A stretch of 64,000 nucleotides of DNA. Source: Candidatus Latescibacterota bacterium. GTDB lineage: Bacteria > Latescibacterota > UBA2968 > UBA8231. The notes beneath the pieces are model-generated. The model did not search any database and was not told the origin of the DNA. It saw only the letters and a program-made list of their open reading frames with translations. Location: positions 4,928,001-4,992,000 of the forward strand of contig OZ242214.1 of NCBI GenBank assembly GCA_965206595.1. Reading direction: 5' to 3'. This document shows, in pieces, positions 1 through 64,000 of the stretch. Both the position numbers and the translations under genes were made by a program. The stretch's first letter is position 1; every line of letters begins with the position of its first letter.

Positions 1-941
1 TCCGCTGAATACGCCGGGCCGAAGCGCTCGATGAACACCGGCACCTCGCGGCCGTAGTCGCGCATGCGGAAGACCTGCCTGTCGATGACGCTGCCGCGGC
101 CGTAGGCCTCGAACCGCACCTCGAGCGGGTTCGACTGGAAGTGCCCGACCTGGATCACCCCCTCGTCGCCGTAGATGCAGGTCTCGTTGCGGTAGCCGGC
201 GACGTGGTTGCGGCTCACCTGGACCTGGGCGATCGCGTCCTCCTGCAGCCACATCTGGATGAAGGCGTCGTCGAAGTCCTCGGCGACGGAGCTGACCTTC
301 TGGTTGTGCAGCCGCGCCCCCATGCCGGTCACGGAGCGCGGCATCTTGCCGGTGAGCCAGATGACCTCGTCGGCGTTGTGGACCGCCATGTCGCTGAGCA
401 GGCCGGGGCTGCTGTACCCCTCGGGCGGTCCGTGGGGGTCCTCGAGGACGGAGACGATCTTGAAGACCTTGCCGATGCGCTCTTCTGCCAGCAGCTCCCT
501 GGCGCGCAGCAGCGGCGCGTCGAAGCGGCGCATGAAGGCCAGCATCAACGCCTGCCGGCGGTACTCGTCGCCGTCGAGCCAGGCGACGAACTCGCGCGAC
601 GTTTCCAGCGAGTGGGTGAGCGGTTTCTCCAGCAGCACCCGCTGGCCGGCGTCGATCAGGGTTCGGGCGTCGCCGTAGTGGTCGGCGGTGCGGGAGGCGA
701 TTACCGCGGCGTCGGCGGCCCCGGCTTCCGCCAGCTCGGCGACCGACGTGAAGGTCCGGATTTTCGCCTCCTGACCCGGCTGCAGCTGCGCGGCGACGCG
801 CTCGGCGAGATCCCCGTGGCCGTCGACGACGGCGCTCAGCTCGCAGGTCCCCTCCCGGTTGGCGAGCTCCTGAACGTGCAGCGCGTGGTAGATGCCGATG
901 CGGCCGACGCCGACCGCGGCAATTTTGAGGGGAGCGGACAT
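1..941 (-). CDS. Gfo/Idh/MocA family oxidoreductase (inositol dehydrogenase-like); 3' part runs off the window
   Basis: Manual translation from ATG at 941 gives MSAPLKIAAVGVGRIGIYHA (Rossmann GxGxxG) and later VLLEKP, AFMRRFDA and HNADE motifs. Not in the ORF track because it is open at the window edge. Confidence 0.85.
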   Translation of the reverse strand, partial: MSAPLKIAAVGVGRIGIYHALHVQELANREGTCELSAVVDGHGDLAERVAAQLQPGQEAKIRTFTSVAELAEAGAADAAVIASRTADHYGDARTLIDAGQRVLLEKPLTHSLETSREFVAWLDGDEYRRQALMLAFMRRFDAPLLRARELLAEERIGKVFKIVSVLEDPHGPPEGYSSPGLLSDMAVHNADEVIWLTGKMPRSVTGMGARLHNQKVSSVAEDFDDAFIQMWLQEDAIAQVQVSRNHVAGYRNETCIYGDEGVIQVGHFQSNPLEVRFEAYGRGSVIDRQVFRMRDYGREVPVFIERFGPAYSA

Positions 942-949
942 GTTGCGGC

Positions 950-1831
950 TCAGCGCAAGTACTTGCCGTAAAGTGGCTCCAGGCGGGCCTTCGCCTCGGC
1001 GCCGATGGCCTCGGGCTCCGTGATGATGGCGTGGCGCGCCGCCTCCAGGCACTCGCACTCCGACTCGGCCGGCAGGTTCGCCGCCACTTCGCCGATGATG
1101 CGGTTGGCGGCCGCGGCGTTCGCCCTCAGCGTGTCGATCACCGCGGCGACCGACACGTCCTCTTCATCCTCGTGCCAGCAGTCGTAGTCGGTTCCCATCG
1201 CCAGCATGCTGTAGCAGAGCTCGGCCTCGCGGGCGAGCTTGGCCTCGGGGACCGCGGTCATCCCGATGACGGAGGCGCCGACGACGTCCTTGTAGTGGAA
1301 GGACTCGGCGCGGGTCGAGAACTGCGGCCCTTCCATGCAGAGGTAGGTCCCGCCTTCGTGCACGGTGGCGCCGCAGGCGCGTCCCGCGCCGGCGACCACG
1401 GCCCCGAGCTCGGCGCAGAACGGATCGGCCATCGACACGTGGCCAACGATGCCGCCGCCGAAGAAGGTGTGGGGGCGCAGGTCCCGGGTGCGGTCGAAGA
1501 TCTGGTCCGGTATCACCATCTCTCCCGGCCTGATCCGCTCCGTCATGATGCCGACGGCGCTGGCCGAGAGCAGGTGGGTGACCCCCACCTGCTTCAGGGC
1601 ATGGATGTTGGCGCGGTAGGGAACCTCGGTCGGGGTCAGCCTGTGCCCCCTGCCGTGCCGGGGGATGAACCAGGCGCCGCGGCCGGAGATCCTCGCCTCG
1701 ATCAGGGCATCCGAAGGGGGGCCGTACGGGGTCTCCACAGGGTGCTCGGCCACCACCTCGACCCCGTCCATCTGGTAGAGACCGGAGCCGCCGATCACGC
1801 CCAGGAGAACTGGTTTTGCCGATGCGGCCAT
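950..1831 (-). CDS. mtnP: S-methyl-5'-thioadenosine phosphorylase
   Basis: GVIGGSG, TPYG, PRHGRGH, EGPQFSTRAES, GMTAVPEAKLAREAELCY and TDYDCWH motifs. Confidence 0.95.
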   Translation of the reverse strand: MAASAKPVLLGVIGGSGLYQMDGVEVVAEHPVETPYGPPSDALIEARISGRGAWFIPRHGRGHRLTPTEVPYRANIHALKQVGVTHLLSASAVGIMTERIRPGEMVIPDQIFDRTRDLRPHTFFGGGIVGHVSMADPFCAELGAVVAGAGRACGATVHEGGTYLCMEGPQFSTRAESFHYKDVVGASVIGMTAVPEAKLAREAELCYSMLAMGTDYDCWHEDEEDVSVAAVIDTLRANAAAANRIIGEVAANLPAESECECLEAARHAIITEPEAIGAEAKARLEPLYGKYLR

Positions 1832-2001
1832 GGGCTTTCGCTTAGACCTGAAAGGGGTTTTCGCCGCGATTGCGCGGCGGGGCGAACGGGCCTGCCGGCC
1901 TCCCTCCGGCGGCTGGCACCGGGCAGGGGAACCGTCCCCCGACGTCCGCGAGGGGTCAAGCTAATCCCTTATATTCCGGTGGTCCATCGCCGGCCTACCG
2001 C

Positions 2002-4350
2002 ATGCAACCCGTCCTCGTTCAAGTTTCCGTCCGCGATCTCATCGGCTTCGCCCTCCGCTCCGGGGACCTCGGATCCCCTTTCGTCAGCGCGAAGCGCGCC
2101 GTCGAGGGAACGCGCGGCCACCAGTACGTGCAGGGGCTGCGCCCCGATGGATACGAGAGCGAGGTCCCCGTCTCCTTCCGCTACGAGGCGAATCCCGTCT
2201 CTCTCGAGATCAGCGGCCGCGCCGACGGGGTGCTCCTCGACGGGGACGGGCTGCTGGTCGAAGAGATCAAGACCATCTACGGTCCCTTCGATGCCGGACG
2301 CGGCGACGACCCGCTGCACTGGGCCCAGGTCAAGATCTACGGCTACGTCCTCGGGGTTCGGCACCGGGTTTCCGAGGTCGACGTCCAGCTGACCTACCTG
2401 CAGCTCGGCTCCAGCGAAATCCGCGAAGACCGGCGCACCTTCGAGATCGAGGAGCTCGCCCGTTTCTTCGAGGAGATCGTCACCCGCTATCTCCGCTGGG
2501 AACGCGCCTACCGCGAGCACTGCTGGAAGCGGGACCGCTCGATTTCGGGGCTGGGATTCCCCTTCCCGAGCTTCCGCCCGGGCCAGGAGGAGCTGTCCGC
2601 CTGCGTCGCCGACACGATCGCCTCCCAGGGCCGTCTCTACGCCGAGGCGCCGACCGGGATCGGCAAGACCATCTCCGTGCTGTTTCCCGCGGTCCAGGCG
2701 GTCGGCGAGGGGCGCGTCGAGAAGATCTTCTACCTCACCGCCAAGACGAGCGGCCGCGCCGTCGCCGAAAAGGCGTTCGCCGACCTGCAGGGGGCCGGCC
2801 TCGAGTTCAAGAGCGTGACCCTCACGGCGCGCGACCGCATCTGCTTCAACGCCCGCGGCGGACGCCCCTGCGACCAGGAGACCTGCCAGTACGCCCTCGG
2901 CTACTACGACCGCGTCAACGACGCCGTCGACGAGGCCTTCTCGCTGGCGGCGGCGACGCGGACTGCGATCGAGGAGGTGGCGCGGCGGCATACCGTCTGC
3001 CCGTTCGAGCTGTCGCTCGACCTGTCCCTGTGGGCGGACGCGATCATCTGCGACTACAACTACGTCTTCGATCCCAAGGCCTACCTGCGCCGCTATTTCC
3101 TCGATACCCGCGGGAAGTACCTCTTCCTGGTCGACGAGGCCCACAACCTGGTCGAGCGCGCCCGCGACATGTACTCCGCCGAGCTCCGCAGGTCGGATTT
3201 CCGCCGGTTGAAGAGGGGGCTGGGAGGGGATCACCCCCACCTGGCCAAGGCGCTGGCGGATATCGACTCCTGTCTGCGCGGCGTCGCCGAGCGCTGCGAG
3301 CTGGAGGGGGACGGGGAGAACTGGCTTGCACGGGAAAAGCCGGAGGACCTGCCGTACCTGCTGGAGCGCTTCAACGCCATCGCCGAGCCCCTCCTCGCCC
3401 GCAACAGGGCTGCTCCGTACGGCGGCGACCTGCTGGACTGCTACTTCACCGCGACCGGCTTCCTGCGCGTCGCCGAGCTCTTCGACGAGCGCTACGTCAC
3501 CTGCGCCGAGCGTTCGGCGCGCGACCTCAGCCTGCGCCTCTACTGCCTCGACCCCTCGGCGCAGATCCGCACCGCCCTCAAGCGCGGCCGGTCCGCGGCC
3601 TTCTTCTCGGCGACCCTCACCCCGCTCGACTACTTCCGCGACCTGCTCGGGGGGGACCGCCACGACTTCACCCTGTCCCTGCCCTCCCCGTTTCCGCAGG
3701 AGCACCTCGGGCTTCTTCTCGCCGATCACATCGACACCACCTGGCGCGGCCGCGGCTCTTCCTACGGCGACGTCGCCGAGTCGATCGCCGCCGCGGCCCT
3801 GCAGCGCCGCGGCAACTACATCGCCTACTTCCCGTCGTACAAGTATCTCGAAGAGGTGTACGGCCGCTTTCCGGGTGGCATCCGCACCCTGGTGCAGCGG
3901 CGCGGCATGAGCGAAGCGGAGCGCGAGCAGTTCCTCGCCGTCTTCGACACCGACCACCGCGAGACCGTCGTCGGCTTCGCGGTGATGGGGGGAATCTTCG
4001 GCGAGGGTATCGACCTGGTGGGGGAGCGTCTCGTGGGGGCGATCATCGTCGGCGTCGGCCTGCCCCGGATCTGCCTGGAGCGCAACCTGATCCGCGGTTA
4101 CTTCGACGAGCGCAACCTCCCCGGGTTCGCCTACGCCTACACCTACCCGGGGATGAACCGCGTGCTGCAGGCCGCGGGCCGCGTCATCCGCGGCGAGCGC
4201 GAACGCGGGCTGATTCTGCTCGTCGACCGCCGCTTTGCCCAGGAGCAGTACCGCGAGCTGTTCCCCGCCCACTGGAGCCGCCCCGACCGCACCCGCGGGG
4301 CGGACCGCATCAGGCAGGCGGCCGGAGTTTTCTGGAGAAGGGCCGACTGA
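2002..4350 (+). CDS. DinG/Rad3(XPD)-family Fe-S DNA helicase with N-terminal PD-(D/E)XK nuclease domain
   Basis: Walker A APTGIGKT, DEAHN, four Fe-S Cys (IC..PC..TC..VCPFE), FGEGIDL and QAAGRVIR. N-terminus has GRADG..EEIKT..WAQVKIY. ATG at 2002 chosen as start. Confidence 0.9.
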   Translation: MQPVLVQVSVRDLIGFALRSGDLGSPFVSAKRAVEGTRGHQYVQGLRPDGYESEVPVSFRYEANPVSLEISGRADGVLLDGDGLLVEEIKTIYGPFDAGRGDDPLHWAQVKIYGYVLGVRHRVSEVDVQLTYLQLGSSEIREDRRTFEIEELARFFEEIVTRYLRWERAYREHCWKRDRSISGLGFPFPSFRPGQEELSACVADTIASQGRLYAEAPTGIGKTISVLFPAVQAVGEGRVEKIFYLTAKTSGRAVAEKAFADLQGAGLEFKSVTLTARDRICFNARGGRPCDQETCQYALGYYDRVNDAVDEAFSLAAATRTAIEEVARRHTVCPFELSLDLSLWADAIICDYNYVFDPKAYLRRYFLDTRGKYLFLVDEAHNLVERARDMYSAELRRSDFRRLKRGLGGDHPHLAKALADIDSCLRGVAERCELEGDGENWLAREKPEDLPYLLERFNAIAEPLLARNRAAPYGGDLLDCYFTATGFLRVAELFDERYVTCAERSARDLSLRLYCLDPSAQIRTALKRGRSAAFFSATLTPLDYFRDLLGGDRHDFTLSLPSPFPQEHLGLLLADHIDTTWRGRGSSYGDVAESIAAAALQRRGNYIAYFPSYKYLEEVYGRFPGGIRTLVQRRGMSEAEREQFLAVFDTDHRETVVGFAVMGGIFGEGIDLVGERLVGAIIVGVGLPRICLERNLIRGYFDERNLPGFAYAYTYPGMNRVLQAAGRVIRGERERGLILLVDRRFAQEQYRELFPAHWSRPDRTRGADRIRQAAGVFWRRAD

Positions 4351-4365
4351 GGCTGGTTTCGCCGG

Positions 4366-5424
4366 TCACCGGGAGCGCCTCGTGCGCACCGCCGCGGCGA
4401 GCTCCTCCAGCATCCGCTCCGTCGTCTCCCAGGAGACGCAGGCGTCGGTGATGCTCTGCCCGTAGGTCGGCTCCCTGCCGGGGACCAGGTCCTGGCGGCC
4501 GGCGAGGAGGTGGCTCTCGATCATGACCCCGAAAATGTTTTCGGATCCGGCTGCGACCTGGGCGGCGACCTCGGCGCTGACGAGGGGCTGCCTGGCGTGG
4601 TCCTTGGCGCTGTTTCCGTGACTGCAGTCGATCATCACCCGGAAGGGGAGTCCCTTTTCCCGCAGTTCCCCGGCCACCGAGGCAACGGACTGCCGGTCGT
4701 AGTTGCCGCCGCTGTTCGAGCCGCGCAGGATGAGGTGGCAGCGGTCGTTGCCGGTGGTGGCGACGATGGCCGAGATCCCCTGCTTGGTCACCGAGAGAAA
4801 GTGGTGAGCGCCCCGGGCCGCCAGGATCGCGTCGATCGCCAGCTGCACGCTGCCGCCGGTGCCGTTCTTGAACCCCACCGGCATCGACAGTCCCGAGGCG
4901 AGCTCGCGGTGCACCTGGCTCTCGGTGGTGCGCGCCCCGATCGCTCCCCAGCTCGCCAGGTCGGCGATGAACTGCGGCGTAATGGTATCGAGAAACTCCG
5001 ACCCTGCCGGCAGCCCGCTGTCGGCGAGGTCGAGCAGGAGCCGGCGCGCCGTCCGCAGCCCCTCGTTGATGGCGAAACTGTCGTCGAGGTGAGGGTCGTT
5101 TATCAATCCCTTCCAGCCCACAGTCGTACGCGGCTTTTCGAAGTAGACGCGCATGGCGATCAGCAGGTCCTCCCGCAGGCGCCCGGCCGCGGCGGCCAGG
5201 CTGCCGCCGTAGTCGCGCGCGGCGTCGGGATCGTGGATCGAGCAGGGCCCGACGATCGCCACCAGGCGGTCGTCCTCGCCATCCATGATGGCGCCGATCT
5301 TGCGCCGGCCCGAGGCAACCGTCTCCGAGGCCCTCTCCGTCAACGGCAGCTCTTCCATCAGGATCGCCGGGGGCAGCAGCGGCCGCAGGTTGGCGATTCT
5401 CAGGTCATCGGTAGCTTGCAGCAT
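4366..5424 (-). CDS. aroG: 3-deoxy-7-phosphoheptulonate (DAHP) synthase, class I-alpha
   Basis: GPCSIHD, MRVYFEKPRTTVGWKGLINDP, IGARTTESQVHRELASGLS, DCSHGNS and YGQSITDAC motifs. Which AroF/G/H isoform is not resolvable. Confidence 0.93.
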   Translation of the reverse strand: MLQATDDLRIANLRPLLPPAILMEELPLTERASETVASGRRKIGAIMDGEDDRLVAIVGPCSIHDPDAARDYGGSLAAAAGRLREDLLIAMRVYFEKPRTTVGWKGLINDPHLDDSFAINEGLRTARRLLLDLADSGLPAGSEFLDTITPQFIADLASWGAIGARTTESQVHRELASGLSMPVGFKNGTGGSVQLAIDAILAARGAHHFLSVTKQGISAIVATTGNDRCHLILRGSNSGGNYDRQSVASVAGELREKGLPFRVMIDCSHGNSAKDHARQPLVSAEVAAQVAAGSENIFGVMIESHLLAGRQDLVPGREPTYGQSITDACVSWETTERMLEELAAAVRTRRSR

Positions 5425-5471
5425 CTTCTCCTCTTGCGACTTGGTTCTCGGAAAAAGGAACGGGACCCGCG

Positions 5472-6734
5472 CTAGCCGGTGACGGCCGCGGGGGGAGACC
5501 ACCCGAAGCGGGCGAAGTTCTTCCCCGACAGGGCGTTCATCTCGTCGGCGCGGCGCAGCGTCTCGGCCACTTCCTCGCGCAGGTCGTCGGGGCGATAGGG
5601 GACTCCCTCCCGCACCGTGAGAACCGGTTCGATCTTCTGCGAACCGCTGTTCCGTTCCCTGTGGCAGTCGAAGAAATCGTATTCCCCTTCGGTAATTTCG
5701 AACGCCGCGAGGTCGGCGACCGTGCCGGGCCGCAGCGTTCCCAACTCTTCGCGGCCGATGGCGGCGGCCGCCCTGGTGGTGGTGCGCGCGATCACCTCGC
5801 GCAGCCCTACTCCGAGGCTCATCAGCTTCGATCCGGCGTCGGCGAGGCTGTCTACGGTGCGCTCGATGCTGTGGGCGTGGATGTCGGTGCTGATGACGTC
5901 GGCGAGAAAGCCCTCGGCCAGCGAGGCGCGGGCAACCTCGAAATTGAAGCTGCCGCCGCCGTGGCCGACGTCGAACAGCACGCCGCGTTCGCGCGCCTCC
6001 CAGACCGCCTCGAGGACGCGGTCGTCCTCACCGATCACGAGGTCGCCGTGCCCCTGGTAGCAGTGGGTGACGATGTCGCCCGCGCGCATTCCGGCGAGCA
6101 CCTCCGGCAGCGGCACCCCGGTGCCGATGTGGACCATGACCGGAACGTCCACCATGCCGGCAGCGGCGGTGGCCAGGCGCAGCGGCTCGACCCCGTTGTC
6201 CCCCACCTGGAAGCGGGCCTGGCGGACCTTCACACCGACGCAGATCCCGGGCCAGTTGTGGATCACACAGGCGGTGCGCTCCGGATCCCCGTAGCGCAGG
6301 TCCTCCATCTCTCCGACCGGCCCGTAGGTGAGGCCGATCCCGGAGATATGCACGAACGCCAGGGTCCGGGTGCGCGCCGGATCGGCGACGAACTCCTTGA
6401 AGCCGATGAAGTTGGCCCAGCCCGGGCTGCCGGCGTCGACAATCGTGGTGACCCCCGTGGCGAGGCAGTGGGCGTCCGCCTTGATGCCCCAGGTCGTGGC
6501 GCCGGGATACACGTGGGCGTGGATGTCGATCCACCCAGGGGTGAGGATGCGCCCGGACAGGTCGATCCGCTCCCGGGCCGAGGCGGTATCGATTCCCTCC
6601 GAGACCGCGGCGATGAGACCGTCCCTGACGGCGACATCCCTGGCCCCGTCGATTCCCTGGGAGGGGTCTATCACCGTGGCCCCGCTCAGCAGCAGGTCGT
6701 ACTTCCTTTCTGCACTACCCGTTGGCGGCGGCAA
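5472..6734 (-). CDS. Amidohydrolase/deacetylase family metallohydrolase (dihydroorotase-like)
   Basis: PGWIDIHAH, GVTTIVDAGS, GVKVR, MVHIG, THCY, DVGHGGGSF and ISTDIH motifs. TTG start after AAGGA. Confidence 0.85.
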   Translation of the reverse strand: MPPPTGSAERKYDLLLSGATVIDPSQGIDGARDVAVRDGLIAAVSEGIDTASARERIDLSGRILTPGWIDIHAHVYPGATTWGIKADAHCLATGVTTIVDAGSPGWANFIGFKEFVADPARTRTLAFVHISGIGLTYGPVGEMEDLRYGDPERTACVIHNWPGICVGVKVRQARFQVGDNGVEPLRLATAAAGMVDVPVMVHIGTGVPLPEVLAGMRAGDIVTHCYQGHGDLVIGEDDRVLEAVWEARERGVLFDVGHGGGSFNFEVARASLAEGFLADVISTDIHAHSIERTVDSLADAGSKLMSLGVGLREVIARTTTRAAAAIGREELGTLRPGTVADLAAFEITEGEYDFFDCHRERNSGSQKIEPVLTVREGVPYRPDDLREEVAETLRRADEMNALSGKNFARFGWSPPAAVTG

Positions 6735-6782
6735 CTCTATGTCCTTACGAATGCTGGTTTCCTGGGAGGGCTTGTCCGGAGG

Positions 6783-7733
6783 TCAGGCAAACAGGGCCCC
6801 GACGCTTTCGCCGGTGTGGATACGCCGGATCGCTTCGGCCATCAGCGGCGCCACCGACAGAACCGTCATCTGGTCGAGCCGCTTTTCGGGGGGCACCGCC
6901 ACGGTATTGGTGACGGTCACCGCCTCGACCGGCGAGGCGCGCAGGTTGTCGATGGCGTTGCCGACCAGCACGCCGTGGGTGGCGCCGGCGAAGACCCGCC
7001 GGGCCCCGGCTTTTTTCAGAGTGCGCGCCGTCTCGATGAAGGTGCCGCCCGTGGCGATCTCGTCCTCGAAGACAACGGCGTCCCTGCCCTCCACCTCGCC
7101 CACCACGTTGCCCTGGCTCACGCGGGTGTCGCTGACCCGGCGCTTGTCGATGATCGCCAGCGGCAGACCCAGCCGGGAAGCGAACTTGCCGGCCCGCCGG
7201 GCGCCGCCGGCGTCGGTCGCTACCACCACGGCATTCGCCAGATCGCAGGTTTTTCCGATGTGGTCGGCTACGATCGGTATCGCCGTCAGATGATCGACGG
7301 GAATGCCGAAAAAACCGTGCACCTGCTCGGCGTGCAGATCCATGGTCAGCACCCGGTCAGCACCGGCAGTTTCCAACAGATCGGCCATCAGCCGCCCGGC
7401 GATGGAGATGCGCGGCGCGTCCTTCTTGTCCGAACGCGCGTACGAGTAGTAGGGGATCACCGCGGTGATGCGGCGCGCCGAGGCGCTGCGCAGGGCGTCG
7501 AGGGTAATCAGCAATTCGACGATGTGGTCGCTCGCCGGCTCGGTGAAGGCCTGCACGATGAAGGCATCCCGTTCGCGCACGTTCTCGTCGATCTGCACCG
7601 AGAGGTTGTCGTTCGAGAAGCGGGAAACCGTCAGACTGCTGCGGCGAATCCCGAGGCAGCGGCAGATTTCATCGGCCAGGCCGGGATTGGAACGACCTGC
7701 GAAGATTCGCAGCTCATCGTTCATGCCATCCAT
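6783..7733 (-). CDS. prs: Ribose-phosphate pyrophosphokinase
   Basis: IPYYSYARSDKK, TMDLHAEQVHGFF, DAGG, IIDKRR, EDEIATGGT and ATHG motifs. Start is 7733 or 7724. Confidence 0.93.
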   Translation of the reverse strand: MDGMNDELRIFAGRSNPGLADEICRCLGIRRSSLTVSRFSNDNLSVQIDENVRERDAFIVQAFTEPASDHIVELLITLDALRSASARRITAVIPYYSYARSDKKDAPRISIAGRLMADLLETAGADRVLTMDLHAEQVHGFFGIPVDHLTAIPIVADHIGKTCDLANAVVVATDAGGARRAGKFASRLGLPLAIIDKRRVSDTRVSQGNVVGEVEGRDAVVFEDEIATGGTFIETARTLKKAGARRVFAGATHGVLVGNAIDNLRASPVEAVTVTNTVAVPPEKRLDQMTVLSVAPLMAEAIRRIHTGESVGALFA

Positions 7734-7862
7734 GCTTCTTCGATTCCGCACGTTCCGGAGACTTTCGCCAGCCTGTCGATTTCCTTATTTCAACCGCCGC
7801 CGTTTCAAGTATAGAGCTTCGCACTCCCAGTGTCCTGTTCAGAAAAAGAGGGATGGGTGTCC

Positions 7863-8864
7863 ATGGGAAACGTCCCACCCGAAAGCGGTATCCGCGTGCC
7901 CGCAGGCGACCTGCGCAGCCTCGTGCGAACCCTGTTCGAGCGCGTCGGCATGAGCACCGCGCACGCAACCACCATGGCAGAGCTGCTGGTGAAAACCGAC
8001 CTGCGCGGCGTCGTCAGCCACGGCACCTTCCAGACCGCCGGGTACTGCCGCATGATCCTCGACGGCCGGATCAACCCGGCTCCCGACATCAAGGTGGTCC
8101 GGGAGTCGACGACCACCCAGACCCTCGACGGCGACGGCGGCATGGGCCACCTCCCCTGCAGGCAGGGGGCGGAGTGGGCGGCCGAACGCGCCCTCGAGCA
8201 CGGCGCCGCCGCGGTCACCACGCGCAACCACTTCCACTTCGGAGGAGCCGGCAAGTACTCGCGCATGGCCGCAACCCGCGACTGCATCGGGATCGCCGTA
8301 TCCTCCCACCGCTACCATCCCCGGCCCGGCAGTATTCTCGGGATCAAGGGTTCTTCCCCGATCAGCATCGCCCTGCCCGCAGGCGAGCAGCCGCCGATGG
8401 TGCTCGACATGGGCTCCTCCTTCCTTCCTTACGACGACGAGCTCTACGAGCGCGCGCCCTTCGCCTTCTTCAAGGAGATGGGGATCGCCGCCTCCGCGTA
8501 CGGCCTCGGGGGGGTGCTGGCCGGGATCTACAAGCCGGAGCTCATGCCCCCCGCTTCCAGGTGGGAATCGAACCAGGGCTCCTTCATCGCCGCCTTTTCT
8601 GTCGAGAGCTTCATGGACCCGGACGAATACAAGGCGGAGATGGACCGCTGGATCGGTGAGGCGCGCGCCCTCGATCCGCTCCCCGGGTACGACAGCGCCG
8701 AGCTGCCGGGAGGGCTTGAGTGGCGGCGGGAACGGGAGTACGCGGAGGAGGGCATCCCGGTCGGCGACGAGACCCGCCGCAGCCTCGAGGAGATCGCCGC
8801 GGAGCTCGCCGTCGAGACGCCGTTCTCCCGCTACCTGCACACCCGCTTCGGAGGCCAGGCATGA
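7863..8864 (+). CDS. Ldh_2 family (malate/L-lactate/sulfolactate-type) oxidoreductase
   Basis: DLRGVVSHG, LDGDGGMG, RNHFHFG, VLDM and LPG motifs. Confidence 0.85.
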   Translation: MGNVPPESGIRVPAGDLRSLVRTLFERVGMSTAHATTMAELLVKTDLRGVVSHGTFQTAGYCRMILDGRINPAPDIKVVRESTTTQTLDGDGGMGHLPCRQGAEWAAERALEHGAAAVTTRNHFHFGGAGKYSRMAATRDCIGIAVSSHRYHPRPGSILGIKGSSPISIALPAGEQPPMVLDMGSSFLPYDDELYERAPFAFFKEMGIAASAYGLGGVLAGIYKPELMPPASRWESNQGSFIAAFSVESFMDPDEYKAEMDRWIGEARALDPLPGYDSAELPGGLEWRREREYAEEGIPVGDETRRSLEEIAAELAVETPFSRYLHTRFGGQA

Positions 8865-9850
8865 GCGGCCGCGTCCTTGGTACCTGCGCCATCGAATTCC
8901 GCGGCCGCGAGCCTGCCCGCCGGCTCGTAGAGGAGGCGGAGCTCGAGTTCGTCCACCGGCAGGGGAGCGCCCCCTGGCCGGACGAGGAGACCCGTGAAAA
9001 ACTGGCCGGGTTCAGCGGTATTCTCGCCGGGGGGGAGTACTTCACCCCCCATACCATGGAGCTTGCGGGCGATCTCAGGGTGATCGCCCGCAACGGAGTC
9101 GGCTACGACCGCGTCGACCTCGACCTCTGCACCGAACAGGGCATCGTGGTCACCAACACCCCGGGAACCATGTCGGACGCGGTGGCCGACCACGCCATGG
9201 CCCTGCTGCTGGCCGCGGTGCGCCACATCGTCCCCGGGGACCGGGCGGTGAAGTCGGGCGGCTACCAGGTCGCCATCTCCGAGGACCTGTGCGCGATGAC
9301 CCTCGGGCTGATCGGCTGCGGCCACATCGGCGCCCAAGTGGTCCGGCGCGCCCTCGGCTTCGGAATGCGCGTCCTCGTCGACGACCCATTCCTCGAGCCG
9401 GGGCGGCTGCAGGAGCTCGGCGCCCAACCCGCGAGCCGCGAGCAGCTGCTGGCCGAGTCGGACGTCGTCAGCCTGCACCTGCCGATGTCGGAGGAGAATG
9501 CCGGGCTCGTCGACGCCGGTTTCCTCGCCGCAATGAAGCAGGGGAGCTATCTCATCAACACCGCAAGGGGGGGGCTGGTGGACGAGGAGGCCCTGATAGC
9601 CGCGATTGAGGGCGGCCATCTCGCCGGCGCCGGCCTCGACTGCCAGGCGACGGAGCCGCCGCGGGGGACGTCGTTGCGGCTCGTGCAGATGGCCAACGTC
9701 GTCGCCATGCCGCACTCCGCCTCCAGCACGGTCACGGCGCGGGAGCGGATGTCGATCGCCGCCGCCCAATCGATCGTCGACTGCCTGCAGGGACGGGTCC
9801 CCAGGTTCGTCGTCAACCGGGAGGTGCTGGAAAAGCTCGACCTCCGGTAG
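8861..9850 (+). CDS. D-2-hydroxyacid dehydrogenase (phosphoglycerate dehydrogenase family)
   Basis: ARNGVGYD, VTNTPG, GLIGCGHIG, SLHLP, LINTARGGLVDE and MPHSAS motifs. ATGA overlap with the upstream gene. Confidence 0.9.
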   Translation: MSGRVLGTCAIEFRGREPARRLVEEAELEFVHRQGSAPWPDEETREKLAGFSGILAGGEYFTPHTMELAGDLRVIARNGVGYDRVDLDLCTEQGIVVTNTPGTMSDAVADHAMALLLAAVRHIVPGDRAVKSGGYQVAISEDLCAMTLGLIGCGHIGAQVVRRALGFGMRVLVDDPFLEPGRLQELGAQPASREQLLAESDVVSLHLPMSEENAGLVDAGFLAAMKQGSYLINTARGGLVDEEALIAAIEGGHLAGAGLDCQATEPPRGTSLRLVQMANVVAMPHSASSTVTARERMSIAAAQSIVDCLQGRVPRFVVNREVLEKLDLR

Positions 9851-9983
9851 GGTCCGGCCAGCGTTCCCGAGGGGACAGCGGGATGGCTGCGGCAGGAGCC
9901 GCCTTGGCGGCAGCCGGTGAGGAAGAAGGTTTTCAGCGGCCCCCGGGAAGGTGCTGCGGCCCCGGGGACGGAAGAGTTGGCGG

Positions 9984-10760
9984 CTAGGACCGCAGGCGGG
10001 TTCCCGAATTGCCCGGCATGAAGAACTCGTACTTGCCGCGGTCGCCGTACCCCTCGATCTCGGCAGGGGCGATGCCCGGGCTCTCCATGGCCGCGCGCAC
10101 GATCCGCTTGTTGAAGGGATGCACATTGCCGTCTCCGAGGTACTCCGCCACCGGCATCCACAGACTCTCGGCGATCTCCTCTTCCTGAATCGAGATCTCC
10201 TCCGAGACCGGGTGCAGCCGGCAAACGAAATAGATGTCCGACTTGCCGTAACGGTAGCCGTGCCAGTGGCGGAAGCAGACCAGGGACTCGAACTCCGTCT
10301 GCACCCCCGTTTCCTCCTGCACCTCCCGCATCACCCCCTCGACGAGATGCTCCCCCTCCTTCAGCGCCCCGCCGGGCAGCTTGTAGCGCGGCGGATTGCT
10401 CCCGGCGCGGTGATACTTCTCGCTGACCACCAGCAGCTCCCGGCGGCTGTTCAAGGTCACCCCGCCGGCCCCGATGTAGTGGGAGGCGTAGGAGGGAATG
10501 AAGGCTCCGGGATCGAGTCGATGCGTCAGCATCAGGTAGTCTTCGCCGCTGTGGTGGAACGCGAACCCCGCTTCGACGGCCACCGGAATCAGCGCCGACA
10601 GGGCAATCGGAATCTCCAGCCATACGACGCGGTAGTCGGAACGCCAGGAATCGAGCGACTCGCGGAGGTCGCTTGCGAAGCTGCGCGGGTCGGCCTGCAG
10701 ACCGCCGGGATCGACGATGACCCCGCCGAAAGGGTTTTCGCTGCTTTCCAGTACGGGCAT
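9984..10760 (-). CDS. NUDIX hydrolase (NUDT6-like, with N-terminal Nudix-associated domain)
   Basis: Nudix box GG..KEGE...EGVMREVQEETGV, plus GFAFHH, SHYIGAG and YGKSDIYFVCRL. Confidence 0.88.
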   Translation of the reverse strand: MPVLESSENPFGGVIVDPGGLQADPRSFASDLRESLDSWRSDYRVVWLEIPIALSALIPVAVEAGFAFHHSGEDYLMLTHRLDPGAFIPSYASHYIGAGGVTLNSRRELLVVSEKYHRAGSNPPRYKLPGGALKEGEHLVEGVMREVQEETGVQTEFESLVCFRHWHGYRYGKSDIYFVCRLHPVSEEISIQEEEIAESLWMPVAEYLGDGNVHPFNKRIVRAAMESPGIAPAEIEGYGDRGKYEFFMPGNSGTRLRS

Positions 10761-11229
10761 TGCGATGAGAAGGTTGGCTGAGGGTAAGGTTGGCGCGCTC
10801 TATTCTATGGGGCACGAACACCGCCCCCGCTTTTACGGACGGCCCCCGGCGCCTGTGAATCGCGCTTCGGTGCCCGGGGGAAGGCCGGGCTCGCCTCCGG
10901 TCCGGGCGGCGCGTAGACGTAGCTAGAGGCATCCGGCCCTGTCAACAGGCTCCCAGAGGCTCGGCGCTACCGCTGATTTCGACAGGGGTGGCGGGCTGCC
11001 GCTGGCTTTGCCGGGCCTTTGGAGAGCCGTAGCTTCGCCCGCATGGAACGCGTCCCCCTGCGATCAGTGGGTGCGCAGGCTCGAAGGGAGGTCCCTGATC
11101 TCCCGCTGCTGACCGGGCTTTGGCCTGCTGATGCTCTGGTCCGCCGCGGCCTGATTATTCTTCGAGCTGATCAACCTCCGGCTCGAACCGGTACTGGCAG
11201 GCGATTTTCCGCCATTCCCGGAGGCCAAC

Positions 11230-12153
11230 ATGGAAAGGATTTGTCACATGCGAACCCCCATTTTCTTGATTCCGGTTTCCTTTGTAATGACATCGGTCTC
11301 TACGGAAGCACAGATCCAGGACCGGGTGTATCCAATCCCGGAGCTTACCGACGAGATGCGGGCAAAAATCGACGTGACCGATGGTTCGATTGAGGACTGG
11401 GTTGAAATCCTCGGCGAGCCCTCCTTGACGCCGTTGGATTTTCAAACCGCCCCGTGGGCGTCGGAATACGACCCATCCTCGTTGGATTATCGCATCTGGG
11501 TGGCTTGGCACCATGCCGATGATCAGCTTTTCGTAGGCATGGAGCTGGTCGACGACTTCGTTAACGAGCGATTCTACGACCGCAGCGACAGAGGTGGCCT
11601 GGCCGGCGCCGATCTATCCATAGCGATGGGCGTCGACGGAGACAGGAGCGGCGGAAGCTTGCTGATCGACAATGCAACCGGGCTCACATATCCCATGGAG
11701 CAGGCACAATGGTATGAGGCGTTTCCAGGAACATATGACAACGACAACAACCTTCTTCTGCGTCAGGTGAGTCCCCATACGGATTGGGTGCACAAGCCAC
11801 CCTATGCCGACGGCGGCGGCGCCGTGATCGACAGCGAGCCGAGCTTCGGCGTGGTGGAATTTTTCGTCACCCCGTTCGATCGCCTGATCTGGGATGATCA
11901 GGACCAAAGTATGGTCTCCAATCTTTTCTCCGGGAAAACGATCGGGTTCAGTATCCAGATTGTGGATGTCGACGACGCAAACGAATTCGAGAGCATGCAC
12001 GGCTTGTTCGGAATTGAGGATGGTTGGGAGCAGGGAGGGTTCAACGATTCTGACCTCTGGGCCGGAGGAATCCTGATTGAGGCGGGAGGTACGGAGGATT
12101 CCGCTGTCACCGGCGTTTCATGGGCCCGCATCAAGGCCAGCCTTTCGGAATAG
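11230..12153 (+). CDS. Putative secreted protein (CBM9/DOMON-like sugar-binding fold suspected) with C-terminal SAV-x-x-x-SWARIKA tail
   Basis: N-terminal hydrophobic stretch, DGSIEDW and W-x-x-x-x-x-x-LFVG-x-E-x-x-DD patterns, and an acidic body. Lower GC than its flanks. GGAGG RBS before 11230. Confidence 0.65.
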   Translation: MERICHMRTPIFLIPVSFVMTSVSTEAQIQDRVYPIPELTDEMRAKIDVTDGSIEDWVEILGEPSLTPLDFQTAPWASEYDPSSLDYRIWVAWHHADDQLFVGMELVDDFVNERFYDRSDRGGLAGADLSIAMGVDGDRSGGSLLIDNATGLTYPMEQAQWYEAFPGTYDNDNNLLLRQVSPHTDWVHKPPYADGGGAVIDSEPSFGVVEFFVTPFDRLIWDDQDQSMVSNLFSGKTIGFSIQIVDVDDANEFESMHGLFGIEDGWEQGGFNDSDLWAGGILIEAGGTEDSAVTGVSWARIKASLSE

Positions 12154-12406
12154 CCGCACCGTATCCGGAAAATGCCTCGGAAACTGGTTGAGCTCCGCAC
12201 TTGCGGGGACGGTCAGCCGCCGCTTTTCTTGAACGTCGCGGACACAGCTGCTTTGAAGCACTGTTTCCGGAATTCCCGTCCGGCTACGTAGTCTGTTTCT
12301 TTTCCTGATTGAATCGCACGCCGCCCTTCGCGGGCGGCCGGCGAACAGGCGTTCCCCGGGACAGTTGAGCGCCTGCCATAGAAACACGACACCCTCCGGT
12401 TATCGA

Positions 12407-13213
12407 ATGCCCGCCATCCTCTGCCCCAGGTGCCACAAGCTGATCGGCAGCGCCGCCGACCGCTGTCCCTTTTGCGGCCAGCTGAGACCCGGCATGTGGG
12501 GCTTCACCTCGCGGTTTCGCAAGCTGGGACTTTCCCTCGATTTTCCGAAGTTGATCACGACCGCGTGCGTCATCCTCTACATCGCCGGACTGGCGATGGA
12601 CCCAGGGGCGATCTTCACCACTTTCGACCTGTTCCGCTTTCTGGCCCCGAGCGGAACCGCCACTCTGAGGCTCGGCATGACCGGGGTCGTGCCGGTGATG
12701 GTGCAGGGGCACTGGTGGACGATTGTCACGGCGATCTATCTGCACGGCGGTCTGCTGCACATCCTCTTCAACATGCTGTGGGTGCGGCAGCTCGGACCGA
12801 TGGTCAGCGAGCTGTTCGGGCCGTTCCGGCTGTTCATCATCTTCACTGTTTCGGGCGCCTGCGGTTTCGCCCTCTCGGTGCTGATGGGGAACGCCTACAC
12901 CCTCGGGGCCTCCGGGTCGATCTTCGGGTTGCTCGCCGCCGCCATCGTTTTCGGGCGCCAGCGCGGCAGCCCCATGTTCACCCGCCACTTCCTGCAGTGG
13001 GCGATCATCCTCTTCATCTTCGGCTTCCTCTTCTCCGGCGTCGACAACTGGGCCCACGCAGGCGGGTTCGCCGGCGGCTACGTGACCGCCTACGCCTTGA
13101 GCCGCGACTACGGGGGCCGCGAGGGAATCGGCACCTACCTGCTGGCCGGTGCCCTGCTGGCCCTCACCGCCCTCGCTTTCCTGTTCCAGTTCATCGCCGT
13201 CATATCCGCGTGA
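12407..13213 (+). CDS. Rhomboid family intramembrane serine protease with N-terminal Zn-ribbon
   Basis: CPRC..CPFC, YLHGGLLHILFNM, GASG and DNWAHAGG motifs. Confidence 0.92.
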   Translation: MPAILCPRCHKLIGSAADRCPFCGQLRPGMWGFTSRFRKLGLSLDFPKLITTACVILYIAGLAMDPGAIFTTFDLFRFLAPSGTATLRLGMTGVVPVMVQGHWWTIVTAIYLHGGLLHILFNMLWVRQLGPMVSELFGPFRLFIIFTVSGACGFALSVLMGNAYTLGASGSIFGLLAAAIVFGRQRGSPMFTRHFLQWAIILFIFGFLFSGVDNWAHAGGFAGGYVTAYALSRDYGGREGIGTYLLAGALLALTALAFLFQFIAVISA

Positions 13214-13866
13214 GCGCGGAACTCCTGGCCTTCTTCGACCGCGACGGCCGCCGGCTCGGTTCCAAGACCCGCGCCGAGGTGCACGGGGACGGGGACTGGC
13301 ACTGGCTGGTGTTCGTCTGGTGCGCCTGGCTGCGCGGGCCCGAGCCGCTGCTGCTGCTTCAGCAACGCGGGCGCCGCGGCGATCCCTTCGTCCGCAGTCT
13401 GGATGCGCCGGCAGGGGGCCACGTCATGGCCTCCGAGTCGCACCGGCAGGCGGGGGTGCGCGAGTTCGAGGAAGAGGCCGGCATCCTTCTCGGGGAGCGG
13501 GATCTGCACTATCTCGGCAGCGCCCGGCTCGAAGGGCAGGAGCGGAACTGCTCCCGCGTTATCCAGCACTCCTACCTGGTGGTCCGCGAAATCGGACTGG
13601 AAGAGGTGTCGTTCAGCGAGGAGAGCGACGGCTTCCTGCACGTGCCGCTGAAACCGCTGCTGCGGCTGCTCGAGGGGAAAACGCAGAGCGTCGAGGCCGC
13701 TGTCCGCTTTGCGGACTGCCCCGGAGAACCTGGGCGCACGGCTGTCACCGCGGAGGCCTTCGCACGTTATCCGGCCGACATCGCCGCGGTAATCGCCAAG
13801 TCGCTGCGGGCCATCGAGCTGTATCTCGCCGAGGGGGGGAAGGTCGATCCGCTGCTCTGGAGGTGA
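13210..13866 (+). CDS. NUDIX domain protein (IPP-isomerase/YfcD-like)
   Basis: VH.DGDWH, LLLQQR, AGGHV..E....GVREFEEEAGI motifs. GTG start overlaps the rhomboid stop (GTGA). Confidence 0.8.
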   Translation: MSAELLAFFDRDGRRLGSKTRAEVHGDGDWHWLVFVWCAWLRGPEPLLLLQQRGRRGDPFVRSLDAPAGGHVMASESHRQAGVREFEEEAGILLGERDLHYLGSARLEGQERNCSRVIQHSYLVVREIGLEEVSFSEESDGFLHVPLKPLLRLLEGKTQSVEAAVRFADCPGEPGRTAVTAEAFARYPADIAAVIAKSLRAIELYLAEGGKVDPLLWR

Positions 13867-14104
13867 TGCGGCAGGCCGGGTGGGCGGCCTTCGCTGCGGT
13901 TACAGAGACGCGCTATGGCCGAACGGCATGGAATTCGGAAGAGATATGCACGCCGCATTCGCCCGCATGGGCCCGTGCATCCCGGATGGATTGAAGTTGA
14001 ACAACTCCAGGGAGCCCCCGGCGATGGGACCCGCCAGCGATATTCGCAAGATCGGGGCGTACTCCCGGCTTCGAGCTGAGCAGACCGTCGATGCCGCGCA
14101 GGTT

Positions 14105-14752
14105 CTACGCGAGGACCAGCACCTGGCCGTCCTCGACGCGGACCTCGTAGGACTCGACGGCGCGCCCCGGATGGGAGAGGCATTCGCCGCTGGCGACGTC
14201 GAACTGCCAGCCGTGGCGGCTGCAGGTGACGGTGCAACCGTCCAGGCTGCCGAGCCCGAGGTAGCCGCCCTGGTGCAGGCAGGTGTTGGAGATGGCCAGG
14301 AAACGCCCGCCGGCGTTGAAGACGGCAATCGGCTTGTCTCCCACCTGCACGACCTTGGCGCCGTTCTCCTCGATCTCGTCCGCCCTGACGACCGCGGTCC
14401 ATTCCGCCTCCGCCGCGGGCTCCTCGGCGCTGCCCGGAAGATCGAGGGAGCGCAGCACCTGGATCGCGTCGACGACGTTGACGAGGCCGGCCGCCGGGTA
14501 GGCGCACAGGATGGCGTCGATCACCTCGTCGCGGCTCGCCCCTTCGCGCATGGCGCGCGGGATGTACTGGCGCAGTCCGCGCGGCGAGAAGTTGACGACC
14601 TTGGTGACGATGGAGATCAGGAAGCGCGTCTTCGGATCGAGGTGCCGCCCCGACTCGCGGAAGAACGACAGCAGGTGACCCATCGCCTCGGGGCGCTCCT
14701 GCGACAGCCATTGCAGGCCGCTGATATTCTTTTTCTCTTCGCCGTCGCTCAC
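14105..14752 (-). CDS. Carboxymuconolactone decarboxylase/AhpD-like domain fused to Rieske [2Fe-2S] ferredoxin
   Basis: LDPKTRFLI...AMREGASRDEVIDAI (CMD fold) followed by CLHQG...CSRHGWQFD (Rieske). GTG start after GGAGG. Confidence 0.8.
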   Translation of the reverse strand: MSDGEEKKNISGLQWLSQERPEAMGHLLSFFRESGRHLDPKTRFLISIVTKVVNFSPRGLRQYIPRAMREGASRDEVIDAILCAYPAAGLVNVVDAIQVLRSLDLPGSAEEPAAEAEWTAVVRADEIEENGAKVVQVGDKPIAVFNAGGRFLAISNTCLHQGGYLGLGSLDGCTVTCSRHGWQFDVASGECLSHPGRAVESYEVRVEDGQVLVLA

Positions 14753-14887
14753 GGTGCCGCCTCCCGGAATGAAGTTCGCCTGGAGTATACAGGCCCCCCC
14801 GGGAGAGTCAATTTGGCCGCGCCCGGAACCGCCGCCGGAACCGCATTCGTTGAATGGGAACTGCCGAATACCGATTTTATTCTCTTC

Positions 14888-15631
14888 ATGATCACCGTTG
14901 ACAAAGTCACCAGGAAATACGGGGCCCTGACCGCGGTCGACGACGTCAGCTTCACCGTCGGCCGGGACGAGATCGTCGGCTTCGTCGGTCCCAACGGGGC
15001 CGGCAAAAGCACCGTCCTCAAGATGCTGTCGACCTACATCTACCCGACAGCCGGCACCATCTCGGTCGCCGGCTTCGACGCCGTCGAACAGCCTCTCGAG
15101 GTGCGCCGCGCCATCGGCTACCTCGCCGGCGACACGCCGCTCTACCGCGACATGCGCGTCGACGACTTCCTCCGCTTCGTCGCCAGGGCCCGCGGCCTGC
15201 GGGAGGGTGAGCTCGAGCCGCAATTCGAGCGCACCGTCGAGCTGTGCGGCATCGGCTCGGTGCTGCCGCAGCGCATCTCCCAGTGCTCCACCGGGTTCCG
15301 GCAGCGCCTCGGCCTCGCCTCGGCGATGATCCACGACCCCCCCATCCTCCTGCTCGACGAGCCGACCCACGGCTTCGATCCGCTGCAGGTGATCGCCTTC
15401 CGCGAAATGCTGCGCGCGCTGAAGTCCGGGCGCGCCATACTCTTCAGCACCCACATCGTGCCCGACGTCGAGGCGATCAGCGACCGCGTGCTGATCATCC
15501 ACCAAGGCAGGCTTCTCGGCGACGGCACCATACAGGAGCTCGCCGCCGGGTCCGGCATGGAGGGGGCCGCTCTCGAAGAGATCTTCGCGCACCGGGTGCG
15601 CGCCAGCTCGGGGGACGATGGCGGCCGCTAG
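14888..15631 (+). CDS. ABC transporter ATP-binding protein (GldA-like)
   Basis: GPNGAGKST, LLLDEPT and FSTH motifs; signature variant CSTGFRQR. Confidence 0.92.
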   Translation: MITVDKVTRKYGALTAVDDVSFTVGRDEIVGFVGPNGAGKSTVLKMLSTYIYPTAGTISVAGFDAVEQPLEVRRAIGYLAGDTPLYRDMRVDDFLRFVARARGLREGELEPQFERTVELCGIGSVLPQRISQCSTGFRQRLGLASAMIHDPPILLLDEPTHGFDPLQVIAFREMLRALKSGRAILFSTHIVPDVEAISDRVLIIHQGRLLGDGTIQELAAGSGMEGAALEEIFAHRVRASSGDDGGR

Positions 15632-16409
15632 CGAATCCCCGGCCGCAGCCGGTTCCTCCTCCCGCGACCCGGGATTCGCGTCCGGAACCTGGGTGGTCGT
15701 GCAGCGGGAGCTCGCCGCCTGCTTCGACTCGCCCATCGCCTACATCTACGCCACGGTCTTCCTCGTGCTTTCCGGCACCACCTTCATGAACTCCTTCTTC
15801 CTGCGCTCCGTCGCCGACATGTCCCCCTTCTTCGAAACCCTGCCGTTCCTGCTGATTCCGTTCGTCCCGGCAATGACGATGCGCACCTGGTCCGAGGAGC
15901 ACGCCCAGAACACCTTCGAGCTGATCATGACCCTGCCGCTGCGGTCGATCCAGTTCGTCGCCGGCAAGTACGCCGCCGCCCTGCTGTTCTACCTCCTCGT
16001 GCTGGCCGGCACCACGCCGATCGCGGTGATGCTGTTCTGGCTCGGTGACCCGGACTTCGGGCTGATCTTCTCCAGCTACCTCGGGGCCTTCTTCCTCGGG
16101 TCGTTCTTCCTCTCGTTCGGCGTCTTCGTTTCCGGCCTGACACAGAACCAGATCGTCTCCTTCGTGCTCGCCACGCTGCTGGGGTTCCTCTTCGTCCTCA
16201 GCGGCCACGAAAAGGTTGTTGCCGTGCTCGACGGCCTGGCCCCGGGCTGGGAGCTGGGCAGCCGCATCTACCAGTCGGTCTCCGTCATGCCGCACTACGA
16301 GGCCTTCACCCGCGGCGTCGTCGGGCTCGACGGGGTGCTCTATTTCCTGCTGATGGGCGCCTTCTTCCTGTGGATGAACGAGATCACCCTCAAGCGCATC
16401 AAGTACTGA
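15618..16409 (+). CDS. ABC-2 transporter permease (GldF-like)
   Basis: FDSPIAY, PAMTMRTWSEE..T.EL..TLP, GKY and TQNQIVS motifs; about 6 TM segments. Confidence 0.88.
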   Translation: MAAASESPAAAGSSSRDPGFASGTWVVVQRELAACFDSPIAYIYATVFLVLSGTTFMNSFFLRSVADMSPFFETLPFLLIPFVPAMTMRTWSEEHAQNTFELIMTLPLRSIQFVAGKYAAALLFYLLVLAGTTPIAVMLFWLGDPDFGLIFSSYLGAFFLGSFFLSFGVFVSGLTQNQIVSFVLATLLGFLFVLSGHEKVVAVLDGLAPGWELGSRIYQSVSVMPHYEAFTRGVVGLDGVLYFLLMGAFFLWMNEITLKRIKY

Positions 16410-16413
16410 GCCG

Positions 16414-19400
16414 GTGTCCCGCTTCGCCCTCCAGTCCCTCCTCTGCTTCCTCCTGCTCCTGGCCATTTCGGTCTTCGGCAGCCGGGTCCTCGAATCGGCC
16501 GGGCCCGCCGAGATCGACTTCGTCGGGCTCTCGCCGGCTTCCCTGACCTCGAAGACGCGCGCCCTCCTCGAGCGGCTCGACGGCAGAGTGACCCTCACCC
16601 TTTTCGTCTCGCCGCGGCAGCGCATGCCGTCGCACCTGAAAGAGGTCGAAGGGGACGTCCGCGCCCTGCTGTCGGCGTTCCGCTCGGCCGCCCCCGACCG
16701 CGTCGACACGCGGGTCGTCTACCCGGAGCTGAGCGGGGACGCCGGGGCCGCGTACGCGGCGCGCCGCAAGGTCTCCCCCATCAGCGTGCGGCGCATCGAG
16801 AGGGACGAGCACGGCGAGGAGAAGGTCTGGTCCTCCCTGGTGCTGAGCATCGAGAACCACCCGGAGGTGCTCATCCAGGGGATTGAGGATACCGACCTGC
16901 CCTTCCTCGAGCAGTGGGTGCGCGCCCATCTGCAGACCCTGTTCGCCCCGCCGCAGGCGGATTTCGCCTTCTCCGCTCCGGCCAGCGGCGGGTTCGTCGA
17001 GTTTCCGCAGTTCCTCAGCCAGCACGGCCCGGTGGTGCAGGTCGACCTCGACCGCTCCCCCTACATCCCGCCCGACACCGACATGCTCTTCTGGTTCGCG
17101 CCGCAGCAGGTGACGGACCGGCACATACAGCAGCTCAAGAGATTCGTCGCCTCGGGGCGGACCGCGGTCCTCGCCGGCAGCTCGTACGAGGCCACCTACC
17201 ACGCCCGCGGCGACTCGGTGCTGTTCCGCATGGCCGATGGGCCCCGGGCCTGGAGCGACCTGCTGCGCCCCTTCGGCCTGCGGCCCATCCCCGATCTGCT
17301 GCTGGACCGCAACGCCGGCGCCCTGCCCGTGCGCCTCGCCGACGGTTCGGTCCGCGAAGTCGAGGCCCCCTTTCACCTGCGCAACCTGCCCGCGTTCCGC
17401 GACTTCCGGCGATTCCGCACCCCGGCCCGCGGCGGCCTGAGCTTCGTCGCCGCCAGCCCGCTTGCCGTAGACCCGGGCCGCGCCGCCCAGGCCGGGTACG
17501 AAGCCCAGGTGGTCGCCACCACCACCGAGCACGCCTGGGTGCGCGCCCTCACCGGCGACCTGCTGTCGGGGGCCGACCTCGCCGCCTCCCTCACCGTACC
17601 GAAGCAGAACCTGATGGTGCTGCTGACCCCCGGCGATCCCTGGGCCGGCCGGCTCGTCGTCCTCGCTTCCGCCAGCGCCTTCCGCGACGGCATACTGCGC
17701 CAGCCGGGGTACGGCCACTCCGTCGTGATAGACGACCTGGTGCGCACCTTCGCCTCCCGCGACCGCCTGATCCGCGCCGAGGTCGACCGCGCGCAACCGG
17801 CCGAGCTGCCCCCCCTGACCGGCGCTTCCCGCCTGCTGTGGCGGCTGCTCGTGGTCGGTCTCGCCCCGGTGCTGATACTGGCGTACGGGTGGTGGCGTTT
17901 CCGGAGATCCGGCGACTTGTCCGGATTGCGCCTGCTGGCGCCGCTGCCCTGGGTGCGGGCCGGGGCCGCGGTGCTCCTCCTCGTCATCGCCCTGGCGACC
18001 GGAGTGGTTGCCGCCTTCTCCCGCATCGACGTCGACCTGACCGGCGGCGGCGTCAACACCCCCGCCGCGAGCGTCGTCGAGTCGCTGGCGCGGATCCGGG
18101 ACGAGCTGACCGCCGAGTTCCTGCTCTCGCCGCGGGCAGACCTGCCGGCGAGCCTGAAGCCGTTGGAGCACCGGGTCGCCGAGCCTTTCGCCAAGGCAGG
18201 GGTGGAGCTGACGGTGGTGCGACCGGAGGCGATCTCCCCCTCGGCCAGAAAGAACCTCGAAAGGGCCGGGATCGCCCCGTTCGAGGTGGAGCAGGTGCGC
18301 CGCGATACCGTGGTCTCGAAGAGCGTCTGGAGCGGACTGCTGCTGCGCCGCGGCGACCGCGGCGAGGTGATCCCGCGGCTGGACGGGGCCACCTCGGTGC
18401 ATCTCGACTTCCTGATCGCCGCGGCCCTCCACCGCCTGGAGAGCGGCGAGCGCCCGCTGGTTTCGGTCGTCTCCGACCTGCCGCGGCTGTCCCCCGCCGA
18501 GGCCCTGGAGGACTACCAGAAGAAGGGGTTGAGCGCCCCGAGCGGGACCGACGTGTACAGCCATCTCAAGCGCATGCTCGCCGCGTACGGGTACCGCGTC
18601 CATCACGTCAACCCGCGCTACCCGCAGCTGGCCCCGGACTCCGACGTCGTCCTGTGGATGCAGCCGCGCCGCGATTCGGGGGAGGTCATCCTGCAACTGA
18701 GCCGCCATCTCGCCGGGGGCGGGACCGCCATCGTCGCCATGCAGCACTTCAACATCCAGCAGCGCCAGTACCGAGGCACCGGCTTCGATACCGTGTACTG
18801 GCCCCAGCCCCAGTTCCAGGACCTCGACCGCTACCTGCGACTGATCGGCGTCGAGCAGGTGCGTCAGGTGCTCATGGACCGCACGCGTCACCACCTGCGG
18901 CTCGACACCCAGGTCAACCGCACCGCGGTGCGCGAGTACGACGCCCAGGAAGTCGCCCTGCCGTTCCTGATCCGCACCGTCGGAGAGCGCTACGACCCCG
19001 GATCGCCGATAACTCGCGACCTCGGTGACCTGCTGTTCATCTGGGGAAACAGCTTCGACCTCGGCGGGCTTCCGGAGTCGTTCGCGCGGCAGGTGCTGAT
19101 CAGCACCTCCCCGCAGTCCTGGAGCTATCCGTGGAAGGGAGGCTTTCTGCGGCCGGATTCGCTGTCCCAGCCGGAGGAGGTGTCGGGGGCGCAGCCGCTG
19201 GCCGTCGACCTGCGCGGCGAGTTCCCGGAGGCGCAGTTCGTCGAGGACGAGGAGGGACGCAGCAACCTCGAGCCGCTACCGGCTTCTGGACGCCGCGGCC
19301 GCCTGGTGCTGGTCGGCTGCTCGGAAATGTTCAAGAACGGACACCTGCAGATGCCGGGCTTCGACCACGATCAGCTGCTCCTCAACCTGCTCGCCGACGC

Positions 19401-19593
19401 CGTCTACGGACCCGGCATGACCCGGCTGCAGGGGCGCACCCGCCAGGCGCGCGGCTTCGCCTACCACGACCCCGCCGGCAGGGCGGTCTGGCGCCTCGTC
19501 GTCATCGCCGCAGCTCCGCTCGCCCTAGGCGCCGTCGCCCTGGTCCGCTATCGCCGGCGCTCCCATCCCGGCGCTGCCGGGGGGCCGTCGTGA
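16414..19593 (+). CDS. GldG-family ABC auxiliary protein with two tandem GldG-like modules
   Basis: Two repeats of the pattern TM - 'SP...P..LK..E' - 'WS.L.L' - 'GR LV...S..F' - TM. Position in a gldA/F-like operon. Confidence 0.75.
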   Translation: MSRFALQSLLCFLLLLAISVFGSRVLESAGPAEIDFVGLSPASLTSKTRALLERLDGRVTLTLFVSPRQRMPSHLKEVEGDVRALLSAFRSAAPDRVDTRVVYPELSGDAGAAYAARRKVSPISVRRIERDEHGEEKVWSSLVLSIENHPEVLIQGIEDTDLPFLEQWVRAHLQTLFAPPQADFAFSAPASGGFVEFPQFLSQHGPVVQVDLDRSPYIPPDTDMLFWFAPQQVTDRHIQQLKRFVASGRTAVLAGSSYEATYHARGDSVLFRMADGPRAWSDLLRPFGLRPIPDLLLDRNAGALPVRLADGSVREVEAPFHLRNLPAFRDFRRFRTPARGGLSFVAASPLAVDPGRAAQAGYEAQVVATTTEHAWVRALTGDLLSGADLAASLTVPKQNLMVLLTPGDPWAGRLVVLASASAFRDGILRQPGYGHSVVIDDLVRTFASRDRLIRAEVDRAQPAELPPLTGASRLLWRLLVVGLAPVLILAYGWWRFRRSGDLSGLRLLAPLPWVRAGAAVLLLVIALATGVVAAFSRIDVDLTGGGVNTPAASVVESLARIRDELTAEFLLSPRADLPASLKPLEHRVAEPFAKAGVELTVVRPEAISPSARKNLERAGIAPFEVEQVRRDTVVSKSVWSGLLLRRGDRGEVIPRLDGATSVHLDFLIAAALHRLESGERPLVSVVSDLPRLSPAEALEDYQKKGLSAPSGTDVYSHLKRMLAAYGYRVHHVNPRYPQLAPDSDVVLWMQPRRDSGEVILQLSRHLAGGGTAIVAMQHFNIQQRQYRGTGFDTVYWPQPQFQDLDRYLRLIGVEQVRQVLMDRTRHHLRLDTQVNRTAVREYDAQEVALPFLIRTVGERYDPGSPITRDLGDLLFIWGNSFDLGGLPESFARQVLISTSPQSWSYPWKGGFLRPDSLSQPEEVSGAQPLAVDLRGEFPEAQFVEDEEGRSNLEPLPASGRRGRLVLVGCSEMFKNGHLQMPGFDHDQLLLNLLADAVYGPGMTRLQGRTRQARGFAYHDPAGRAVWRLVVIAAAPLALGAVALVRYRRRSHPGAAGGPS

Positions 19594-20618
19594 CCCGGCT
19601 TCTGCCCATCCTCGGCGCCGTGATCGCCCTGCTGATCGGCGCCGATCTCTGGATCGACCAGCGACGGGAGGAGAAGCGCCTCGAAGCCGGAACCTTGCTG
19701 CCGCTGTTCGACCCCGCGGACGAAGTCGTGCCGGAGCGCATCCGCCGCGTCGAGGTGCGGGCCCCGGGGGGGCGCCATCTCTGGGTGTACGAGAAGCATG
19801 GGAAGGTCTGGCGTTACCCGACCTACCACGGCGCCTACGTGCAGGAGGACCGCGTCGACTTCCTGCTGCGGAGCCTGCTGGAGACTTACGGGACCGCCGT
19901 CTCGGGAGACGACCGCGACTACGGATTGCTGCCGCAGCAGGCGGTCGAGGTGCTGCTCGCGGACGACTCGGGCATGCTGGCCGACGTGCTGGTTGGCCGC
20001 GGGGCCCCCGGCCGGCGCACGGGGGAAGCCTACGTGCGCCGCAACCGCGACGGCGCCCGGATATGGCACCTGCACGCCAACCCCCGCCACGCCCTGGCCG
20101 GCGGCAATCCCCCGATGCTCGACCGGTTCCTGTTTCCCAAGGTGCTCGAGCGAAACAGCATTGTGCAGATCGACTTCGCCAGCGCAAGACCGGCGCCCCG
20201 GCAGCTGCGCCGGGTGCCCCGGCCGCCCCCGGCGGAGGGTCCGTACCTGCCGCGGCCCGGGGAGTACGCCTACGACTGGGTGGCGACCTTCGAGGGGGGC
20301 AGCGACACCTGTCTCACTGCCAATCTCTTCGCCTACACGGCGTTCCTGAAGGAGCTCCGCTTCGATAGCCTGCGCGACCCGCGGGCGGGCGGCTACGGCT
20401 TTTCCGACCGCGAGCGCATCGAGCTGACCGACGAGGACGGGACCGTCGACGTCCTGCACGTGGGCCGCAGGGAAGGGGACCTGGTGTTCGTGCGCAACGA
20501 GGCGGCCGGTCTCGTCTGCGCCGTCGACGCCGGCAGCGCCGAGCTGCTGTTTCCCGGCCGCAGCGCCCTCACCGACACCCTGCCCGAGCCCTCTCCGTAC
20601 CGGCTGGCGCGGCAATGA
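19590..20618 (+). CDS. DUF4340-like protein
   Basis: N-terminal TM segment and two DYGL/GYGF repeats followed by VG..YVR/FVR. Usual fourth gene of Gld-type ABC operons. GTGA overlap. Confidence 0.7.
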   Translation: MTRLLPILGAVIALLIGADLWIDQRREEKRLEAGTLLPLFDPADEVVPERIRRVEVRAPGGRHLWVYEKHGKVWRYPTYHGAYVQEDRVDFLLRSLLETYGTAVSGDDRDYGLLPQQAVEVLLADDSGMLADVLVGRGAPGRRTGEAYVRRNRDGARIWHLHANPRHALAGGNPPMLDRFLFPKVLERNSIVQIDFASARPAPRQLRRVPRPPPAEGPYLPRPGEYAYDWVATFEGGSDTCLTANLFAYTAFLKELRFDSLRDPRAGGYGFSDRERIELTDEDGTVDVLHVGRREGDLVFVRNEAAGLVCAVDAGSAELLFPGRSALTDTLPEPSPYRLARQ

Positions 20619-20649
20619 AAAAGCGCCCCCCGGAAACCCCGGGAGCGCT
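20618..20649 (-). terminator. Rho-independent terminator downstream of gltD
   Basis: Minus strand reads AGCGCTCCCGGGG-TTT-CCGGGGGGCGCT-TTTT. Confidence 0.6.
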
Positions 20650-20750
20650 CCGTATCGCAGCTCTGGTTTTGTCTTGGTGCCTATGCGGTAAGCAAGCCTG
20701 CAAACGAGGCCCCCGGCGACAGAATTCACGCGGGGTTCCGCTGGCAGGCA

Positions 20751-22240
20751 CTACGGCAGCGAGGTCGTCCCCATCAGGTAGCGGTCGCACTCGCGCGCCG
20801 CGCCGCGGCCCTCTTCGATCGCCCACACGACCAGGCTCTGCCCGCGCCTCATGTCGCCGGCGGCGAACACTCCCTCGACGCTGGTGGCGAAGCGGTCGTG
20901 CTCGGCCCTGGCGTTGGAACGCTCGTCGCGCTCGAGGTTGAGCTGATCGAGGACCGTGTCCTCCGGGCCGAGGAAGCCCATCGCCAGCAGCACGAGATCG
21001 GCAGGCCACACCTTCTCGGTCCCCGGGACCGGCTGCGGCGCCATGCGGCCGCCGGCTCCCGGCGCCCATTCGATCCCCACCGTGTGCAGCTCCCTGACGT
21101 TGCCGTCGCCGTCGCCGACGAACCTCGTAGTGTTGATCAGGTAGGTGCGCGGATCTTCGCCGAAGCGGGCCGCCGCCTCTTCCTGGCCGTAGTCGAGCAG
21201 GTAGACGTTCGGCCACTCGGGCCAGGGATTGTCCGGGGCGCGCTCGTCGGGGGGCCGCGGCATGATTTCGAACTGCGTCAGGCTCCTGCAGCCGTGGCGC
21301 ATCGAGGTGCCGACGCAGTCGGTGCCGGTGTCGCCGCCGCCGATGACGATGACGTGCTTGTCCCTTGCGGAGATGTAGTTGCCGTCGGCGTGGCCGGAGT
21401 CCATCAGGCTCTTCGTGTTCGCGGTCAGAAACTCCATGGCGAAGTGGACGCCGTTCAATTCGCGCCCCTCGGCCGGCATGTCGCGCCCCTTGGTCGCCCC
21501 CCCGCACAGGACCACGGCGTCGAACTCCTCGACCAGTTGGGGCGCCGGGATGTCCCTGCCGATCTCGGTGTTGGTGACGAACTCGACCCCCTCGGCCTCC
21601 ATCAGCTGCAGCCGCCGCGTCACCACCGCCTTGTCGAGCTTCATGTTAGGGATGCCGTACATCAGCAGGCCGCCGATGCGGTCGGCGCGCTCGTACACGG
21701 TGACCCAGTGTCCGGCGCGGTTGAGCTGCGCGGCGCAGGAGAGGCCGGCGGGCCCGGATCCGACGACGGCGACCCGTCTGCCGGTTCGCCGCTCCGGCGG
21801 CTCGGGGAGCACCGTGCCAGAGGCGAAGCCGTGGTCGACGATGGCGGCTTCGATGTTCTTGATCGTCACCGGAGGCTCGTTTATACCGAGCACGCAGGCC
21901 CCCTCGCAGGGGGCGGGGCAGACGCGCCCGGTGAACTCGGGGAAGTTGTTGGTCTTGTGGAGCCGCTCCAGCGCGTCTTCCCAGAGGCCGCGGTAGACCA
22001 GGTCGTTCCACTCAGGAATCAGGTTGTTGATCGGACAGCCCGACCCCTTGTCGCTGCGGCTCATCGACGCCCCGGTGTGGCAGAACGGGACGCCGCAGTC
22101 CATGCAGCGCGAACCCTGGTCCCGCAGCTTCTCCACCCCCATGTGGAGGTGGAACTCGTCCCAGTCCTTAACCCTTTCGAGCGGAGACCGGTCCTGCGGC
22201 AGCTCCCGCTCGATTTCCATGAATCCTGTTGGTTTGCCCA

Positions 22241-22241
<1 letters not shown>
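20751..22241 (-). CDS. gltD: Glutamate synthase small (beta) subunit
   Basis: [43 protein letters not shown] and [14 protein letters not shown] motifs. Confidence 0.97.
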
Positions 22242-26842
<4,601 letters not shown>

Positions 26843-26886
26843 CGGTCGGGAGATCCGGTTGCGGTCCAGAGGAAAGGGGTAAATAT

Positions 26887-27225
26887 ATGACCCGCAGCCA
26901 GATCGTCGAGGAGATCCGCAGCGAGCCCAACGTCGCCAACGTCTTCAGCGAGCTGATACGGGACAGCTTCATCGCCGAGACCGACGGACAGGTGGCGCTG
27001 GTGATGATCGTCGAAGGGGAATCGGACAGCGACGTCGCCGACAGCCTGCAGGGGAAAATCATCCCCTCGCTGCAGAAGAACCACGGCAGGGACTCGATCG
27101 ACGAGCTGCGCACCATTCGCCTGCTCGGCACCATCCGCCGCGAGCACAACTACCTGCCGATGGTCAACATGGGCGCCGCCGTGCTCGACGACGACTGGCC
27201 TGACGAGGCGATCTTCGTCGGGTAA
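26887..27225 (+). CDS. Hypothetical protein (possibly the ligand-binding half of a regulator)
   Basis: GC3-rich codon use and AAGGGG RBS. 112 aa, predicted alpha/beta pattern. Confidence 0.55.
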
Positions 27226-27565
27226 GCCCAGTGCGTCCAGGAGGCGGATTCTGGGGAACATTGCTTCCTTCCCCATACCTCCGACGTTACTCGGCCGCCC
27301 TTGCGAGCCGGCAGCCGCCGGGTGAATTGCCCTTCCGTCGGGACATTTCACTTGATATAACACGATTGAAAAAACCCTTGCCTTTCCCCCCCCTCTTTTG
27401 GTGACCCTCACCTTGGTCACCATCGGCAAGCGGGGGGGGCAAGGTAAGGCGGAGCTGGATGGCATGACGGCATCCCCGGGGCGACGCTGACCGTCGGCGC
27501 CATGCTGACCGAGCTACGCGGGCTTTTCTGGTTCGCATCGAGAACGGCAACCGAAAGCAAAGGGA

Positions 27566-27995
27566 ATGGCTTATTCTTCCGGGTTAAATGCAATGGTAAA
27601 GCCGGTGGCCGTGGCCGCCGGGGCTGATGCTGGCGCTGTGCATCGGCATCAGGGCGCGCCTGGAGACCGGAGCGCCGCCCGGCCTGCCGTTAAAACCTTT
27701 CGCCCACCTGCTGGGCCGGCAGGCGCCCGCTTTCGCCCTTCCCGGCCTCCGCGGGGAAACCGTGTCCCTGGCCAGCGCCCGGGGGGCCGATGCCTGGCTG
27801 CTCTACTTCACCGACGCCGCCTGCGGGGCCTGCAAGGCCGCCTACCCGGCGGTGGCCAAGGCGGCCGGGGTGCTGCCCATCGTCGCCATCGCCACGGGCG
27901 ACCCGGATCTGATGCAGGCCCACATCGGAGAAGCCGCCGTCGCCATCGGCCGCGAGGAGCAGCTCCCTCGCAGACCTGCAGCGGCAGCGACCTGA
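27566..27995 (+). pseudogene. Frameshifted, truncated TlpA/redoxin-like protein
   Basis: GRQAPAFALPGLRGETVSL...LLYF...CGAC (thioredoxin CxxC). The N-terminal hydrophobic segment is split by a frameshift in the G run near 27620. The C-terminus degenerates near 27950. Confidence 0.6.
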
Positions 27996-28093
27996 TGACA
28001 CACGGCCTGGACATTTCCCTGCCGGGAGCACTTCTCCTCGGACTGCATATGGATCGAGCAGATTCCGGGCTCATAAACAGGAAGGAGAATAAC

Positions 28094-28846
28094 GTGATCA
28101 AACGTCAGACCGATCTGAGGTCGGAGCCGGTCGAGCGGATCATCGCACTGGGGGAGAGCACGACCTGGGGCTACTCGGTGTCCGACAAGAGCAAATGCTG
28201 GGTGAGCCAGGTTGTCGCCATGCTCGAGGAGTTCCAGGGTGCGGCGATCGAGCTGATCAACCAGGGCATCGGCAGCAATGTGCTGACACCGGACTGTCCG
28301 TCCTATGAGTTTTCCGCCAAGCCATCGGCGCTCGAGCGGGTGGACGATGAGTTGATTGCCCACGACCCGGATCTGGTCTTCCTGTCATACGGTCTCAACG
28401 ATTCGCGTGGCGGCACTCCTCCGGAGACCTTCCGCCGTGCCTATCAGGAGCTCATCGATCGCATTCGATCCAGGACCGACCCCGTTATCGTGATCATCAA
28501 CACCTACTACATGCACGAGATCCTCTACTCGCACTGCGAGCACTGGGAGGAGAGCAGCTACGACCTCACCGACGTGTACAACCTCGTCATCCGGCAGATC
28601 GCAGAGGCGAACGGCCTCATACTCGCTGATATCTACTCCGCGGAGATTGGCGTGGACTGGATCATCGACGAGGATCATTGCCATCCCAACGACCTTGGAC
28701 ACAGGATAATCGCCAATCGCGTCTTCGAGGCCGTTGTCCGCAACTGCAGTTTCGTGGCGCGCCAGATGCCCGGGACCTCCCTGATCCATTCCTTTGTGGA
28801 GAAGTATGGCAACGGCCCGGACAGACCCTCCAGCGGAGCCAGCTAG
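28094..28846 (+). CDS. SGNH/GDSL hydrolase
   Basis: ALGESTTWG, NQGIG, YGLND and DHCHPN blocks. GTG start after AAGGAG. Confidence 0.88.
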   Translation: MIKRQTDLRSEPVERIIALGESTTWGYSVSDKSKCWVSQVVAMLEEFQGAAIELINQGIGSNVLTPDCPSYEFSAKPSALERVDDELIAHDPDLVFLSYGLNDSRGGTPPETFRRAYQELIDRIRSRTDPVIVIINTYYMHEILYSHCEHWEESSYDLTDVYNLVIRQIAEANGLILADIYSAEIGVDWIIDEDHCHPNDLGHRIIANRVFEAVVRNCSFVARQMPGTSLIHSFVEKYGNGPDRPSSGAS

Positions 28847-30468
28847 TACCGCACGGCCAGCTGAATGGTGTTCAGCAACAGAGGCGACTGCCGCGACTCG
28901 GCGCGCCTGTTCAATACCAACTCCACCGAATTTTCCCCGTGAACGACCTGATCGGGGGTGAGATCGCCCTCCAGCCATTGGCCCTCTTCGGGTGAGGTGA
29001 ACGCGTCGTTGACCTTCAACCCGGACAACGACTTTCCGTTGAGCTCAACGGAGACCTCGTCGTCGGTGGTGAGATCCCACATGTGGGCGCGAAAACGGAG
29101 CTGAGCGTTGCCGGCAGATGTGTCTTCGCCGACCAGGAAACTCAGCCCTAGTTTCTCGCCCTGCACCAGCTCCACCTGCTGGCCGTTTCCGGTTTCCTCC
29201 GGAAATCGATCCACGCCAAACAGTTTGTCTTTGCCCGCCATGGTGGCGGTATCGCCGATCTCTCGCCACCAATGCGGCTCGCCCAAGGCGGGGTTGAAGA
29301 TGTAGAGCCCATCGGCGCCATCGTTGAACATATTCATCGCCGCTCCACGCCAGGCAGCGAGCGTGTGCTCCCACCCGTTGTACTCCAGGATGTAGGAGGG
29401 TTTGCCGAGGCGATCGGGCTGTCCGCCATACAGGTTTTCGAGGTACGAATCGGCGGTTCGATATTTGCCCTTGGCCAGGTCGAGATATGCCCATCGGGTC
29501 CAGAATCCCCACCCCAGGCAAGGGTAAACGGGGACATCGTGGCGATGCCCGAATTCGATCATGTCCCGGTGCGAATCGCAGAACACTGACTCGTTCAGAT
29601 GGCCAGGGATCAGCTGGTCGATCAACCCTTCGGCGAGCCAGGTTTCCAGATCGAGACCAATGAACCGGGAATATTCGAGCCCCGGGGGTGTGTGCGCCGC
29701 CAGTAGAATGGGTCGACCGCGTTTTTGCCCTTCTTCATCCGCCATCCTGCGGATGCGCCGCAAGAAATCGGTCATGATCTCGACGTGTTCGGGCGTGACG
29801 GCTTCGCCCTCCCACGACTCGCGGAAAAACGGGTCGTACTTGAAAAACTCCATGCCGATGACATCCACGTCGTAGTTCTGGGCGACCTCTTCGATGATAC
29901 CGAAGATGTGGTCGCGCACGATCGGCAGGGAAAAGTCGAGCCTGGTCCAGGGCGCCTTGCGGCCGCCGTCGAACTTCTCCCAGTCCCCATCTTCTCCCAA
30001 CATGCATTCGGGATGTTCCACCTTGAACGGCGCCAAACCGTAGGTCCAGCGGCGCGAGCCCATCGGATAGGCGTCGTGGGCGTCGTTCATGCGCAGGGCC
30101 CACACCGCTTCCATGCCGTTTTCCCGACTGAAGTCCAGCTGTATCTGCAGAGGATCCTTTCCATACTTCTCCACCAGCTCCAGCGGCAGCTCCTTGCCGT
30201 AGAAACCGCCCAGTTTGGTGTTGTGTGAAAAGGTCAAGCCGGCCATGCAGCTGGCGTACCAGTTACTGTCGACCTGGGATCCGATCAACGGCGTGCTGCG
30301 GGCGGCCAGAAAATCATCGATGAGCTCGCCAGAGGTGCGCACGGTCAGGCCTTCGGCGACGTCGTGTTCGTGCTCGATACCGTCGCGAGCGTAAAGGGCA
30401 TCGTCGCCGTCGTTATTGAAGATGATTCGTCTCTTGCGCCAACGCGCGTCGCGTCTTGCCTGATCCAT
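28843..30468 (-). CDS. GHL10/DUF187-like TIM-barrel protein (putative glycoside hydrolase) with C-terminal beta-sandwich
   Basis: IIFNNDGDD, LRMND, LDFS...VR, YDVDVIGMEF, GLDLETW..EGLID and GADGLYIFN motifs. No signal peptide. Confidence 0.7.
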   Translation of the reverse strand: MDQARRDARWRKRRIIFNNDGDDALYARDGIEHEHDVAEGLTVRTSGELIDDFLAARSTPLIGSQVDSNWYASCMAGLTFSHNTKLGGFYGKELPLELVEKYGKDPLQIQLDFSRENGMEAVWALRMNDAHDAYPMGSRRWTYGLAPFKVEHPECMLGEDGDWEKFDGGRKAPWTRLDFSLPIVRDHIFGIIEEVAQNYDVDVIGMEFFKYDPFFRESWEGEAVTPEHVEIMTDFLRRIRRMADEEGQKRGRPILLAAHTPPGLEYSRFIGLDLETWLAEGLIDQLIPGHLNESVFCDSHRDMIEFGHRHDVPVYPCLGWGFWTRWAYLDLAKGKYRTADSYLENLYGGQPDRLGKPSYILEYNGWEHTLAAWRGAAMNMFNDGADGLYIFNPALGEPHWWREIGDTATMAGKDKLFGVDRFPEETGNGQQVELVQGEKLGLSFLVGEDTSAGNAQLRFRAHMWDLTTDDEVSVELNGKSLSGLKVNDAFTSPEEGQWLEGDLTPDQVVHGENSVELVLNRRAESRQSPLLLNTIQLAVRY

Positions 30469-30485
30469 CGTGGTTTCCTCCGTAT

Positions 30486-31295
30486 TCAGTGTGCCGATCG
30501 CTCCGTCGGAAAGTGCTCCGCTGCGTGTTCCGCCATACTCTCCGTCCACTGGCTGTAGAACTCACGAGTCACCGGGTCGGGATGTCGCGCCAGACTTTCC
30601 GGCACCAACATCCAGTAGGTGAGAGGCTGGTTGGTCACATGGCTGTAGTACGTATGCTGGGTACGGCGGCCGTGGGTGCACGCGTCAACGCCGGTAATGC
30701 GGGCGTGGAAGATATCGATGTTGTAGAGGATGCAGGTTCCCGCCTTGCCGCGAATGGGGACCTCCTGGTAGTTGGTCATCTGAGCTTGAGCGTCCTCCAG
30801 CTTTGGATAGGTGTGGCTGTTGGGTATCACGGAGAAGCAGGGGCAACAGTCGTGAACGTCCCACAGATAGTAAATGGCGCAAAGATAGCCGCTGTGGTAG
30901 GGATTCTCTGTACGGCGGTTCAGCGGAACAAGGGCCCGGTCTCGATGGAAATGCATGGCGCAGTCGCCGGCCGCTTCCGGGGGAGCAATGCGAAAATCAA
31001 ACTGGGCGAATCGAACGCCCTTCCCCAAGATCGCCTCGACAATCGGATAAGAACGAGGCGGCCGCACATGGCGATCCAGTTCTGGGTGCTCCACCAGGAT
31101 CTGGCCATGGCCGTACATCTCTCGCTCTTTGACTCCCCATCCCTCGGGATCCTCGAGTTTGCAACGGTCGACAAATGCGTTGAGGGTGCTCACCTCCTCT
31201 TCACTGAGTGCGTCTTCAATAACGACGTAGTTGTTCTCCTTGAAGAACTGCAGGATGTCGTCGTGCTGGTGGTGAGGAAAAGCGGAGGCTTCCAT
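30486..31295 (-). CDS. Phytanoyl-CoA dioxygenase (PhyH) family Fe/2OG enzyme
   Basis: FFKENNYVVI, HRD, VIPNSH, KAG and FHA motifs; HxD...H triad intact. Confidence 0.85.
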   Translation of the reverse strand: MEASAFPHHQHDDILQFFKENNYVVIEDALSEEEVSTLNAFVDRCKLEDPEGWGVKEREMYGHGQILVEHPELDRHVRPPRSYPIVEAILGKGVRFAQFDFRIAPPEAAGDCAMHFHRDRALVPLNRRTENPYHSGYLCAIYYLWDVHDCCPCFSVIPNSHTYPKLEDAQAQMTNYQEVPIRGKAGTCILYNIDIFHARITGVDACTHGRRTQHTYYSHVTNQPLTYWMLVPESLARHPDPVTREFYSQWTESMAEHAAEHFPTERSAH

Positions 31296-31458
31296 GGAGT
31301 GCTCCCCTTTCGAAAATAGGGTTCTGGGTTCGGGGCTCAGGGAACGGCCCGACCGCGTCGTTTCCTGGGAGTGCGGGCATCCTTGCTCACAGCCGTTTCA
31401 TCCGGAAGAGCTCGCGGTATTCCGGAGTTGACAGCTGCCCGCGTCGAGTACGTGCTCT

Positions 31459-32973
31459 TCATTGCCCTTGCCTGTATGGCCTGCGGGATTCAAAAACCTT
31501 CAGGCGGTACTCAATTCTCGCCTTTTCCTGCTCGCTTATTGCTGCCGCCCTGTCGAGAGCGTCACGCGCGGTGGTCACCGCCTTTTCGTACTGTCCCGTC
31601 TCAGCGTAGGCGGCTGCTAGTACGTCCAGGACTTCCGGATCCTGAAAACCGGATGTTTCACAAGCGGATTTGGCAAGCTCGATCGCCTCCTTGCCGTTGC
31701 GGAACTCGGCTTTCGGAGAGGTGGCCAGGAGCCAGGCCAGCCTCGTGGCAATCGGCGAAAATTTTTGCCTCTGCTCGAGGCCGCGCCGGAAAGTTGCGAT
31801 CGCTTCGGCATCACGGGCTGTCCTCATGTAAAAGGTGCCAAGGTTGAGGTAAGCACCCGGTGCCTCAGGATGGAGTCGCAGGGCTTTTTCACCCCAAAGG
31901 AAAGCTTCGTCTACCCGGCCGGACTCGAAGAGCGCTTGTCCCAGGTTGGTTATCCCCGCGTAGTTATCGGACTCAAGCTGAATCGCCCTGCGGTACTGCC
32001 CGATCGCCTCGTCGAACCTCCCCAGGGACTGCAGAAGATTGCCAACGTAATTGTGACCGTCAGGATCTGGCTTTAACTCCAGTGCCGTGCGGAACTGTAG
32101 GATGGCTTCTTCTAGGCGGCCCGTGGCTTGGTAAACCAACCCTCTCTCGCGGTACCAATAAGCGCTGATTCCCTTTCCTGTTAACTCGTCATGGACCGGA
32201 TCGGTCAGCCGGACGACTTCAGGTAGGTTCTGAGCAATACCCAGATGTCGAGCCGCCGCCCCAGGCTGCCCTAGGCGCCGCAGTACTTCGGCCAGAACGC
32301 GGTGGGCGTCCGCATACCGGGACTCGATTTCCAAAGCTGTCAGCAAGTATTCACGGCTGGCCTCCAGTTCGGACCTGGAAAGCATGATCTTGGCCAGACC
32401 GAGGTGCGCGTGAGAAGATCTCTCGTCGAGTTCGGCAGCTTTCTCAAACGTGAGAAGTGCTTTGTCGAGATCCCCAGCGTCGTAAAGAGCGCGCGCGTAG
32501 TTCACGTACGCAGGACTGTAATCAGGCTTGAGCGCAATGGCTCGCACGAACTCACCGAAGGCTTCTTTTGAGCCGGCCTCGTTGAGAATAATGGCAAGGT
32601 AGTAAGGCCAGCGAAACTCCTTGGCGTCCAGCGTCGCAGCTTGGCGGTAACACGGAATGGCTCCCTGTTTAAAATCGTGGACGTCCAGGGTCATACCGAG
32701 CTCTCCCCAGGCTTGTGAAGAGCGCGGATTGGCCTCGACATTGACGAGAAGTTCATGAATCCTGGCGGCTACTTGTTGCTCCACGGCGGCCAGGTCGAGT
32801 TCCGGCAAAACGTCGCTCGGTGCCGGCGGGGAGCAATTCAGAAAGGCCGATAGAGGGGCGACCAACCAAAAGGCAGCCAACCGAACAGCCGTGTCCCGAG
32901 GGGTCCGGATTCTACGTGAGCGCTTGAGCGTCTCCGTTTCCCCGATGGTCGGTTTGCTCGTGGAAATAGTCAA
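31459..32973 (-). CDS. Tetratricopeptide repeat protein, probable lipoprotein
   Basis: About 9 TPRs. C-terminal LAWLLAT..RNG.EA..LA...LDVLAAAYAE.G motif. Lipobox-like AFLNC. Start uncertain (TTG 32973 chosen). Confidence 0.82.
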   Translation of the reverse strand: MTISTSKPTIGETETLKRSRRIRTPRDTAVRLAAFWLVAPLSAFLNCSPPAPSDVLPELDLAAVEQQVAARIHELLVNVEANPRSSQAWGELGMTLDVHDFKQGAIPCYRQAATLDAKEFRWPYYLAIILNEAGSKEAFGEFVRAIALKPDYSPAYVNYARALYDAGDLDKALLTFEKAAELDERSSHAHLGLAKIMLSRSELEASREYLLTALEIESRYADAHRVLAEVLRRLGQPGAAARHLGIAQNLPEVVRLTDPVHDELTGKGISAYWYRERGLVYQATGRLEEAILQFRTALELKPDPDGHNYVGNLLQSLGRFDEAIGQYRRAIQLESDNYAGITNLGQALFESGRVDEAFLWGEKALRLHPEAPGAYLNLGTFYMRTARDAEAIATFRRGLEQRQKFSPIATRLAWLLATSPKAEFRNGKEAIELAKSACETSGFQDPEVLDVLAAAYAETGQYEKAVTTARDALDRAAAISEQEKARIEYRLKVFESRRPYRQGQ

Positions 32974-32977
32974 ATGC

Positions 32978-34723
32978 CTATTTATCTCCCAGTGGGGATT
33001 GACCCTTCCTGAGCGCAACAAACTTGTCCGCCTGGACGCCTGGAAAAGTCTCCGTCGCGCCACCCGGCCACTCAACCTGAATTTCGTCTACCTGGTTGGC
33101 CGCACCCAATCCGAAATGCGCTCTTGTGTCATTGCTTGAGAGAAAACTGTAGCCGGGGGCAATCAGGCGACTGATTCGGCGGGCGCCGAGAACGACGATA
33201 ACCCGAGCGCCCAGTGCGTCACGGTTCAGTTCGGGATCGACAGCGCGGACGCTGAGCCACCTCCCGGCAGGCCGTGAGTCGTTGCGAAAAAGTCGCGCAC
33301 GACCCCCTCCGTTAGCAACCAGCAGATCGATGTCGCCGTCGTTGTCGATGTCTCCGAACGCCAGGCCGCGACTGTTTTCGACCGAACGACAAAAATCTGC
33401 CGTTTGTTCGCCGACCGATTGGAAGCGGCCGGAACCGTCGTTCACAAACAGAAAATTCGGTTCGGCATAGTGATCCCAGTAACTTGACGTTCCCTTACCG
33501 GTCAAGAGCGGCCCGCGGGTTACCCGGCCGTTTGCAACCGCAAGGTCGAGATCACCGTCGTGGTCAAAGTCAAAGAACCCGGCCCCGAATCCTGTGTAGG
33601 GCAGGCTTGCGGCTCCTAATCCGGAAGGGGAAGAGTCGTCCTGAAAGCCGAAATCGCCGACGTAGCGGTACAGAGTGTTGCTTTCCTTGCGCAGGTGGGC
33701 CACAAAAAGATCGAGGTTCTCGTCGTTGTCGACATCGCCAACCGCAACGCCCATGCCTGCTTCGGCACGTCCCACTTCATTCAGTGCCGCCCCCAGCAAA
33801 ATGCCGTGATCCTGAAACGTGCCGTTCCCTTGGTTCAACCAAAGATTGTTGGCTTCTCCGTCGTTGGCCACGTAGAGATCCGGATGCTGATCATTGTTGA
33901 AATCTCCGCTGACCACGCCCAACCCTTTCGAAGCGACGGCAGTGATCCCAGACTCACCGGAAACATCCGTGAACGTGCCGTCGCCATTATTGTGGAAGAG
34001 CAAGTCAGGAACTCCTGGAAAACTTTCCGGGCCACAGTAGTCCTGGCGGCCGGAGCGGTCTGGGCACACACTGGCAGGATCCCATGCCAGGTAGTTGGTC
34101 ACGAAGATGTCGAGGTGGTTGTCCAGATTGTAATCAAGAAAGAGCACGGAGCAGCCCCAATCGGGATTGCTGATTCCGGCTTGCTCGGAGATCTTCGTGA
34201 ACGTTCCGCCTCCGTTGTTTTGGTACAACTGGTCTCTGCCGTAGTTGGAAAGGTAAATGTCGAGGTCGCCGTCATTGTCCAGGTCGCCGGCCGCGACGCC
34301 CATGCCGTAGCCAGCGTCGCCGAGTCCCGCCTCGCCGGTCACGTCCTCAAAAGCTTTCTCGTCTTCCTGACGGTAAAGACGATTCCTGGGAGAAACCGTG
34401 CTACCACCTTTTGTGCCGTGATGGGCGCCGTTCACCAGGTAGATGTCCAGGTCGCCGTCGTTGTCATAGTCGAGCAGGGCGCCACCGGGTCCGACGATCT
34501 CCGGCATAAAGTAGCTGCCGTGGACTCCGGGCTCATGTTGAAAATCTAACCCCACCTCATTGGTGACGTCCGTGAACCTCACCTGTTTTCGAGAATCGAT
34601 TTGGCTCTCGTTTTGTTCTTCGAGGGCGTCACATTCCAGTGTTACGAGAAGGTTTGCAATTGGAAGAAAGAACCCCATGAGACTCGAGAAAATGGAATGA
34701 GTTGAAGAGGGTGAAGTGTTCAC
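32978..34723 (-). CDS. CRTAC1 family protein (FG-GAP repeats + ASPIC/UnbV domain)
   Basis: Repeated DYDNDGDLD/DLDNDGDLD motifs. C-terminal ALGARV...HFGLG...V.WP.G ASPIC/UnbV motif. Confidence 0.9.
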   Translation of the reverse strand: MNTSPSSTHSIFSSLMGFFLPIANLLVTLECDALEEQNESQIDSRKQVRFTDVTNEVGLDFQHEPGVHGSYFMPEIVGPGGALLDYDNDGDLDIYLVNGAHHGTKGGSTVSPRNRLYRQEDEKAFEDVTGEAGLGDAGYGMGVAAGDLDNDGDLDIYLSNYGRDQLYQNNGGGTFTKISEQAGISNPDWGCSVLFLDYNLDNHLDIFVTNYLAWDPASVCPDRSGRQDYCGPESFPGVPDLLFHNNGDGTFTDVSGESGITAVASKGLGVVSGDFNNDQHPDLYVANDGEANNLWLNQGNGTFQDHGILLGAALNEVGRAEAGMGVAVGDVDNDENLDLFVAHLRKESNTLYRYVGDFGFQDDSSPSGLGAASLPYTGFGAGFFDFDHDGDLDLAVANGRVTRGPLLTGKGTSSYWDHYAEPNFLFVNDGSGRFQSVGEQTADFCRSVENSRGLAFGDIDNDGDIDLLVANGGGRARLFRNDSRPAGRWLSVRAVDPELNRDALGARVIVVLGARRISRLIAPGYSFLSSNDTRAHFGLGAANQVDEIQVEWPGGATETFPGVQADKFVALRKGQSPLGDK

Positions 34724-34781
34724 ACTTCCTCACCTCGGAGAAGAGCCTGATCGCCTCATCCGTGTTCCTGAGGCGCGACTC

Positions 34782-35870
34782 CTAGTGTTGTGTCGCAGAG
34801 ATTCGTTCGCAAAGTCTCTTGATTTTCGCGAGGATGGAATCGGCCGTAGCCGTCCACACGAAAGGGTGTGCGTTGGCGTTCCATTTGGCCGTGTAGCGTT
34901 CGATGCGCTCGATGAGCTCGGATACCTTACGGAACGAGTCCCGGCGAACCGCCTGGCGGGTAAGGATATTGAACCAGATCTCCACCTGATTGAGCCACGA
35001 AGCATAGGTGGGGGTGTAGTGAACGTGAAATCGGGGACGCCGTGCCAGCCATCGCTTGACCTTGGCCTGCTTATGCGTGGCGTAGTTGTCGACGACGAGA
35101 TGAATATCGAGGTCAGCGGGGACGTGGGCCTCGATGTGGCGCAGGAACTGAAGGAACTCCTGGTGACGATGACGGGGCTTGCACTGGGTCATCACTTCCC
35201 CGGTGGCTACGTCCAAGGCGGCAAACAGGGTGGTGGTGCCATGGCGCTTGTAATCGTGCGTAATCCCTTCCACGTATCCCAGTCCCAGGGGCAGCATGGG
35301 CTGACTTCGTTCCAACGCCTGGATCCGGCTCTTCTCGTCGACGCACAGCACCAGGGCGTGCTCGGGGGGATTCAGGTACAAGCCGACGATATCCCGTACT
35401 TTGTCGACAAAGAAAGGATCGGTGGAAAGCGTGAAGTGCTTGTGTCGATGGGGCTGCAAACCATACGTGCGCCAAATGCGATGAACCGCGTCCTTGGTCA
35501 AGCCGGTTTCTTCGCCCATGGAGCGCACCGACCACTGTGTTTCGTCTTTGGGCTTGGTCTTCAGGGTCTTGTATACCACCTCGGCTACCTGTTCATCCGT
35601 ACTCGATCGTGGCGCCCCTGAGCGCAGCTCATCATGCAAGCCCTGGAGCCCGTTTTCGAGAAAGCGCCGGCGCCACTTGCCGACCGTAGCACGCGTCACA
35701 CCCACGGCGGCGGCGACGGCTTCATTGGGCCAGCCTTCTGCGGCCAGCAGAATAATCTCGGCTCGCCGCACCAACCCGTGGGAAAGGCTCCGGGATTTGG
35801 CCATCGATTCCAATCGTTCCCGGTCCGACGGACTCAGCTCTAACGGCGGTAATGGACGCCCCGTCACCAT
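34782..35870 (-). CDS. IS630-family transposase
   Basis: N-terminal [23 protein letters not shown] and [10 protein letters not shown] motifs. Confidence 0.95.
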
Positions 35871-35954
35871 AGGTCTCTCCTTTCAGAAAGGGGATAAGAG
35901 AAACCTACGGCACCTTCAATTGTTTGTACAGTTAATTATACGACAGGACACTAG
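34782..35954 (-). mobile_element. IS630-family insertion sequence, apparently complete
   Basis: Ends are CTAGTGTTGTGTCG (34782) and CGACAGGACACTAG (35954), an imperfect IR with a TA/CTAG target. Confidence 0.9.
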
Positions 35955-36420
35955 TTTGATGTAAACCTTTCGCTGTCATGGGTCGTGCTCTGCCGCGGAT
36001 AGGTTGGGATCTGCGCGCCGTCACGCGAAAATACGTGTTCGTTCTGTGTGGAGCTACCGGCGCCGCAGTGAAGAGGTCGCACCCCGTCCTTAGGTTTTAC
36101 CTCAGCGGCATGGAGAACGGTAATTCTGGAATCCGGGCCTTATTCATTTAAAGAATGGATGTTGAAATGAATCATTCAACAACATTATGGTATGACACGC
36201 CGGGGACGGGATTTTACCAGGGACTGCCCCTTGGGAACGGGCGGCTGGGGATGACGGTGCTGGGGGGGATCCGTGATGAACGAATCGTGCTGAACAGAGG
36301 ATCACTCTGGCCAGGGGAGATTGTGTGGAGATGAATGACAGGACGGGACGCGGAGATGAACCTTTCAGATCATGACCAGCAGCCATTTCTTGCGGGATTG
36401 TTGTGGTGGGACACCGACCG

Positions 36421-39400
36421 CTAATACAGCACGTTCTGCGCATACCCCATGAACAGGCGCACGAAGATCTCCGTCGTGTCGAAGCTCTCGAGGAAGCGGA
36501 ATTCGTCTGCGTACTCCAGCCTGTCCTGCTTGACCCCCAGATTGGTGGAAATCCTGTACCCCGAGTAATCCGACATGTTGGAGAGGAAGACCATCGTCGT
36601 CCGCCGCTTGAAGCTGTTGCGCGGCTCGGCTATGTGGGTTTCCTCGAACCACCAGCCCGGGAGCCCCTGGAGACCCGCCTTCACCTCCGTCGCCGGAGAC
36701 AGCTCATAACGGGCCATGACGAGGGGGACGACCGTGTGGGTGTGGTCCAACGCCCGCTTTCCCAGCTGCCGGGTCCGCTTCAACCAGAGTCCTTTCAGGG
36801 CCGGCTGCAGCGTCAGATTCCCCCAGCGCCACGTGTAGTCGGCCTGCTGCACCCACGCCACGGAACGGATCCGGTTACGGGCTTGCTCCGAACCGTCCCC
36901 GAGCCGATCCCCATACTGCCGGTTGTGTTCCAGTTTCATCCGGGTGACGATCCGCCAGCCGGGAAGCCACCTCAGGGTGCCCGATAGGTACAGCCGGTTT
37001 ACCAGACTGTTGCGATAGTTCAACTGATCCAAGCTGAACGTCGGAAAATACGCGAATCGCCCCTCATCGGACCTGAGGAATCTCTGGTCTACTGTCGCGG
37101 CCGCCCCCGTCCAGCTGAACACGTCATCCGGAACATCGTCCCACACCCGCTTCAACTCATCCTCGACCAGCCATTCACCCACCCCGGGATGCTCCCCGCT
37201 ATACCTTAGCCGAATGTAGCGCTGGTCGTTGCGGCCGGCGCCGGCGATCTGATGGGACTTCAGCCAGCCCAGGGTTGCCACCATGCCCGTCCCTGGCTTC
37301 CAGCGGACATAAGCATGGCCCCCCCGCAGATCCCGGTCATAGGGAAGATCCTCCTTCTGGTCATCCTCTCGCTCATCCACGACATCGTTGTTGTTGAAAT
37401 CCAGACCGTACACGTATTCATCCGGATCCACCTCGTAGAGCAGGAAAGGTTCCAGATAGTCCGGCAGCCCGTTCAGGTTGCGGTTGGTATCCGGGATGCC
37501 ATCGTTGTCCGCATCCTGTCCGGGGAACACTGATAGATCACCGGGGGCCGCGCCCGGTATCATGCTCTCCGGATTGCTATCCTGATCATCATTGTCGTCG
37601 AGAAGAGAAAAGAAGCTCGTGTTGTTCTCCAGAGACCGCTCGCCTTGCACCTGGAGCACAAGGTCTCCTGGCCTCGCACTCAATCTCTGGTTGAACTTGG
37701 GCCCGATGGAAAACAGCTCTCCCCCGAAACCATAGCGCTCCGTCTCCCGCTCCAGCTGAACATACCCGGCTCGATCCCCACGGCGGTGGCGTGCGCCACT
37801 TGCCTCCCGAAGCACAGGCTTGCCTGCAGCCCAAACCACCTGTTCCCCAGGCGTCCCATCCCGGTAGCGGCTGTACGTGAAGCTCTTCGCAAACTCCCCG
37901 CGCACCCGTAGACCCACAAGGTCCAGCGCCATATTCACACCCCATACTGACTGCCCAGTCTCCGTCCCGAGCGGAATCCGTATCCGCTCGACATTGGACA
38001 AATCCTGCACATTCCCCTCGGCACGAAGCACCGTCTTATAGAACGGCGCGCTGTAGCGAGCATCATACGGGGTGCCTTCCCTCGGATTCGACACACTCAG
38101 GTCAGCGACTTCGATACGGTAATCATTGCCCACCGACGCCTCCACCTCCACCGATCGCACATGGGTCAGCCCCTCCAGATCGAAGTAATACACCAGGGCC
38201 TCGGTCCCATCCGCACGCTGAACCTGGCCCGGATCCTCCCACCCCACAAACTCAACCAGACGATCTACGTCCGTGTTGTTGGCCACATTCGGATCGTTCG
38301 GGTCCAGTGCATAATCCCGCCGATACAGGAAGTCGGCAAACAACGGGGTCTCCATCCCCCAATAGGGGCCCGGGGTGCGTGCTATGTCGGGTTCGTAGTA
38401 GAAGCTGGGTCTAAAACTCCCATCGATCGGGCTGGCCTTTCCAACTACCGTAAACCGATCCGTGAGATCCCTACGCACCACGTCCGGGACCAGATCCGGA
38501 CGGACTTCACCGTTGACCACCAGTTGCACTCCATACACCACGGGCCCCCGCCCATCGTCCGGCGAATCGTCCGAAATCCGTAACGCCAAGAGCGCCGGGA
38601 TCGGCTGAGTGGCATGCAGATCCCCCCTCAAGTCGGTCGTCGGATAGCGCACGTCGAACATGTGCTGGTTCGCAAACGTGGCGCCCGCCCGCAACGGCCC
38701 CATCTCGCGCTCATAGTGTCCTGCCAGGAGAATCCCCGAATCGCTGTCGGTACCCCTTGCCGCACCCCCTCCCTGATACATCGAATAAGTGTAGGCAGCT
38801 ACGAGGCTCAAGGCATCACCAAACGGGCTCAGCACATCCGCCCGGGCCCCCTGCAGCGACACGCGATTCACCGTCAGCGGCGTGAACCGAGTGATGATCC
38901 CTCTCGTCCACCAATGCTGTTGACTTATGCGCCCTGTGAAGATCAGATTAGCTGCCCATTCCGAGTGGCTCTGTCCTCCCATGGAAAAAATCCCGTTGAA
39001 GTCGTTGAGGGCAGATCTGAAAATACTGCTCCCACTCCGGATATCCCCCGCCGTGCCCCGCGCCGCCGACCAAGAGCTCAATTCCCGGCCGCTGATCAGA
39101 AAGTTACCCAGGGGATCGTAGATATTCGACCACGGCGGACGATCCGTCAGCGCGTCGTAGTTATGATACTCCGTGAACGCGTAGTTTCGATACGGCTCCC
39201 CCAGGTCCGCAAAAAACGTCTGATCCGGCACGATCGCAGGCACCATCGGGGTATCCTTCCATCGACGCTCCGCCTCCCATACCTCCCCCCCCTGCACATC
39301 CCCTTGCGACTGAGCGTCAAGCCATCTTCCCTCCCCCACCACAACCGTCATTAAAAAAAAATGAAGTGAAAATGACAGACGTCCCCCTCTGAAGCCAAAG

Positions 39401-39510
39401 CGGCTCCATCCCCCGCCTGGTCTTTTGCCTTTACGTGCGATGCAGGGCATCGCTTCTGTCATTTCGTTGGGTTCGCAGTTCGTCCATAAAGGACTCACCA
39501 TCCCGGGCAA
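36421..39510 (-). CDS. Large hypothetical protein, probable outer-membrane beta-barrel with inserted Ca-binding (DxDxDG) segment
   Basis: Many alternating amphipathic strands. Acidic DDNDDQD, DADNDGIPD and DFNNNDVVD motifs. C-terminal EIFVRLFMGY...LY. The true start may be downstream of 39510. Confidence 0.65.
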   Translation of the reverse strand: MPGMVSPLWTNCEPNEMTEAMPCIARKGKRPGGGWSRFGFRGGRLSFSLHFFLMTVVVGEGRWLDAQSQGDVQGGEVWEAERRWKDTPMVPAIVPDQTFFADLGEPYRNYAFTEYHNYDALTDRPPWSNIYDPLGNFLISGRELSSWSAARGTAGDIRSGSSIFRSALNDFNGIFSMGGQSHSEWAANLIFTGRISQQHWWTRGIITRFTPLTVNRVSLQGARADVLSPFGDALSLVAAYTYSMYQGGGAARGTDSDSGILLAGHYEREMGPLRAGATFANQHMFDVRYPTTDLRGDLHATQPIPALLALRISDDSPDDGRGPVVYGVQLVVNGEVRPDLVPDVVRRDLTDRFTVVGKASPIDGSFRPSFYYEPDIARTPGPYWGMETPLFADFLYRRDYALDPNDPNVANNTDVDRLVEFVGWEDPGQVQRADGTEALVYYFDLEGLTHVRSVEVEASVGNDYRIEVADLSVSNPREGTPYDARYSAPFYKTVLRAEGNVQDLSNVERIRIPLGTETGQSVWGVNMALDLVGLRVRGEFAKSFTYSRYRDGTPGEQVVWAAGKPVLREASGARHRRGDRAGYVQLERETERYGFGGELFSIGPKFNQRLSARPGDLVLQVQGERSLENNTSFFSLLDDNDDQDSNPESMIPGAAPGDLSVFPGQDADNDGIPDTNRNLNGLPDYLEPFLLYEVDPDEYVYGLDFNNNDVVDEREDDQKEDLPYDRDLRGGHAYVRWKPGTGMVATLGWLKSHQIAGAGRNDQRYIRLRYSGEHPGVGEWLVEDELKRVWDDVPDDVFSWTGAAATVDQRFLRSDEGRFAYFPTFSLDQLNYRNSLVNRLYLSGTLRWLPGWRIVTRMKLEHNRQYGDRLGDGSEQARNRIRSVAWVQQADYTWRWGNLTLQPALKGLWLKRTRQLGKRALDHTHTVVPLVMARYELSPATEVKAGLQGLPGWWFEETHIAEPRNSFKRRTTMVFLSNMSDYSGYRISTNLGVKQDRLEYADEFRFLESFDTTEIFVRLFMGYAQNVLY

Positions 39511-39515
39511 CAGTA

Positions 39516-39828
39516 CTAGCCTGCCTGGGTGCGCATAAGCATTCCAAGGTCAAGCGATGGCTGGCACGGCGTCCCCGATTTCGCCTTCACTACACCCCCA
39601 CGTATGCTTCGTGGCTCAACCAAGTCGAGATTTGGTTCAGCATCATTACCCGCCAGGCGGTTCGCCGGGACTCGTTCCGTAAGGTATCGGAGCTCATCGA
39701 GCGAATCGAACGCTACACGGCCAAATGGAACGCCAACGCACACCCTTTCGTCTGGACGGCTACGGCCGATTCCATCCTCGCGAAAATCAAGAGACTTTGT
39801 GAACGAATCTCTGCCGACACAACACTAA
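39516..39828 (+). mobile_element. Partial IS630 copy (3' end of transposase plus right IR), inverted relative to 34782-35954
   Basis: Encodes [12 protein letters not shown]...[10 protein letters not shown]...[10 protein letters not shown], near-identical to the intact copy. Ends in GACACAACACTA. Confidence 0.9.
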
Positions 39829-41771
39829 TAGGCCATACTCAATCCATTACCCATCATCCCGGTGAAATAGTCCACGATCAGCCAGAATCCCCCGGCCACG
39901 AACTGACCCAGGATCAACCCGTAGAAAAGAGGAGCGAGCGAACGATAGGCTTTGAGGCCACCATACTTCAAGAGAATCGACTTGGTCAGCCAAGCAAGAA
40001 AGATCGGAAACCAGGCCGTACCCATCACCCTATCCATACTGATCACAAATCCCAGAGGATGTAACGGCCACCACAGGAAACGGCGATGCAAAACCAGAAG
40101 ACTCGCCATCACCCCGCCGCCCAGCAGCCGGACAAGCCAACCCAACCAATTCGGTCCCGCATTCTCGTCGACCCTGCGTGCCACATACGCCCAGGTAAAG
40201 TCGGGCAGATAGCTCACGTAACCAGCTACGTTGATACCCCCCTCCCGATAGATTACCCACAACGACGTCCAGAACGTACTGACCGCAGAAATCCCAATAG
40301 CGATCGCAATCGCCAGCAACAACCATCGCTTCCGATACGCGATCTCCCCGCTCAACTTCAACCCCGTAGCCGTATGTGCCATCATCGTGCACGCCAGTGA
40401 TTCCGTCCATATCACCGTCGGCCCCAGCGCCGCGATCCCGGTAGGCCCTATGTAGCGCGCGCCAATCCCAGAGATCACGAAGTCGAGGGGGATATTGCGA
40501 GGAAACACCATAGGCAAGCCCGCCTCGGAGATGATGCGCGTCAGGCTGATGAAGGTCACCAGCACCCCGAACAGGAACAGCGGCCCTACCCACAGCGGCA
40601 ATCCGGCACGCCAGAGCCACACATTCATCCCGACCAGGCCGAGGATTACTCCCCACACAGCAGTGCGGTATGACATGATCTCGTCGTCATCGTTTACCGA
40701 CGTGTCCCCTCTGAACGCCTTCCGAAACACCTCCCGCAGATGCCCCCGGCCAATCCAAAGCCCGAAGAGCACCAGCGCGGTCATGGCACCTATGCTCTGA
40801 TGTGCCAGCAGCCCGCCGCCATAGCTAGACACAGGTTCCCCAATGCCAGCCCCCGTCAGGTGCAACGCACCCTCCTCCAGTTGCCGCAGCAGAGTGAATA
40901 CCCACATCCCGAGCATCACGTCCGGTTTGAGGAAGTACGCAAACCCCAGGATCATCAGATTCAGGTAGAAGGAGATGCCCACTGTTCCCCGCAACAGGGT
41001 GATGTCCCCAAAGTTCGACGGGATGACGGGAACCAAGGGGAAGTAATGGTTCAGGGCATTGAGGCTCTCTCGGCCGAACGCCAGCAGCAATCCCACCCAC
41101 ATCAGAGGCTTCTTGAAAAAGGGCGCCACCAGCGATCCGCCTGACGGGGCTTCCACCATGGCCAGAGGTACCTTGGTGATCGGATAGATCAGGTGTTCGT
41201 GCTCCACCCACTGGCGACGGAGAATCACCATCACGCAGATGCTCACCATCCACAACGCCACCATGAACAGCAACCACCAGAACAGCGGCGGCAACCACAT
41301 ACCCCAGGGGACAGACTCGCCTTCCGGCATCCCTTCGAAAAACCACTGGATCCCCATCTTATCGTGAGGGACCATCCAATCCGCGACGTAGGGATGAACC
41401 CGCTCCGCCCACTCGTTTTGCGGCGAAGCCAGGTAGAATACCCCGGCCGCGGACCCCAACAGCATCAAGCAGAACCCGTTGCGCTCGCCACCAGAGAAAG
41501 CCGTCGCCACGACCATCATGAGGTAGATGGTCAGCAACTCCCCCTTGCCCAGCACCAGCCGACCGTGAATGAGCCCCAACAGCACCTGGACAACACCCAC
41601 CCACAGGAAGAACAGAAAGAAGGCGGCCGGAGCGTTCAATGCGCTCATGTGGCTGCCCATGATGACAAACGCTCCGTAGGGTACTCCCACCCCGATCACC
41701 AGACTGAGTCCGGCTCCGATGACCAAGGAGCGCAGCGTCACCCCCGACGCCGGCCGCTTCTCTATTTCCAT
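39825..41771 (-). CDS. DUF6785/DUF6784 family multi-pass membrane protein (OPT-like transporter candidate)
   Basis: GVTLRSL..G, EL..IY, YLASPQNEW, ILRRQW...E.L.YP and WWPLHPLG motifs; about 16 TM segments. Confidence 0.8.
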   Translation of the reverse strand: MEIEKRPASGVTLRSLVIGAGLSLVIGVGVPYGAFVIMGSHMSALNAPAAFFLFFLWVGVVQVLLGLIHGRLVLGKGELLTIYLMMVVATAFSGGERNGFCLMLLGSAAGVFYLASPQNEWAERVHPYVADWMVPHDKMGIQWFFEGMPEGESVPWGMWLPPLFWWLLFMVALWMVSICVMVILRRQWVEHEHLIYPITKVPLAMVEAPSGGSLVAPFFKKPLMWVGLLLAFGRESLNALNHYFPLVPVIPSNFGDITLLRGTVGISFYLNLMILGFAYFLKPDVMLGMWVFTLLRQLEEGALHLTGAGIGEPVSSYGGGLLAHQSIGAMTALVLFGLWIGRGHLREVFRKAFRGDTSVNDDDEIMSYRTAVWGVILGLVGMNVWLWRAGLPLWVGPLFLFGVLVTFISLTRIISEAGLPMVFPRNIPLDFVISGIGARYIGPTGIAALGPTVIWTESLACTMMAHTATGLKLSGEIAYRKRWLLLAIAIAIGISAVSTFWTSLWVIYREGGINVAGYVSYLPDFTWAYVARRVDENAGPNWLGWLVRLLGGGVMASLLVLHRRFLWWPLHPLGFVISMDRVMGTAWFPIFLAWLTKSILLKYGGLKAYRSLAPLFYGLILGQFVAGGFWLIVDYFTGMMGNGLSMAY

Positions 41772-41836
41772 CGACAAACCCAGTAGTCCCACTCTTGGGT
41801 GTCGCTCGGAAATTCTCGACAACCCACTCTATTCGT

Positions 41837-42320
41837 TGAAGTTACCCGGTTTGGTGAACATCCGGATACTTGGGTGAAAGGAGGATGTCCACATGCCGAA
41901 GTCCCGTTCCCCGTACCCGCCTTGAGTTTCCGCTGTCAGTATGGTGCAACCGATGGGGGAACGAACGCCTGAGGAGCCGGGCAAGGGTTTGAGCCCCCCG
42001 CCCAGGCGGTTCGCAACTGGGTGGCCCGGGCGGAACGCGACGAAGGTCTTCGCGAAGGCGGCCTCACGACCGCGGAGCAGGAAGAGCTGCGGCGCCTGCG
42101 GCGGGAGAAACAAGCAGTTGCGCATTGAGCGTGGGATCCTGTCAAAGGCAGCCACCTGGTTCGCTCAGGAAGCCGATTCCAAGCCGAGGTCTTCGAGTTT
42201 GTGAGCGATCACCAAGCCCTCTATCCGATCGCCACCATTGGAGGGCGTAAGTCGCCGAAAGCGGGCGCATACGACGCGACGCGATCGTCACGGACGGGTG
42301 GCTCCGAACTTGGTGGATGT
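41837..42320 (+). mobile_element. Degenerate IS3-family remnant (OrfA and start of OrfB)
   Basis: Starts with TG, then GGAGG-ATG MPKSRSPYPP. ERGILSKAATWFAQE is an OrfA end; TTRRD..APNLV is OrfB. Multiple frameshifts. Confidence 0.75.
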
Positions 42321-42682
42321 GCGGCCGATCCCTCTCGTTGCAGTATTGCCCCTCGAGAGATCCCGCTGTCCCACGCACGACCGGCGGATCGAGCAGACCC
42401 CCCTGGGCGTGCCGTCGGCGCGGGGGAGCTACCGCTTCGATTACCTCCTGCTCAGGTACTGCCAGCGGATGCCGCAGGTTATCGCCGCCCCCATGCTTGG
42501 CATCGCGGCGTCGGCATCCTGCACCGTATCACCGAGCGGGAACGACAGGGGCACCGGATCCGAGGTCTCAAGACGATCGGCATCGATGAGATTCCTACGC
42601 CAAGGACCACCAACCGCGCCCGGTGGAAACCCTTGGCACAAGACGTCTCTATGGCAAGCCGTTGAGAATTCCGGAGATAGCC
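42321..42682 (+). mobile_element. Degenerate ISL3-family remnant
   Basis: CPTH..RIEQTP...YRF...RMP and GLKTIGIDEI segments resemble ISL3 transposase. Ends ...GATAGCC, i.e. a GGCTAT-type IR. Confidence 0.6.
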
Positions 42683-42684
42683 TG

Positions 42685-42724
42685 AAAACAGGAGGCGGAG
42701 GAAGGGCAGAACCCCCTCCTCCGC
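42685..42724 (-). terminator. Rho-independent terminator after the FlgD-tailed protein gene
   Basis: GCGGAGGA/TCCTCCGC stem followed on the minus strand by TGTTTT. Confidence 0.45.
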
Positions 42725-42753
42725 TCGGTGACCCGTCGGCAACCCTCCCCCCT

Positions 42754-44703
42754 TTACTTGAGCAGGGTCATCTTCTTTGTCATCTGATAGTGGCCAACCT
42801 GCAGGCTATAGAAATACAACCCGCCGGCAGCTAGGTCTCCGCTGGCGTTGGTGCCGTCCCACCCAGTGCGATAGGTGCCCCCGGTCAGGTACTCGTTGAC
42901 CAGTGTGGCCACCTTCTGGCCCTGGATGTTGAGGACAGTCATCTTCACAAGGGCCTCCACGGGAACGGCGAACTCGATCGTCGTCTCCGCGTTGAACGGG
43001 TTCGGATACGCCTCGCCCAACACATAGTCATCGGGCGTCACGTCTGAAGAGATTTCCGCGACCGCCGTCGGGAGATCCCTTCCGATCAGAGCCATAGAAA
43101 TCCGGAACGGCAGATGGCCAATCTGATAACCAAAACCATCACCGTGGAATTCCGGTTCAGTAGCCAGAAGATACAGTCCGTCGTGCTCCGAATGCTCGTG
43201 GAGCATATAAACGCCCGTCCCGGTCGCCTGGTTATGCGACGTCGGAGCCTTGGCTGCGTCAACGTGAAGGAGCCCCGCGCCATCGGGGCCGTAGAGCGCC
43301 CCCCAGTGGGGCTGGACCGGGTTTTTCGTACCCTCAGCTACGAAAGCGAACCCCTCGGCACTGCCGGTGAGCACGTGAGCGTCACCATCCAGAGTTGGCT
43401 CAATACCCAGGGCATCTGCTTGGGTTTCATAGATCATGTCGTTGAAGCCGTCCCCGGCATCGTTCATATAGATGAGGTTCCCGTCCCAGTCGACCTTTAA
43501 AGGACTTCTTGTTATCGAATCCGCGCCCCAACCTCCAGCGCAGACGATGAACCCCGAGTCATCGATGTGCATAGTCCCAACCATGCTGGCAACAGGCGAC
43601 GTTGATCCATCCTCGTTGAAGCGCTCGAATACATAGAACGGGCTGATGTCGATGATGTTCGTGACCTCGCCCGTATTAGAATCCAGTTCGTAGATATCGG
43701 AGACCGGGGGATCGGTAAAGAACCCATGGCCCATGTACAGTTTGTTTTCAAAAAATTGGAGCGAATTGAAGATATTCTGGTTATCGTCGACAACAATCCT
43801 CTCTTTCCAACTGGCGGGTGGGTCCCCGAAGCCTTCCATGGGTTCGGCCGTCGTCTGGTCCAGAGAAACGGTGGCGCCAATTATGCCACCATCCCAGAAT
43901 TGGTACGACCACCAGCGGGTGAAGTCGTCCGGATCAACGACAGACCCATGGCTCGTGCCCCCCAGTATCGCTCTTGGGTTCCCGTCAGCGTCCGTCAGGC
44001 CGTAGTTCGGGACTTCGGTGAGCTTGACAAGCTCCATCTCATCGTGTTCCAGGAAATTGCCCGCGGCAATCGAATATCTCATGAAGCTCGCGCCCCCCGC
44101 GCCCAGGTCGGCAACGATTTGCTCTCTCGACCCGCCCGGCCTCGTGCCCAATGTCGCGCCGGTGCCAATGATCCATCCTTCCCCTTGGGCGTTCATGAGG
44201 TAGACAGCGCGCTGCCGCATCCCCCAACCCGAGACGCCTACCCAGTTGACATCATCCAGGTTGTTGATGCCGATAGCGTAGAGGGTGTACGTGCCCGGCT
44301 CGACGGCGTTCTCTTCCCAATCTTTCCCATCCCACGTGCCGCTGTGCGTTCCCTCCTCGAACGTCCCCAGCTCCACCACTCTTACCAGGTTGGGGATCCC
44401 CGCCTTGCGGTTCAGAGCGTGGCCGCCATTTATCTCGGGGATACCAGGGCCGCCCCAGCCGCCCTCGGTGGGCTGATCCTTGGTGTACACCACCAGCCAG
44501 ACGGAGGCACGGCTGCCCCGCAGAGTGAAAGGAATGGTCGCATTGCCGCTGAAATCGTAGCTCACATTCCCCAGATCAATATCCAGCAGTTGCAGCTCCT
44601 CGCTACGCACGTATCGGTAGCCCTCAGTCCCCGCTTGGCCGTAAGCCAGTCCCGCGCAAACCGCGAGGAGGATCATGGACAAAAACATAGCTCTCGGTCG
44701 CAT
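42754..44703 (-). CDS. Secreted protein with N-terminal FlgD-like Ig domain and C-terminal T9SS-type A/FlgD-like sorting domain
   Basis: Signal peptide (..GLAYG-Q). N-terminal WDGKD..G..V.PGTY. C-terminal PTAV..AYPNPFNAETTIEF...GQKVATLV...WDG...GLYFY...KKMTLLK. Confidence 0.85.
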   Translation of the reverse strand: MRPRAMFLSMILLAVCAGLAYGQAGTEGYRYVRSEELQLLDIDLGNVSYDFSGNATIPFTLRGSRASVWLVVYTKDQPTEGGWGGPGIPEINGGHALNRKAGIPNLVRVVELGTFEEGTHSGTWDGKDWEENAVEPGTYTLYAIGINNLDDVNWVGVSGWGMRQRAVYLMNAQGEGWIIGTGATLGTRPGGSREQIVADLGAGGASFMRYSIAAGNFLEHDEMELVKLTEVPNYGLTDADGNPRAILGGTSHGSVVDPDDFTRWWSYQFWDGGIIGATVSLDQTTAEPMEGFGDPPASWKERIVVDDNQNIFNSLQFFENKLYMGHGFFTDPPVSDIYELDSNTGEVTNIIDISPFYVFERFNEDGSTSPVASMVGTMHIDDSGFIVCAGGWGADSITRSPLKVDWDGNLIYMNDAGDGFNDMIYETQADALGIEPTLDGDAHVLTGSAEGFAFVAEGTKNPVQPHWGALYGPDGAGLLHVDAAKAPTSHNQATGTGVYMLHEHSEHDGLYLLATEPEFHGDGFGYQIGHLPFRISMALIGRDLPTAVAEISSDVTPDDYVLGEAYPNPFNAETTIEFAVPVEALVKMTVLNIQGQKVATLVNEYLTGGTYRTGWDGTNASGDLAAGGLYFYSLQVGHYQMTKKMTLLK

Positions 44704-45514
44704 TCCTCTAGCCCCTCTGGTGAACGTAACGATTATTTATTGGTGAAAAAAAATTGTGCCCGTTTTCGCGGAGCATTGAATTCGGTAATGGACTGCCTTT
44801 TCCACCCGCAACTCCTCGACATTCAGAATTTCACCTCTTTTTTGGCTCGCGCAACGTCACGATACACCCGCTCCATTGTCTGTCGCTCTCTTGTACGGCA
44901 ATTCCGCCTGATGTTCAAAACAATAAGGACTCCTACCGTAACATCCAAGTAAAATCGACCCGGGGAAGCGAAAACCCGGCCACCCCCCCGGCTGTCAACG
45001 CGGCGAGTGAGGTACGGCCCGGTTTCCGAAAGCGATCTGCGCAAGCGTATTGTCCAGCTTGAGCAGATTGTGGAACAACTGACGGCGCGCATTGCCGAAA
45101 ATCGTTGACGATTCCTACGTGAATATGGAGGAATTTTTATGGCTTTCCTTTGTCGTTTCCTTTAGGCGATTCGTCAGTATGGTTTATTGTGGATGGCGAC
45201 AAGAGCGGTGGCTTCTTAGGATTAGATGATATTAGTATGCATGCAGAAAGCGCAGTGGTATACCGCGGTCGCAAGGACATATAGTGCTGAAATGACAGCA
45301 ACGTCACCTTGGTAGATATAACGACTCAGAAGAAGGGTCAGACCCAATTAGCCCTGACAATTGGTTAGGTTATTCGGCCCCGATGCGTCTTACGGTCTAA
45401 ACTATGTCTACGAAAACCGATCTGTGGGCTAGTGGAATTCTTCTGGCCGCAGACGGTCGCACCGATGACATCGCCGTTGGAAGCGTTACTTGACTCCTCC
45501 GTATAAACCCCATT

Positions 45515-45860
45515 AGGGGTATCCATTTAACTGGACCCCGCCATATAAATTTGAGCGAAGAAACGAAATATTGGTTTTGGCGGCGGTTCTTCTCAGAATC
45601 GGCAAACCAATCCAGGCTCATTCTGTTCGGGCAGCCTTCGCCATGGCATATCCAGGGGATCCTCGGGTCGACGGTGTGTGCTGGGGTGACGGTGTCGGCA
45701 TTCTTCGCGGAACGGGGCGTATCGTGGAAGATCTCGACGAGGGTAACTGGACGCCAAGCCGGGCTGAACGATTCAAAAACTTGAATTTAGAGGGCTGCCC
45801 GAACAGGAAGCGAATAAGATTATTGCCCTCCTGTGCCAGTCCTCTTAAATGGATACCCCT
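45515..45860. mobile_element. 346-bp non-autonomous element nested in the MITE
   Basis: Perfect 16-bp TIR AGGGGTATCCATTTAA/TTAAATGGATACCCCT. Flanking direct repeat AAACCCCATT (45505-45514, 45861-45870). Internal 14-bp IR at 45623-45636/45793-45806. Confidence 0.85.
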
Positions 45861-45904
45861 AAACCCCATTTTGAGGATGTTCAGCGATTCAGCACATTAG
45901 AGAA

Positions 45905-45952
45905 CCACTATATATTGGCTAACGAAGACAACGCATACACTATATGTTGTAT
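45905..45952. promoter_or_regulatory. Tandem NrdR-box-like sites
   Basis: ccaCtAtATaTtGgct (45905) and acaCtAtATgTtGtat (45937) match acaCwAtATaTwGtgt, with 32-bp start-to-start spacing. Confidence 0.6.
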
Positions 45953-46109
45953 GACAAACCGGGCATTCTGAGCGAGGTAGGGTTTTTACGAGAGAATCTT
46001 ACTTGATTCTCTCGTAAAAACCCCTCTCTCACAGCCCCGATAATCAGGGATTCTTGGTATATTGGTGTATACCAATCCGTCACACACTTCCTCTTTACTG
46101 GATGGGCTG

Positions 46110-47795
46110 ATGTTTCGCAAGAAGGATTCGCAACGCACCCTGTTCGAGAGTCGCAACCTGGTGCCTGCGGCCAAGCGGCGGCGCCTGCAGGCGAGCTGGG
46201 CGGAGACCTTTCGTACGCGCGCCTTGCCGCTGATCGATGAAGCGCAGTTCGCGCCCTTGTATTGCGACGACAACGGTCGTCCCAACCAGCCGGTGGCGAC
46301 GGTCTTGGGCGTGCTTCTGCTCAAGGAGATGTTCGCTCTGACCGACGCCGAGGCGCTGGAGCAGCTGGAGTTCAGCCTGCTGTGGCAGCACGCCCTGGAG
46401 CTGACCCCGGACGAGGCCCACCTGGCGCAAAAGACGCTGCATAACTTCCGCGCGCGCTTGCTGGCCCATGACCGCGGCCGGCAGGCCTTCGAGGCGACCA
46501 CGGATGGCATTCTGCAAGCGTTGGGTACGAAGGTCACCCGGCAACGTCTGGATTCCACCCACGTGATCAGCAACATCGCGGTGTTGTCGCGTCTGGGGCT
46601 GTTGTGTGAGACCCTCCGTCACTTTCTGAAGACCCTGGCCGCGGAGCATCCGCGCCTGTACGGGCGGGTGCCGAAGCGCCTGCGCGAGCGCTACCTGAAG
46701 GAGGACGGCAGCGCCACATCCTACCAGGACGCGCCCTCCGGCACGGGCAAGAGGCGGTTGCCGGTGTGCGCCCGCGACCTCTACCGTCTCCATCAGCTGT
46801 GTGCGGGCACCGCGGCGGAGGGCCTGGCATCCTACGCGCTGCTGCAGCGCCTGCTGTGGGAGCAGTGTGAGGTGATCGCGGACAAGCAGCGCCCCTCGAC
46901 CGAGGACGACGACGCCGGCGAAGGCGGCGTGCCGGTGGTGCTGAAGGCGCCTGAGAAGGTCGGCAGCGACTCGCTGCAAAGCCCCTATGATGCCGAGGCC
47001 ACCTACCACGGCCGCAAGGGCAAGGGGTATGAGGTGCAGATCGCCGAGACCTGCGTCGAGACTGACGACGACCAGACTGACGACGACCAGACCGACACCG
47101 TGAACAGGATCACCCACGTAGCGGTGACCGATGCCTGCGCCAGTGACGAGCACGCGACGATGCCGGTGCTGGAGGCCCTCGAAGAGCGCGGGCAACGACC
47201 CGACGAGCTGGTCGCCGACACCGCCTTCGGCTCCGGCGACAACGCCGTCCACGCCGAGCGCCTGGGCACCGAGTTGGTCAGCCCGGTCAAAGGCCCGCAG
47301 GTCGACGTCGAGGAGCGCCCCGATACGGTGACCGAAGCCGACTTCCTCGTCGAGGCCCGTCTCCGGGATCCGGCCATCTGCCCGGCCGGATACCTGGCCC
47401 GCGAGCAGACGCCGTGTGAGAAGAAGTCCCATCACGTGACCCTGACCTTCGAGCGCGAGGGCTGCGAGACCTGCGCCCTGCTTTCCGTCTGCCCGGTGCG
47501 GCCGAACCAGGACGGGGACGGCTACGCCGTAACCGTGGACCTGAAAGCCGTCAACCTCGAACGCCGCCGCCGCGCCATCGCCAGCGGCGCCTTCCGGGAG
47601 CGCTATCGCATTCGCGCCGGCATCGAGGCCACGGTCTCGGAACGGAAACGAAGACACGGGCTGGGCGCCCTGCGCGTGCGCGGGCGTTGGCGCGTAGAGC
47701 TGGCCGTCTACCTCAAAGCCCTGGCTTGCAATTTCAAGAGAATGGTGCGGGCGCTTACGCCCAAACCCGAAGCCATAGCTCCGGCGATGGGCTGA
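46110..47795 (+). CDS. Transposase (IS1182/IS5-like: DUF772-type N-terminus + DDE)
   Basis: NGRPN, QRLDST, SPYDAEATY, LVADTAFG, C..C.L...C and YRIRAGIEATVSE.KR motifs. Confidence 0.9.
   Translation: MFRKKDSQRTLFESRNLVPAAKRRRLQASWAETFRTRALPLIDEAQFAPLYCDDNGRPNQPVATVLGVLLLKEMFALTDAEALEQLEFSLLWQHALELTPDEAHLAQKTLHNFRARLLAHDRGRQAFEATTDGILQALGTKVTRQRLDSTHVISNIAVLSRLGLLCETLRHFLKTLAAEHPRLYGRVPKRLRERYLKEDGSATSYQDAPSGTGKRRLPVCARDLYRLHQLCAGTAAEGLASYALLQRLLWEQCEVIADKQRPSTEDDDAGEGGVPVVLKAPEKVGSDSLQSPYDAEATYHGRKGKGYEVQIAETCVETDDDQTDDDQTDTVNRITHVAVTDACASDEHATMPVLEALEERGQRPDELVADTAFGSGDNAVHAERLGTELVSPVKGPQVDVEERPDTVTEADFLVEARLRDPAICPAGYLAREQTPCEKKSHHVTLTFEREGCETCALLSVCPVRPNQDGDGYAVTVDLKAVNLERRRRAIASGAFRERYRIRAGIEATVSERKRRHGLGALRVRGRWRVELAVYLKALACNFKRMVRALTPKPEAIAPAMG
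47061..47096 (+). repeat. 15-bp tandem duplication inside the transposase (TDDDQ x2)
   Basis: ACTGACGACGACCAG ACTGACGACGACCAG ACCGAC. Confidence 0.8.
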
Positions 47796-48062
47796 AAAAG
47801 GGAACGGAGGTCCCTTTCGGTGCCGGAAAAAGGCCTGATAAGCCCGATTCGAGGCCATCGGACGATAGAGCGCTGAAGCCGCTTACATAGCGGCGCATTC
47901 CCGATTCTTTTTCCTGTGGGTGAAACTAAGGTTTCAGAAAAAATCTCTGCCTTGAAAACGGGGTTGTTACGAGGGAGTCTTACTTGGGCCCGAATCAAGG
48001 CCAGCCTGTCGGAATAGCCGAACGTCGATCGGGCACCGCCCCCGGGGGTGCCGCCGCCACCC

Positions 48063-49460
48063 TTATTCCGCTTCCTTCACCGCGTTGACCAGATCGACCA
48101 CCGCCTCCCTGGCGCTGCCGAAGTACATCAGCGTTTTGTCGGCCGCGAACAGCGGGTTGGCGATGCCGGCGAAGCCCGGGCTCAGGGAGCGCTTGATCAC
48201 CACCACGGTGCGCGCCTTGTCGACGTCGAGGATCGGCATGCCGGCGATCGGTCCGGAGTCCGCGACCCGGGCCACCGGATTGACGACGTCGTTGGCCCCG
48301 ATAACGAGAACGACGTCGGTCTGCGCGAAGGTCGGGTTGACGAGGTCCATCTCCTTGAGCTGTTCGTAGGGAACCTCGGCCTCGGCCAGGAGCACGTTCA
48401 TGTGGCCCGGCATGCGCCCCGCTACCGGGTGGATGGCGTACTCGACCTCGATGCCGCGATCCTCCAGCAGGCCGGCGAGATCGCGCACCGCGTACTGGGC
48501 CTGGGCGACCGCCATGCCGTAGCCCGGCACCACCACCACCCGCCGCGCCGTGTCGAACAGCATCGCCACCTCCGCCGCAGACGTCGACTTCACCCTGCCC
48601 TCGTAGATCTCGTCGTCCCCTCCAGCGACCGCGGCCCTGGCGCCGACCCCCCCGAAAAAGACGTTCCCCAGCGAGCGGTTCATGGCGCGGCACATGATCT
48701 GCGTCAGGATCACCCCCGAGGCGCCGACAAGTGACCCCGCTATGATGAGGATATTGTTCTGCAGCACGAAGCCGGTCGCCGCGGCGGCGAGGCCGGAGCA
48801 GGAGTTGAGAAAAGCGATGACCACCGGCATGTCGGCGCCTCCGATGGCGACGACGACCGCGGCCCCCAGCAGGCTGGCCGCGGCCGCCAGGACCCAGTAT
48901 GCGTGCGGGGACGACGGCTCGGCGACGACCCAGGCGGCGGCGGCTACGGACGCAGCCCCGAGGAGGGCGTTGAGAAGCTGCCGGCCGGGAAACAGCAGGG
49001 GGGTTCCCGCCATCAGCTCCTGGAGTTTGGCGAAGGCGATGACGCTGCCCCAGAAAGTCACCGCGCCAATCAGGCCGGAGGCCGCGGTGGCTACCGTGAA
49101 CTGCGCCGCCGGTGCCGCCTGCGACAAGTTGCTCTCGGAGAGGGCCGCACCGGCGACCAGCACCGAGGCAACGCCCCCGAAGCCGTTGAACAGCGCCACC
49201 AGCTGCGGCATCGCCGTCATCTCGATGCGGACGGCGAGCACCCCGCCGACCAGGGCGCCGGCGACCACCCCGGCGAGGATCAGCTCGAAGCTGAGGATCT
49301 GGCGGCTCAGCAGCGTCGCCACCACGGCAAGCAACATGCCGCACGCCCCCAGCAGGTTGCCGCGCACCGCGGTGCGCGGATGGGTGAGCCCCTTGAGGCC
49401 GAGGATGAAGAGCACCGCGGCAACGAGGTAGGCGGCGGCGATCAGCGTCTCGAACGGCAT
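48063..49460 (-). CDS. pntB: NAD(P) transhydrogenase subunit beta
   Basis: MTAMPQLVA, IGGADMPVVI, VPGYGMAVAQAQ, HPVAGRMPGHMNVLLAEA and GANDVVNP motifs. Confidence 0.97.
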   Translation of the reverse strand: MPFETLIAAAYLVAAVLFILGLKGLTHPRTAVRGNLLGACGMLLAVVATLLSRQILSFELILAGVVAGALVGGVLAVRIEMTAMPQLVALFNGFGGVASVLVAGAALSESNLSQAAPAAQFTVATAASGLIGAVTFWGSVIAFAKLQELMAGTPLLFPGRQLLNALLGAASVAAAAWVVAEPSSPHAYWVLAAAASLLGAAVVVAIGGADMPVVIAFLNSCSGLAAAATGFVLQNNILIIAGSLVGASGVILTQIMCRAMNRSLGNVFFGGVGARAAVAGGDDEIYEGRVKSTSAAEVAMLFDTARRVVVVPGYGMAVAQAQYAVRDLAGLLEDRGIEVEYAIHPVAGRMPGHMNVLLAEAEVPYEQLKEMDLVNPTFAQTDVVLVIGANDVVNPVARVADSGPIAGMPILDVDKARTVVVIKRSLSPGFAGIANPLFAADKTLMYFGSAREAVVDLVNAVKEAE

Positions 49461-49464
49461 GCTG

Positions 49465-49746
49465 TCAGGAACGGCGCTTGAACATGCCGAGCATGCGGTG
49501 GGTGACCAGGAACCCGCCGACGACGTTGACCGTCGCCAGGACCACCGCGGCCAGCCCCAGCCAGACGGCCAGCTCGGTCCGCTGCGAACCCGCCGAGAGC
49601 AGGGCCCCGATCAGGGTTATCCCCGAGATGGCGTTCGACCCCGACATCAGCGGCGTGTGCAGGGTCGGGGGGATCTTGGTGATGATCTCGAAGCCGACGA
49701 AGACCGCCAGGACGAACACGGTGACGGCTGCAACCAGGGATTCCAT
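49465..49746 (-). CDS. pntA: NAD(P) transhydrogenase subunit alpha part 2
   Basis: LHTPLMSGSNAISG and NVVGGFLVTHRML.MF motifs. ATG after AAGGAAGAA. Confidence 0.95.
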   Translation of the reverse strand: MESLVAAVTVFVLAVFVGFEIITKIPPTLHTPLMSGSNAISGITLIGALLSAGSQRTELAVWLGLAAVVLATVNVVGGFLVTHRMLGMFKRRS

Positions 49747-49754
49747 TTCTTCCT

Positions 49755-50966
49755 TTATCCGTCGCCTTTCGCGGCGGCGGGCGCCTCCGGCTCCGTTGCT
49801 CCGGGTTGCCCGGCGGGGGTCGGACCCATCGCTTCGAGGACGCGGTCGCTGACGACACGGCCGCCGCGGGTGACCAGGGTGGCCGCGGTGATCTCGTCGG
49901 CCGGGTCGAGGTGCAGCCGGCCTTCGTCGTCGAGCAGGTGAGTCAGGAATGCCGCGAGGTTGTGGCTGTACATCTGGCTGGCGTGGTAGGGCACGGAGGC
50001 CGGCAGGTTGGCCGGCCCGAGGATGCGGACGCCGTAGCGGTCGACGGTTTCGCCCGCCCGCGTCAGCTCGCAGTTGCCCCCCCGTTCCGCCGCGAGGTCG
50101 ACGATTACGGAGTGCGGCGCCATCGCCTCGACCGCCTGCCGCGGAATCAGGACCGGGGCCTTGCTGCCCGGCACCGCGGCGGTGGTGATGACGACGTTGC
50201 AGCCGCCGACGACCTCGCTCAGGGCTTCCTGCTGGCGCCGGTAGAAATCGGCGTCCCGGGCCCGGGCGTAGCCGCCGGCTCCCTCGGCGTCGCCGGCCGC
50301 GACGTCGAGCTCGACGAACTCGGCCCCCAGGCTCTCGACCTGCTCGCGCACCGCGGGGCGGACGTCGTACCCCATGACCACCGCGCCGAGCCGCTTCGCC
50401 GTCGCCAGCGCCTGCAGCCCCGCCACCCCGGCCCCTATCACGAGCACCCGCGCCGGCCTGACCGTGCCGGCGGCCGTCATCATCAGGGGGAACATCCGCG
50501 GCAGCTCCGCGGCGGCCAGCAGCACCGCCTTGTATCCTGAGATGGTCGCCATCGACGACAGCGCGTCCATGCTCTGGGCCCGCGTCGTGCGCGGCATCAG
50601 CTCGACGGCGAGCAGGAGGGCGCCGGCCGCGGCCACCGCTTCGATGGCGCCGTGCGCCTCCAGCGGCTCGGCGAATCCCAGCACCGCCTGATTGCTGCGA
50701 AGCATCTCGAGGTCGCCGCCTGAGGGATTGGCGCCGTGGGTCCGTACCTGGAGGATGGCATCGGCGCCGGCGAAGACCTCCCTGCGCGAAGCTGCGATCT
50801 CCGCGCCCGCGGCGGCGAATTCCTCGTCGGTGAAGCCGGCGCCGGCGCCGGCGTTGGACTCGACGACCACCCGCACCCGTTCGACGAGGCAGGATACCGA
50901 TTCGGGCGTCAGCGCGACGCGCCGCTCCCCCGCAAAGGTCTCCGCGGGAACGCCGGCGGTCAGCAA
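49755..50966 (-). CDS. pntA: NAD(P) transhydrogenase subunit alpha part 1
   Basis: GERRVALTP, RAQSMDALSS, GAGVAGL and DLAAERGGNC motifs. TTG start at 50966 inferred. Confidence 0.95.
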   Translation of the reverse strand: MLTAGVPAETFAGERRVALTPESVSCLVERVRVVVESNAGAGAGFTDEEFAAAGAEIAASRREVFAGADAILQVRTHGANPSGGDLEMLRSNQAVLGFAEPLEAHGAIEAVAAAGALLLAVELMPRTTRAQSMDALSSMATISGYKAVLLAAAELPRMFPLMMTAAGTVRPARVLVIGAGVAGLQALATAKRLGAVVMGYDVRPAVREQVESLGAEFVELDVAAGDAEGAGGYARARDADFYRRQQEALSEVVGGCNVVITTAAVPGSKAPVLIPRQAVEAMAPHSVIVDLAAERGGNCELTRAGETVDRYGVRILGPANLPASVPYHASQMYSHNLAAFLTHLLDDEGRLHLDPADEITAATLVTRGGRVVSDRVLEAMGPTPAGQPGATEPEAPAAAKGDG

Positions 50967-51257
50967 GGCGGCTCTTCCAAGGATCTCGGGGGATGCCCGG
51001 GGGAAACCGGGGACCTGCCGCGGAGGGCAGGGCGCCCATACAGGGGGCCTTGGGTCCTGAAACAATGGATTGCCGGCAATCCGGCCCCCGAAGCGCCCGG
51101 TTCCCAAGGCCCCCGAGAATGGCCTGCAGGAGATGTCCGGCCGAAAAGCAGGATATGGTTGGGGCAGGACGCCGAAGCCAGCTGTGTCAGGCCGCCCCGA
51201 CCGGCCTCCCGCGCCAATGGTGCGCGGAACCGGCTCCCCCGAATGCTCGGGGGAAAT

Positions 51258-51557
51258 TCAGCGATGAGCGGCAAGTTTGTCGTGGTACTTCTTGAGCTGG
51301 GTGCCGACGTGATCGGAGGCGTCGCTGATCGACTTGAACAGGTTGTCGTCGTCCGATTCTCCCCTGCCTACGAGCTTCTGCTGCGGAACCTTGACGATGA
51401 TTTCAACCGCGGTGCCGTGCCTCGCGCGCCTTTCCAACACCACCTCGCAGTCGACGATGCGGTCGGAGTAGTGATCGAGCTTGGCGCATACCTTTTCGAT
51501 ATGCTCTTTCGTGGAGTCCGATACAGTAGTGTGTCTGGCGGTGATTTTGACTGGCAT
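51258..51557 (-). CDS. raiA: Ribosome hibernation factor / ribosome-associated inhibitor (short HPF)
   Basis: ITARH..V....K.HI..K..KL, LF.SI..A and QLKKYHDK motifs; 99 aa. Confidence 0.88.
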   Translation of the reverse strand: MPVKITARHTTVSDSTKEHIEKVCAKLDHYSDRIVDCEVVLERRARHGTAVEIIVKVPQQKLVGRGESDDDNLFKSISDASDHVGTQLKKYHDKLAAHR

Positions 51558-51828
51558 CGCATCTCCTTTCAGTGACCGCGCAGGGTCCGCAAGTCGGAAA
51601 TTCCAAAGATACCGACGCCGCAAGACGGGTCAACAACGCCATCCCGAACCCGTGTGGCCAAACGCATTCCCGGAAAAACATGCGGCCTTTCTGAAAGGAA
51701 GGGGATCGCTAAACTGCAGGCGAAGGCGGGCTGACGCCCGAGCTCCCTGCCCGTCGGAATCGGATTCGCGGTTTTCCGGCGGTTCCGCCCTGCGCGATCG
51801 ATCCTGCCGGCGCTGCCAATCTGCAGCC

Positions 51829-51861
51829 AAAAAAAGCCTCGCCCCCTTGCCGGGACGAGGC
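51829..51861 (-). terminator. Rho-independent terminator of gltA
   Basis: Minus strand reads GCCTCGTCCC-GGCAA-GGGGGCGAGGC-TTTTTTT. Confidence 0.8.
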
Positions 51862-51888
51862 CTGGAAATCGGGCTCGCATCGGGTCCC

Positions 51889-53178
51889 TCAGGAGCGCTC
51901 GTCGAGGGGGAGGTAGCGTTGGTCGACGGGGCCGGTGTAGACCTGGCGCGGCCGGTGGATGCGCCCCTTGGTGAGGAAGCGGTCCTCGTACCAGTGCGCG
52001 ATCCATCCCGGCATGCGGCCGATGGCGAATATCGCCGTGAACATCGACTTGGGAATGCCGAGGGCCCGCAGGATGACGCCGCTGTAGAAATCGACGTTGG
52101 GATAGAGCTTGCGCTCGATGAAGTAGTCGTCCTCCAGGGCCGCCGCCTCCAGCTCCTGGGCGATGTCGAGCATGGCGTCCCGCTTGCCGAGGCGGTCGAG
52201 GACGATCTCGCACTGCTGCTTAATGATCGTGGCGCGGGGATCGAAGTTCTTGTACACGCGATGCCCGAACCCCATGAGCCGGATGCCGGCGGTCCTGTCC
52301 TTGACCTGCCGCACGTACTCCCTGACCGGGATCCTGCTCTCCATCAGGTTTTCGATCATGCTGACGACGGCGACGTTGGCCCCTCCGTGCAGCGGGCCCC
52401 ACAGGGCGCTGACCCCGGCTGCCACCGCGGAGAACAGGTTGCCGCCGCTGCTGCCGACCATGCGCACCGTGGAGGTGCTGCAGTTCTGTTCGTGATCGGC
52501 GTGCAGGAGCAGCAGGACGTCGAGGGCGCGCTCCTCCTCGGGATCCGGCTCGTAGTCGTTGTACGGCTGGGTGAACATCATGTGCTGGAAGTTGGCGATG
52601 TACTTGAGGTCGTGCCGCGGGTAGGGCATGTTGTGGCCGAGGTTCTGCTTGTAGGAATAGGCGGCGATGGTGCGCACCTTCGACATGATGCGCGCCGTGA
52701 CTTCCTGGAACACGTCGACGTCTTCGACATCGAGCAGCTCCGGGTAATAGCAGGCCAGGGCGCTGAGCACCGCCGACAGCACCGCCATCGGCGGGGATTC
52801 GGGAGGGAACAGGGTCATGTGATGGCGGATCTGCTCCCGCAGCATCGCGTGCTCACCGAGCAGCGTTCTGAACGACTCGAGCTTTTCCCGGGTCGGCAGC
52901 TCTCCCCAGATCAGGAGATAGGCCGTTTCGATGAAGCTGCTTTTCTCCGCCAGTACCTCGATCGGGATGCCCCGGTACCGCAGGATCCCCTGCTCGCCGT
53001 CTATGTAGGTAATGGAGCTGCGGCAGGAGCCGGTGTTGCCGTACCCTTCGTCGAGGGTGATGTACCCGCTCCGTGCCCTCAGGGCGCCGATGTCGACAGC
53101 GCGTTCCCGCTCGCTGCCTGTCACTACGGGAAGGTCGATTTCCTTGTCATCCAGTATGAGTCGGGCGGTATCCGACAT
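51889..53178 (-). CDS. gltA: Citrate synthase (type II)
   Basis: HADHEQNCST, GPLHGGAN, MGFGHRVYKNFDPRA and YPNVDFYSG motifs. Confidence 0.97.
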   Translation of the reverse strand: MSDTARLILDDKEIDLPVVTGSERERAVDIGALRARSGYITLDEGYGNTGSCRSSITYIDGEQGILRYRGIPIEVLAEKSSFIETAYLLIWGELPTREKLESFRTLLGEHAMLREQIRHHMTLFPPESPPMAVLSAVLSALACYYPELLDVEDVDVFQEVTARIMSKVRTIAAYSYKQNLGHNMPYPRHDLKYIANFQHMMFTQPYNDYEPDPEEERALDVLLLLHADHEQNCSTSTVRMVGSSGGNLFSAVAAGVSALWGPLHGGANVAVVSMIENLMESRIPVREYVRQVKDRTAGIRLMGFGHRVYKNFDPRATIIKQQCEIVLDRLGKRDAMLDIAQELEAAALEDDYFIERKLYPNVDFYSGVILRALGIPKSMFTAIFAIGRMPGWIAHWYEDRFLTKGRIHRPRQVYTGPVDQRYLPLDERS

Positions 53179-53230
53179 GAGATCTCCTGTGGTGGGGGTT
53201 TCAGCAGGGCGGGGATTTTAGCCCGCTGAT

Positions 53231-54925
53231 ATGGGAGTGTCAAACGAACCTTTGGAGGGTCCGTACGGCAGCCGCAGGCGCCTGTTCCGGGGGGGAGCCT
53301 GCCTGGCGCTGGCCGCCCTGGTGGGGGCTTGGCTGTACCGCTTCTGGGGCCACGACATGGTGCGCTCGCTCTACCGGGGTGAATGGCCGTGGCTGTCCCA
53401 CCTGGTAAAACGCCGGGGGGAACACCCGGTCGAGTACTACCTCGAAATCGCCGACCGCGCCGCCTACGGCCTGCTGCTCTGGAGCGTTCTGGTGTTCCTT
53501 TTGTACTGGGCCCTGCGGGAGTTGGCCGGACGCCTGCCCGCCTCGCTGCTGGCCGATCCGCGGTGGCGCCGGCTGACGGCGGCGACCGCCGCGGTCTGGC
53601 TCCTCTTCCTGTTGCGGATCCCCCTCTTTCAGGCGCTTCCCTGGTGGTTCTGGTCGCTCGCCGACAAGCCGCTGCCCCTCTGGTGGCTGTTCGCCTCCCT
53701 CGCCCTGGCGAGCGCCGGGGTCTGGTTCGCCGTGTCGAGCCGGCCCCATCGCCACCTGCCGAACCTGCTGCTGCTCGTCGTTCTCTGCTACACCCTGCAG
53801 ATGGGATTCGCCCTGATGGAAGGGCGCGGCCTGCAGTCGCTGTCCGACCGTCTCAGCGGCAGCGGCGGACATGCGCGACTGGCTCGCGCCGGCACCGAAT
53901 GGACCCCCGGGCACCTGTTGCGGAACTACCCTTCCATGGTCGCCAACCAGGAGCTTCCGCACTTCCCGCACGCCACCAGACCGCCCGGCCCGGTGATCGC
54001 TTTTGCCCTTCTCGATCAGGCTGCCCGCCACCTGCCGATTGCCGGGAACGACCGCCAGGAAGCCGTAGCCCGGCTCGCCGCCCTGCTGTTTCCCCTGATG
54101 GCCTCCCTGACCCTGTTTCCGCTGTGGGGGTTGTGCCGGCTGGCGATCCCCGGCGAACGCGAGGCCTGGATGCCGCTCCTGCTCTACGTCTCGGCCCCGA
54201 GCCTCCTGCTGATGGTCCTCCATCTCGACCAGTGCCTGTTTCCCCTGATCGGCACCACCTTCCTCTACCTGCTGGCACGGGCCCTGACCGCGAACAGGTT
54301 GCTCCCGGCATTCGCCGCCGGGGTCTGTCTGTATGCCGGGGGGTATTTCAGCTTCGGGCTGATCGCCCTGGCGGCCGCCTCGGCGGCGCTGATCCTGCTG
54401 TTCGCCCGCACGCGGCATGCCTGGAGACAGGCCGGAACCGCCGCGGCCGCGCTGCTCGCAGGGGCGGCCCTTGTGCACCTGGCGATGTGGTTCGCTCTCG
54501 GGTACGACGCCCTCGCCCAGTTCCGCTTCGGAATGGCGGCTCACCAGGCCTTCAAGTTCCCGCAGTGGGGTTTCGCCCACACCTTCTATTTCGGCGCCCT
54601 CAACCTCGTCGAGTTCGCGCTCTGGTGCGGACCTGCCCTCGCCCTCCTCTGCGCGGCGCAGCTGCACCGCGCCTGCCGAAGCTGGCCGCCCGGGACCGTG
54701 GCCGACCTGCTGGTGCTGGCGCTGGCCGTCGCCCTGGCGGGGCTCGTTCTGTTCGGGCGCACCGCCGCGGAAACCGCGCGCCTGTGGCTCTTCCTCCTGC
54801 CCCTGGTCGTCATCGCCGGCGCCCGTTACCTCGGTGAAATCACCCCTGGGCGCGGCGCCGGTTTCATCCTCGCGCTGCAGCTGGTCACCGTGCTGGTCCT
54901 CAAGAAGTTCCAGGATCTTTTCTGA
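53231..54925 (+). CDS. Multi-pass membrane protein, GT-C glycosyltransferase-like
   Basis: About 13 TM segments. Periplasmic loop with H..TRPPG, plus HLDQ and ETARLWLF motifs. Confidence 0.55.
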   Translation: MGVSNEPLEGPYGSRRRLFRGGACLALAALVGAWLYRFWGHDMVRSLYRGEWPWLSHLVKRRGEHPVEYYLEIADRAAYGLLLWSVLVFLLYWALRELAGRLPASLLADPRWRRLTAATAAVWLLFLLRIPLFQALPWWFWSLADKPLPLWWLFASLALASAGVWFAVSSRPHRHLPNLLLLVVLCYTLQMGFALMEGRGLQSLSDRLSGSGGHARLARAGTEWTPGHLLRNYPSMVANQELPHFPHATRPPGPVIAFALLDQAARHLPIAGNDRQEAVARLAALLFPLMASLTLFPLWGLCRLAIPGEREAWMPLLLYVSAPSLLLMVLHLDQCLFPLIGTTFLYLLARALTANRLLPAFAAGVCLYAGGYFSFGLIALAAASAALILLFARTRHAWRQAGTAAAALLAGAALVHLAMWFALGYDALAQFRFGMAAHQAFKFPQWGFAHTFYFGALNLVEFALWCGPALALLCAAQLHRACRSWPPGTVADLLVLALAVALAGLVLFGRTAAETARLWLFLLPLVVIAGARYLGEITPGRGAGFILALQLVTVLVLKKFQDLF

Positions 54926-56081
54926 CGATCGGCGAAGCGAGACGGTCCGCGAGGATCCGCGCCGACAGCTCGTGGCCGAGCGCCGTGAAGTGTCCGTAGC
55001 CGCCGTGGTAGATCCCGTTTCCCCTTTCGACCTGCTCGATGAACAGCTCGCGCGGATAGGCGTGGTCGATCCGCAGCCCGGCCAGTTTTTTGAGGATCCC
55101 GCTCTCGATGCGCGCCCTGTCCCGGCGAAAGACAGGGCGCCGCGCCCCCGGGTCGCGGCGATAACGCCGGATGTCGATGACGTCCTGAAGGAGCAGGGGA
55201 TCGGGAATCAGATAGACGAAAAAGCCAATTTTCCGCTGCCGCAGATGGCCGGCGATCCCGTCGAGCAAGCGCCCGGCAACCGCGATCATGTCCTGCAGAT
55301 GAACCTCCGACGCGCCGAGGTCCGGGGTGGCGATCATGCCGGCGTCCCGCGCCAGGGCGGCGATCCCCGGGTTGGCCTTTACGGCGTGCTTCCAGGCCAG
55401 CCGCGCGACCACGGAACGGGCCAGCACGTTGTCCCGGAGCCAGGACCGCAGCGAATAGGGGGGAGCCGGGGAAAAGGTCAGCTCGCCGTCCGCCAGGTCG
55501 AAGCGGGGGACCGATGCCGAGGCGAGGGGGGCGAAGTTGTCCTGCAGGTCGTTGCCGAGGAAGAGGACGAGCACCACGATGTCCGGGTTACATTCGGCGG
55601 CGCGCTCGCGCACGGTGAGGAAGTGGGATCCGAGACCGTAGCCGTGCACCCCCCAGTTCACCGCCTCGACCTCGCCGGCGCCACGCCGCGACAGGTCGCG
55701 CGCCATGCGCTGGGAGAAGTTCGCCTCGAGGTCGACCTGGTAGGCCTCGAGGAAGGAATCCCCGAGAAACAGGATGCGGCGGCGGCCTGCGGCCGGCCGC
55801 GTCGCCCGTTCGCGATCGTGAAATCCGCGGCTGTTCGTGGTCACTACCCGCGGGGGGCCCTCCACTTCGCGAGTCCAGGGAATGCTCAGGTGGGGCCGCC
55901 CGCGAAAACCCAGGAGCTCGTCGTACTCCAGGGTGGCGTGCTCGACTTTGACGACCCGGGGCAGCAGCAGCTCTGCCAGCAGCAGGACCGCGGCCGTCGC
56001 CGCGGCCGCGACGGCGCAATTCACCGCCAGGGTGCGCCACCGGGAAGAGCTGCGGCCGGACCTGTCGGAGATCTCCGTCAC
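54900..56081 (-). CDS. Membrane-anchored SGNH/GDSL hydrolase (AlgX/AlgJ-like)
   Basis: N-terminal TM segment; NSRGFHD, FLGDSF, NWGVHGYG, LGND and GHFT..GH motifs. Confidence 0.8.
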   Translation of the reverse strand: MTEISDRSGRSSSRWRTLAVNCAVAAAATAAVLLLAELLLPRVVKVEHATLEYDELLGFRGRPHLSIPWTREVEGPPRVVTTNSRGFHDRERATRPAAGRRRILFLGDSFLEAYQVDLEANFSQRMARDLSRRGAGEVEAVNWGVHGYGLGSHFLTVRERAAECNPDIVVLVLFLGNDLQDNFAPLASASVPRFDLADGELTFSPAPPYSLRSWLRDNVLARSVVARLAWKHAVKANPGIAALARDAGMIATPDLGASEVHLQDMIAVAGRLLDGIAGHLRQRKIGFFVYLIPDPLLLQDVIDIRRYRRDPGARRPVFRRDRARIESGILKKLAGLRIDHAYPRELFIEQVERGNGIYHGGYGHFTALGHELSARILADRLASPIVRKDPGTS

Positions 56082-56157
56082 CGGCAGGACGAAATCCTGT
56101 GGAATGTTCCCGGCGCCGGTACGGTTCGCTTCCCGAAGGGAACCCGCATCTTCCCCC

Positions 56158-58098
56158 CTACCTGACGGCTATGAAGTAGTGGATGACGAACCAGACCCCC
56201 GAGGTGGCGAACTGCCCGAGAATGACCCCGATGAAGAAGGGCCTCGTGGTCACGTACAGCTTCACCCCTCCGTATTTCACGATCGCGGTCTTGAACAGCC
56301 AGCCGAGAAAGACGCTGAAGAAGGCCGAGCCGAAAACCGCGCTCAGGGGTAGCCCCAGGGGATGCAGGGGCCACCAGAGAAAGCGCTGCCGGGCCAGCAT
56401 CAGCAACCCCATGGCCGCGGCGCCGATCCCGGCAAAACCCCAGTTCTCCCAGTGCGGCCCCTCCAGCGACTGGATACGGGCGGAGGCGTTCTCGAAAGGA
56501 TAGCGGGCTCCCCAGCCGAAGAAGAAGCCGTCGGTATTGATCCCCCCGTGGGTGTAGGCCAGGGTCAGTATCGTCCAGATGGAGCTGGCGATGCTGACGG
56601 CGATGGCGATCATGATGGCCAGGAATACCATGCGCCTGTTCGACCTGATGGTCTCCTCTGCCATCTTCAGTCCGTTGGCGCACGAGGCCATCACGAAGGT
56701 GAGGATGTCGCTGGCCCAGACGTAGGTAAAGGAGAGCGAGATGATGCCCGACTGCCCCAGCGCCCGGGTGCCGATGCCGGCGGCGACGAAGTCCGACGCG
56801 ATCATCGGTGCGTAGTTCCACGCCAGCCCTCCCTCGGCGACCACGCGCGTGATGGCCACGAACAGGGCGAAGGCGAAGAACAGGTAGATCGGCACGATCC
56901 AACCCGGCAGTCCGCTCTGCGCCAGCCAGACCCCCATGAACAGCAACGAGCCGAGCAGCGTGAACGCCGCGGCGCGGTAGGACATGATCTCGCCCCCGTC
57001 GTCGACGCCGGGATCGCCGAGAAAGGCGCGGCGGAACACCCTGTACAGATGGCCCCTGGCGGTCCACAGGCCGAACAGCACCAGCACCATGAAGGCGCCG
57101 AATCCCTGCAGGGTCAGGATCGAGTCGGCGTGGCGGCTGTAGACCCCGAACAGGGGATCGACGCGCTGGATGCCGATGGTGTTGAACACCCCCTGCTGAA
57201 CCACCCCGAACAGGTAGAAGAACCAGAGGCTGAAGGCGACGTTGCGGTTGATGAAATAGGCGAACCCGACCAGCTGGAAGCTGACGCTGAACTGGACGTC
57301 GACGGTGTCGCGGAAGAGCGGCAGGTATCCCCCCCAGAGGGAGATGCGCTCGATGAACGGGTAGTAGGTCGACAGCCGGTTGTTGCTGTAGATGAGGGCG
57401 GTTATGGCGAAACCCGCCCACATCAGGGGGTTCCTGAACAGCGGCTTTATCAGGGAGGGTTTGGACTCGTCATCCTCGATCATCGCCAGCGGCACCTGCA
57501 CGAGCGGGTAGATCAGGCGCTCGTTGACGATCCACTGGCGCCGCAGAATCACCATGATCGCGATCATCGCCAGGTAGAGCGCGAAGATGAACGGCAGCCA
57601 CCAGGCCAGCGGCGGCAGCCACAGCTCCCACGGGATGCCCTGCCCCTGCGGCGCTCCCTCGTAGAAGTACTTGATCTGCTCGAAGTCGTGATGCGGGATC
57701 ATCCAGCCCGGTATGAACGGGAACAGGCTGTCCCAGTTGTTCTCCGGGGTGGCGTAGTAAATGACGCTGGTTATGTGGGGCAGCAGAAACGAGGTGAGGC
57801 CGCGCTCGGGAATCGGGGTTGCGATGATCCACATGATGTAGATCAAGGCGAGCTCGGAGCGCCTCAGCATCCATTGCCGGCGCAGGGCGCCGACGAATGC
57901 GTTCAACAGGAAGACGAGGTAGAAGAACAGGATGAGAGCCGCTGCCGTGGTCATCAGGGCGGCTATGCGCTCGCCGTAGAGCATCATTCCGACGTAGGGA
58001 ACGCCGGTGCCGATGGCGACCGAGCCGATAGTGCCGACGATCAGGGAGCGCAGTGTTACCCCGCGGGCAACCCTTTCTGTTTTCGACTCCGTTTCCAC
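56158..58098 (-). CDS. DUF6785/DUF6784 family multi-pass membrane protein (OPT-like transporter candidate)
   Basis: GVTLRSL..G, YYATPENNW, ILRRQW...E.L.YP and WWPLHPLG motifs. Paralog of 39825-41771. GTG start at 58098 inferred. Confidence 0.8.
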   Translation of the reverse strand: METESKTERVARGVTLRSLIVGTIGSVAIGTGVPYVGMMLYGERIAALMTTAAALILFFYLVFLLNAFVGALRRQWMLRRSELALIYIMWIIATPIPERGLTSFLLPHITSVIYYATPENNWDSLFPFIPGWMIPHHDFEQIKYFYEGAPQGQGIPWELWLPPLAWWLPFIFALYLAMIAIMVILRRQWIVNERLIYPLVQVPLAMIEDDESKPSLIKPLFRNPLMWAGFAITALIYSNNRLSTYYPFIERISLWGGYLPLFRDTVDVQFSVSFQLVGFAYFINRNVAFSLWFFYLFGVVQQGVFNTIGIQRVDPLFGVYSRHADSILTLQGFGAFMVLVLFGLWTARGHLYRVFRRAFLGDPGVDDGGEIMSYRAAAFTLLGSLLFMGVWLAQSGLPGWIVPIYLFFAFALFVAITRVVAEGGLAWNYAPMIASDFVAAGIGTRALGQSGIISLSFTYVWASDILTFVMASCANGLKMAEETIRSNRRMVFLAIMIAIAVSIASSIWTILTLAYTHGGINTDGFFFGWGARYPFENASARIQSLEGPHWENWGFAGIGAAAMGLLMLARQRFLWWPLHPLGLPLSAVFGSAFFSVFLGWLFKTAIVKYGGVKLYVTTRPFFIGVILGQFATSGVWFVIHYFIAVR

Positions 58099-58123
58099 TC
58101 GGCCCCGTGAGATCGCGAGACCG

Positions 58124-60382
58124 CTAGTGGCCGCGGGCGTGATAGGTTGCGGGGTTCTTGCCGGTCGCGGAGCCACCCAGCTCGAAGGGTCTGAAGGAAT
58201 GCGCAGTCAAGGTCGCATCCCCTTCCCTGATCCGCAGCAGCGTGTTCATCCCCACCTCCTCGAATCGCTGCGTCGTGCCGCTGGCCGGCCAGAAGATCTC
58301 GAGCGCCTCGACGGCGTCGGCCCGGCCCAGGCCGATTTCCCGCCGCATGCTGGAGGCGCCGAAGCTGCCGCCCCCGGACACCCGCGAATGAACCACGCGG
58401 GGGCCGTCCTCCGTGCGCAGGTGAACTTCGATGCGGGCGCCGATAGCGTCCCGGTTGGACTGCACTCCTTCCAGCTCGAGCTTGAGCCAGTGGTTGCCGT
58501 GGCCGGGGTTCTCGAACAGCACGTTCTGGTAGACATCGCCGGTGAAGGCGCCGCCCATCACCGCGCAGACCTCCTGATCGCCATCGTGATCGAGATCGCC
58601 GAAGGCGATGCCGTGACCCTTTTGCAGATGCCCGAAACCACCGGAACTGGTGACGTCCTGGAAGAACTGCCCGGCGGCGTTGCGGAACATGCGGTTGGGC
58701 ATGACGGAGATCAGGCCGGGGTCGCCGGTGCCGAGATAGCAGTCCGGGTACCCGTCGTTGTCGAGATCGCCGTAGTTGCTGCCCATGGTAAGCAGAGGCT
58801 TGTCGAGCCGGGCGGCGGCAGTGACGTCGGCAAACGTGCCGTCCCCGTTGTTGCGGTAGAGGCGCGGGTGCTCCGCCGTGTTCGCCAGCCCCAGGTAGTC
58901 GGCGGCTACGTCGGTAGGGCGAGCCTTGTAGCCGGAGACGAAAATGTCCAGCCAGCCGTCGTTGTCGTAGTCCCAGAACCAGCCCGGAAAGCTGCGTGGC
59001 GGACCGGGCACGCCTGCTGCTTCCGTCACGTCCGCGAAACGCCGCGAGCCGTCCCCGCCGGCCCCATTGCGGAACAGCAGGTTGGACTCCTTCGGGTTGA
59101 GGCGCGACAGGTACAGATCAAGCAGTCCGTCGTTGTCGTAATCCCCCCACACCACGCCCTTCACATATCCCTCCACGGCCAGACCCGTAGCCGCGGCGCG
59201 ATCGCGAAAGGTGCCGTCGGCCTTGTTGTGGAACAGCTCGCACGGATGCCGCTCGGCGCCGAAAGATTCGTTGCCGATGTAGAGATCCAGCCAGCCGTCG
59301 TTGTCGTAATCTCCCCAGGCGGCAGTCTGCGTCGGGTGCAGGGTGAGGATGCCGGCCGCTTCGGTGACGTCATCGAAACGGCTGCCCTCCAGGTTTCTCA
59401 GCAGTGAATTGGGGTGGCGGCCTCCGTCCGTAGCGGGCGGGCGGTTGAGCCAGGCTCCCCGCAGGATGAGCGCGTCGGAATAGCCGTCGTTGTCGTAGTC
59501 GGCCTGCTTGCTGTTGAGGCCGCCGACGAGGCCTCCCAGGCCGGCGGTTTCCGTCCGATCGGCAAAGGTGCCATCCCCGTTGTTGCGGAAGTAGCGCAGC
59601 GGATCGCGCCGGCCCCAGGAGCAGACCATGATGTCGAGGTGTCCATCGCGGTCGAAGTCCTCCATGACAACACCCCCGGACAGCCCTACCAGATCCAGGC
59701 CCAGCGCCGGAGCCACGTCGCGAAAACGGCCGATGTCGTAATCGGATTCAAAGAGATGGGGCGGCATCAGCTGTTCCGGAGGCACCGACTCCGGGTATTC
59801 ACCCAGGTTCATGTAGGCGATGTTGAGCAGCCAGCGGGAAGAAAGATCGTCCGGGTTGCGCTGCAGCACTCCTTCGAATTCGGCGACCGCCGCCCGCGCG
59901 CCACCCGGCAGCGCGTGCGCGCCGGCGCCGGAGATGGGAAACAGGCAGGATTCGGTGTTGTGATTGAGGATGCAGTTGTCCTGCTCTCCCAGGCGGAGAT
60001 AGGCAAGCCCCAGAAAGATCTGCAGGCGGTGCTGCATTTGGCGCCCGCTCGCCTCCGCCTGCAGCCGGCGGAATTCCGCAATCGCCTCCGCCGACCGACC
60101 GTCGAGCAGCAGTTCGTTGGCCAAATTGACGCGGGTCTTGAAGAGCTGCGACTTGACGCGGGGGTCCAGCGGGTCGGCGGCCTTGCGCAGGCGCGCCACT
60201 TCATCGCGGAAGTGCCGCACTCGCACGTCGTTGGCGTACGGATGGGCGAGCGGCTCGACGTCCTCGGCGATCTCGATCAGCCGCCGCGCCATGCGCCGGG
60301 TTCCTTCGGTCCTGGTGTCGGCAGGCGGTTCCCGGCAGGCCGCGTGGGCGAGAAAGGATGCTGCCAGCAGAAGCAGCGTCAT
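58124..60382 (-). CDS. CRTAC1 family lipoprotein (N-terminal TPR-like region, FG-GAP repeats, ASPIC/UnbV)
   Basis: Lipobox-like HAAC, GEQDNC...CLFPI, repeated DYDNDG and SNRDAIGARI...IGLG...WP.SG motifs. Confidence 0.9.
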   Translation of the reverse strand: MTLLLLAASFLAHAACREPPADTRTEGTRRMARRLIEIAEDVEPLAHPYANDVRVRHFRDEVARLRKAADPLDPRVKSQLFKTRVNLANELLLDGRSAEAIAEFRRLQAEASGRQMQHRLQIFLGLAYLRLGEQDNCILNHNTESCLFPISGAGAHALPGGARAAVAEFEGVLQRNPDDLSSRWLLNIAYMNLGEYPESVPPEQLMPPHLFESDYDIGRFRDVAPALGLDLVGLSGGVVMEDFDRDGHLDIMVCSWGRRDPLRYFRNNGDGTFADRTETAGLGGLVGGLNSKQADYDNDGYSDALILRGAWLNRPPATDGGRHPNSLLRNLEGSRFDDVTEAAGILTLHPTQTAAWGDYDNDGWLDLYIGNESFGAERHPCELFHNKADGTFRDRAAATGLAVEGYVKGVVWGDYDNDGLLDLYLSRLNPKESNLLFRNGAGGDGSRRFADVTEAAGVPGPPRSFPGWFWDYDNDGWLDIFVSGYKARPTDVAADYLGLANTAEHPRLYRNNGDGTFADVTAAARLDKPLLTMGSNYGDLDNDGYPDCYLGTGDPGLISVMPNRMFRNAAGQFFQDVTSSGGFGHLQKGHGIAFGDLDHDGDQEVCAVMGGAFTGDVYQNVLFENPGHGNHWLKLELEGVQSNRDAIGARIEVHLRTEDGPRVVHSRVSGGGSFGASSMRREIGLGRADAVEALEIFWPASGTTQRFEEVGMNTLLRIREGDATLTAHSFRPFELGGSATGKNPATYHARGH

Positions 60383-60492
60383 TGGTGGCGGTTATCGACA
60401 GCACCGCGGAGCCGGCGTCGATGCGTCGCGCGCCCGGATAGGGGAACCGCCGGTTGGCTGGAAGTCACCGACCGCGACCCGAAAGCTCTGTT

Positions 60493-62103
60493 TCAACCAT
60501 TGGGCGTGCCCCCCGGGCCGGTATCGGCCATCGCCTCGGCCTCTGCGAAGCCGATCTCCAGCCGCACTTCGTTCAGGAAAACCGGTTCGAAGCGAGGGAC
60601 GCTCCCCTTGACGAGGCGTACCACCAGTTCATTTCCCCCCTTGACGATCGACCGGGCGCCGACATCGAACTGAATCAGCGTGCCCTCGACGCGCTCCTGC
60701 TGCATGGTCGTATGGTATACCTCGCCGTCGAACACCGTGTGCCCCCAACCTTCGTTTGAAACCCGGCGCATATCCCACGCCACCGGCTCGCCATTGATAC
60801 TCAAGTCCAGCGCATCCCCCTCCACGAAATGGTTGAAACCGAGACTCAAGGTGCAGGAATCGAGAGCTCCTTCCGACCGGGCCGTGGCCACGTCGTCCGC
60901 GATGTCCAGGGTCAGCACGGCCCCGCCGCCGGGCTCCGTCTCCTCCATGAACACCGGCAGCGAAGCCCAGGGAAGGGCGTACCGAAACGCCCCGACATGG
61001 TGCTCCTTGCTGCCGACGCGGTCGGAATGATCGAGCTCGTAGCGCTTGTTCAGGCGGGGGAGCCGCCGCCGGTCGACCATGTTGCCGAGCACCCGCTTCT
61101 TCCACTCGTTCGGGGTGTTGAAGTAGTTGAACAGGTAGAACCCGTCGACCCCGGCCTCGAGGAACCGCGCCGCCAACGCGTAGAGCACCTCCTCGTCCAA
61201 GGCCCACCGCAGCGCCTCGAAGCTCCCGTAGATCAGGCAGTCGGTCCCCTCCGCCACCTCGACGAACTCGCGGATCGGCTGCTCGAACGGCAGGAAGCCG
61301 CCGCCCGCGGCGACGATGTCGACCAGTCCTTCCGAGATCCAGGTCTCGACGTCCAGTCCGATCCGCCTGGCGTCGTAGAGCGTCGGCGGCACGCGCACCA
61401 GCAGATCGAGATGCCTGCCCCGCTTCTCGCCGACCTCGTCCAGGCGCCGCCGGATGCGCCGTACGAAGTCCGTCATCAGGTAGCGGTTGGAGCAGGCCTC
61501 TTCGATCCGGAAGAAGGCCGGATGCCGGAAGTAGTCGAGCTCGATGCCGTCGACGTCGAAGCGTTCGCACAGTTCGAAAACGATTTTCTCCATGTGCTCG
61601 CGAACGCCGGGAAACTTGTAGTCCACCCCGCGGGCGATGGCGTATTCGAGCGTGGGCCGGGGGATGTACTCGTGAGGCTGGCCTATGAGCCATTCAGGGT
61701 GATCGCGCCGAAACCGGCCATGAGCGGGCGAATCGTAAGGGATGTCGTAGTGGCTGTTCATGCGCAGCGAAGGCAGCACGTCGATGCCCGCCCCGTGAAA
61801 CTGCCGGGTGATCTCCCTCATCGGGCCGCCGGAGGACTCGATCAGGCTGCGGAGATTTCGCTGCGTCCATGAAAAACGTTCCTCCGCGAACTGCTCGCAG
61901 CCATCGCCGATGCGTTCCCCGACCTCGGTTTCGTAAGCGAAGGTCTCGCTGTTGCCGACGCACCACGACACCCCGCCCACGGGCGAACCGGGGTAGGTGG
62001 CGACCATGCGCTCCGCAATGGTTTCGGGCCTGACCGGTGCGGTCCGGAGGTCCATGATCCAGCCGTCGTCGTTGCTGATGATCCTGCACTCTTTGTCTGT
62101 CAT
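60493..62103 (-). CDS. GHL10/DUF187-like TIM-barrel protein (putative glycoside hydrolase)
   Basis: IISNDDG, SLRMN, VDY...GVR, FDVDGIELDYFR, GLDVETW..EGLVD and GVDGFYLFN motifs. Paralog of 28843-30468. Confidence 0.75.
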   Translation of the reverse strand: MTDKECRIISNDDGWIMDLRTAPVRPETIAERMVATYPGSPVGGVSWCVGNSETFAYETEVGERIGDGCEQFAEERFSWTQRNLRSLIESSGGPMREITRQFHGAGIDVLPSLRMNSHYDIPYDSPAHGRFRRDHPEWLIGQPHEYIPRPTLEYAIARGVDYKFPGVREHMEKIVFELCERFDVDGIELDYFRHPAFFRIEEACSNRYLMTDFVRRIRRRLDEVGEKRGRHLDLLVRVPPTLYDARRIGLDVETWISEGLVDIVAAGGGFLPFEQPIREFVEVAEGTDCLIYGSFEALRWALDEEVLYALAARFLEAGVDGFYLFNYFNTPNEWKKRVLGNMVDRRRLPRLNKRYELDHSDRVGSKEHHVGAFRYALPWASLPVFMEETEPGGGAVLTLDIADDVATARSEGALDSCTLSLGFNHFVEGDALDLSINGEPVAWDMRRVSNEGWGHTVFDGEVYHTTMQQERVEGTLIQFDVGARSIVKGGNELVVRLVKGSVPRFEPVFLNEVRLEIGFAEAEAMADTGPGGTPNG

Positions 62104-62144
62104 CGACAGTCGCCTTTCAGCCTGGTTCAGGCCGCGTTGCGGCT

Positions 62145-62990
62145 TCACACCCCGGAAGTTTCGAACCCCATTTCGACCAGGAATGCGACCATGCGCCGCA
62201 GCCGCGGGTTGTCGTTGTTGATGTAGGACTCGGCGGGATGGAAGCCGAACCTGTGTTGCGCGTAGAGCTCGCGCACCAGGTCGAGCTGTTCCTCCGTCCG
62301 GGGGTGGGCCACGAAGTTGACCGCGTGCTGGTGGCGCCCCGGTTTGCCGCCGAAGACCGCGTGCACCACGTCTTCGTGGAAGACGACCACGTCCCCCGGT
62401 TCGGTCTCCAGGGGCACGCACGGCACCTCCTCCGGGCGCAGCCCGAAGGGGCGGAAAGCGGGGTCGTTCCGGCGCTTGCGCAACAGCGCGAACGGATCGC
62501 TTTCCCCGACCCGATGGCTGCCGGGTATCACCCGCAGGCAACCGGTGTCCCGCGTCAGCGCCTGAGGATAGAAGGCGATCTTGATCTCGGGCAGAACCTG
62601 CGATGTGCGCCCGTTCCCTCCGTGCCACGGGGTGTCGCCGCCGTGCAGGTTTCCTTCGGTTCCATCGAGAAAGAAGTCGGGCCCGAGAAGGTCTTCCCCG
62701 CGGCCGTAGACGCGGTCGTCGGCAGGCAGCCGCGAGAGCAAGGGGCCGCGCTCGAAAAAGGGCTGGAGCGCCCGAGCGCCCGGATGGTCGACTCCCTCGG
62801 CGGCCATGACTTCCGCGGCCTCGCGTTGCAGGCTGCCCGCCTCCGAGGCGCTCAGCAGGCCCCGCAGCACCAGGTATCCGAAGACGTGCATGTGCTCCAA
62901 CTGACCCGGCGTGAGCAGGGTCAGGCCGTCGCTCACCCCGCGCGACACCGGGGGAAGATCTTCCGCGTGAACCTGTTCGCCCGTCGACAT
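62145..62990 (-). CDS. PhyH-family Fe/2OG enzyme with HxG motif (candidate halogenase)
   Basis: FGYLVLRG, GDTPWHGG, GCLRVIPGSH, PGDVVVF and VHA motifs. Confidence 0.8.
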   Translation of the reverse strand: MSTGEQVHAEDLPPVSRGVSDGLTLLTPGQLEHMHVFGYLVLRGLLSASEAGSLQREAAEVMAAEGVDHPGARALQPFFERGPLLSRLPADDRVYGRGEDLLGPDFFLDGTEGNLHGGDTPWHGGNGRTSQVLPEIKIAFYPQALTRDTGCLRVIPGSHRVGESDPFALLRKRRNDPAFRPFGLRPEEVPCVPLETEPGDVVVFHEDVVHAVFGGKPGRHQHAVNFVAHPRTEEQLDLVRELYAQHRFGFHPAESYINNDNPRLRRMVAFLVEMGFETSGV

Positions 62991-63002
62991 CGACGCCCTC
63001 CT

Positions 63003-64000
63003 TCAGGGCTCCCCGGCACCGGCCCGCCGCGGTGCCGGAAAGGTTCCGTAGGTGACGATGACCTCCAGGTCTTCGACGGCGATCTCGGAACCGATGTTCT
63101 CCGGGCGTCCCTGCAACACCAGGGAGAGAACGTTCTCCCCCTGCCGCGGCCGCAGCGAGCGCAGGTCGAACGCCAGCCACTGTCCCATGTAGGGGTCGAC
63201 GGTATGAAGCGCGGAGCGAGTGCAGGTCTCGCCCGCCAGGGACACCCCGTTCAGGGATACCTCGAGCCTGTCCGCGCTCAACAGGTCGCTGACGCCGAGG
63301 CGCAGCGTCACCTCCTGCACCTGGGCATTCTCGAGGTCGTCGGCGACGTAGAACGGCAGCTGAAAGGATTTCCCGGCGTCGGCCTGGGGCAGTGCCAGGG
63401 GCAGGTGCGCCCGGTAGTCGTGCCCGCCCGCGGCTTCGCTCGTGCGCCGCAGGAAATAGTGCTTGTCCCCCTCGGCGACGAGGTCGGGATCCCCCAGCTC
63501 GGTCAGGGTGTTGCGCTCGCTCTCGCCAAGCGGCCAGGAAAGGAACCAGGTGTAGAGTCCGTCGGCCCCTCGCGCCCGGTTGTTGGCCGCAGCCGCCCGC
63601 ACCATGGCCGGGGAGGCGTTGGTCACACCGTGGAATTGCCTGCTGCCGTCGCTGTAGTACGGCTGCAGCATGGAGTAGACGGAAACGCCGTGGGCGTGCG
63701 CCGCCTCGACGAGCCAGTCCGTCGGCATGTGGGAATCGATGACGAAATAGACGTAGACGAGCGGCACGACGTAGTCGACGAGCCCCTCCTCGAGCCAGGC
63801 GCGCACGTCGAGGCCGGTCTTGAGGTTCAGCTCCTCGGTCGGGTAGACGCGGGCTCCCAGCTGGCCCGGGTTCCCGGGCCGCTGGCGCACCATGCGCGAG
63901 ATCCTGCGCACGTAATCGGTCATCAGCGGGGTGTGCTCCTCGACGTCCTCCGGCTGGAGCCAGAAGCTGGTACCGGCCGGTGCCGCGGCGAAATCGAGCT
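63003..64000 (-). CDS. GHL10/DUF187-like TIM-barrel protein; 5' part outside the window
   Basis: (E)LDF at the window edge; GLDVRAWLEEGLVD, GADGLY and GDKHY motifs; C-terminal GENVL beta-sandwich. Confidence 0.7.
   Translation of the reverse strand, partial: LDFAAAPAGTSFWLQPEDVEEHTPLMTDYVRRISRMVRQRPGNPGQLGARVYPTEELNLKTGLDVRAWLEEGLVDYVVPLVYVYFVIDSHMPTDWLVEAAHAHGVSVYSMLQPYYSDGSRQFHGVTNASPAMVRAAAANNRARGADGLYTWFLSWPLGESERNTLTELGDPDLVAEGDKHYFLRRTSEAAGGHDYRAHLPLALPQADAGKSFQLPFYVADDLENAQVQEVTLRLGVSDLLSADRLEVSLNGVSLAGETCTRSALHTVDPYMGQWLAFDLRSLRPRQGENVLSLVLQGRPENIGSEIAVEDLEVIVTYGTFPAPRRAGAGEP

Follow-up and report, generated by a model that had tools for sequence, protein, structure and literature searches.

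The closest described counterparts of the locus analysed here are the SusC/SusD PULs of Bacteroidota, where the genes for surface capture likewise lie together with those for a barrel in the outer membrane, an importer in the inner membrane and degradative enzymes. Both types of locus occur many times per genome, both belong to the FCB superphylum, and both are found alongside T9SS. In Bacteroidota PULs the surface proteins are SusD/E/F lipoproteins and the importer is an MFS or ABC transporter, whereas in this locus of an uncultured Latescibacterota bacterium the surface proteins are T9SS cargo and the putative importer is a DUF6785 protein; the genome, which is 92.9% complete, has no SusD match, and the barrel has neither a Plug domain nor any other Pfam family. 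No Plug or ABC gene was found in the locus, all 24 Plug matches of the genome being located outside it, which agrees with a preliminary description of this DNA as a PUL-like locus built without SusC/SusD or ABC parts.

The locus lies in a stretch of 64,000 nucleotides (the window) and comprises a minus-strand row of genes (28843-44703) and a convergent plus-strand gene (27566-28846). Pfam, NCBIfam and PDB sequence comparison recovered all the families that the preliminary description had named, each in its place. The seven minus-strand genes are present, but the row is not uninterrupted: a full IS630-family insertion sequence (34781-35955, minus strand) lies between the barrel and CRTAC1-like genes; an IS630 end fragment of 296 bp (39532-39827) adjoins the DUF6785 stop codon; and the 930-bp spacer between the FlgD-tail and DUF6785 genes (41823-42753) holds two repeats (41837-42227 and 42320-42609), with multi-copy matches in G094 (70%) and G087 (74%), and a 108-aa ORF, which matches only itself, has no relative and no Pfam family, and is probably spurious. 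Tight packing is limited to the CRTAC1-TPR-PhyH-GHL10-like part of the row.

The IS630 transposase (34782-35870) has DDE_3 (E 2.9e-24) and HTH domains in Pfam, and 33 further copies of the full element share at least 85% identity with it, some of them 99%. The fragment, with 32 other copies at the same threshold, corresponds, in inverted orientation, to the full element's low-coordinate end (it matches 34783-35077), and the barrel gene is enclosed in a 5-kb segment flanked by two outward-facing, like IS630 ends. The family numbers about 40 copies (35 full-length matches in the genome; 40 members of the transposase family). We consider that DUF6785-CRTAC1-TPR-PhyH-GHL10-like is probably the older operon in this window and that the barrel gene was probably carried in between DUF6785 and CRTAC1 by IS630. 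An insertion sequence with a DDE_Tnp_1_6 transposase (Pfam; 45860-47795, plus strand) stands at the upstream edge of a lower-GC block, and a repeat segment starting at 45860 continues as far as the scan reached (46100). GC content is 0.54-0.60 in the 28-46 kb bins versus 0.66 and 0.65 in the adjoining ones and 0.63-0.70 in most others (0.62 at 10-12 kb); GC3 of the locus is 0.64-0.76 versus approximately 0.9 in the flanks. The view of the seven genes as one conserved unit is not supported: the locus is non-syntenic in the two other genomes of the genus, and the barrel gene lies within the IS630-bounded segment. Contigs from RNA libraries, which can hold DNA, reach only the FlgD-tail, GHL10-like and TPR genes.

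The first gene of the row (42754-44703, minus strand) encodes a 649-aa protein with an internal FlgD Ig-like domain (FlgD_ig, Pfam, E 6.8e-15), a C-terminal T9SS type A sorting domain (TIGR04183, 27.6 bits, cut-off 23) and a classical signal peptide, MRPRAMFLSMILLAVCAGLAYG, judged, as were all signal peptides here, by eye; the expected features of a secreted, T9SS-tailed protein were thus all found. Its family (F115) has four copies in the genome, the best paralogue being G000 3757803-3759884 (707 bits), and the genome carries T9SS parts, with SprA and PorU above their cut-offs. The barrel ORF of about 1000 aa (36421-39510, minus strand; 1013 aa from Met17, 36421-39462) has no Pfam or NCBIfam family. 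Its AF2 model, based on 86 sequences, has pLDDT 82.7 and pTM 0.83; Foldseek gave 138 matches at E <= 0.001, with outer-membrane barrels dominating among those listed; and the best VIA match is 7zgx_A (Z 13.0, rmsd 8.3, 423 aligned). These three analyses identify as an outer-membrane beta-barrel what had been called barrel-like. The best structural match is the C-terminal 30-stranded barrel of Deinococcus radiodurans SlpA (7zgx, 8ae1, 8agd; Foldseek E 4e-9 to 4e-8), likewise a very large outer-membrane barrel, but the TM-scores are only 0.15-0.18 and the identity is about 10%. Unlike SlpA, the protein has no SLH or SlpA Pfam match and has a conserved Asp-rich (TSP3-like) loop of its own (residues ~620-711, with D/N columns nearly invariant at 623-711). 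Among 1.84 billion proteins, only 407 representative clusters belong to this family at E <= 0.001.

The DUF6785/DUF6784 gene (39825-41822, minus strand) was confirmed by PF20581 (E 8e-114) and PF20580 (E 1.3e-28); it encodes a polytopic inner-membrane protein of 665 aa with 17 hydrophobic segments. In size and in the many membrane segments it resembles the OPT/Yellow-Stripe transporters (PF03169; barley YS1), and among the named Atlas clusters 'peptide transporter' and OPT are nearest to it (0.78-0.79). The OPT comparison was made by sequence and profile: hhalign gave a probability of only 6%, aligning an N-terminal T-x-R...G...Y-G stretch and an RR...L-x-YP motif, Pfam gave no PF03169 match, and no PDB match was found at E <= 10 by sequence or profile. 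Of the 81 genomes of the phylum searched for true OPT genes, 18 have them, 17 as a single gene, while DUF6785 has tens of copies; a search of 151 genomes of the phylum found DUF6785 in 137.

The next gene (32978-34723, minus strand) encodes the expected FG-GAP/ASPIC-UnbV protein, a seven-bladed propeller of the CRTAC1 family (FG-GAP_3 in seven stretches, E 7.9e-54) followed by UnbV_ASPIC (E 1.4e-17). Human CRTAC1 (PDB 9etn, E 1.1e-19) has the same combination; the bacterial protein differs from it in being a probable lipoprotein, judging from an N-terminal Cys31 conserved in at least 90% of 45 homologues, in being paired with or fused to TPR, and in its position beside DUF6785. Its homologues bear the source name 'CRTAC1 family protein'. 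The TPR protein (31459-33075, minus strand; TPR families in Pfam), the true start of which is probably downstream of the CRTAC1 stop, had been described as a lipoprotein; the TPR assignment stands, but the lipoprotein site, ...FLNC by eye, is uncanonical. Although TPR proteins make up only 1.3% of the genome's genes, a TPR gene is adjacent to 11 of the 33 CRTAC1-like genes versus approximately 0.9 expected, and three of the latter are fused to TPR. Modelling of the pair, as the preliminary description had proposed, predicted a complex with a median score of 0.65 (best control, 0.01), at least 97% contact agreement among runs and a partner pLDDT of at least 88; of 157 solved complexes, 116 reach this mark, as do two of 215 mismatched pairs.

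The row ends with two enzymes: a PhyH-type Fe(II)/2-oxoglutarate dioxygenase (30486-31295, minus strand; PF05721, E 2.3e-14, 54.6 bits, cut-off 22) and a GHL10/GH156-like (beta/alpha)8 hydrolase (28843-30549, minus strand), whose GHL10 score of 21.3 bits is under the Pfam cut-off of 27.9. As had been proposed, neither has a signal peptide (N-termini inspected by eye). Local similarity of the hydrolase to the GH156 inverting exosialidase EnvSia156 (PDB 6rzd, chain residues 160-274) extends over about 118 residues (E 1.4e-13). Relative to the published enzyme (PMC6811678), this alignment retains Trp164 of the +1 pocket, replaces Arg202 by Lys and Arg246 by His, and does not extend to Asp14, His134 and Arg129. 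Because of these differences, the unaligned residues and the sub-cut-off GHL10 score, sialidase activity is not implied. The convergent gene (27566-28846, plus strand) indeed encodes an SGNH/GDSL esterase (Lipase_GDSL_2, E 9.3e-24; residues 194-381) with an Arg/Pro/Gly-rich N-terminus, and the ORF looks spuriously extended over its first ~140 residues.

The same window contains a second copy of the locus on the minus strand (54900-64000), with a weak SGNH match (54900-56081; 23.8 bits, cut-off 32.9), DUF6785/6784 (56158-58176), a TPR-CRTAC1 fusion (58124-60382), GHL10-like (60493 to ~62300), PhyH (62145-62990) and a second GHL10-like gene (63003 onward, past the window end). From this gene content, five families recur, as had been noted. 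The barrel and the FlgD-tailed protein are absent from this copy.

To what extent the families are linked was assessed in the whole genome (5439 called genes), with hypergeometric and permutation nulls, both of which ignore the general clustering of catabolic islands. Ten-gene windows with at least three of five core families (DUF6785 plus at least two more) numbered 12, versus 1.66 expected and a maximum of six in 500 permutations; for at least four families the numbers were five and 0.096. Co-location is thus above chance in spite of the expansion of the families (38 intact DUF6785, 33 CRTAC1-like, 30 barrel (F12) and 190 PhyH-type copies), which the preliminary description had named as a possible refutation. 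The signal arises from modules: barrel with T9SS-tailed protein (an F4 FlgD-tailed gene near 28 of 30 barrels, p 7e-30), CRTAC1 with TPR, GHL10-like with PhyH (PhyH adjacent to seven of 23 GHL10-like genes (F17), reached in two of 2000 permutations, and within two genes of 11, reached in none), and DUF6785 with CRTAC1 (13 of 33 CRTAC1-like genes at most five genes from DUF6785, p 1.9e-7). DUF6785 is linked more weakly to GHL10-like genes (5/23, p 0.02) and barrels (8/30, p 1e-3) at this distance, and three of four F115 genes are equally close. SurA-like rotamases are found near barrels in seven of ten cases. PhyH, by contrast, is not associated with DUF6785 (adjacent in 2/37 cases, 2.5 expected).

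Among 79 loci from other genomes, close relatives included, L098, L103 and L112 have co-oriented FlgD-tail, barrel(s), rotamase and DUF6785; L110 has two barrels, rotamase and DUF6785 with no FlgD-tail match; L043, L048, L051 and L073 have DUF6785, rotamase, (TPR, CRTAC1), FlgD-tail and barrel, L073 stopping at the FlgD-tail gene with no barrel match seen; and in L040 and L042 DUF6785 is followed directly by CRTAC1. Sulfatase matches lie within 4 kb of DUF6785 in 16 of 18 cases, while GHL10-like is within 10 kb in only 3/79 loci, which speaks against it as a companion of DUF6785.

These observations, from folds and families to the statistical linkage and the predicted CRTAC1-TPR complex, suggest, with a probability of roughly one half, a PUL-like nutrient-acquisition locus composed of independently recurring modules rather than a fixed seven-gene machine. 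A T9SS-exported, surface-attached protein and the giant SlpA-like barrel would provide capture and outer-membrane passage; periplasmic handling of the substrate would fall to the CRTAC1-type propeller lipoprotein bound to the TPR protein, and import of the product through the inner membrane to the putative DUF6785/DUF6784 permease; and the cytoplasmic GHL10/GH156-like hydrolase, PhyH-type dioxygenase and SGNH esterase would split and oxidatively trim the imported glycoside. Here we infer the transport direction, in what order the steps follow, and the substrate, which is probably a modified glycan or glycoconjugate, acidic or with amino sugars.

Several features count against this modular reading: the DUF6785-barrel link is modest (5/37, p 0.009), PhyH is not tied to DUF6785, GHL10-like is rarely near DUF6785 in the foreign loci, synteny within the genus is missing, and each of the three junctions in the upstream half of the row bears mobile-element scars. 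Full barrel clusters elsewhere, moreover, hold ExbD, DUF4159, a TonB-like and a giant TPR protein, and a PMT_2 glycosyltransferase-like family, contents that would also fit an envelope-building machine. It is conceivable, though doubtful, that the barrel and T9SS-tailed proteins form such a cell-envelope or surface-architecture machine (for example an SlpA-like outer-membrane pore or tether, or a platform on which T9SS cargo is anchored), that they stand beside DUF6785 and the enzymes here by accident of IS630 activity, and that the functional catabolic operon is confined to DUF6785-CRTAC1-TPR-PhyH-GHL10-like. The IS630-bounded segment, the SlpA match and the weak DUF6785 enrichment near barrels are in line with this, as are the enrichment of a PMT_2+TPR family close to barrels and rotamases, the cluster of the closest barrel paralogue (ExbD, TonB-like, DUF4159, DUF5683, giant TPR, beta-helix and propeller proteins) and L040, the nearest foreign locus, where DUF6785 and the start of CRTAC1 overlap, without an intervening barrel. 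Yet that same paralogue cluster ends in a DUF6785 gene, some F4 members have discoidin (F5/8 type C) sugar-binding domains, and the tight, co-oriented run of FlgD-tail, barrel, rotamase and DUF6785 is seen in at least eight of the 79 foreign loci and in several loci of this genome.

It is unlikely that the modules are functionally uncoupled and that expanded 'sponge-symbiont' families (PhyH, FG-GAP/ASPIC, TPR, T9SS cargo) merely clump, as a general tendency, in flexible genomic islands rich in IS. Such clumping would accommodate the 190 PhyH-type genes, the IS630 copy number, the lower-GC block, the missing PhyH-DUF6785 link and the expansions of PhyH and ASPIC/UnbV already known in Poribacteria (PMC3909097), but not the specificity of the barrel-F4, CRTAC1-TPR and GHL10-like-PhyH pairs, the identical gene orders in other phyla-level lineages, the TPR-CRTAC1 fusions or the predicted complex. 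Export instead of import, in the manner of the BcsC, PelB, PgaA and AlgE systems, appears very improbable; in that case DUF6785 would make or flip a polysaccharide or another polymer, which the TPR and CRTAC1 proteins would guide and the giant barrel would let out. TPR proteins accompany PgaA/PelB/AlgE-type porins, VIA matches the barrel to PgaA (4y25, Z 11.5), PelBC (9h80, Z 10.7) and AlgE (Z 10.3), and NCBIfam gives weak TPR matches to BcsC, PrsT and VexE, none of them anywhere near its cut-off; however, the Z scores do not exceed those for generic porins, the DUF6785 neighbours are catabolic (sulfatases, sugar-acid dehydratases, GFO oxidoreductases, BNR proteins), the enriched families include no synthase or classical glycosyltransferase, and the Atlas features of DUF6785 point towards peptide/OPT importers.

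The modular PUL-like reading would add to the known nutrient-acquisition systems a set of undescribed modules that operate without SusC/SusD, and the DUF6785/DUF6784 protein, their putative importer, is the most multiplied membrane protein of the phylum.

All seven gene families named for the minus-strand row at 28.8-44.7 kb (copy 1) in the preliminary description are present there, as judged by Pfam, NCBIfam and PDB matches, and are followed by an SGNH esterase gene convergent to the row. In order, the row encodes a secreted 649-aa protein with an FlgD Ig-like domain and a T9SS type A tail, a DUF6785/DUF6784 membrane protein (Pfam, E 8e-114), a protein of ~1000 aa without a Pfam or NCBIfam family, a CRTAC1-type FG-GAP/UnbV-ASPIC protein, a TPR protein, a PhyH dioxygenase and a GHL10-like protein. 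N-termini judged by eye agree with the proposed locations, the FlgD-tailed protein having a signal peptide and the PhyH and GHL10-like proteins having none; the N-terminal Cys of the CRTAC1-like protein is kept in at least 90% of 45 homologues. While the genes themselves stand, their contiguity does not: an IS630 element, an IS630 fragment and repeats interrupt the row, and overlap packing is limited to the CRTAC1, TPR, PhyH and GHL10-like genes.

The host genome (7.05 Mb, a single contig) has Latescibacterota MAGs as its relatives in public records. Housekeeping genes (gltBD, pntAB, citrate synthase) flank the row, and a scan of the window for tRNA genes and Rfam families yielded none. The copy 1 block (28000-46000) has a GC content of 0.54-0.60 per bin, and the bins on either side have 0.66 and 0.65; the other bins of the window mostly have 0.63-0.70, and the 10-12 kb bin has 0.62. 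Its GC3 is 0.64-0.76 as compared to ~0.9 in flanking genes, and copy 2 (54.9-64 kb) has native GC3 (0.83-0.89). The copy 1 block may be a horizontally acquired or fast-evolving island. Between the citrate synthase gene and copy 2 there is also a 564-aa ORF (53231-54925, plus strand) whose coding signal is strong and which matches neither a Pfam nor an NCBIfam family.

The complete IS630 element, which the preliminary description had missed, lies at 34781-35955, between the barrel and CRTAC1 genes. Its ends are CTAGTGTTGTG...CAGGACACTAG, and its transposase (DDE_3, E 2.9e-24, with HTH_23, HTH_29 and HTH_28) belongs to the IS630 family. There are 33 other copies with at least 85% identity, some with 99%; genome-wide, ~40 copies of one IS630 family, several of them 99% identical, suggest recent transposition bursts. 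At 39532-39827 there is a 296-bp end fragment that repeats the low-coordinate end of the complete element in inverted orientation and directly adjoins the stop codon of DUF6785. Two more repeats fall in the 930 bp that separate the FlgD-tail gene from DUF6785, and another IS at 45860-47795 bounds the copy 1 block. The like IS630 ends at 34781 and 39827 point outward with the barrel gene between them, as they would in a composite transposon; two independent insertions and a subsequent deletion would be expected to leave the same picture. The barrel module was probably brought into copy 1 by IS630. In the locus with the closest foreign DUF6785 (L040, 83% identity), the DUF6785 gene overlaps the start of the CRTAC1 gene with no barrel gene between them, consistent with the barrel having been inserted later in the window.

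No synteny with copy 1 was found in two other genomes of the genus. Matching segments in these genomes are confined to the barrel (80-81% nucleotide identity), DUF6785 (80-82%) and the FlgD-tail (66-68%), and they sit in the counterpart of another cluster of the host genome, at 3.73-3.76 Mb. This minus-strand cluster harbors the nearest paralogs of the FlgD-tail, barrel and DUF6785 genes of the window. It contains, in order, genes for ExbD, a 185-aa protein, two FlgD-tailed proteins (one of family F115 and one of family F4, the latter with discoidin and CHU_C domains), four barrels, a PD40/oligogalacturonate-lyase-like propeller, a 1137-aa TPR protein, DUF5683, DUF4159, a beta-helix protein, a TonB/AgmX-like protein and DUF6785. 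The upstream half of copy 1 looks like a reduced, rearranged derivative of a cluster of this type.

Two further families were noted at this parent cluster. F114 (418 aa; G000:C1:3733684-3734940 of the host genome, L135:6685-7941 in the extracted locus) has an AgmX/PglI C-terminal domain and a near-threshold match to the TonB C-terminal domain; it lies directly upstream of DUF6785 in several genomes (unk114 matches in loci L040, L042, L070 and L109), accompanied by DUF4159 and a giant TPR protein and, in the host genome, by ExbD, which lies at the opposite end of the cluster. This set may be a Ton-like energizer of the barrel cluster. Divergent from the cluster is the gene for a 1790-aa FtsX and Peptidase_M28 protein of family F88 (G000:C1:3761071-3766443; L136:5572-10944), and another F88 member, of 2215 aa (1304597-1311244 in the host genome), matched the DUF6785 query.

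The ~1000-aa protein, described previously as barrel-like, is a predicted outer-membrane beta-barrel. The AF2 model built with 86 sequences (pLDDT 82.7, pTM 0.83) consists nearly entirely of long beta strands, ~27 of them having at least eight residues as counted from the DSSP string. Outer-membrane barrels dominate among the Foldseek matches listed (138 with E <= 0.001), including MtrB (E 4e-9) and SlpA entries (4e-9 to 4e-8), at TM-scores of 0.15-0.35. The best VIA-align match is SlpA (7zgx_A, Z 13.0, 423 residues aligned), though at an rmsd of 8.3, followed by generic porins at Z 10-12. SlpA itself has an SLH domain and belongs to the SlpA_C sequence family; the window barrel has no Pfam match at all. 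A TonB-dependent receptor was considered and rejected, since neither Plug nor TonB_dep_Rec matches were found in the barrel by Pfam; the chains of TonB-dependent transporters, which carry an N-terminal Plug in a 22-stranded barrel, match only its wall (Z ~10). Relatives are few: 407 at E <= 0.001 among 1.84 billion representatives. Conservation is highest in a loop rich in Asp and Asn (residues 623-711), which we take to resemble calcium-binding thrombospondin type 3 repeats.

Both DUF6785/DUF6784 proteins exceed the gathering cut-offs of their Pfam families (PF20581 at 381.3 bits and PF20580 at 99.6 bits in copy 1; 407.9 and 84.3 bits in copy 2), and the protein has 17-18 hydrophobic segments. 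Among the homologs listed, all 120 match PF20581, 116 also match PF20580, and none has a functional name. PDB searches by sequence and profile returned no relevant relative (a single chance match, E 1.2), and PF03169 (OPT) matches neither this protein nor anything else in the genome. In the Atlas, the named clusters closest to the protein are peptide/OPT transporters (0.78-0.79), which serves as a lead only. Hhalign of the DUF6785 alignment against 11 true OPT proteins of the phylum put the probability at only 6% (E 0.006); two motifs are shared, one N-terminal and the other pairing ILRRQW..ERL.YP of DUF6785 with PLRR..L.YPEG of OPT. PF20581 was found in 137 of the 151 phylum genomes searched, typically with 20-88 first-look candidates per genome, and in none of 13 genomes of one family. 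DUF6785, with tens of copies per genome, is more multiplied than any other membrane family in the phylum.

The CRTAC1-like protein belongs to its family by PF13517 (E 7.9e-54), PF07593 (E 1.4e-17) and PDB entry 9etn (E 1.1e-19). Its pairing with the TPR protein passed a check by structure prediction: the median complex score was 0.65, a mark attained by 116 of 157 solved complexes and two of 215 mismatched pairs, while the best control scored 0.01. Contact agreement between runs was at least 97% and partner pLDDT at least 88. In the predicted complex the conserved propeller loop 221-227 sits in the TPR groove, and the model supports binding of the two proteins. PhyH is above the PF05721 cut-off of 22 in both copies (54.6 bits in copy 1; 51.3 bits for the copy 2 gene at 62145-62990). 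The GHL10-like proteins stay below the Pfam cut-off of 27.9 (21.3 bits in copy 1; 19.0 in copy 2, or 20.9 on a trimmed ORF). A 118-residue alignment (E 1.4e-13) relates the GHL10-like protein to residues 160-274 of the GH156 exosialidase 6rzd. Passages on the GH156 active site in PMC6811678 name catalytic Asp14 and His134, a carboxylate triad of Arg129, Arg202 and Asn346, and a fully conserved Arg246. The alignment keeps Trp164 and places Lys at Arg202 and His at Arg246, Asp14, Arg129, His134 and Asn346 being outside it. With two conserved arginines replaced, a bona fide sialidase was rejected.

The FlgD-tailed protein qualifies as T9SS type A cargo (TIGR04183, 27.6 bits; cut-off 23), and in the PDB it has weak FlgD Ig matches only. 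The genome encodes SprA (615 bits summed; cut-off 200) and PorU (617.6 bits; cut-off 420), the latter adjoined by a PorV-like gene scoring 141 bits, below the cut-off of 250. The proposed absence of SusC/SusD also held. The hallmark of SusC/SusD-type PULs, a SusD lipoprotein gene beside a SusC TonB-dependent transporter gene, is missing: the locus has no SusC/SusD Pfam match, SusD (PF07980) has no match in the genome (92.9% complete), and none of the 24 Plug matches of the genome lies within 27-64 kb of the window.

We then considered co-location in the host genome, using 5439 genes called with a codon model (the caller errs locally, for example at 60.4-62 kb of the window) and families obtained by all-against-all BLASTP and Louvain clustering. 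The families are greatly expanded: 47 PF20581 matches (38 intact genes), 39 UnbV_ASPIC matches, 30 barrels, 23 GHL10-like genes, 62 FlgD-tailed proteins (F4 and F115) and 190 PhyH-type genes, or ~3.5% of called genes. Co-location nevertheless exceeds the shuffled null: in 12 cases DUF6785 shared a ten-gene window with two or more further families of the core five, where permutation gave 1.66 on average and no more than 6 in 500 rounds; five such windows contained at least four core families (0.096 expected), and all five families occurred together once, in the window analyzed here (0 expected). Within five genes of DUF6785 were found 13 of 33 CRTAC1-like genes (p 1.9e-7), 8 of 30 barrels (p 1e-3), three of four F115 genes, 5 of 23 GHL10-like genes (p 0.02) and 11 of 87 genes of one PhyH family (p 0.048). 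DUF6785 adjoined a GHL10-like gene in 3 of 37 cases (0.33 expected; matched by 8 of 2000 permutations). Directly beside DUF6785, PhyH was not enriched (2 of 37, 2.5 expected), and so its membership in the DUF6785 module was rejected. Links within modules are stronger than links to DUF6785. An F4 gene is near 28 of 30 barrels (p 7e-30), and 7 of 10 SurA-like rotamases are near barrels. A TPR gene adjoins 11 of 33 CRTAC1-like genes, with three further fusions, TPR proteins being 1.3% of genes. PhyH adjoins 7 of 23 GHL10-like genes (matched by 2 of 2000 permutations) and lies within two genes of 11 of 23 (matched by none of 2000).

Several other families came up in these neighborhoods. F38, an 868-aa fusion of MFS and spermine/spermidine synthase (11 copies, e.g. 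G000:C1:1320224-1322830, L023), is within five genes of a CRTAC1-like gene in 6 of 11 cases (p 6.6e-6). F60 (7 copies, e.g. G000:C1:6683888-6685930, L137), with a PMT_2 glycosyltransferase-like membrane domain and TPR, shows enrichment in the vicinity of rotamase and barrel genes (3 of 7). F1, the second largest family of the genome (83 copies of ~300 aa, e.g. G000:C1:933101-933976, L002), has no Pfam, NCBIfam or PDB match (a 291-aa member being the PDB query) and is often beside FlgD-tailed genes and DUF6785 (e.g. L050, L054, L070 and L081).

HMMs of the host families were also scanned against 79 loci surrounding relatives of DUF6785 in foreign genomes (Latescibacterota, Gemmatimonadota, Planctomycetota, Handelsmanbacteria, Poribacteria and Armatimonadota); these loci are non-independent, several coming from close relatives. 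Within 10 kb of DUF6785 the numbers of loci were 23 for TPR, 20 for PhyH0, 19 for GFO, 18 each for MR_MLE and sulfatase, 17 for F4, 14 for CRTAC1, 13 for F115, 12 for rotamase, 10 for the barrel and 3 for GHL10-like. Co-oriented FlgD-tail, barrel, barrel, rotamase and DUF6785 genes occur in L098, L103 and L112, and L110 has the same order without the FlgD-tail match. Co-oriented DUF6785, rotamase, (TPR, CRTAC1), FlgD-tail and barrel genes occur in L043, L048 and L051; L073 follows this order and ends in the FlgD-tail gene, without a barrel match. CRTAC1 comes immediately after DUF6785 in L040 and L042.

Segments of the locus are present in RNA libraries, which bears on neither operon structure nor co-expression. 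In one study, two metatranscriptome libraries yielded contigs on the FlgD-tail gene (42737-44298), and the same libraries contain GHL10-like contigs of 203 and 156 bases with no mismatches and a 226-base TPR contig with two. The unique parts of the barrel, DUF6785 and CRTAC1 had no RNA-library contigs among the matches listed, which is not evidence of silence. All 30 bins are represented among DNA contigs of two further studies; the long ones listed are ~99.7-99.9% identical, and short-read DNA contigs (X4, X6) break at IS and repeats.

Taken together, we put the probability that copy 1 is a PUL-like locus without SusC/SusD at about one half; it would consist of four recurrent modules, namely T9SS-tailed protein with barrel, CRTAC1 with TPR, DUF6785/DUF6784, and GHL10-like with PhyH (and SGNH). 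The main rival, which we hold to be possible and clearly less probable, gives the barrel and T9SS-cargo genes a role in envelope architecture, with only a chance juxtaposition here: the position of the barrel between two IS630 ends is consistent with it, and the co-oriented foreign orders that include DUF6785 argue against it. Both readings are more likely than the following two. Mere clumping in genomic islands is unlikely given the same gene orders in several foreign loci, although the nulls (hypergeometric or permutation) leave out general clumping of catabolic genes. An export system is more doubtful still, considering the catabolic company of DUF6785. Across genomes this company comprises sulfatases, sugar-acid dehydratases, GFO oxidoreductases and BNR proteins, which, together with the SGNH esterase and the GH156-like hydrolase of the window, point to modified or acidic glycans or glycoconjugates as the putative substrate of the PUL-like locus.

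A wider scheme, which we propose tentatively as a minority possibility, is a SusC/SusD-independent uptake of complex nutrients in Latescibacterota and related Gemmatimonadota, Handelsmanbacteria and Poribacteria. T9SS-anchored capture proteins would feed giant barrels of ~26-30 strands, which in full clusters may be served by a SurA-like chaperone and an ExbD/TonB-like energizer. CRTAC1-TPR lipoprotein complexes would hand the products to DUF6785, with tens of substrate-specialized, putatively OPT-fold permeases per genome, and pairs of GHL10-like hydrolase and PhyH oxygenase might constitute a new two-enzyme step in cytoplasmic glycoside processing.

Latescibacterota, which are widespread and uncultured, degrade polymers of algae and animals. 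The idea of a PUL is known, and these parts and their linkage are new to the literature searched, in which no paper on DUF6785, DUF6784, PF20581 or PF20580, or on Latescibacterota together with type IX secretion, was found; supplementary files might list such families. PhyH and ASPIC/UnbV expansions are known from Poribacteria (PMC3909097). The transport passages of the published genome-based Latescibacteria model describe non-specific porins with ABC, symport and PTS importers (PMC4454575). Our findings point away from this model, linking DUF6785 to giant barrels, T9SS cargo and CRTAC1-TPR pairs. If the modules are the uptake route of the phylum, they would provide concrete, testable gene sets for carbon turnover by Latescibacterota and a first functional handle on bacterial CRTAC1 homologs and on the PhyH expansions of sponge symbionts.

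Follow-up and report, generated by a model that had tools for sequence, protein, structure and literature searches.

Gene content of the locus

The window, a 64,000-nucleotide stretch of a Latescibacterota chromosome, closes with six minus-strand ORFs that fill positions 54900-64000 and have coding-type third-position composition (GC3 0.83-0.89). We refer to this cluster as copy 2:

54900..56081, minus strand: candidate SGNH-type hydrolase, 393 aa, last gene of the cluster (Lipase_GDSL_2 below cut-off)
56158..58176, minus strand: DUF6785+DUF6784 polytopic membrane protein (Pfam; codon-usage start 58098)
58124..60382, minus strand: CRTAC1-type protein, 752 aa, TPR-like N-terminus followed by FG-GAP_3 and UnbV_ASPIC (Pfam)
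60493..62103, minus strand: GHLa, GH156-like (weak GHL10 match in Pfam; PDB and fold matches to GH156)
62145..62990, minus strand: variant PhyH-family oxygenase, 281 aa, between the two GH156-like genes (Pfam)
63003..64000, minus strand: GHLb, the 3' two-thirds of a 490-aa protein (ORF cut by the window end)

The initial annotation described six tightly spaced minus-strand genes at core-genome GC, and this is borne out by the ORFs, by intergenic gaps of 76, ∼25 (or an overlap), 110, 41, and 12 bp, and by a GC content of 0.63-0.69 (genome 0.637; copy 1 0.57-0.60). Promoter- or terminator-like signals are no commoner between the genes than expected by chance. The cluster runs on past the window end, with the GHLb gene extending to window-equivalent position 64475 (L001:1003-2475). 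Extending the analysis upstream, as had been suggested, recovered FlgD/CHU_C-tailed proteins, an 883-aa barrel-family protein, and a SurA-like PPIase just upstream of copy 2, and a 564-aa polytopic membrane protein also neighbors the cluster.

Copy 1 (27566-44703) contains the same families in a different order, and the earlier view that the copies have diverged and are not a recent duplication holds: identities are 40% for DUF6785, 25-35% for GHL, and 28% for CRTAC1, and BLASTP found no significant similarity between the two PhyH (E 0.03) or the two SGNH proteins (E 0.07). The genome that carries them has 38 full-length DUF6785 genes, ∼42 CRTAC1 genes, and ∼27 GH156-like genes (∼27-32 GHL), and PhyH matches number at least 151.

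Predicted functions of the encoded proteins

GHLa scores 21.3 bits against GHL10, under the Pfam curated cut-off. GHLb matched no Pfam family as the window-cut ORF and reaches 29.8 bits (cut-off 27.9) at its full 490 aa. In place of the original label "GHL10-like", GH156-like fits both proteins better according to profile and fold. GHLa matches the exo-sialidase EnvSia156 (PDB 6rzd) with E 5.8e-21 as a single protein and 3.4e-53 as a profile, and its AF2 model (pLDDT 90.2) matches 6s00_A in Foldseek (E 3.6e-34, TM 0.72/0.78). Like EnvSia156 (PDB 6RZD/6S00; PMC6254351, PMC6811678), GHLa is homologous in sequence across the catalytic domain and is modeled as a (beta/alpha)8 barrel with a C-terminal beta-sandwich, the similarity spanning both (TM 0.72-0.79). 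The six GH156 active-site residues defined in PMC6811678 (Asp14, His134, Arg129, Arg202, Asn346, and Arg246) correspond to D13, H118, R114, R193, N326, and R237 of GHLa, comprising the Asp base, His acid, Arg/Arg/Asn carboxylate triad, and buried Arg, and are kept in 39-40 of 40 sequences (GHLa and 39 database relatives). GHLa differs from EnvSia156 in being only ∼20% identical in the structural alignment and in its +1 aromatic pocket, where the equivalents of Phe203, Phe278, and Trp279 are His, Gly, and Phe. The GH156-like family is moreover expanded here to ∼27 full-length paralogs, of which roughly 10 retain the sialidase-type set. On sequence and model evidence, GHLa is a GH156-like relative of this inverting exo-sialidase, predicted to be cytoplasmic, with a complete active-site set and a putative glycosidase activity.

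GHLb is a divergent GH156/GHL10-superfamily protein (6rzd, E 6.4e-11; Cwp19, E 4e-6) that retains the equivalents of the Asp, R114, and R237 and lacks three of the six residues, those equivalent to the His acid, Arg202, and Asn346. Whereas many GH156 homologs carry a signal peptide (PMC6254351), none was found in GHLa, which begins at strand beta-1, nor in GHLb or the PhyH protein, so the substrate must be imported. In a preprint on GH156 in the gut (10.1101/2022.06.28.497753), the authors put forward Kdn, Pse, Leg, Kdo, and Dha as possible substrates of the family. Neither NanE (PF04131) nor N-acylglucosamine 2-epimerase (PF07221) had a match in the genome (completeness 92.9%), which argues against Neu5Ac as a nutrient.

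The PhyH protein matches its Pfam family with E 2.3e-13 over profile positions 129-201 only. It shares the proximal His, distal His, and Arg with PHYHD1 and ectoine hydroxylase EctD, but the Asp of the HxD motif is Gly: WHSD of ectoine hydroxylase aligns with WHGG, and the canonical iron-binding Asp is gone. Across 120 sequences of the subfamily, Gly is the commonest residue at this position (58 sequences), followed by Asp (18), Ala (15), Ser (13), and Pro (9), and a Glu four residues ahead of the distal His is present in 119. Lacking the canonical Asp, the protein could be inactive.

The membrane protein (DUF6785, E 7e-122; DUF6784, E 7e-24) has a predicted OPT/Yellow-Stripe-like fold. Its AF2 model (pLDDT 87.7, pTM 0.90) best matches barley YS1 in Foldseek (7wst_A/7wsr_A, E 2.5e-8, TM 0.64-0.71), the runner-up reaching only E 9e-3 and TM 0.12. 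It resembles YS1 (PDB 7WST) in overall fold and as a single-polypeptide polytopic membrane protein of similar size, but is only 14-15% identical, does not match Pfam OPT at E≤0.01, and belongs to a massively expanded family (26-76 per Latescibacterota genome) found among sugar and sugar-acid catabolic genes. Three other Latescibacterota chromosomes have 26, 49, and 76 matches. Pfam annotation covered 100 of the 200 neighbors within three genes of DUF6785 genes in the source genome, and these include five MR_MLE enolases, four PhyH, two GFO_IDH_MocA, two BNR_2, two xylose-isomerase-like TIM barrels (one of them matching UxuA as well), and single examples of DHDPS, sulfatase, polysaccharide deacetylase, CBM9, and aldose epimerase, which makes the context catabolic. 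We propose that DUF6785/6784 is an inner-membrane importer.

The 752-aa protein contains FG-GAP_3 (E 1e-40) and UnbV_ASPIC (E 4e-12) domains and matches human CRTAC1 (9etn_A, E 2.5e-12). It reads as an exported protein with a calcium-type FG-GAP propeller: its N-terminus, MTLLLLAASFLAHAAC, resembles a signal peptide, with a non-canonical lipobox. It shares FG-GAP_3 repeats with DxDxDG-type calcium motifs and UnbV_ASPIC with eukaryotic CRTAC1 and bacterial ASPIC-UnbV propellers; for the bacterial members, PMC3174227 and PMC3909097 do no more than mention the domain, and no function is known from them. Unlike those propellers, it has a helical TPR-like N-terminal extension (approximately residues 1-230), with sub-threshold TPR_16/TPR_19 matches (E 4e-4, 3e-3) and, for residues 1-235, a language-model (Atlas) similarity of 0.94 with TPR clusters. 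The initial annotation saw in this gene a Rosetta-stone fusion of the separate CRTAC1 and TPR genes of copy 1. That claim fails for the 752-aa protein, whose N-terminal part is not similar to the copy 1 TPR protein (E 0.05), but it holds for a 1007-aa CRTAC1 protein encoded just past the window, which is 43% identical to copy 1 CRTAC1 and has C-terminal TPRs that match the copy 1 TPR protein (E 1.7e-10), its domain order (CRTAC1, TPR) being the gene order of copy 1.

The product of 54900..56081 is a candidate SGNH-type hydrolase with an N-terminal membrane anchor. Its Lipase_GDSL_2 match (E 7e-5, 23.8 bits, cut-off 32.9) covers profile positions 1-83 only, and the sequence has a hydrophobic stretch at the N-terminus, blocks reading GDSF and GND, and a His in a late GHF motif.

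Gene linkage within and between genomes

Linkage in the source genome was assessed by permutation, using 38 full-length DUF6785 genes for the 10-kb and 15-kb tests and 40 DUF6785, 42 CRTAC1, and 27 GHL genes for the gene-neighbor tests. Three recurring units emerge. GHL and PhyH are immediate neighbors in 8/27 cases (1.8 expected) and CRTAC1 and TPR in 13/42 (0.58 expected), values reached by none of 3000 random sets in either case; within three genes the GHL-PhyH count rises to 14/27 (4.65 expected). DUF6785 adjoins CRTAC1 in 4/40 cases (0.63 expected, p 0.004) and GHL in 3/40 (0.49 expected, p 0.016), the latter increasing to 6/40 within three genes (1.36 expected, p 0.002).

The proposal of a module around DUF6785 is upheld in part by these neighborhood statistics. 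CRTAC1 (11/38 vs. 3.1 expected, p 0.0005) and GHL (7/38 vs. 2.8, p 0.017) are enriched within 10 kb of DUF6785, but PhyH (16/38 vs. 12.8), SGNH (2/38 vs. 0.5), and FlgD-tailed genes (5/38 vs. 5.6) are not, and 27 of the 38 DUF6785 genes have no CRTAC1 and 31 no GHL within this distance. CRTAC1, GHL, and PhyH occur together around DUF6785 in 2/38 cases at 10 kb and 3/38 at 15 kb (0.45 expected, p 0.012), all three loci lying inside one ∼90 kb stretch; with SGNH added, the count within 15 kb is 2/38 (0.18 expected, p 0.015).

The copy 2 DUF6785 belongs to a 100%-supported clade of three paralogs, each 1-4 kb from a GHL gene, and the trait "GHL within 3 genes" requires one change on the DUF6785 tree (3.9 in shuffles; 0/1000). 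Since D5655783 and D5658728 lie at one locus, the GHL-linked clade represents three loci, not four.

Such clade-bound linkage can come from whole-locus duplication and does not require repeated selection.

Of 11 loci with a relative of the copy 2 DUF6785, the closest, L037 (93% identity), is alone in preserving the gene order. It is also the only one to conserve the SGNH gene beside DUF6785, and the 564-aa membrane protein has a syntenic counterpart there; being ∼90% identical, L037 is not an independent case. In G001, a second Latescibacterota chromosome with 26 DUF6785 genes, GHL occurs in none of 23 surrounding regions (by our own arithmetic, ∼1.4 of the 26 genes would be expected to have one) and CRTAC1 in 3/23. 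Across phyla, DUF6785 lies within 8 kb of just 5/79 GHL loci and PhyH within 8 kb of 26/79, the latter possibly near background given the abundance of PhyH (at least 151 matches). Orthologs of GHLa (75-76% identity; L070-L075) have no copy-2-type PhyH, GHLb-like gene, or DUF6785 within 8 kb, and in L070 and L073 a PhyH of another type adjoins them. In the Dehalococcoidia, which belong to another phylum (L112 and L129), a GHLa-type gene (44% identity) is paired with a copy-2-type PhyH (52%) and adjoined by a DHDPS-family lyase, a PfkB kinase, and Opp-type SBP_bac_5 binding proteins, with a GHLb-like gene also nearby in L112. This context is as expected for releasing and aldol-cleaving a 2-keto-3-deoxy acid sugar.

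Interpretation of the cluster

The cluster is real and operon-like, and mixes smaller recurring gene pairs. A dedicated, conserved system of GHL10-like, PhyH, CRTAC1-TPR, DUF6785, and SGNH proteins around DUF6785, independently re-created twice within 64 kb, would account for the presence of all five families in both copies, for barrel-family and FlgD-tailed genes upstream of copy 2 as in copy 1, for the retention of the entire order in L037, and for the three- and four-family excess at 15 kb. We nevertheless regard it as unlikely, because the set is confined to two or three loci in ∼90 kb of one genome and is missing from 10 of the 11 loci with a relative of the copy 2 DUF6785, PhyH, SGNH, and FlgD-tailed genes are not enriched around DUF6785, the PhyH and SGNH pairs of the two copies are not detectably similar, GHL is absent from all 23 G001 regions, and L037 is not independent. 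The opposite extreme, that families this large (38 DUF6785, ∼42 CRTAC1, ∼27-32 GHL, >150 PhyH) fall into tight clusters by chance and share no function, draws on those expansions, on the background frequency of PhyH around DUF6785, and on an arrangement poorly kept among relatives and absent in G001. It is improbable in light of the 12-110 bp same-strand spacing with no excess of intervening promoter- or terminator-like signals, the GHL-PhyH and CRTAC1-TPR adjacencies unmatched in 3000 random sets, the way the GHL link follows one clade of the DUF6785 tree, and the recurrence of the GHLa-type/PhyH-type pair in Dehalococcoidia.

The cluster might instead remodel envelope glycans and have no part in nutrition: together with an SGNH O-acetyl esterase and the 564-aa membrane protein, it would trim the glycans of the wall or capsule of the cell itself, or recycle them, while DUF6785 takes up fragments or exports precursors. 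O-acetyl esterases of wall glycans are among the SGNH enzymes, and L037 retains the 564-aa protein in synteny. Peptidoglycan is the substrate of GHL10-superfamily hydrolases such as Cwp19 (the GHL profile matches Cwp19 with E 7.5e-11, the fold with E 6e-13), and PgaB-type domains are among the lower fold matches. This is the least probable of the alternatives, as GHLa is far nearer GH156 (TM 0.72-0.79) than Cwp19 (TM 0.43-0.64) and retains the sialidase carboxylate triad, neither GHLa nor GHLb has an export signal, and the annotated neighbors of DUF6785 genome-wide (100/200) are catabolic enzymes.

We favor, with a probability of about 0.5, a catabolic locus that imports glycosides of sialic or ulosonic acids and then cleaves them, put together in modular fashion and not as a fixed six-gene system. 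Three sub-modules would contribute: the inner-membrane DUF6785/6784 importer of OPT/Yellow-Stripe fold; exported CRTAC1 calcium beta-propellers, paired or fused with TPR, that may bind or scaffold substrate in the periplasm or at the surface; and cytoplasmic enzymes, namely GH156-like glycosidases and a PhyH-family Fe/2-oxoglutarate oxygenase. We predict that a glycoconjugate is captured by the products of the upstream FlgD/CHU_C-tailed, 883-aa barrel-family, and SurA-like PPIase genes, that O-acyl groups are perhaps stripped by the membrane-anchored SGNH esterase, and that a small acidic glycoside is then imported by DUF6785. In the cytoplasm GHLa, acting through the inverting Asp/His mechanism of GH156, would release a terminal acid sugar of sialic or ulosonic type, and GHLb, with its different active site, and the oxygenase would process the remainder.

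Such loci resemble the polysaccharide utilization loci (PULs) of Bacteroidota in having many paralogous copies per genome, in combining surface or outer-membrane proteins with a transporter and glycan-active enzymes, and in cargo enzymes that differ from locus to locus. They differ in having an OPT-fold inner-membrane protein as their constant element, glycosidases predicted to be cytoplasmic, and an outer-membrane part that comprises an uncatalogued barrel family and FlgD/CHU_C-tailed proteins; the copy 2 locus genes scanned yielded neither a SusC/SusD pair nor a TonB-dependent receptor family. Copy 2 is best read as one among the many loci for substrate uptake and catabolism in its Latescibacterota genome, built from three recurring sub-modules.

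Organization of the gene cluster

Copy 2, as we call the six minus-strand open reading frames at 54900-64000 (a related cluster, copy 1, lies at 27566-44703), is taken here as an operon-like catabolic locus of three recurring units, namely an importer, CRTAC1/TPR proteins and a GH156-like/PhyH pair. All six frames show coding-type GC by codon position, the intergenic gaps measure 12-110 bp, and the GC of 0.63-0.69 agrees with the core-genome composition claimed in the initial annotation (the window occupies positions 4,928,001-4,992,000 of a 7.05-Mb genome on one contig, GC 0.637). No promoter-like sites were found in the copy-2 stretch, and its nine terminator-like sites, compared with 5.8 +/- 2.8 in shuffles, all fall within genes. 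Genes were called with our own codon-usage caller (5192 genes, 81% coverage), so that counts of gene neighbours are approximate, and family labels other than those of Pfam come from profiles built on the window's own genome.

Genes of copy 2 and its surroundings (window coordinates, strand, description)
53231-54925, plus, polytopic membrane protein, 564 aa; no Pfam or NCBIfam family
54900-56081, minus, SGNH-like protein, 393 aa; Lipase_GDSL_2 23.8 bits, below the cut-off of 32.9
56158-58176, minus, membrane protein, 672 aa; DUF6785 E 7e-122, DUF6784 E 7e-24
58124-60382, minus, CRTAC1-type protein, 752 aa; FG-GAP_3 E 1e-40, UnbV_ASPIC E 4e-12, weak N-terminal TPR
60493-62103, minus, GHLa, 536 aa; GHL10 21.3 bits, below cut-off
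62145-62990, minus, PhyH protein, 281 aa; PhyH E 2e-13
63003-64000, minus, GHLb, cut by the window end; no Pfam match on the cut frame
64519-65010 (window-equivalent; 2519-3010 of L001, a stretch spanning the window end), minus, upstream gene 1, ABC permease fragment, 163 aa
Upstream gene 2, lipoprotein, 1007 aa; CRTAC1 propeller and strong C-terminal TPRs
Upstream gene 3, divergent 694-aa protein; FlgD_ig/CHU_C tail
Upstream gene 4, 354 aa; no family match
Upstream gene 5, TPR protein, 662 aa
Upstream gene 6, 883 aa; no Pfam or NCBIfam match
Upstream gene 7, F5/8-type-C protein, 1099 aa; CHU_C tail
Upstream gene 8, SurA-like PPIase

Read at full length in the genome, GHLb has 490 aa and scores 29.8 bits against GHL10, above the cut-off. 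The cluster continues beyond the window end, where the barrel-family and FlgD-tailed genes that had been expected upstream of copy 2 are present. The 883-aa protein is homologous to the 1029-aa protein of copy 1 (23% identity over 917 residues, E 3e-46), and copy 2 lies downstream of a surface/outer-membrane cassette. A Bacteroidota-type PUL has an adjacent SusC-like TonB-dependent transporter and a SusD-like lipoprotein, whereas neither Pfam family occurs among the six cluster and nine upstream genes of copy 2. NCBIfam has no family for the SGNH, DUF6785, GHLa, PhyH, GHLb, 883-aa, 1029-aa, 564-aa or 354-aa proteins.

The 163-aa fragment matches BPD_transp_1 (E 5e-12) at profile positions 64-178 only and lies between GHLb and the 1007-aa gene; it may be what is left of an ABC-type uptake route. 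In L037, the locus of the closest relative, the counterparts of these two genes are ∼110 bp apart without the fragment. The 564-aa gene, which is convergent with the SGNH gene and overlaps it by 26 bp, is single copy in the genome and holds the same place in L037 (85% identity).

A membrane protein with a predicted OPT fold and its CRTAC1 neighbors

An AlphaFold model of the DUF6785/6784 protein, built on 41 paralogues and orthologues (pLDDT 87.7, pTM 0.90), matched a single protein in the PDB, the barley Yellow Stripe 1 transporter (7wst_A and 7wsr_A, E 2.5e-8 and 5.5e-8, TM 0.64-0.71); the next hits had a TM of 0.12. The protein is accordingly predicted to have an OPT-type fold. It does not match the Pfam OPT family, only DUF6785 and DUF6784 being reported at E<=0.01, and within the literature searched we found no paper mentioning "DUF6785". 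Among the 100 of 200 neighbors within three genes of DUF6785 genes that were annotated with Pfam are also MR_MLE enolases and a luciferase-like monooxygenase.

The adjoining 752-aa protein has the FG-GAP-then-UnbV_ASPIC arrangement of the CRTAC1/ASPIC-UnbV proteins, with five FG-GAP_3 stretches (E 1e-40) ahead of a UnbV_ASPIC domain that spans residues 646-716 (E 3.7e-12), and matches 9etn_A (E 2.5e-12). We take its N-terminus to fit a type-I signal peptide (AHA/A) better than a lipobox; the 1007-aa protein presumably carries a canonical one (LAFAAGC). The initial annotation had read the 752-aa protein as a Rosetta-stone fusion of the separate CRTAC1 and TPR proteins of copy 1. Its N-terminus is TPR-like by weak evidence only and is unrelated to the TPR protein of copy 1, so the fusion argument passes to the 1007-aa protein beyond the window, the clearer case: this is 43% identical to the CRTAC1 protein of copy 1, its TPRs match the copy 1 TPR protein (E 1.7e-10), and its domain order, propeller then TPR, is the gene order of copy 1. 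In the SGNH candidate, GDSF, GND and GHF blocks are present, and the Lipase_GDSL_2 match is confined to positions 1-83 of the 178-position profile.

GH156-like proteins

GHLa matches EnvSia156, the inverting exo-sialidase of GH156, on its own (E 5.8e-21), as does GHLb (E 6.4e-11). A profile of GHLa and its relatives matches EnvSia156 at E 3.4e-53 (profile positions 14-367, chain residues 13-390) and the GHL10 peptidoglycan hydrolase Cwp19 at E 7.5e-11, and GHLa has the catalytic-domain sequence similarity to EnvSia156 expected of a GH156 member. The predicted structure of GHLa (pLDDT 90.2) matches 6s00_A (E 3.6e-34, TM 0.72/0.78) and superposes on EnvSia156 with a TM of 0.72-0.79 over barrel and beta-sandwich, compared with 0.43-0.64 on Cwp19. 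In the model, GHLa is a (beta/alpha)8 barrel with a C-terminal beta-sandwich, as in GH156.

The account of EnvSia156 in PMC6811678 names Asp14 as base, His134 as acid, Arg129, Arg202 and Asn346 as the carboxylate triad and Arg246 as a buried residue. The GHLa equivalents are D13 and H118 (catalytic), R114, R193 and N326 (carboxylate) and R237 (buried). Across GHLa and 39 relatives, each of the six is conserved in 39 or 40 of the 40 sequences: the catalytic D in 39, H in 40, and each triad residue in all 40. GHLb retains the Asp and two Arg and lacks equivalents of the His, Arg202 and Asn346, leaving an incomplete Asp/His pair and only the first residue of the triad (Arg129 equivalent). About 10 of the 27 full-length GHL paralogues in the genome keep the sialidase-type residue set, and nearly all 27 open at strand beta-1, with no signal peptide ahead of it.

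The intact carboxylate triad of GHLa points to a glycoside of a sialic or other ulosonic acid as the likely substrate. GH156 is described as a young family, reported from hot-spring and gut metagenomes, for which a gut preprint lists five candidate substrates, Kdn, Pse, Leg, Kdo and Dha (10.1101/2022.06.28.497753). A search of the genome gave no match to NanE or to an AGE-type epimerase, which argues against Neu5Ac itself; we therefore dropped the name "Neu5Ac utilisation locus" and kept the wider ulosonic acid reading. GHLa, GHLb and PhyH have no export signals. The substrate they act on must therefore be taken up into the cell, and the neighboring protein with the predicted OPT fold is the obvious candidate importer.

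An altered oxygenase

The PhyH protein has WHGG in place of the WHSD of ectoine hydroxylase, so that H123-G-G stands for the HxD of the HxD/E...H iron triad, with the distal H210 and R219 retained. Its subfamily comprises 925 proteins at E<=1e-10. In an alignment of 120 members, the residue at the Asp position is most often G (58), followed by D (18), A (15), S (13) and P (9); W122 and H123 are kept in all 120 and E206, H210 and R219 in 119. This variation amid near-invariant surroundings indicates, as judged from the alignment, that the iron site is altered. Known halogenases keep Ala or Gly at the Asp position, and the HxG of the copy-2 protein would suit such a site. The variation among G, D, A, S and P and the alternative ligand offered by the nearly invariant E206 led us to rank the halogenase reading low, and a relocated carboxylate (E206) seems likelier. 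An analogy with KanJ, described as an amino-sugar-deaminating dioxygenase and presumably a member of the phytanoyl-CoA dioxygenase family, was set aside when we found no paper linking KanJ with "phytanoyl-CoA dioxygenase".

Linkage within the genome

The genome contains 38 full-length DUF6785 genes (47 matches in all), 39 UnbV_ASPIC matches and at least 151 Pfam PhyH matches. Our own profiles gave 42 CRTAC1, 32 GHL (27 of >=200 aa), 32 barrel-family, 6 SGNH-like and 186 PhyH genes; the PhyH expansion is real, although the own profile looked over-inclusive. At ∼3% of genes in a 7-Mb genome, the PhyH matches amount to an extreme Fe/2-oxoglutarate oxygenase expansion. The families near the 38 DUF6785 genes were compared with random gene sets.

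Families within 10 kb of DUF6785 genes (observed, expected, p)
CRTAC1: 11, 3.1, 0.0005
TPR: 8, 2.8, 0.005
GHL: 7, 2.8, 0.017
Barrel family: 4, 1.3, 0.05
PhyH: 16, 12.8, 0.17
SGNH: 2, 0.5, 0.10
FlgD-tailed: 5, 5.6, 0.67

The functional module proposed around DUF6785 is thus supported for CRTAC1 and GHL, which are enriched within 10 kb, but not for PhyH, SGNH and FlgD-tailed genes, which are not enriched. As immediate neighbors, GHL-PhyH (8/27 vs 1.8 expected) and CRTAC1-TPR (13/42 vs 0.58) reached the observed counts in 0 of 3000 random sets; DUF6785 adjoins CRTAC1 in 4/40 cases (0.63 expected) and GHL in 3/40 (0.49). CRTAC1, GHL and PhyH occur jointly near DUF6785 in 2/38 cases within 10 kb and 3/38 within 15 kb, the three loci being copy 1, copy 2 and one ∼40 kb past the window. 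The last (L028, genome 5,022,382-5,042,381) holds, within 10 kb, a truncated DUF6785 (526 aa and a 66-aa piece), a GHLb-type gene, PhyH and CRTAC1.

In the paralogue tree, the copy-2 DUF6785 groups with two others in a clade of full support, and every member has a GHL 1-4 kb away. The label "GHL within 3 genes" requires one change compared with 3.9 in shuffles (0/1000), and GHL within 10 kb (7/37 genes) four compared with 6.6 (p 0.009). The wider GHL-linked group contains two members that lie at a single locus. The CRTAC1 label is not bound to clades of this tree (p 0.36-0.40). Since kin share the GHL labels, the tree shows a GHL-linked transporter clade rather than repeated independent gain. 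The closest paralogue of the copy-2 DUF6785 (61% identity; L006, genome 921,802-941,801) adjoins a GHL10-positive gene (E 5e-11), and within ten genes are an FlgD/CHU_C-tailed protein, a barrel-family gene, two TPR genes and CRTAC1, a general layout like that of copies 1 and 2.

Copies 1 and 2 are 40% identical in DUF6785, 25-35% in GHL and 28% in CRTAC1, and neither the PhyH nor the SGNH pair gave a significant BLASTP match. Such divergence bears out the view that the copies share families and not recent ancestry. Copy 1 appears to derive from another locus, as a mobile or a recently moved copy. Its tract (27566-47795) has a GC of 0.57-0.60 compared with 0.64-0.70 in the flanks, with an IS630-type transposase inside copy 1 at 34782-35870 and another transposase at the edge (46062-47795), and its DUF6785 shares 83% identity with a paralogue located at 3.72 Mb in the genome.

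Conservation in other genomes

Among the 11 loci that hold a relative of the copy-2 DUF6785, the full order is kept only in L037 (93%, the closest), where it extends to citrate synthase and the 564-aa membrane protein. CRTAC1-DUF6785 is retained in L038 (81%), DUF6785-GHL in L036 (84%), and a CRTAC1-like gene adjoins DUF6785 in L041 and L042. Four loci (L039, L043, L044 and L045; 61-66%) have the 883-aa protein, PPIase and DUF6785 in place of the copy-2 order, and none contains GHL, PhyH or CRTAC1; L043-L045 also carry the 354-aa, FlgD-tailed and F5/8-C proteins. In these four, the DUF6785 orthologue directly follows the SurA-like PPIase beside the 883-aa barrel-family gene, whereas in the window's genome those genes lie 15-25 kb upstream, and the GH156-like/PhyH/CRTAC1 block therefore looks inserted between them.

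Three other Latescibacterota chromosomes have 26, 49 and 76 DUF6785 matches. The first of these (G001, 5.5 Mb, with 15 UnbV_ASPIC matches and ∼15 GHL genes) served as the one independent genome for a cross-genome linkage test. In its 23 regions around 26 DUF6785 genes, CRTAC1 occurs in 3 (two directly adjacent), PhyH in 4, the barrel family in 5 and GHL in none, compared with an expectation of ∼1.4 of 26 genes for CRTAC1 or GHL alike. The DUF6785-GHL link therefore does not extend to G001, where the CRTAC1 link is weak.

GHL genes were compared at 79 loci from Latescibacterota, Dehalococcoidia, Poribacteria, Gemmatimonadota, Acidobacteriota, Planctomycetes and others. Within 8 kb, PhyH is present at 26 and DUF6785 at 5, all Latescibacterota; a second GHL is present at 20. 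By coordinates, a PhyH frame abuts the GHL at 9 of the 79 loci, in three phyla. Orthologues of GHLa at 75-76% identity occur in both Latescibacterota and Dehalococcoidia MAGs (L071, L072 and L075 vs L070 and L073), far closer than interphylum expectation, which suggests from sequence identity a lateral transfer of this GH156-like gene. Copy-2-type PhyH, GHLb and DUF6785 neighbors are absent around these orthologues.

At two Dehalococcoidia loci (L112 and L129), a GHLa-type gene (44%) is accompanied by a copy-2-type PhyH (52%), and a DHDPS-family lyase, a PfkB kinase, a GNAT and large SBP_bac_5 binding proteins lie alongside; L112 further carries a GFO_IDH_MocA oxidoreductase and a GHLb-like gene. 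The presence of a lyase and a kinase next to the glycosidase fits a route in which a 2-keto-3-deoxy acid sugar is released and split by aldol cleavage. The Opp-type binding protein in Dehalococcoidia and the OPT-fold permease in the window would then be alternative import routes. GH156 transcripts are reported in Dehalococcoidia symbionts (PMC13200403), and metagenomic work credits Latescibacterota, Dehalococcoidia and Poribacteria with degradation of complex and host-derived glycans (PMC8163846, PMC13200403).

Proposed function and significance

Roles for the CRTAC1/TPR, SGNH and oxygenase proteins are suggested by gene position only. A joint reading, to which we give roughly one chance in five, would make DUF6785/6784 a new bacterial branch of OPT-fold importers and, at 26-76 copies per genome, the principal hub through which Latescibacterota take up nutrients. 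A specialised clade would supply a hitherto unrecognised cytoplasmic pathway, where imported sialic or ulosonic acid glycoconjugates are dismantled by GH156-like glycosidases that lack signal peptides and by a PhyH-type oxygenase whose iron site is re-wired. The CRTAC1-TPR propellers would partner the importer outside the cytoplasm by binding substrate, and in Dehalococcoidia the enzyme pair would be fed by Opp-type ABC transporters.

These gene families are expanded in Latescibacterota and are present in Dehalococcoidia and Poribacteria MAGs, and the pairing of GH156-like and PhyH genes holds at family level in three phyla. The ∼27 mostly signal-less GH156-like paralogues, several of them active-site variants, suggest that this fold is used well beyond secreted sialidases. 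DUF6785/6784, a family without a function on record, is here assigned a predicted fold and genomic role, along with a substrate class that can be tested.
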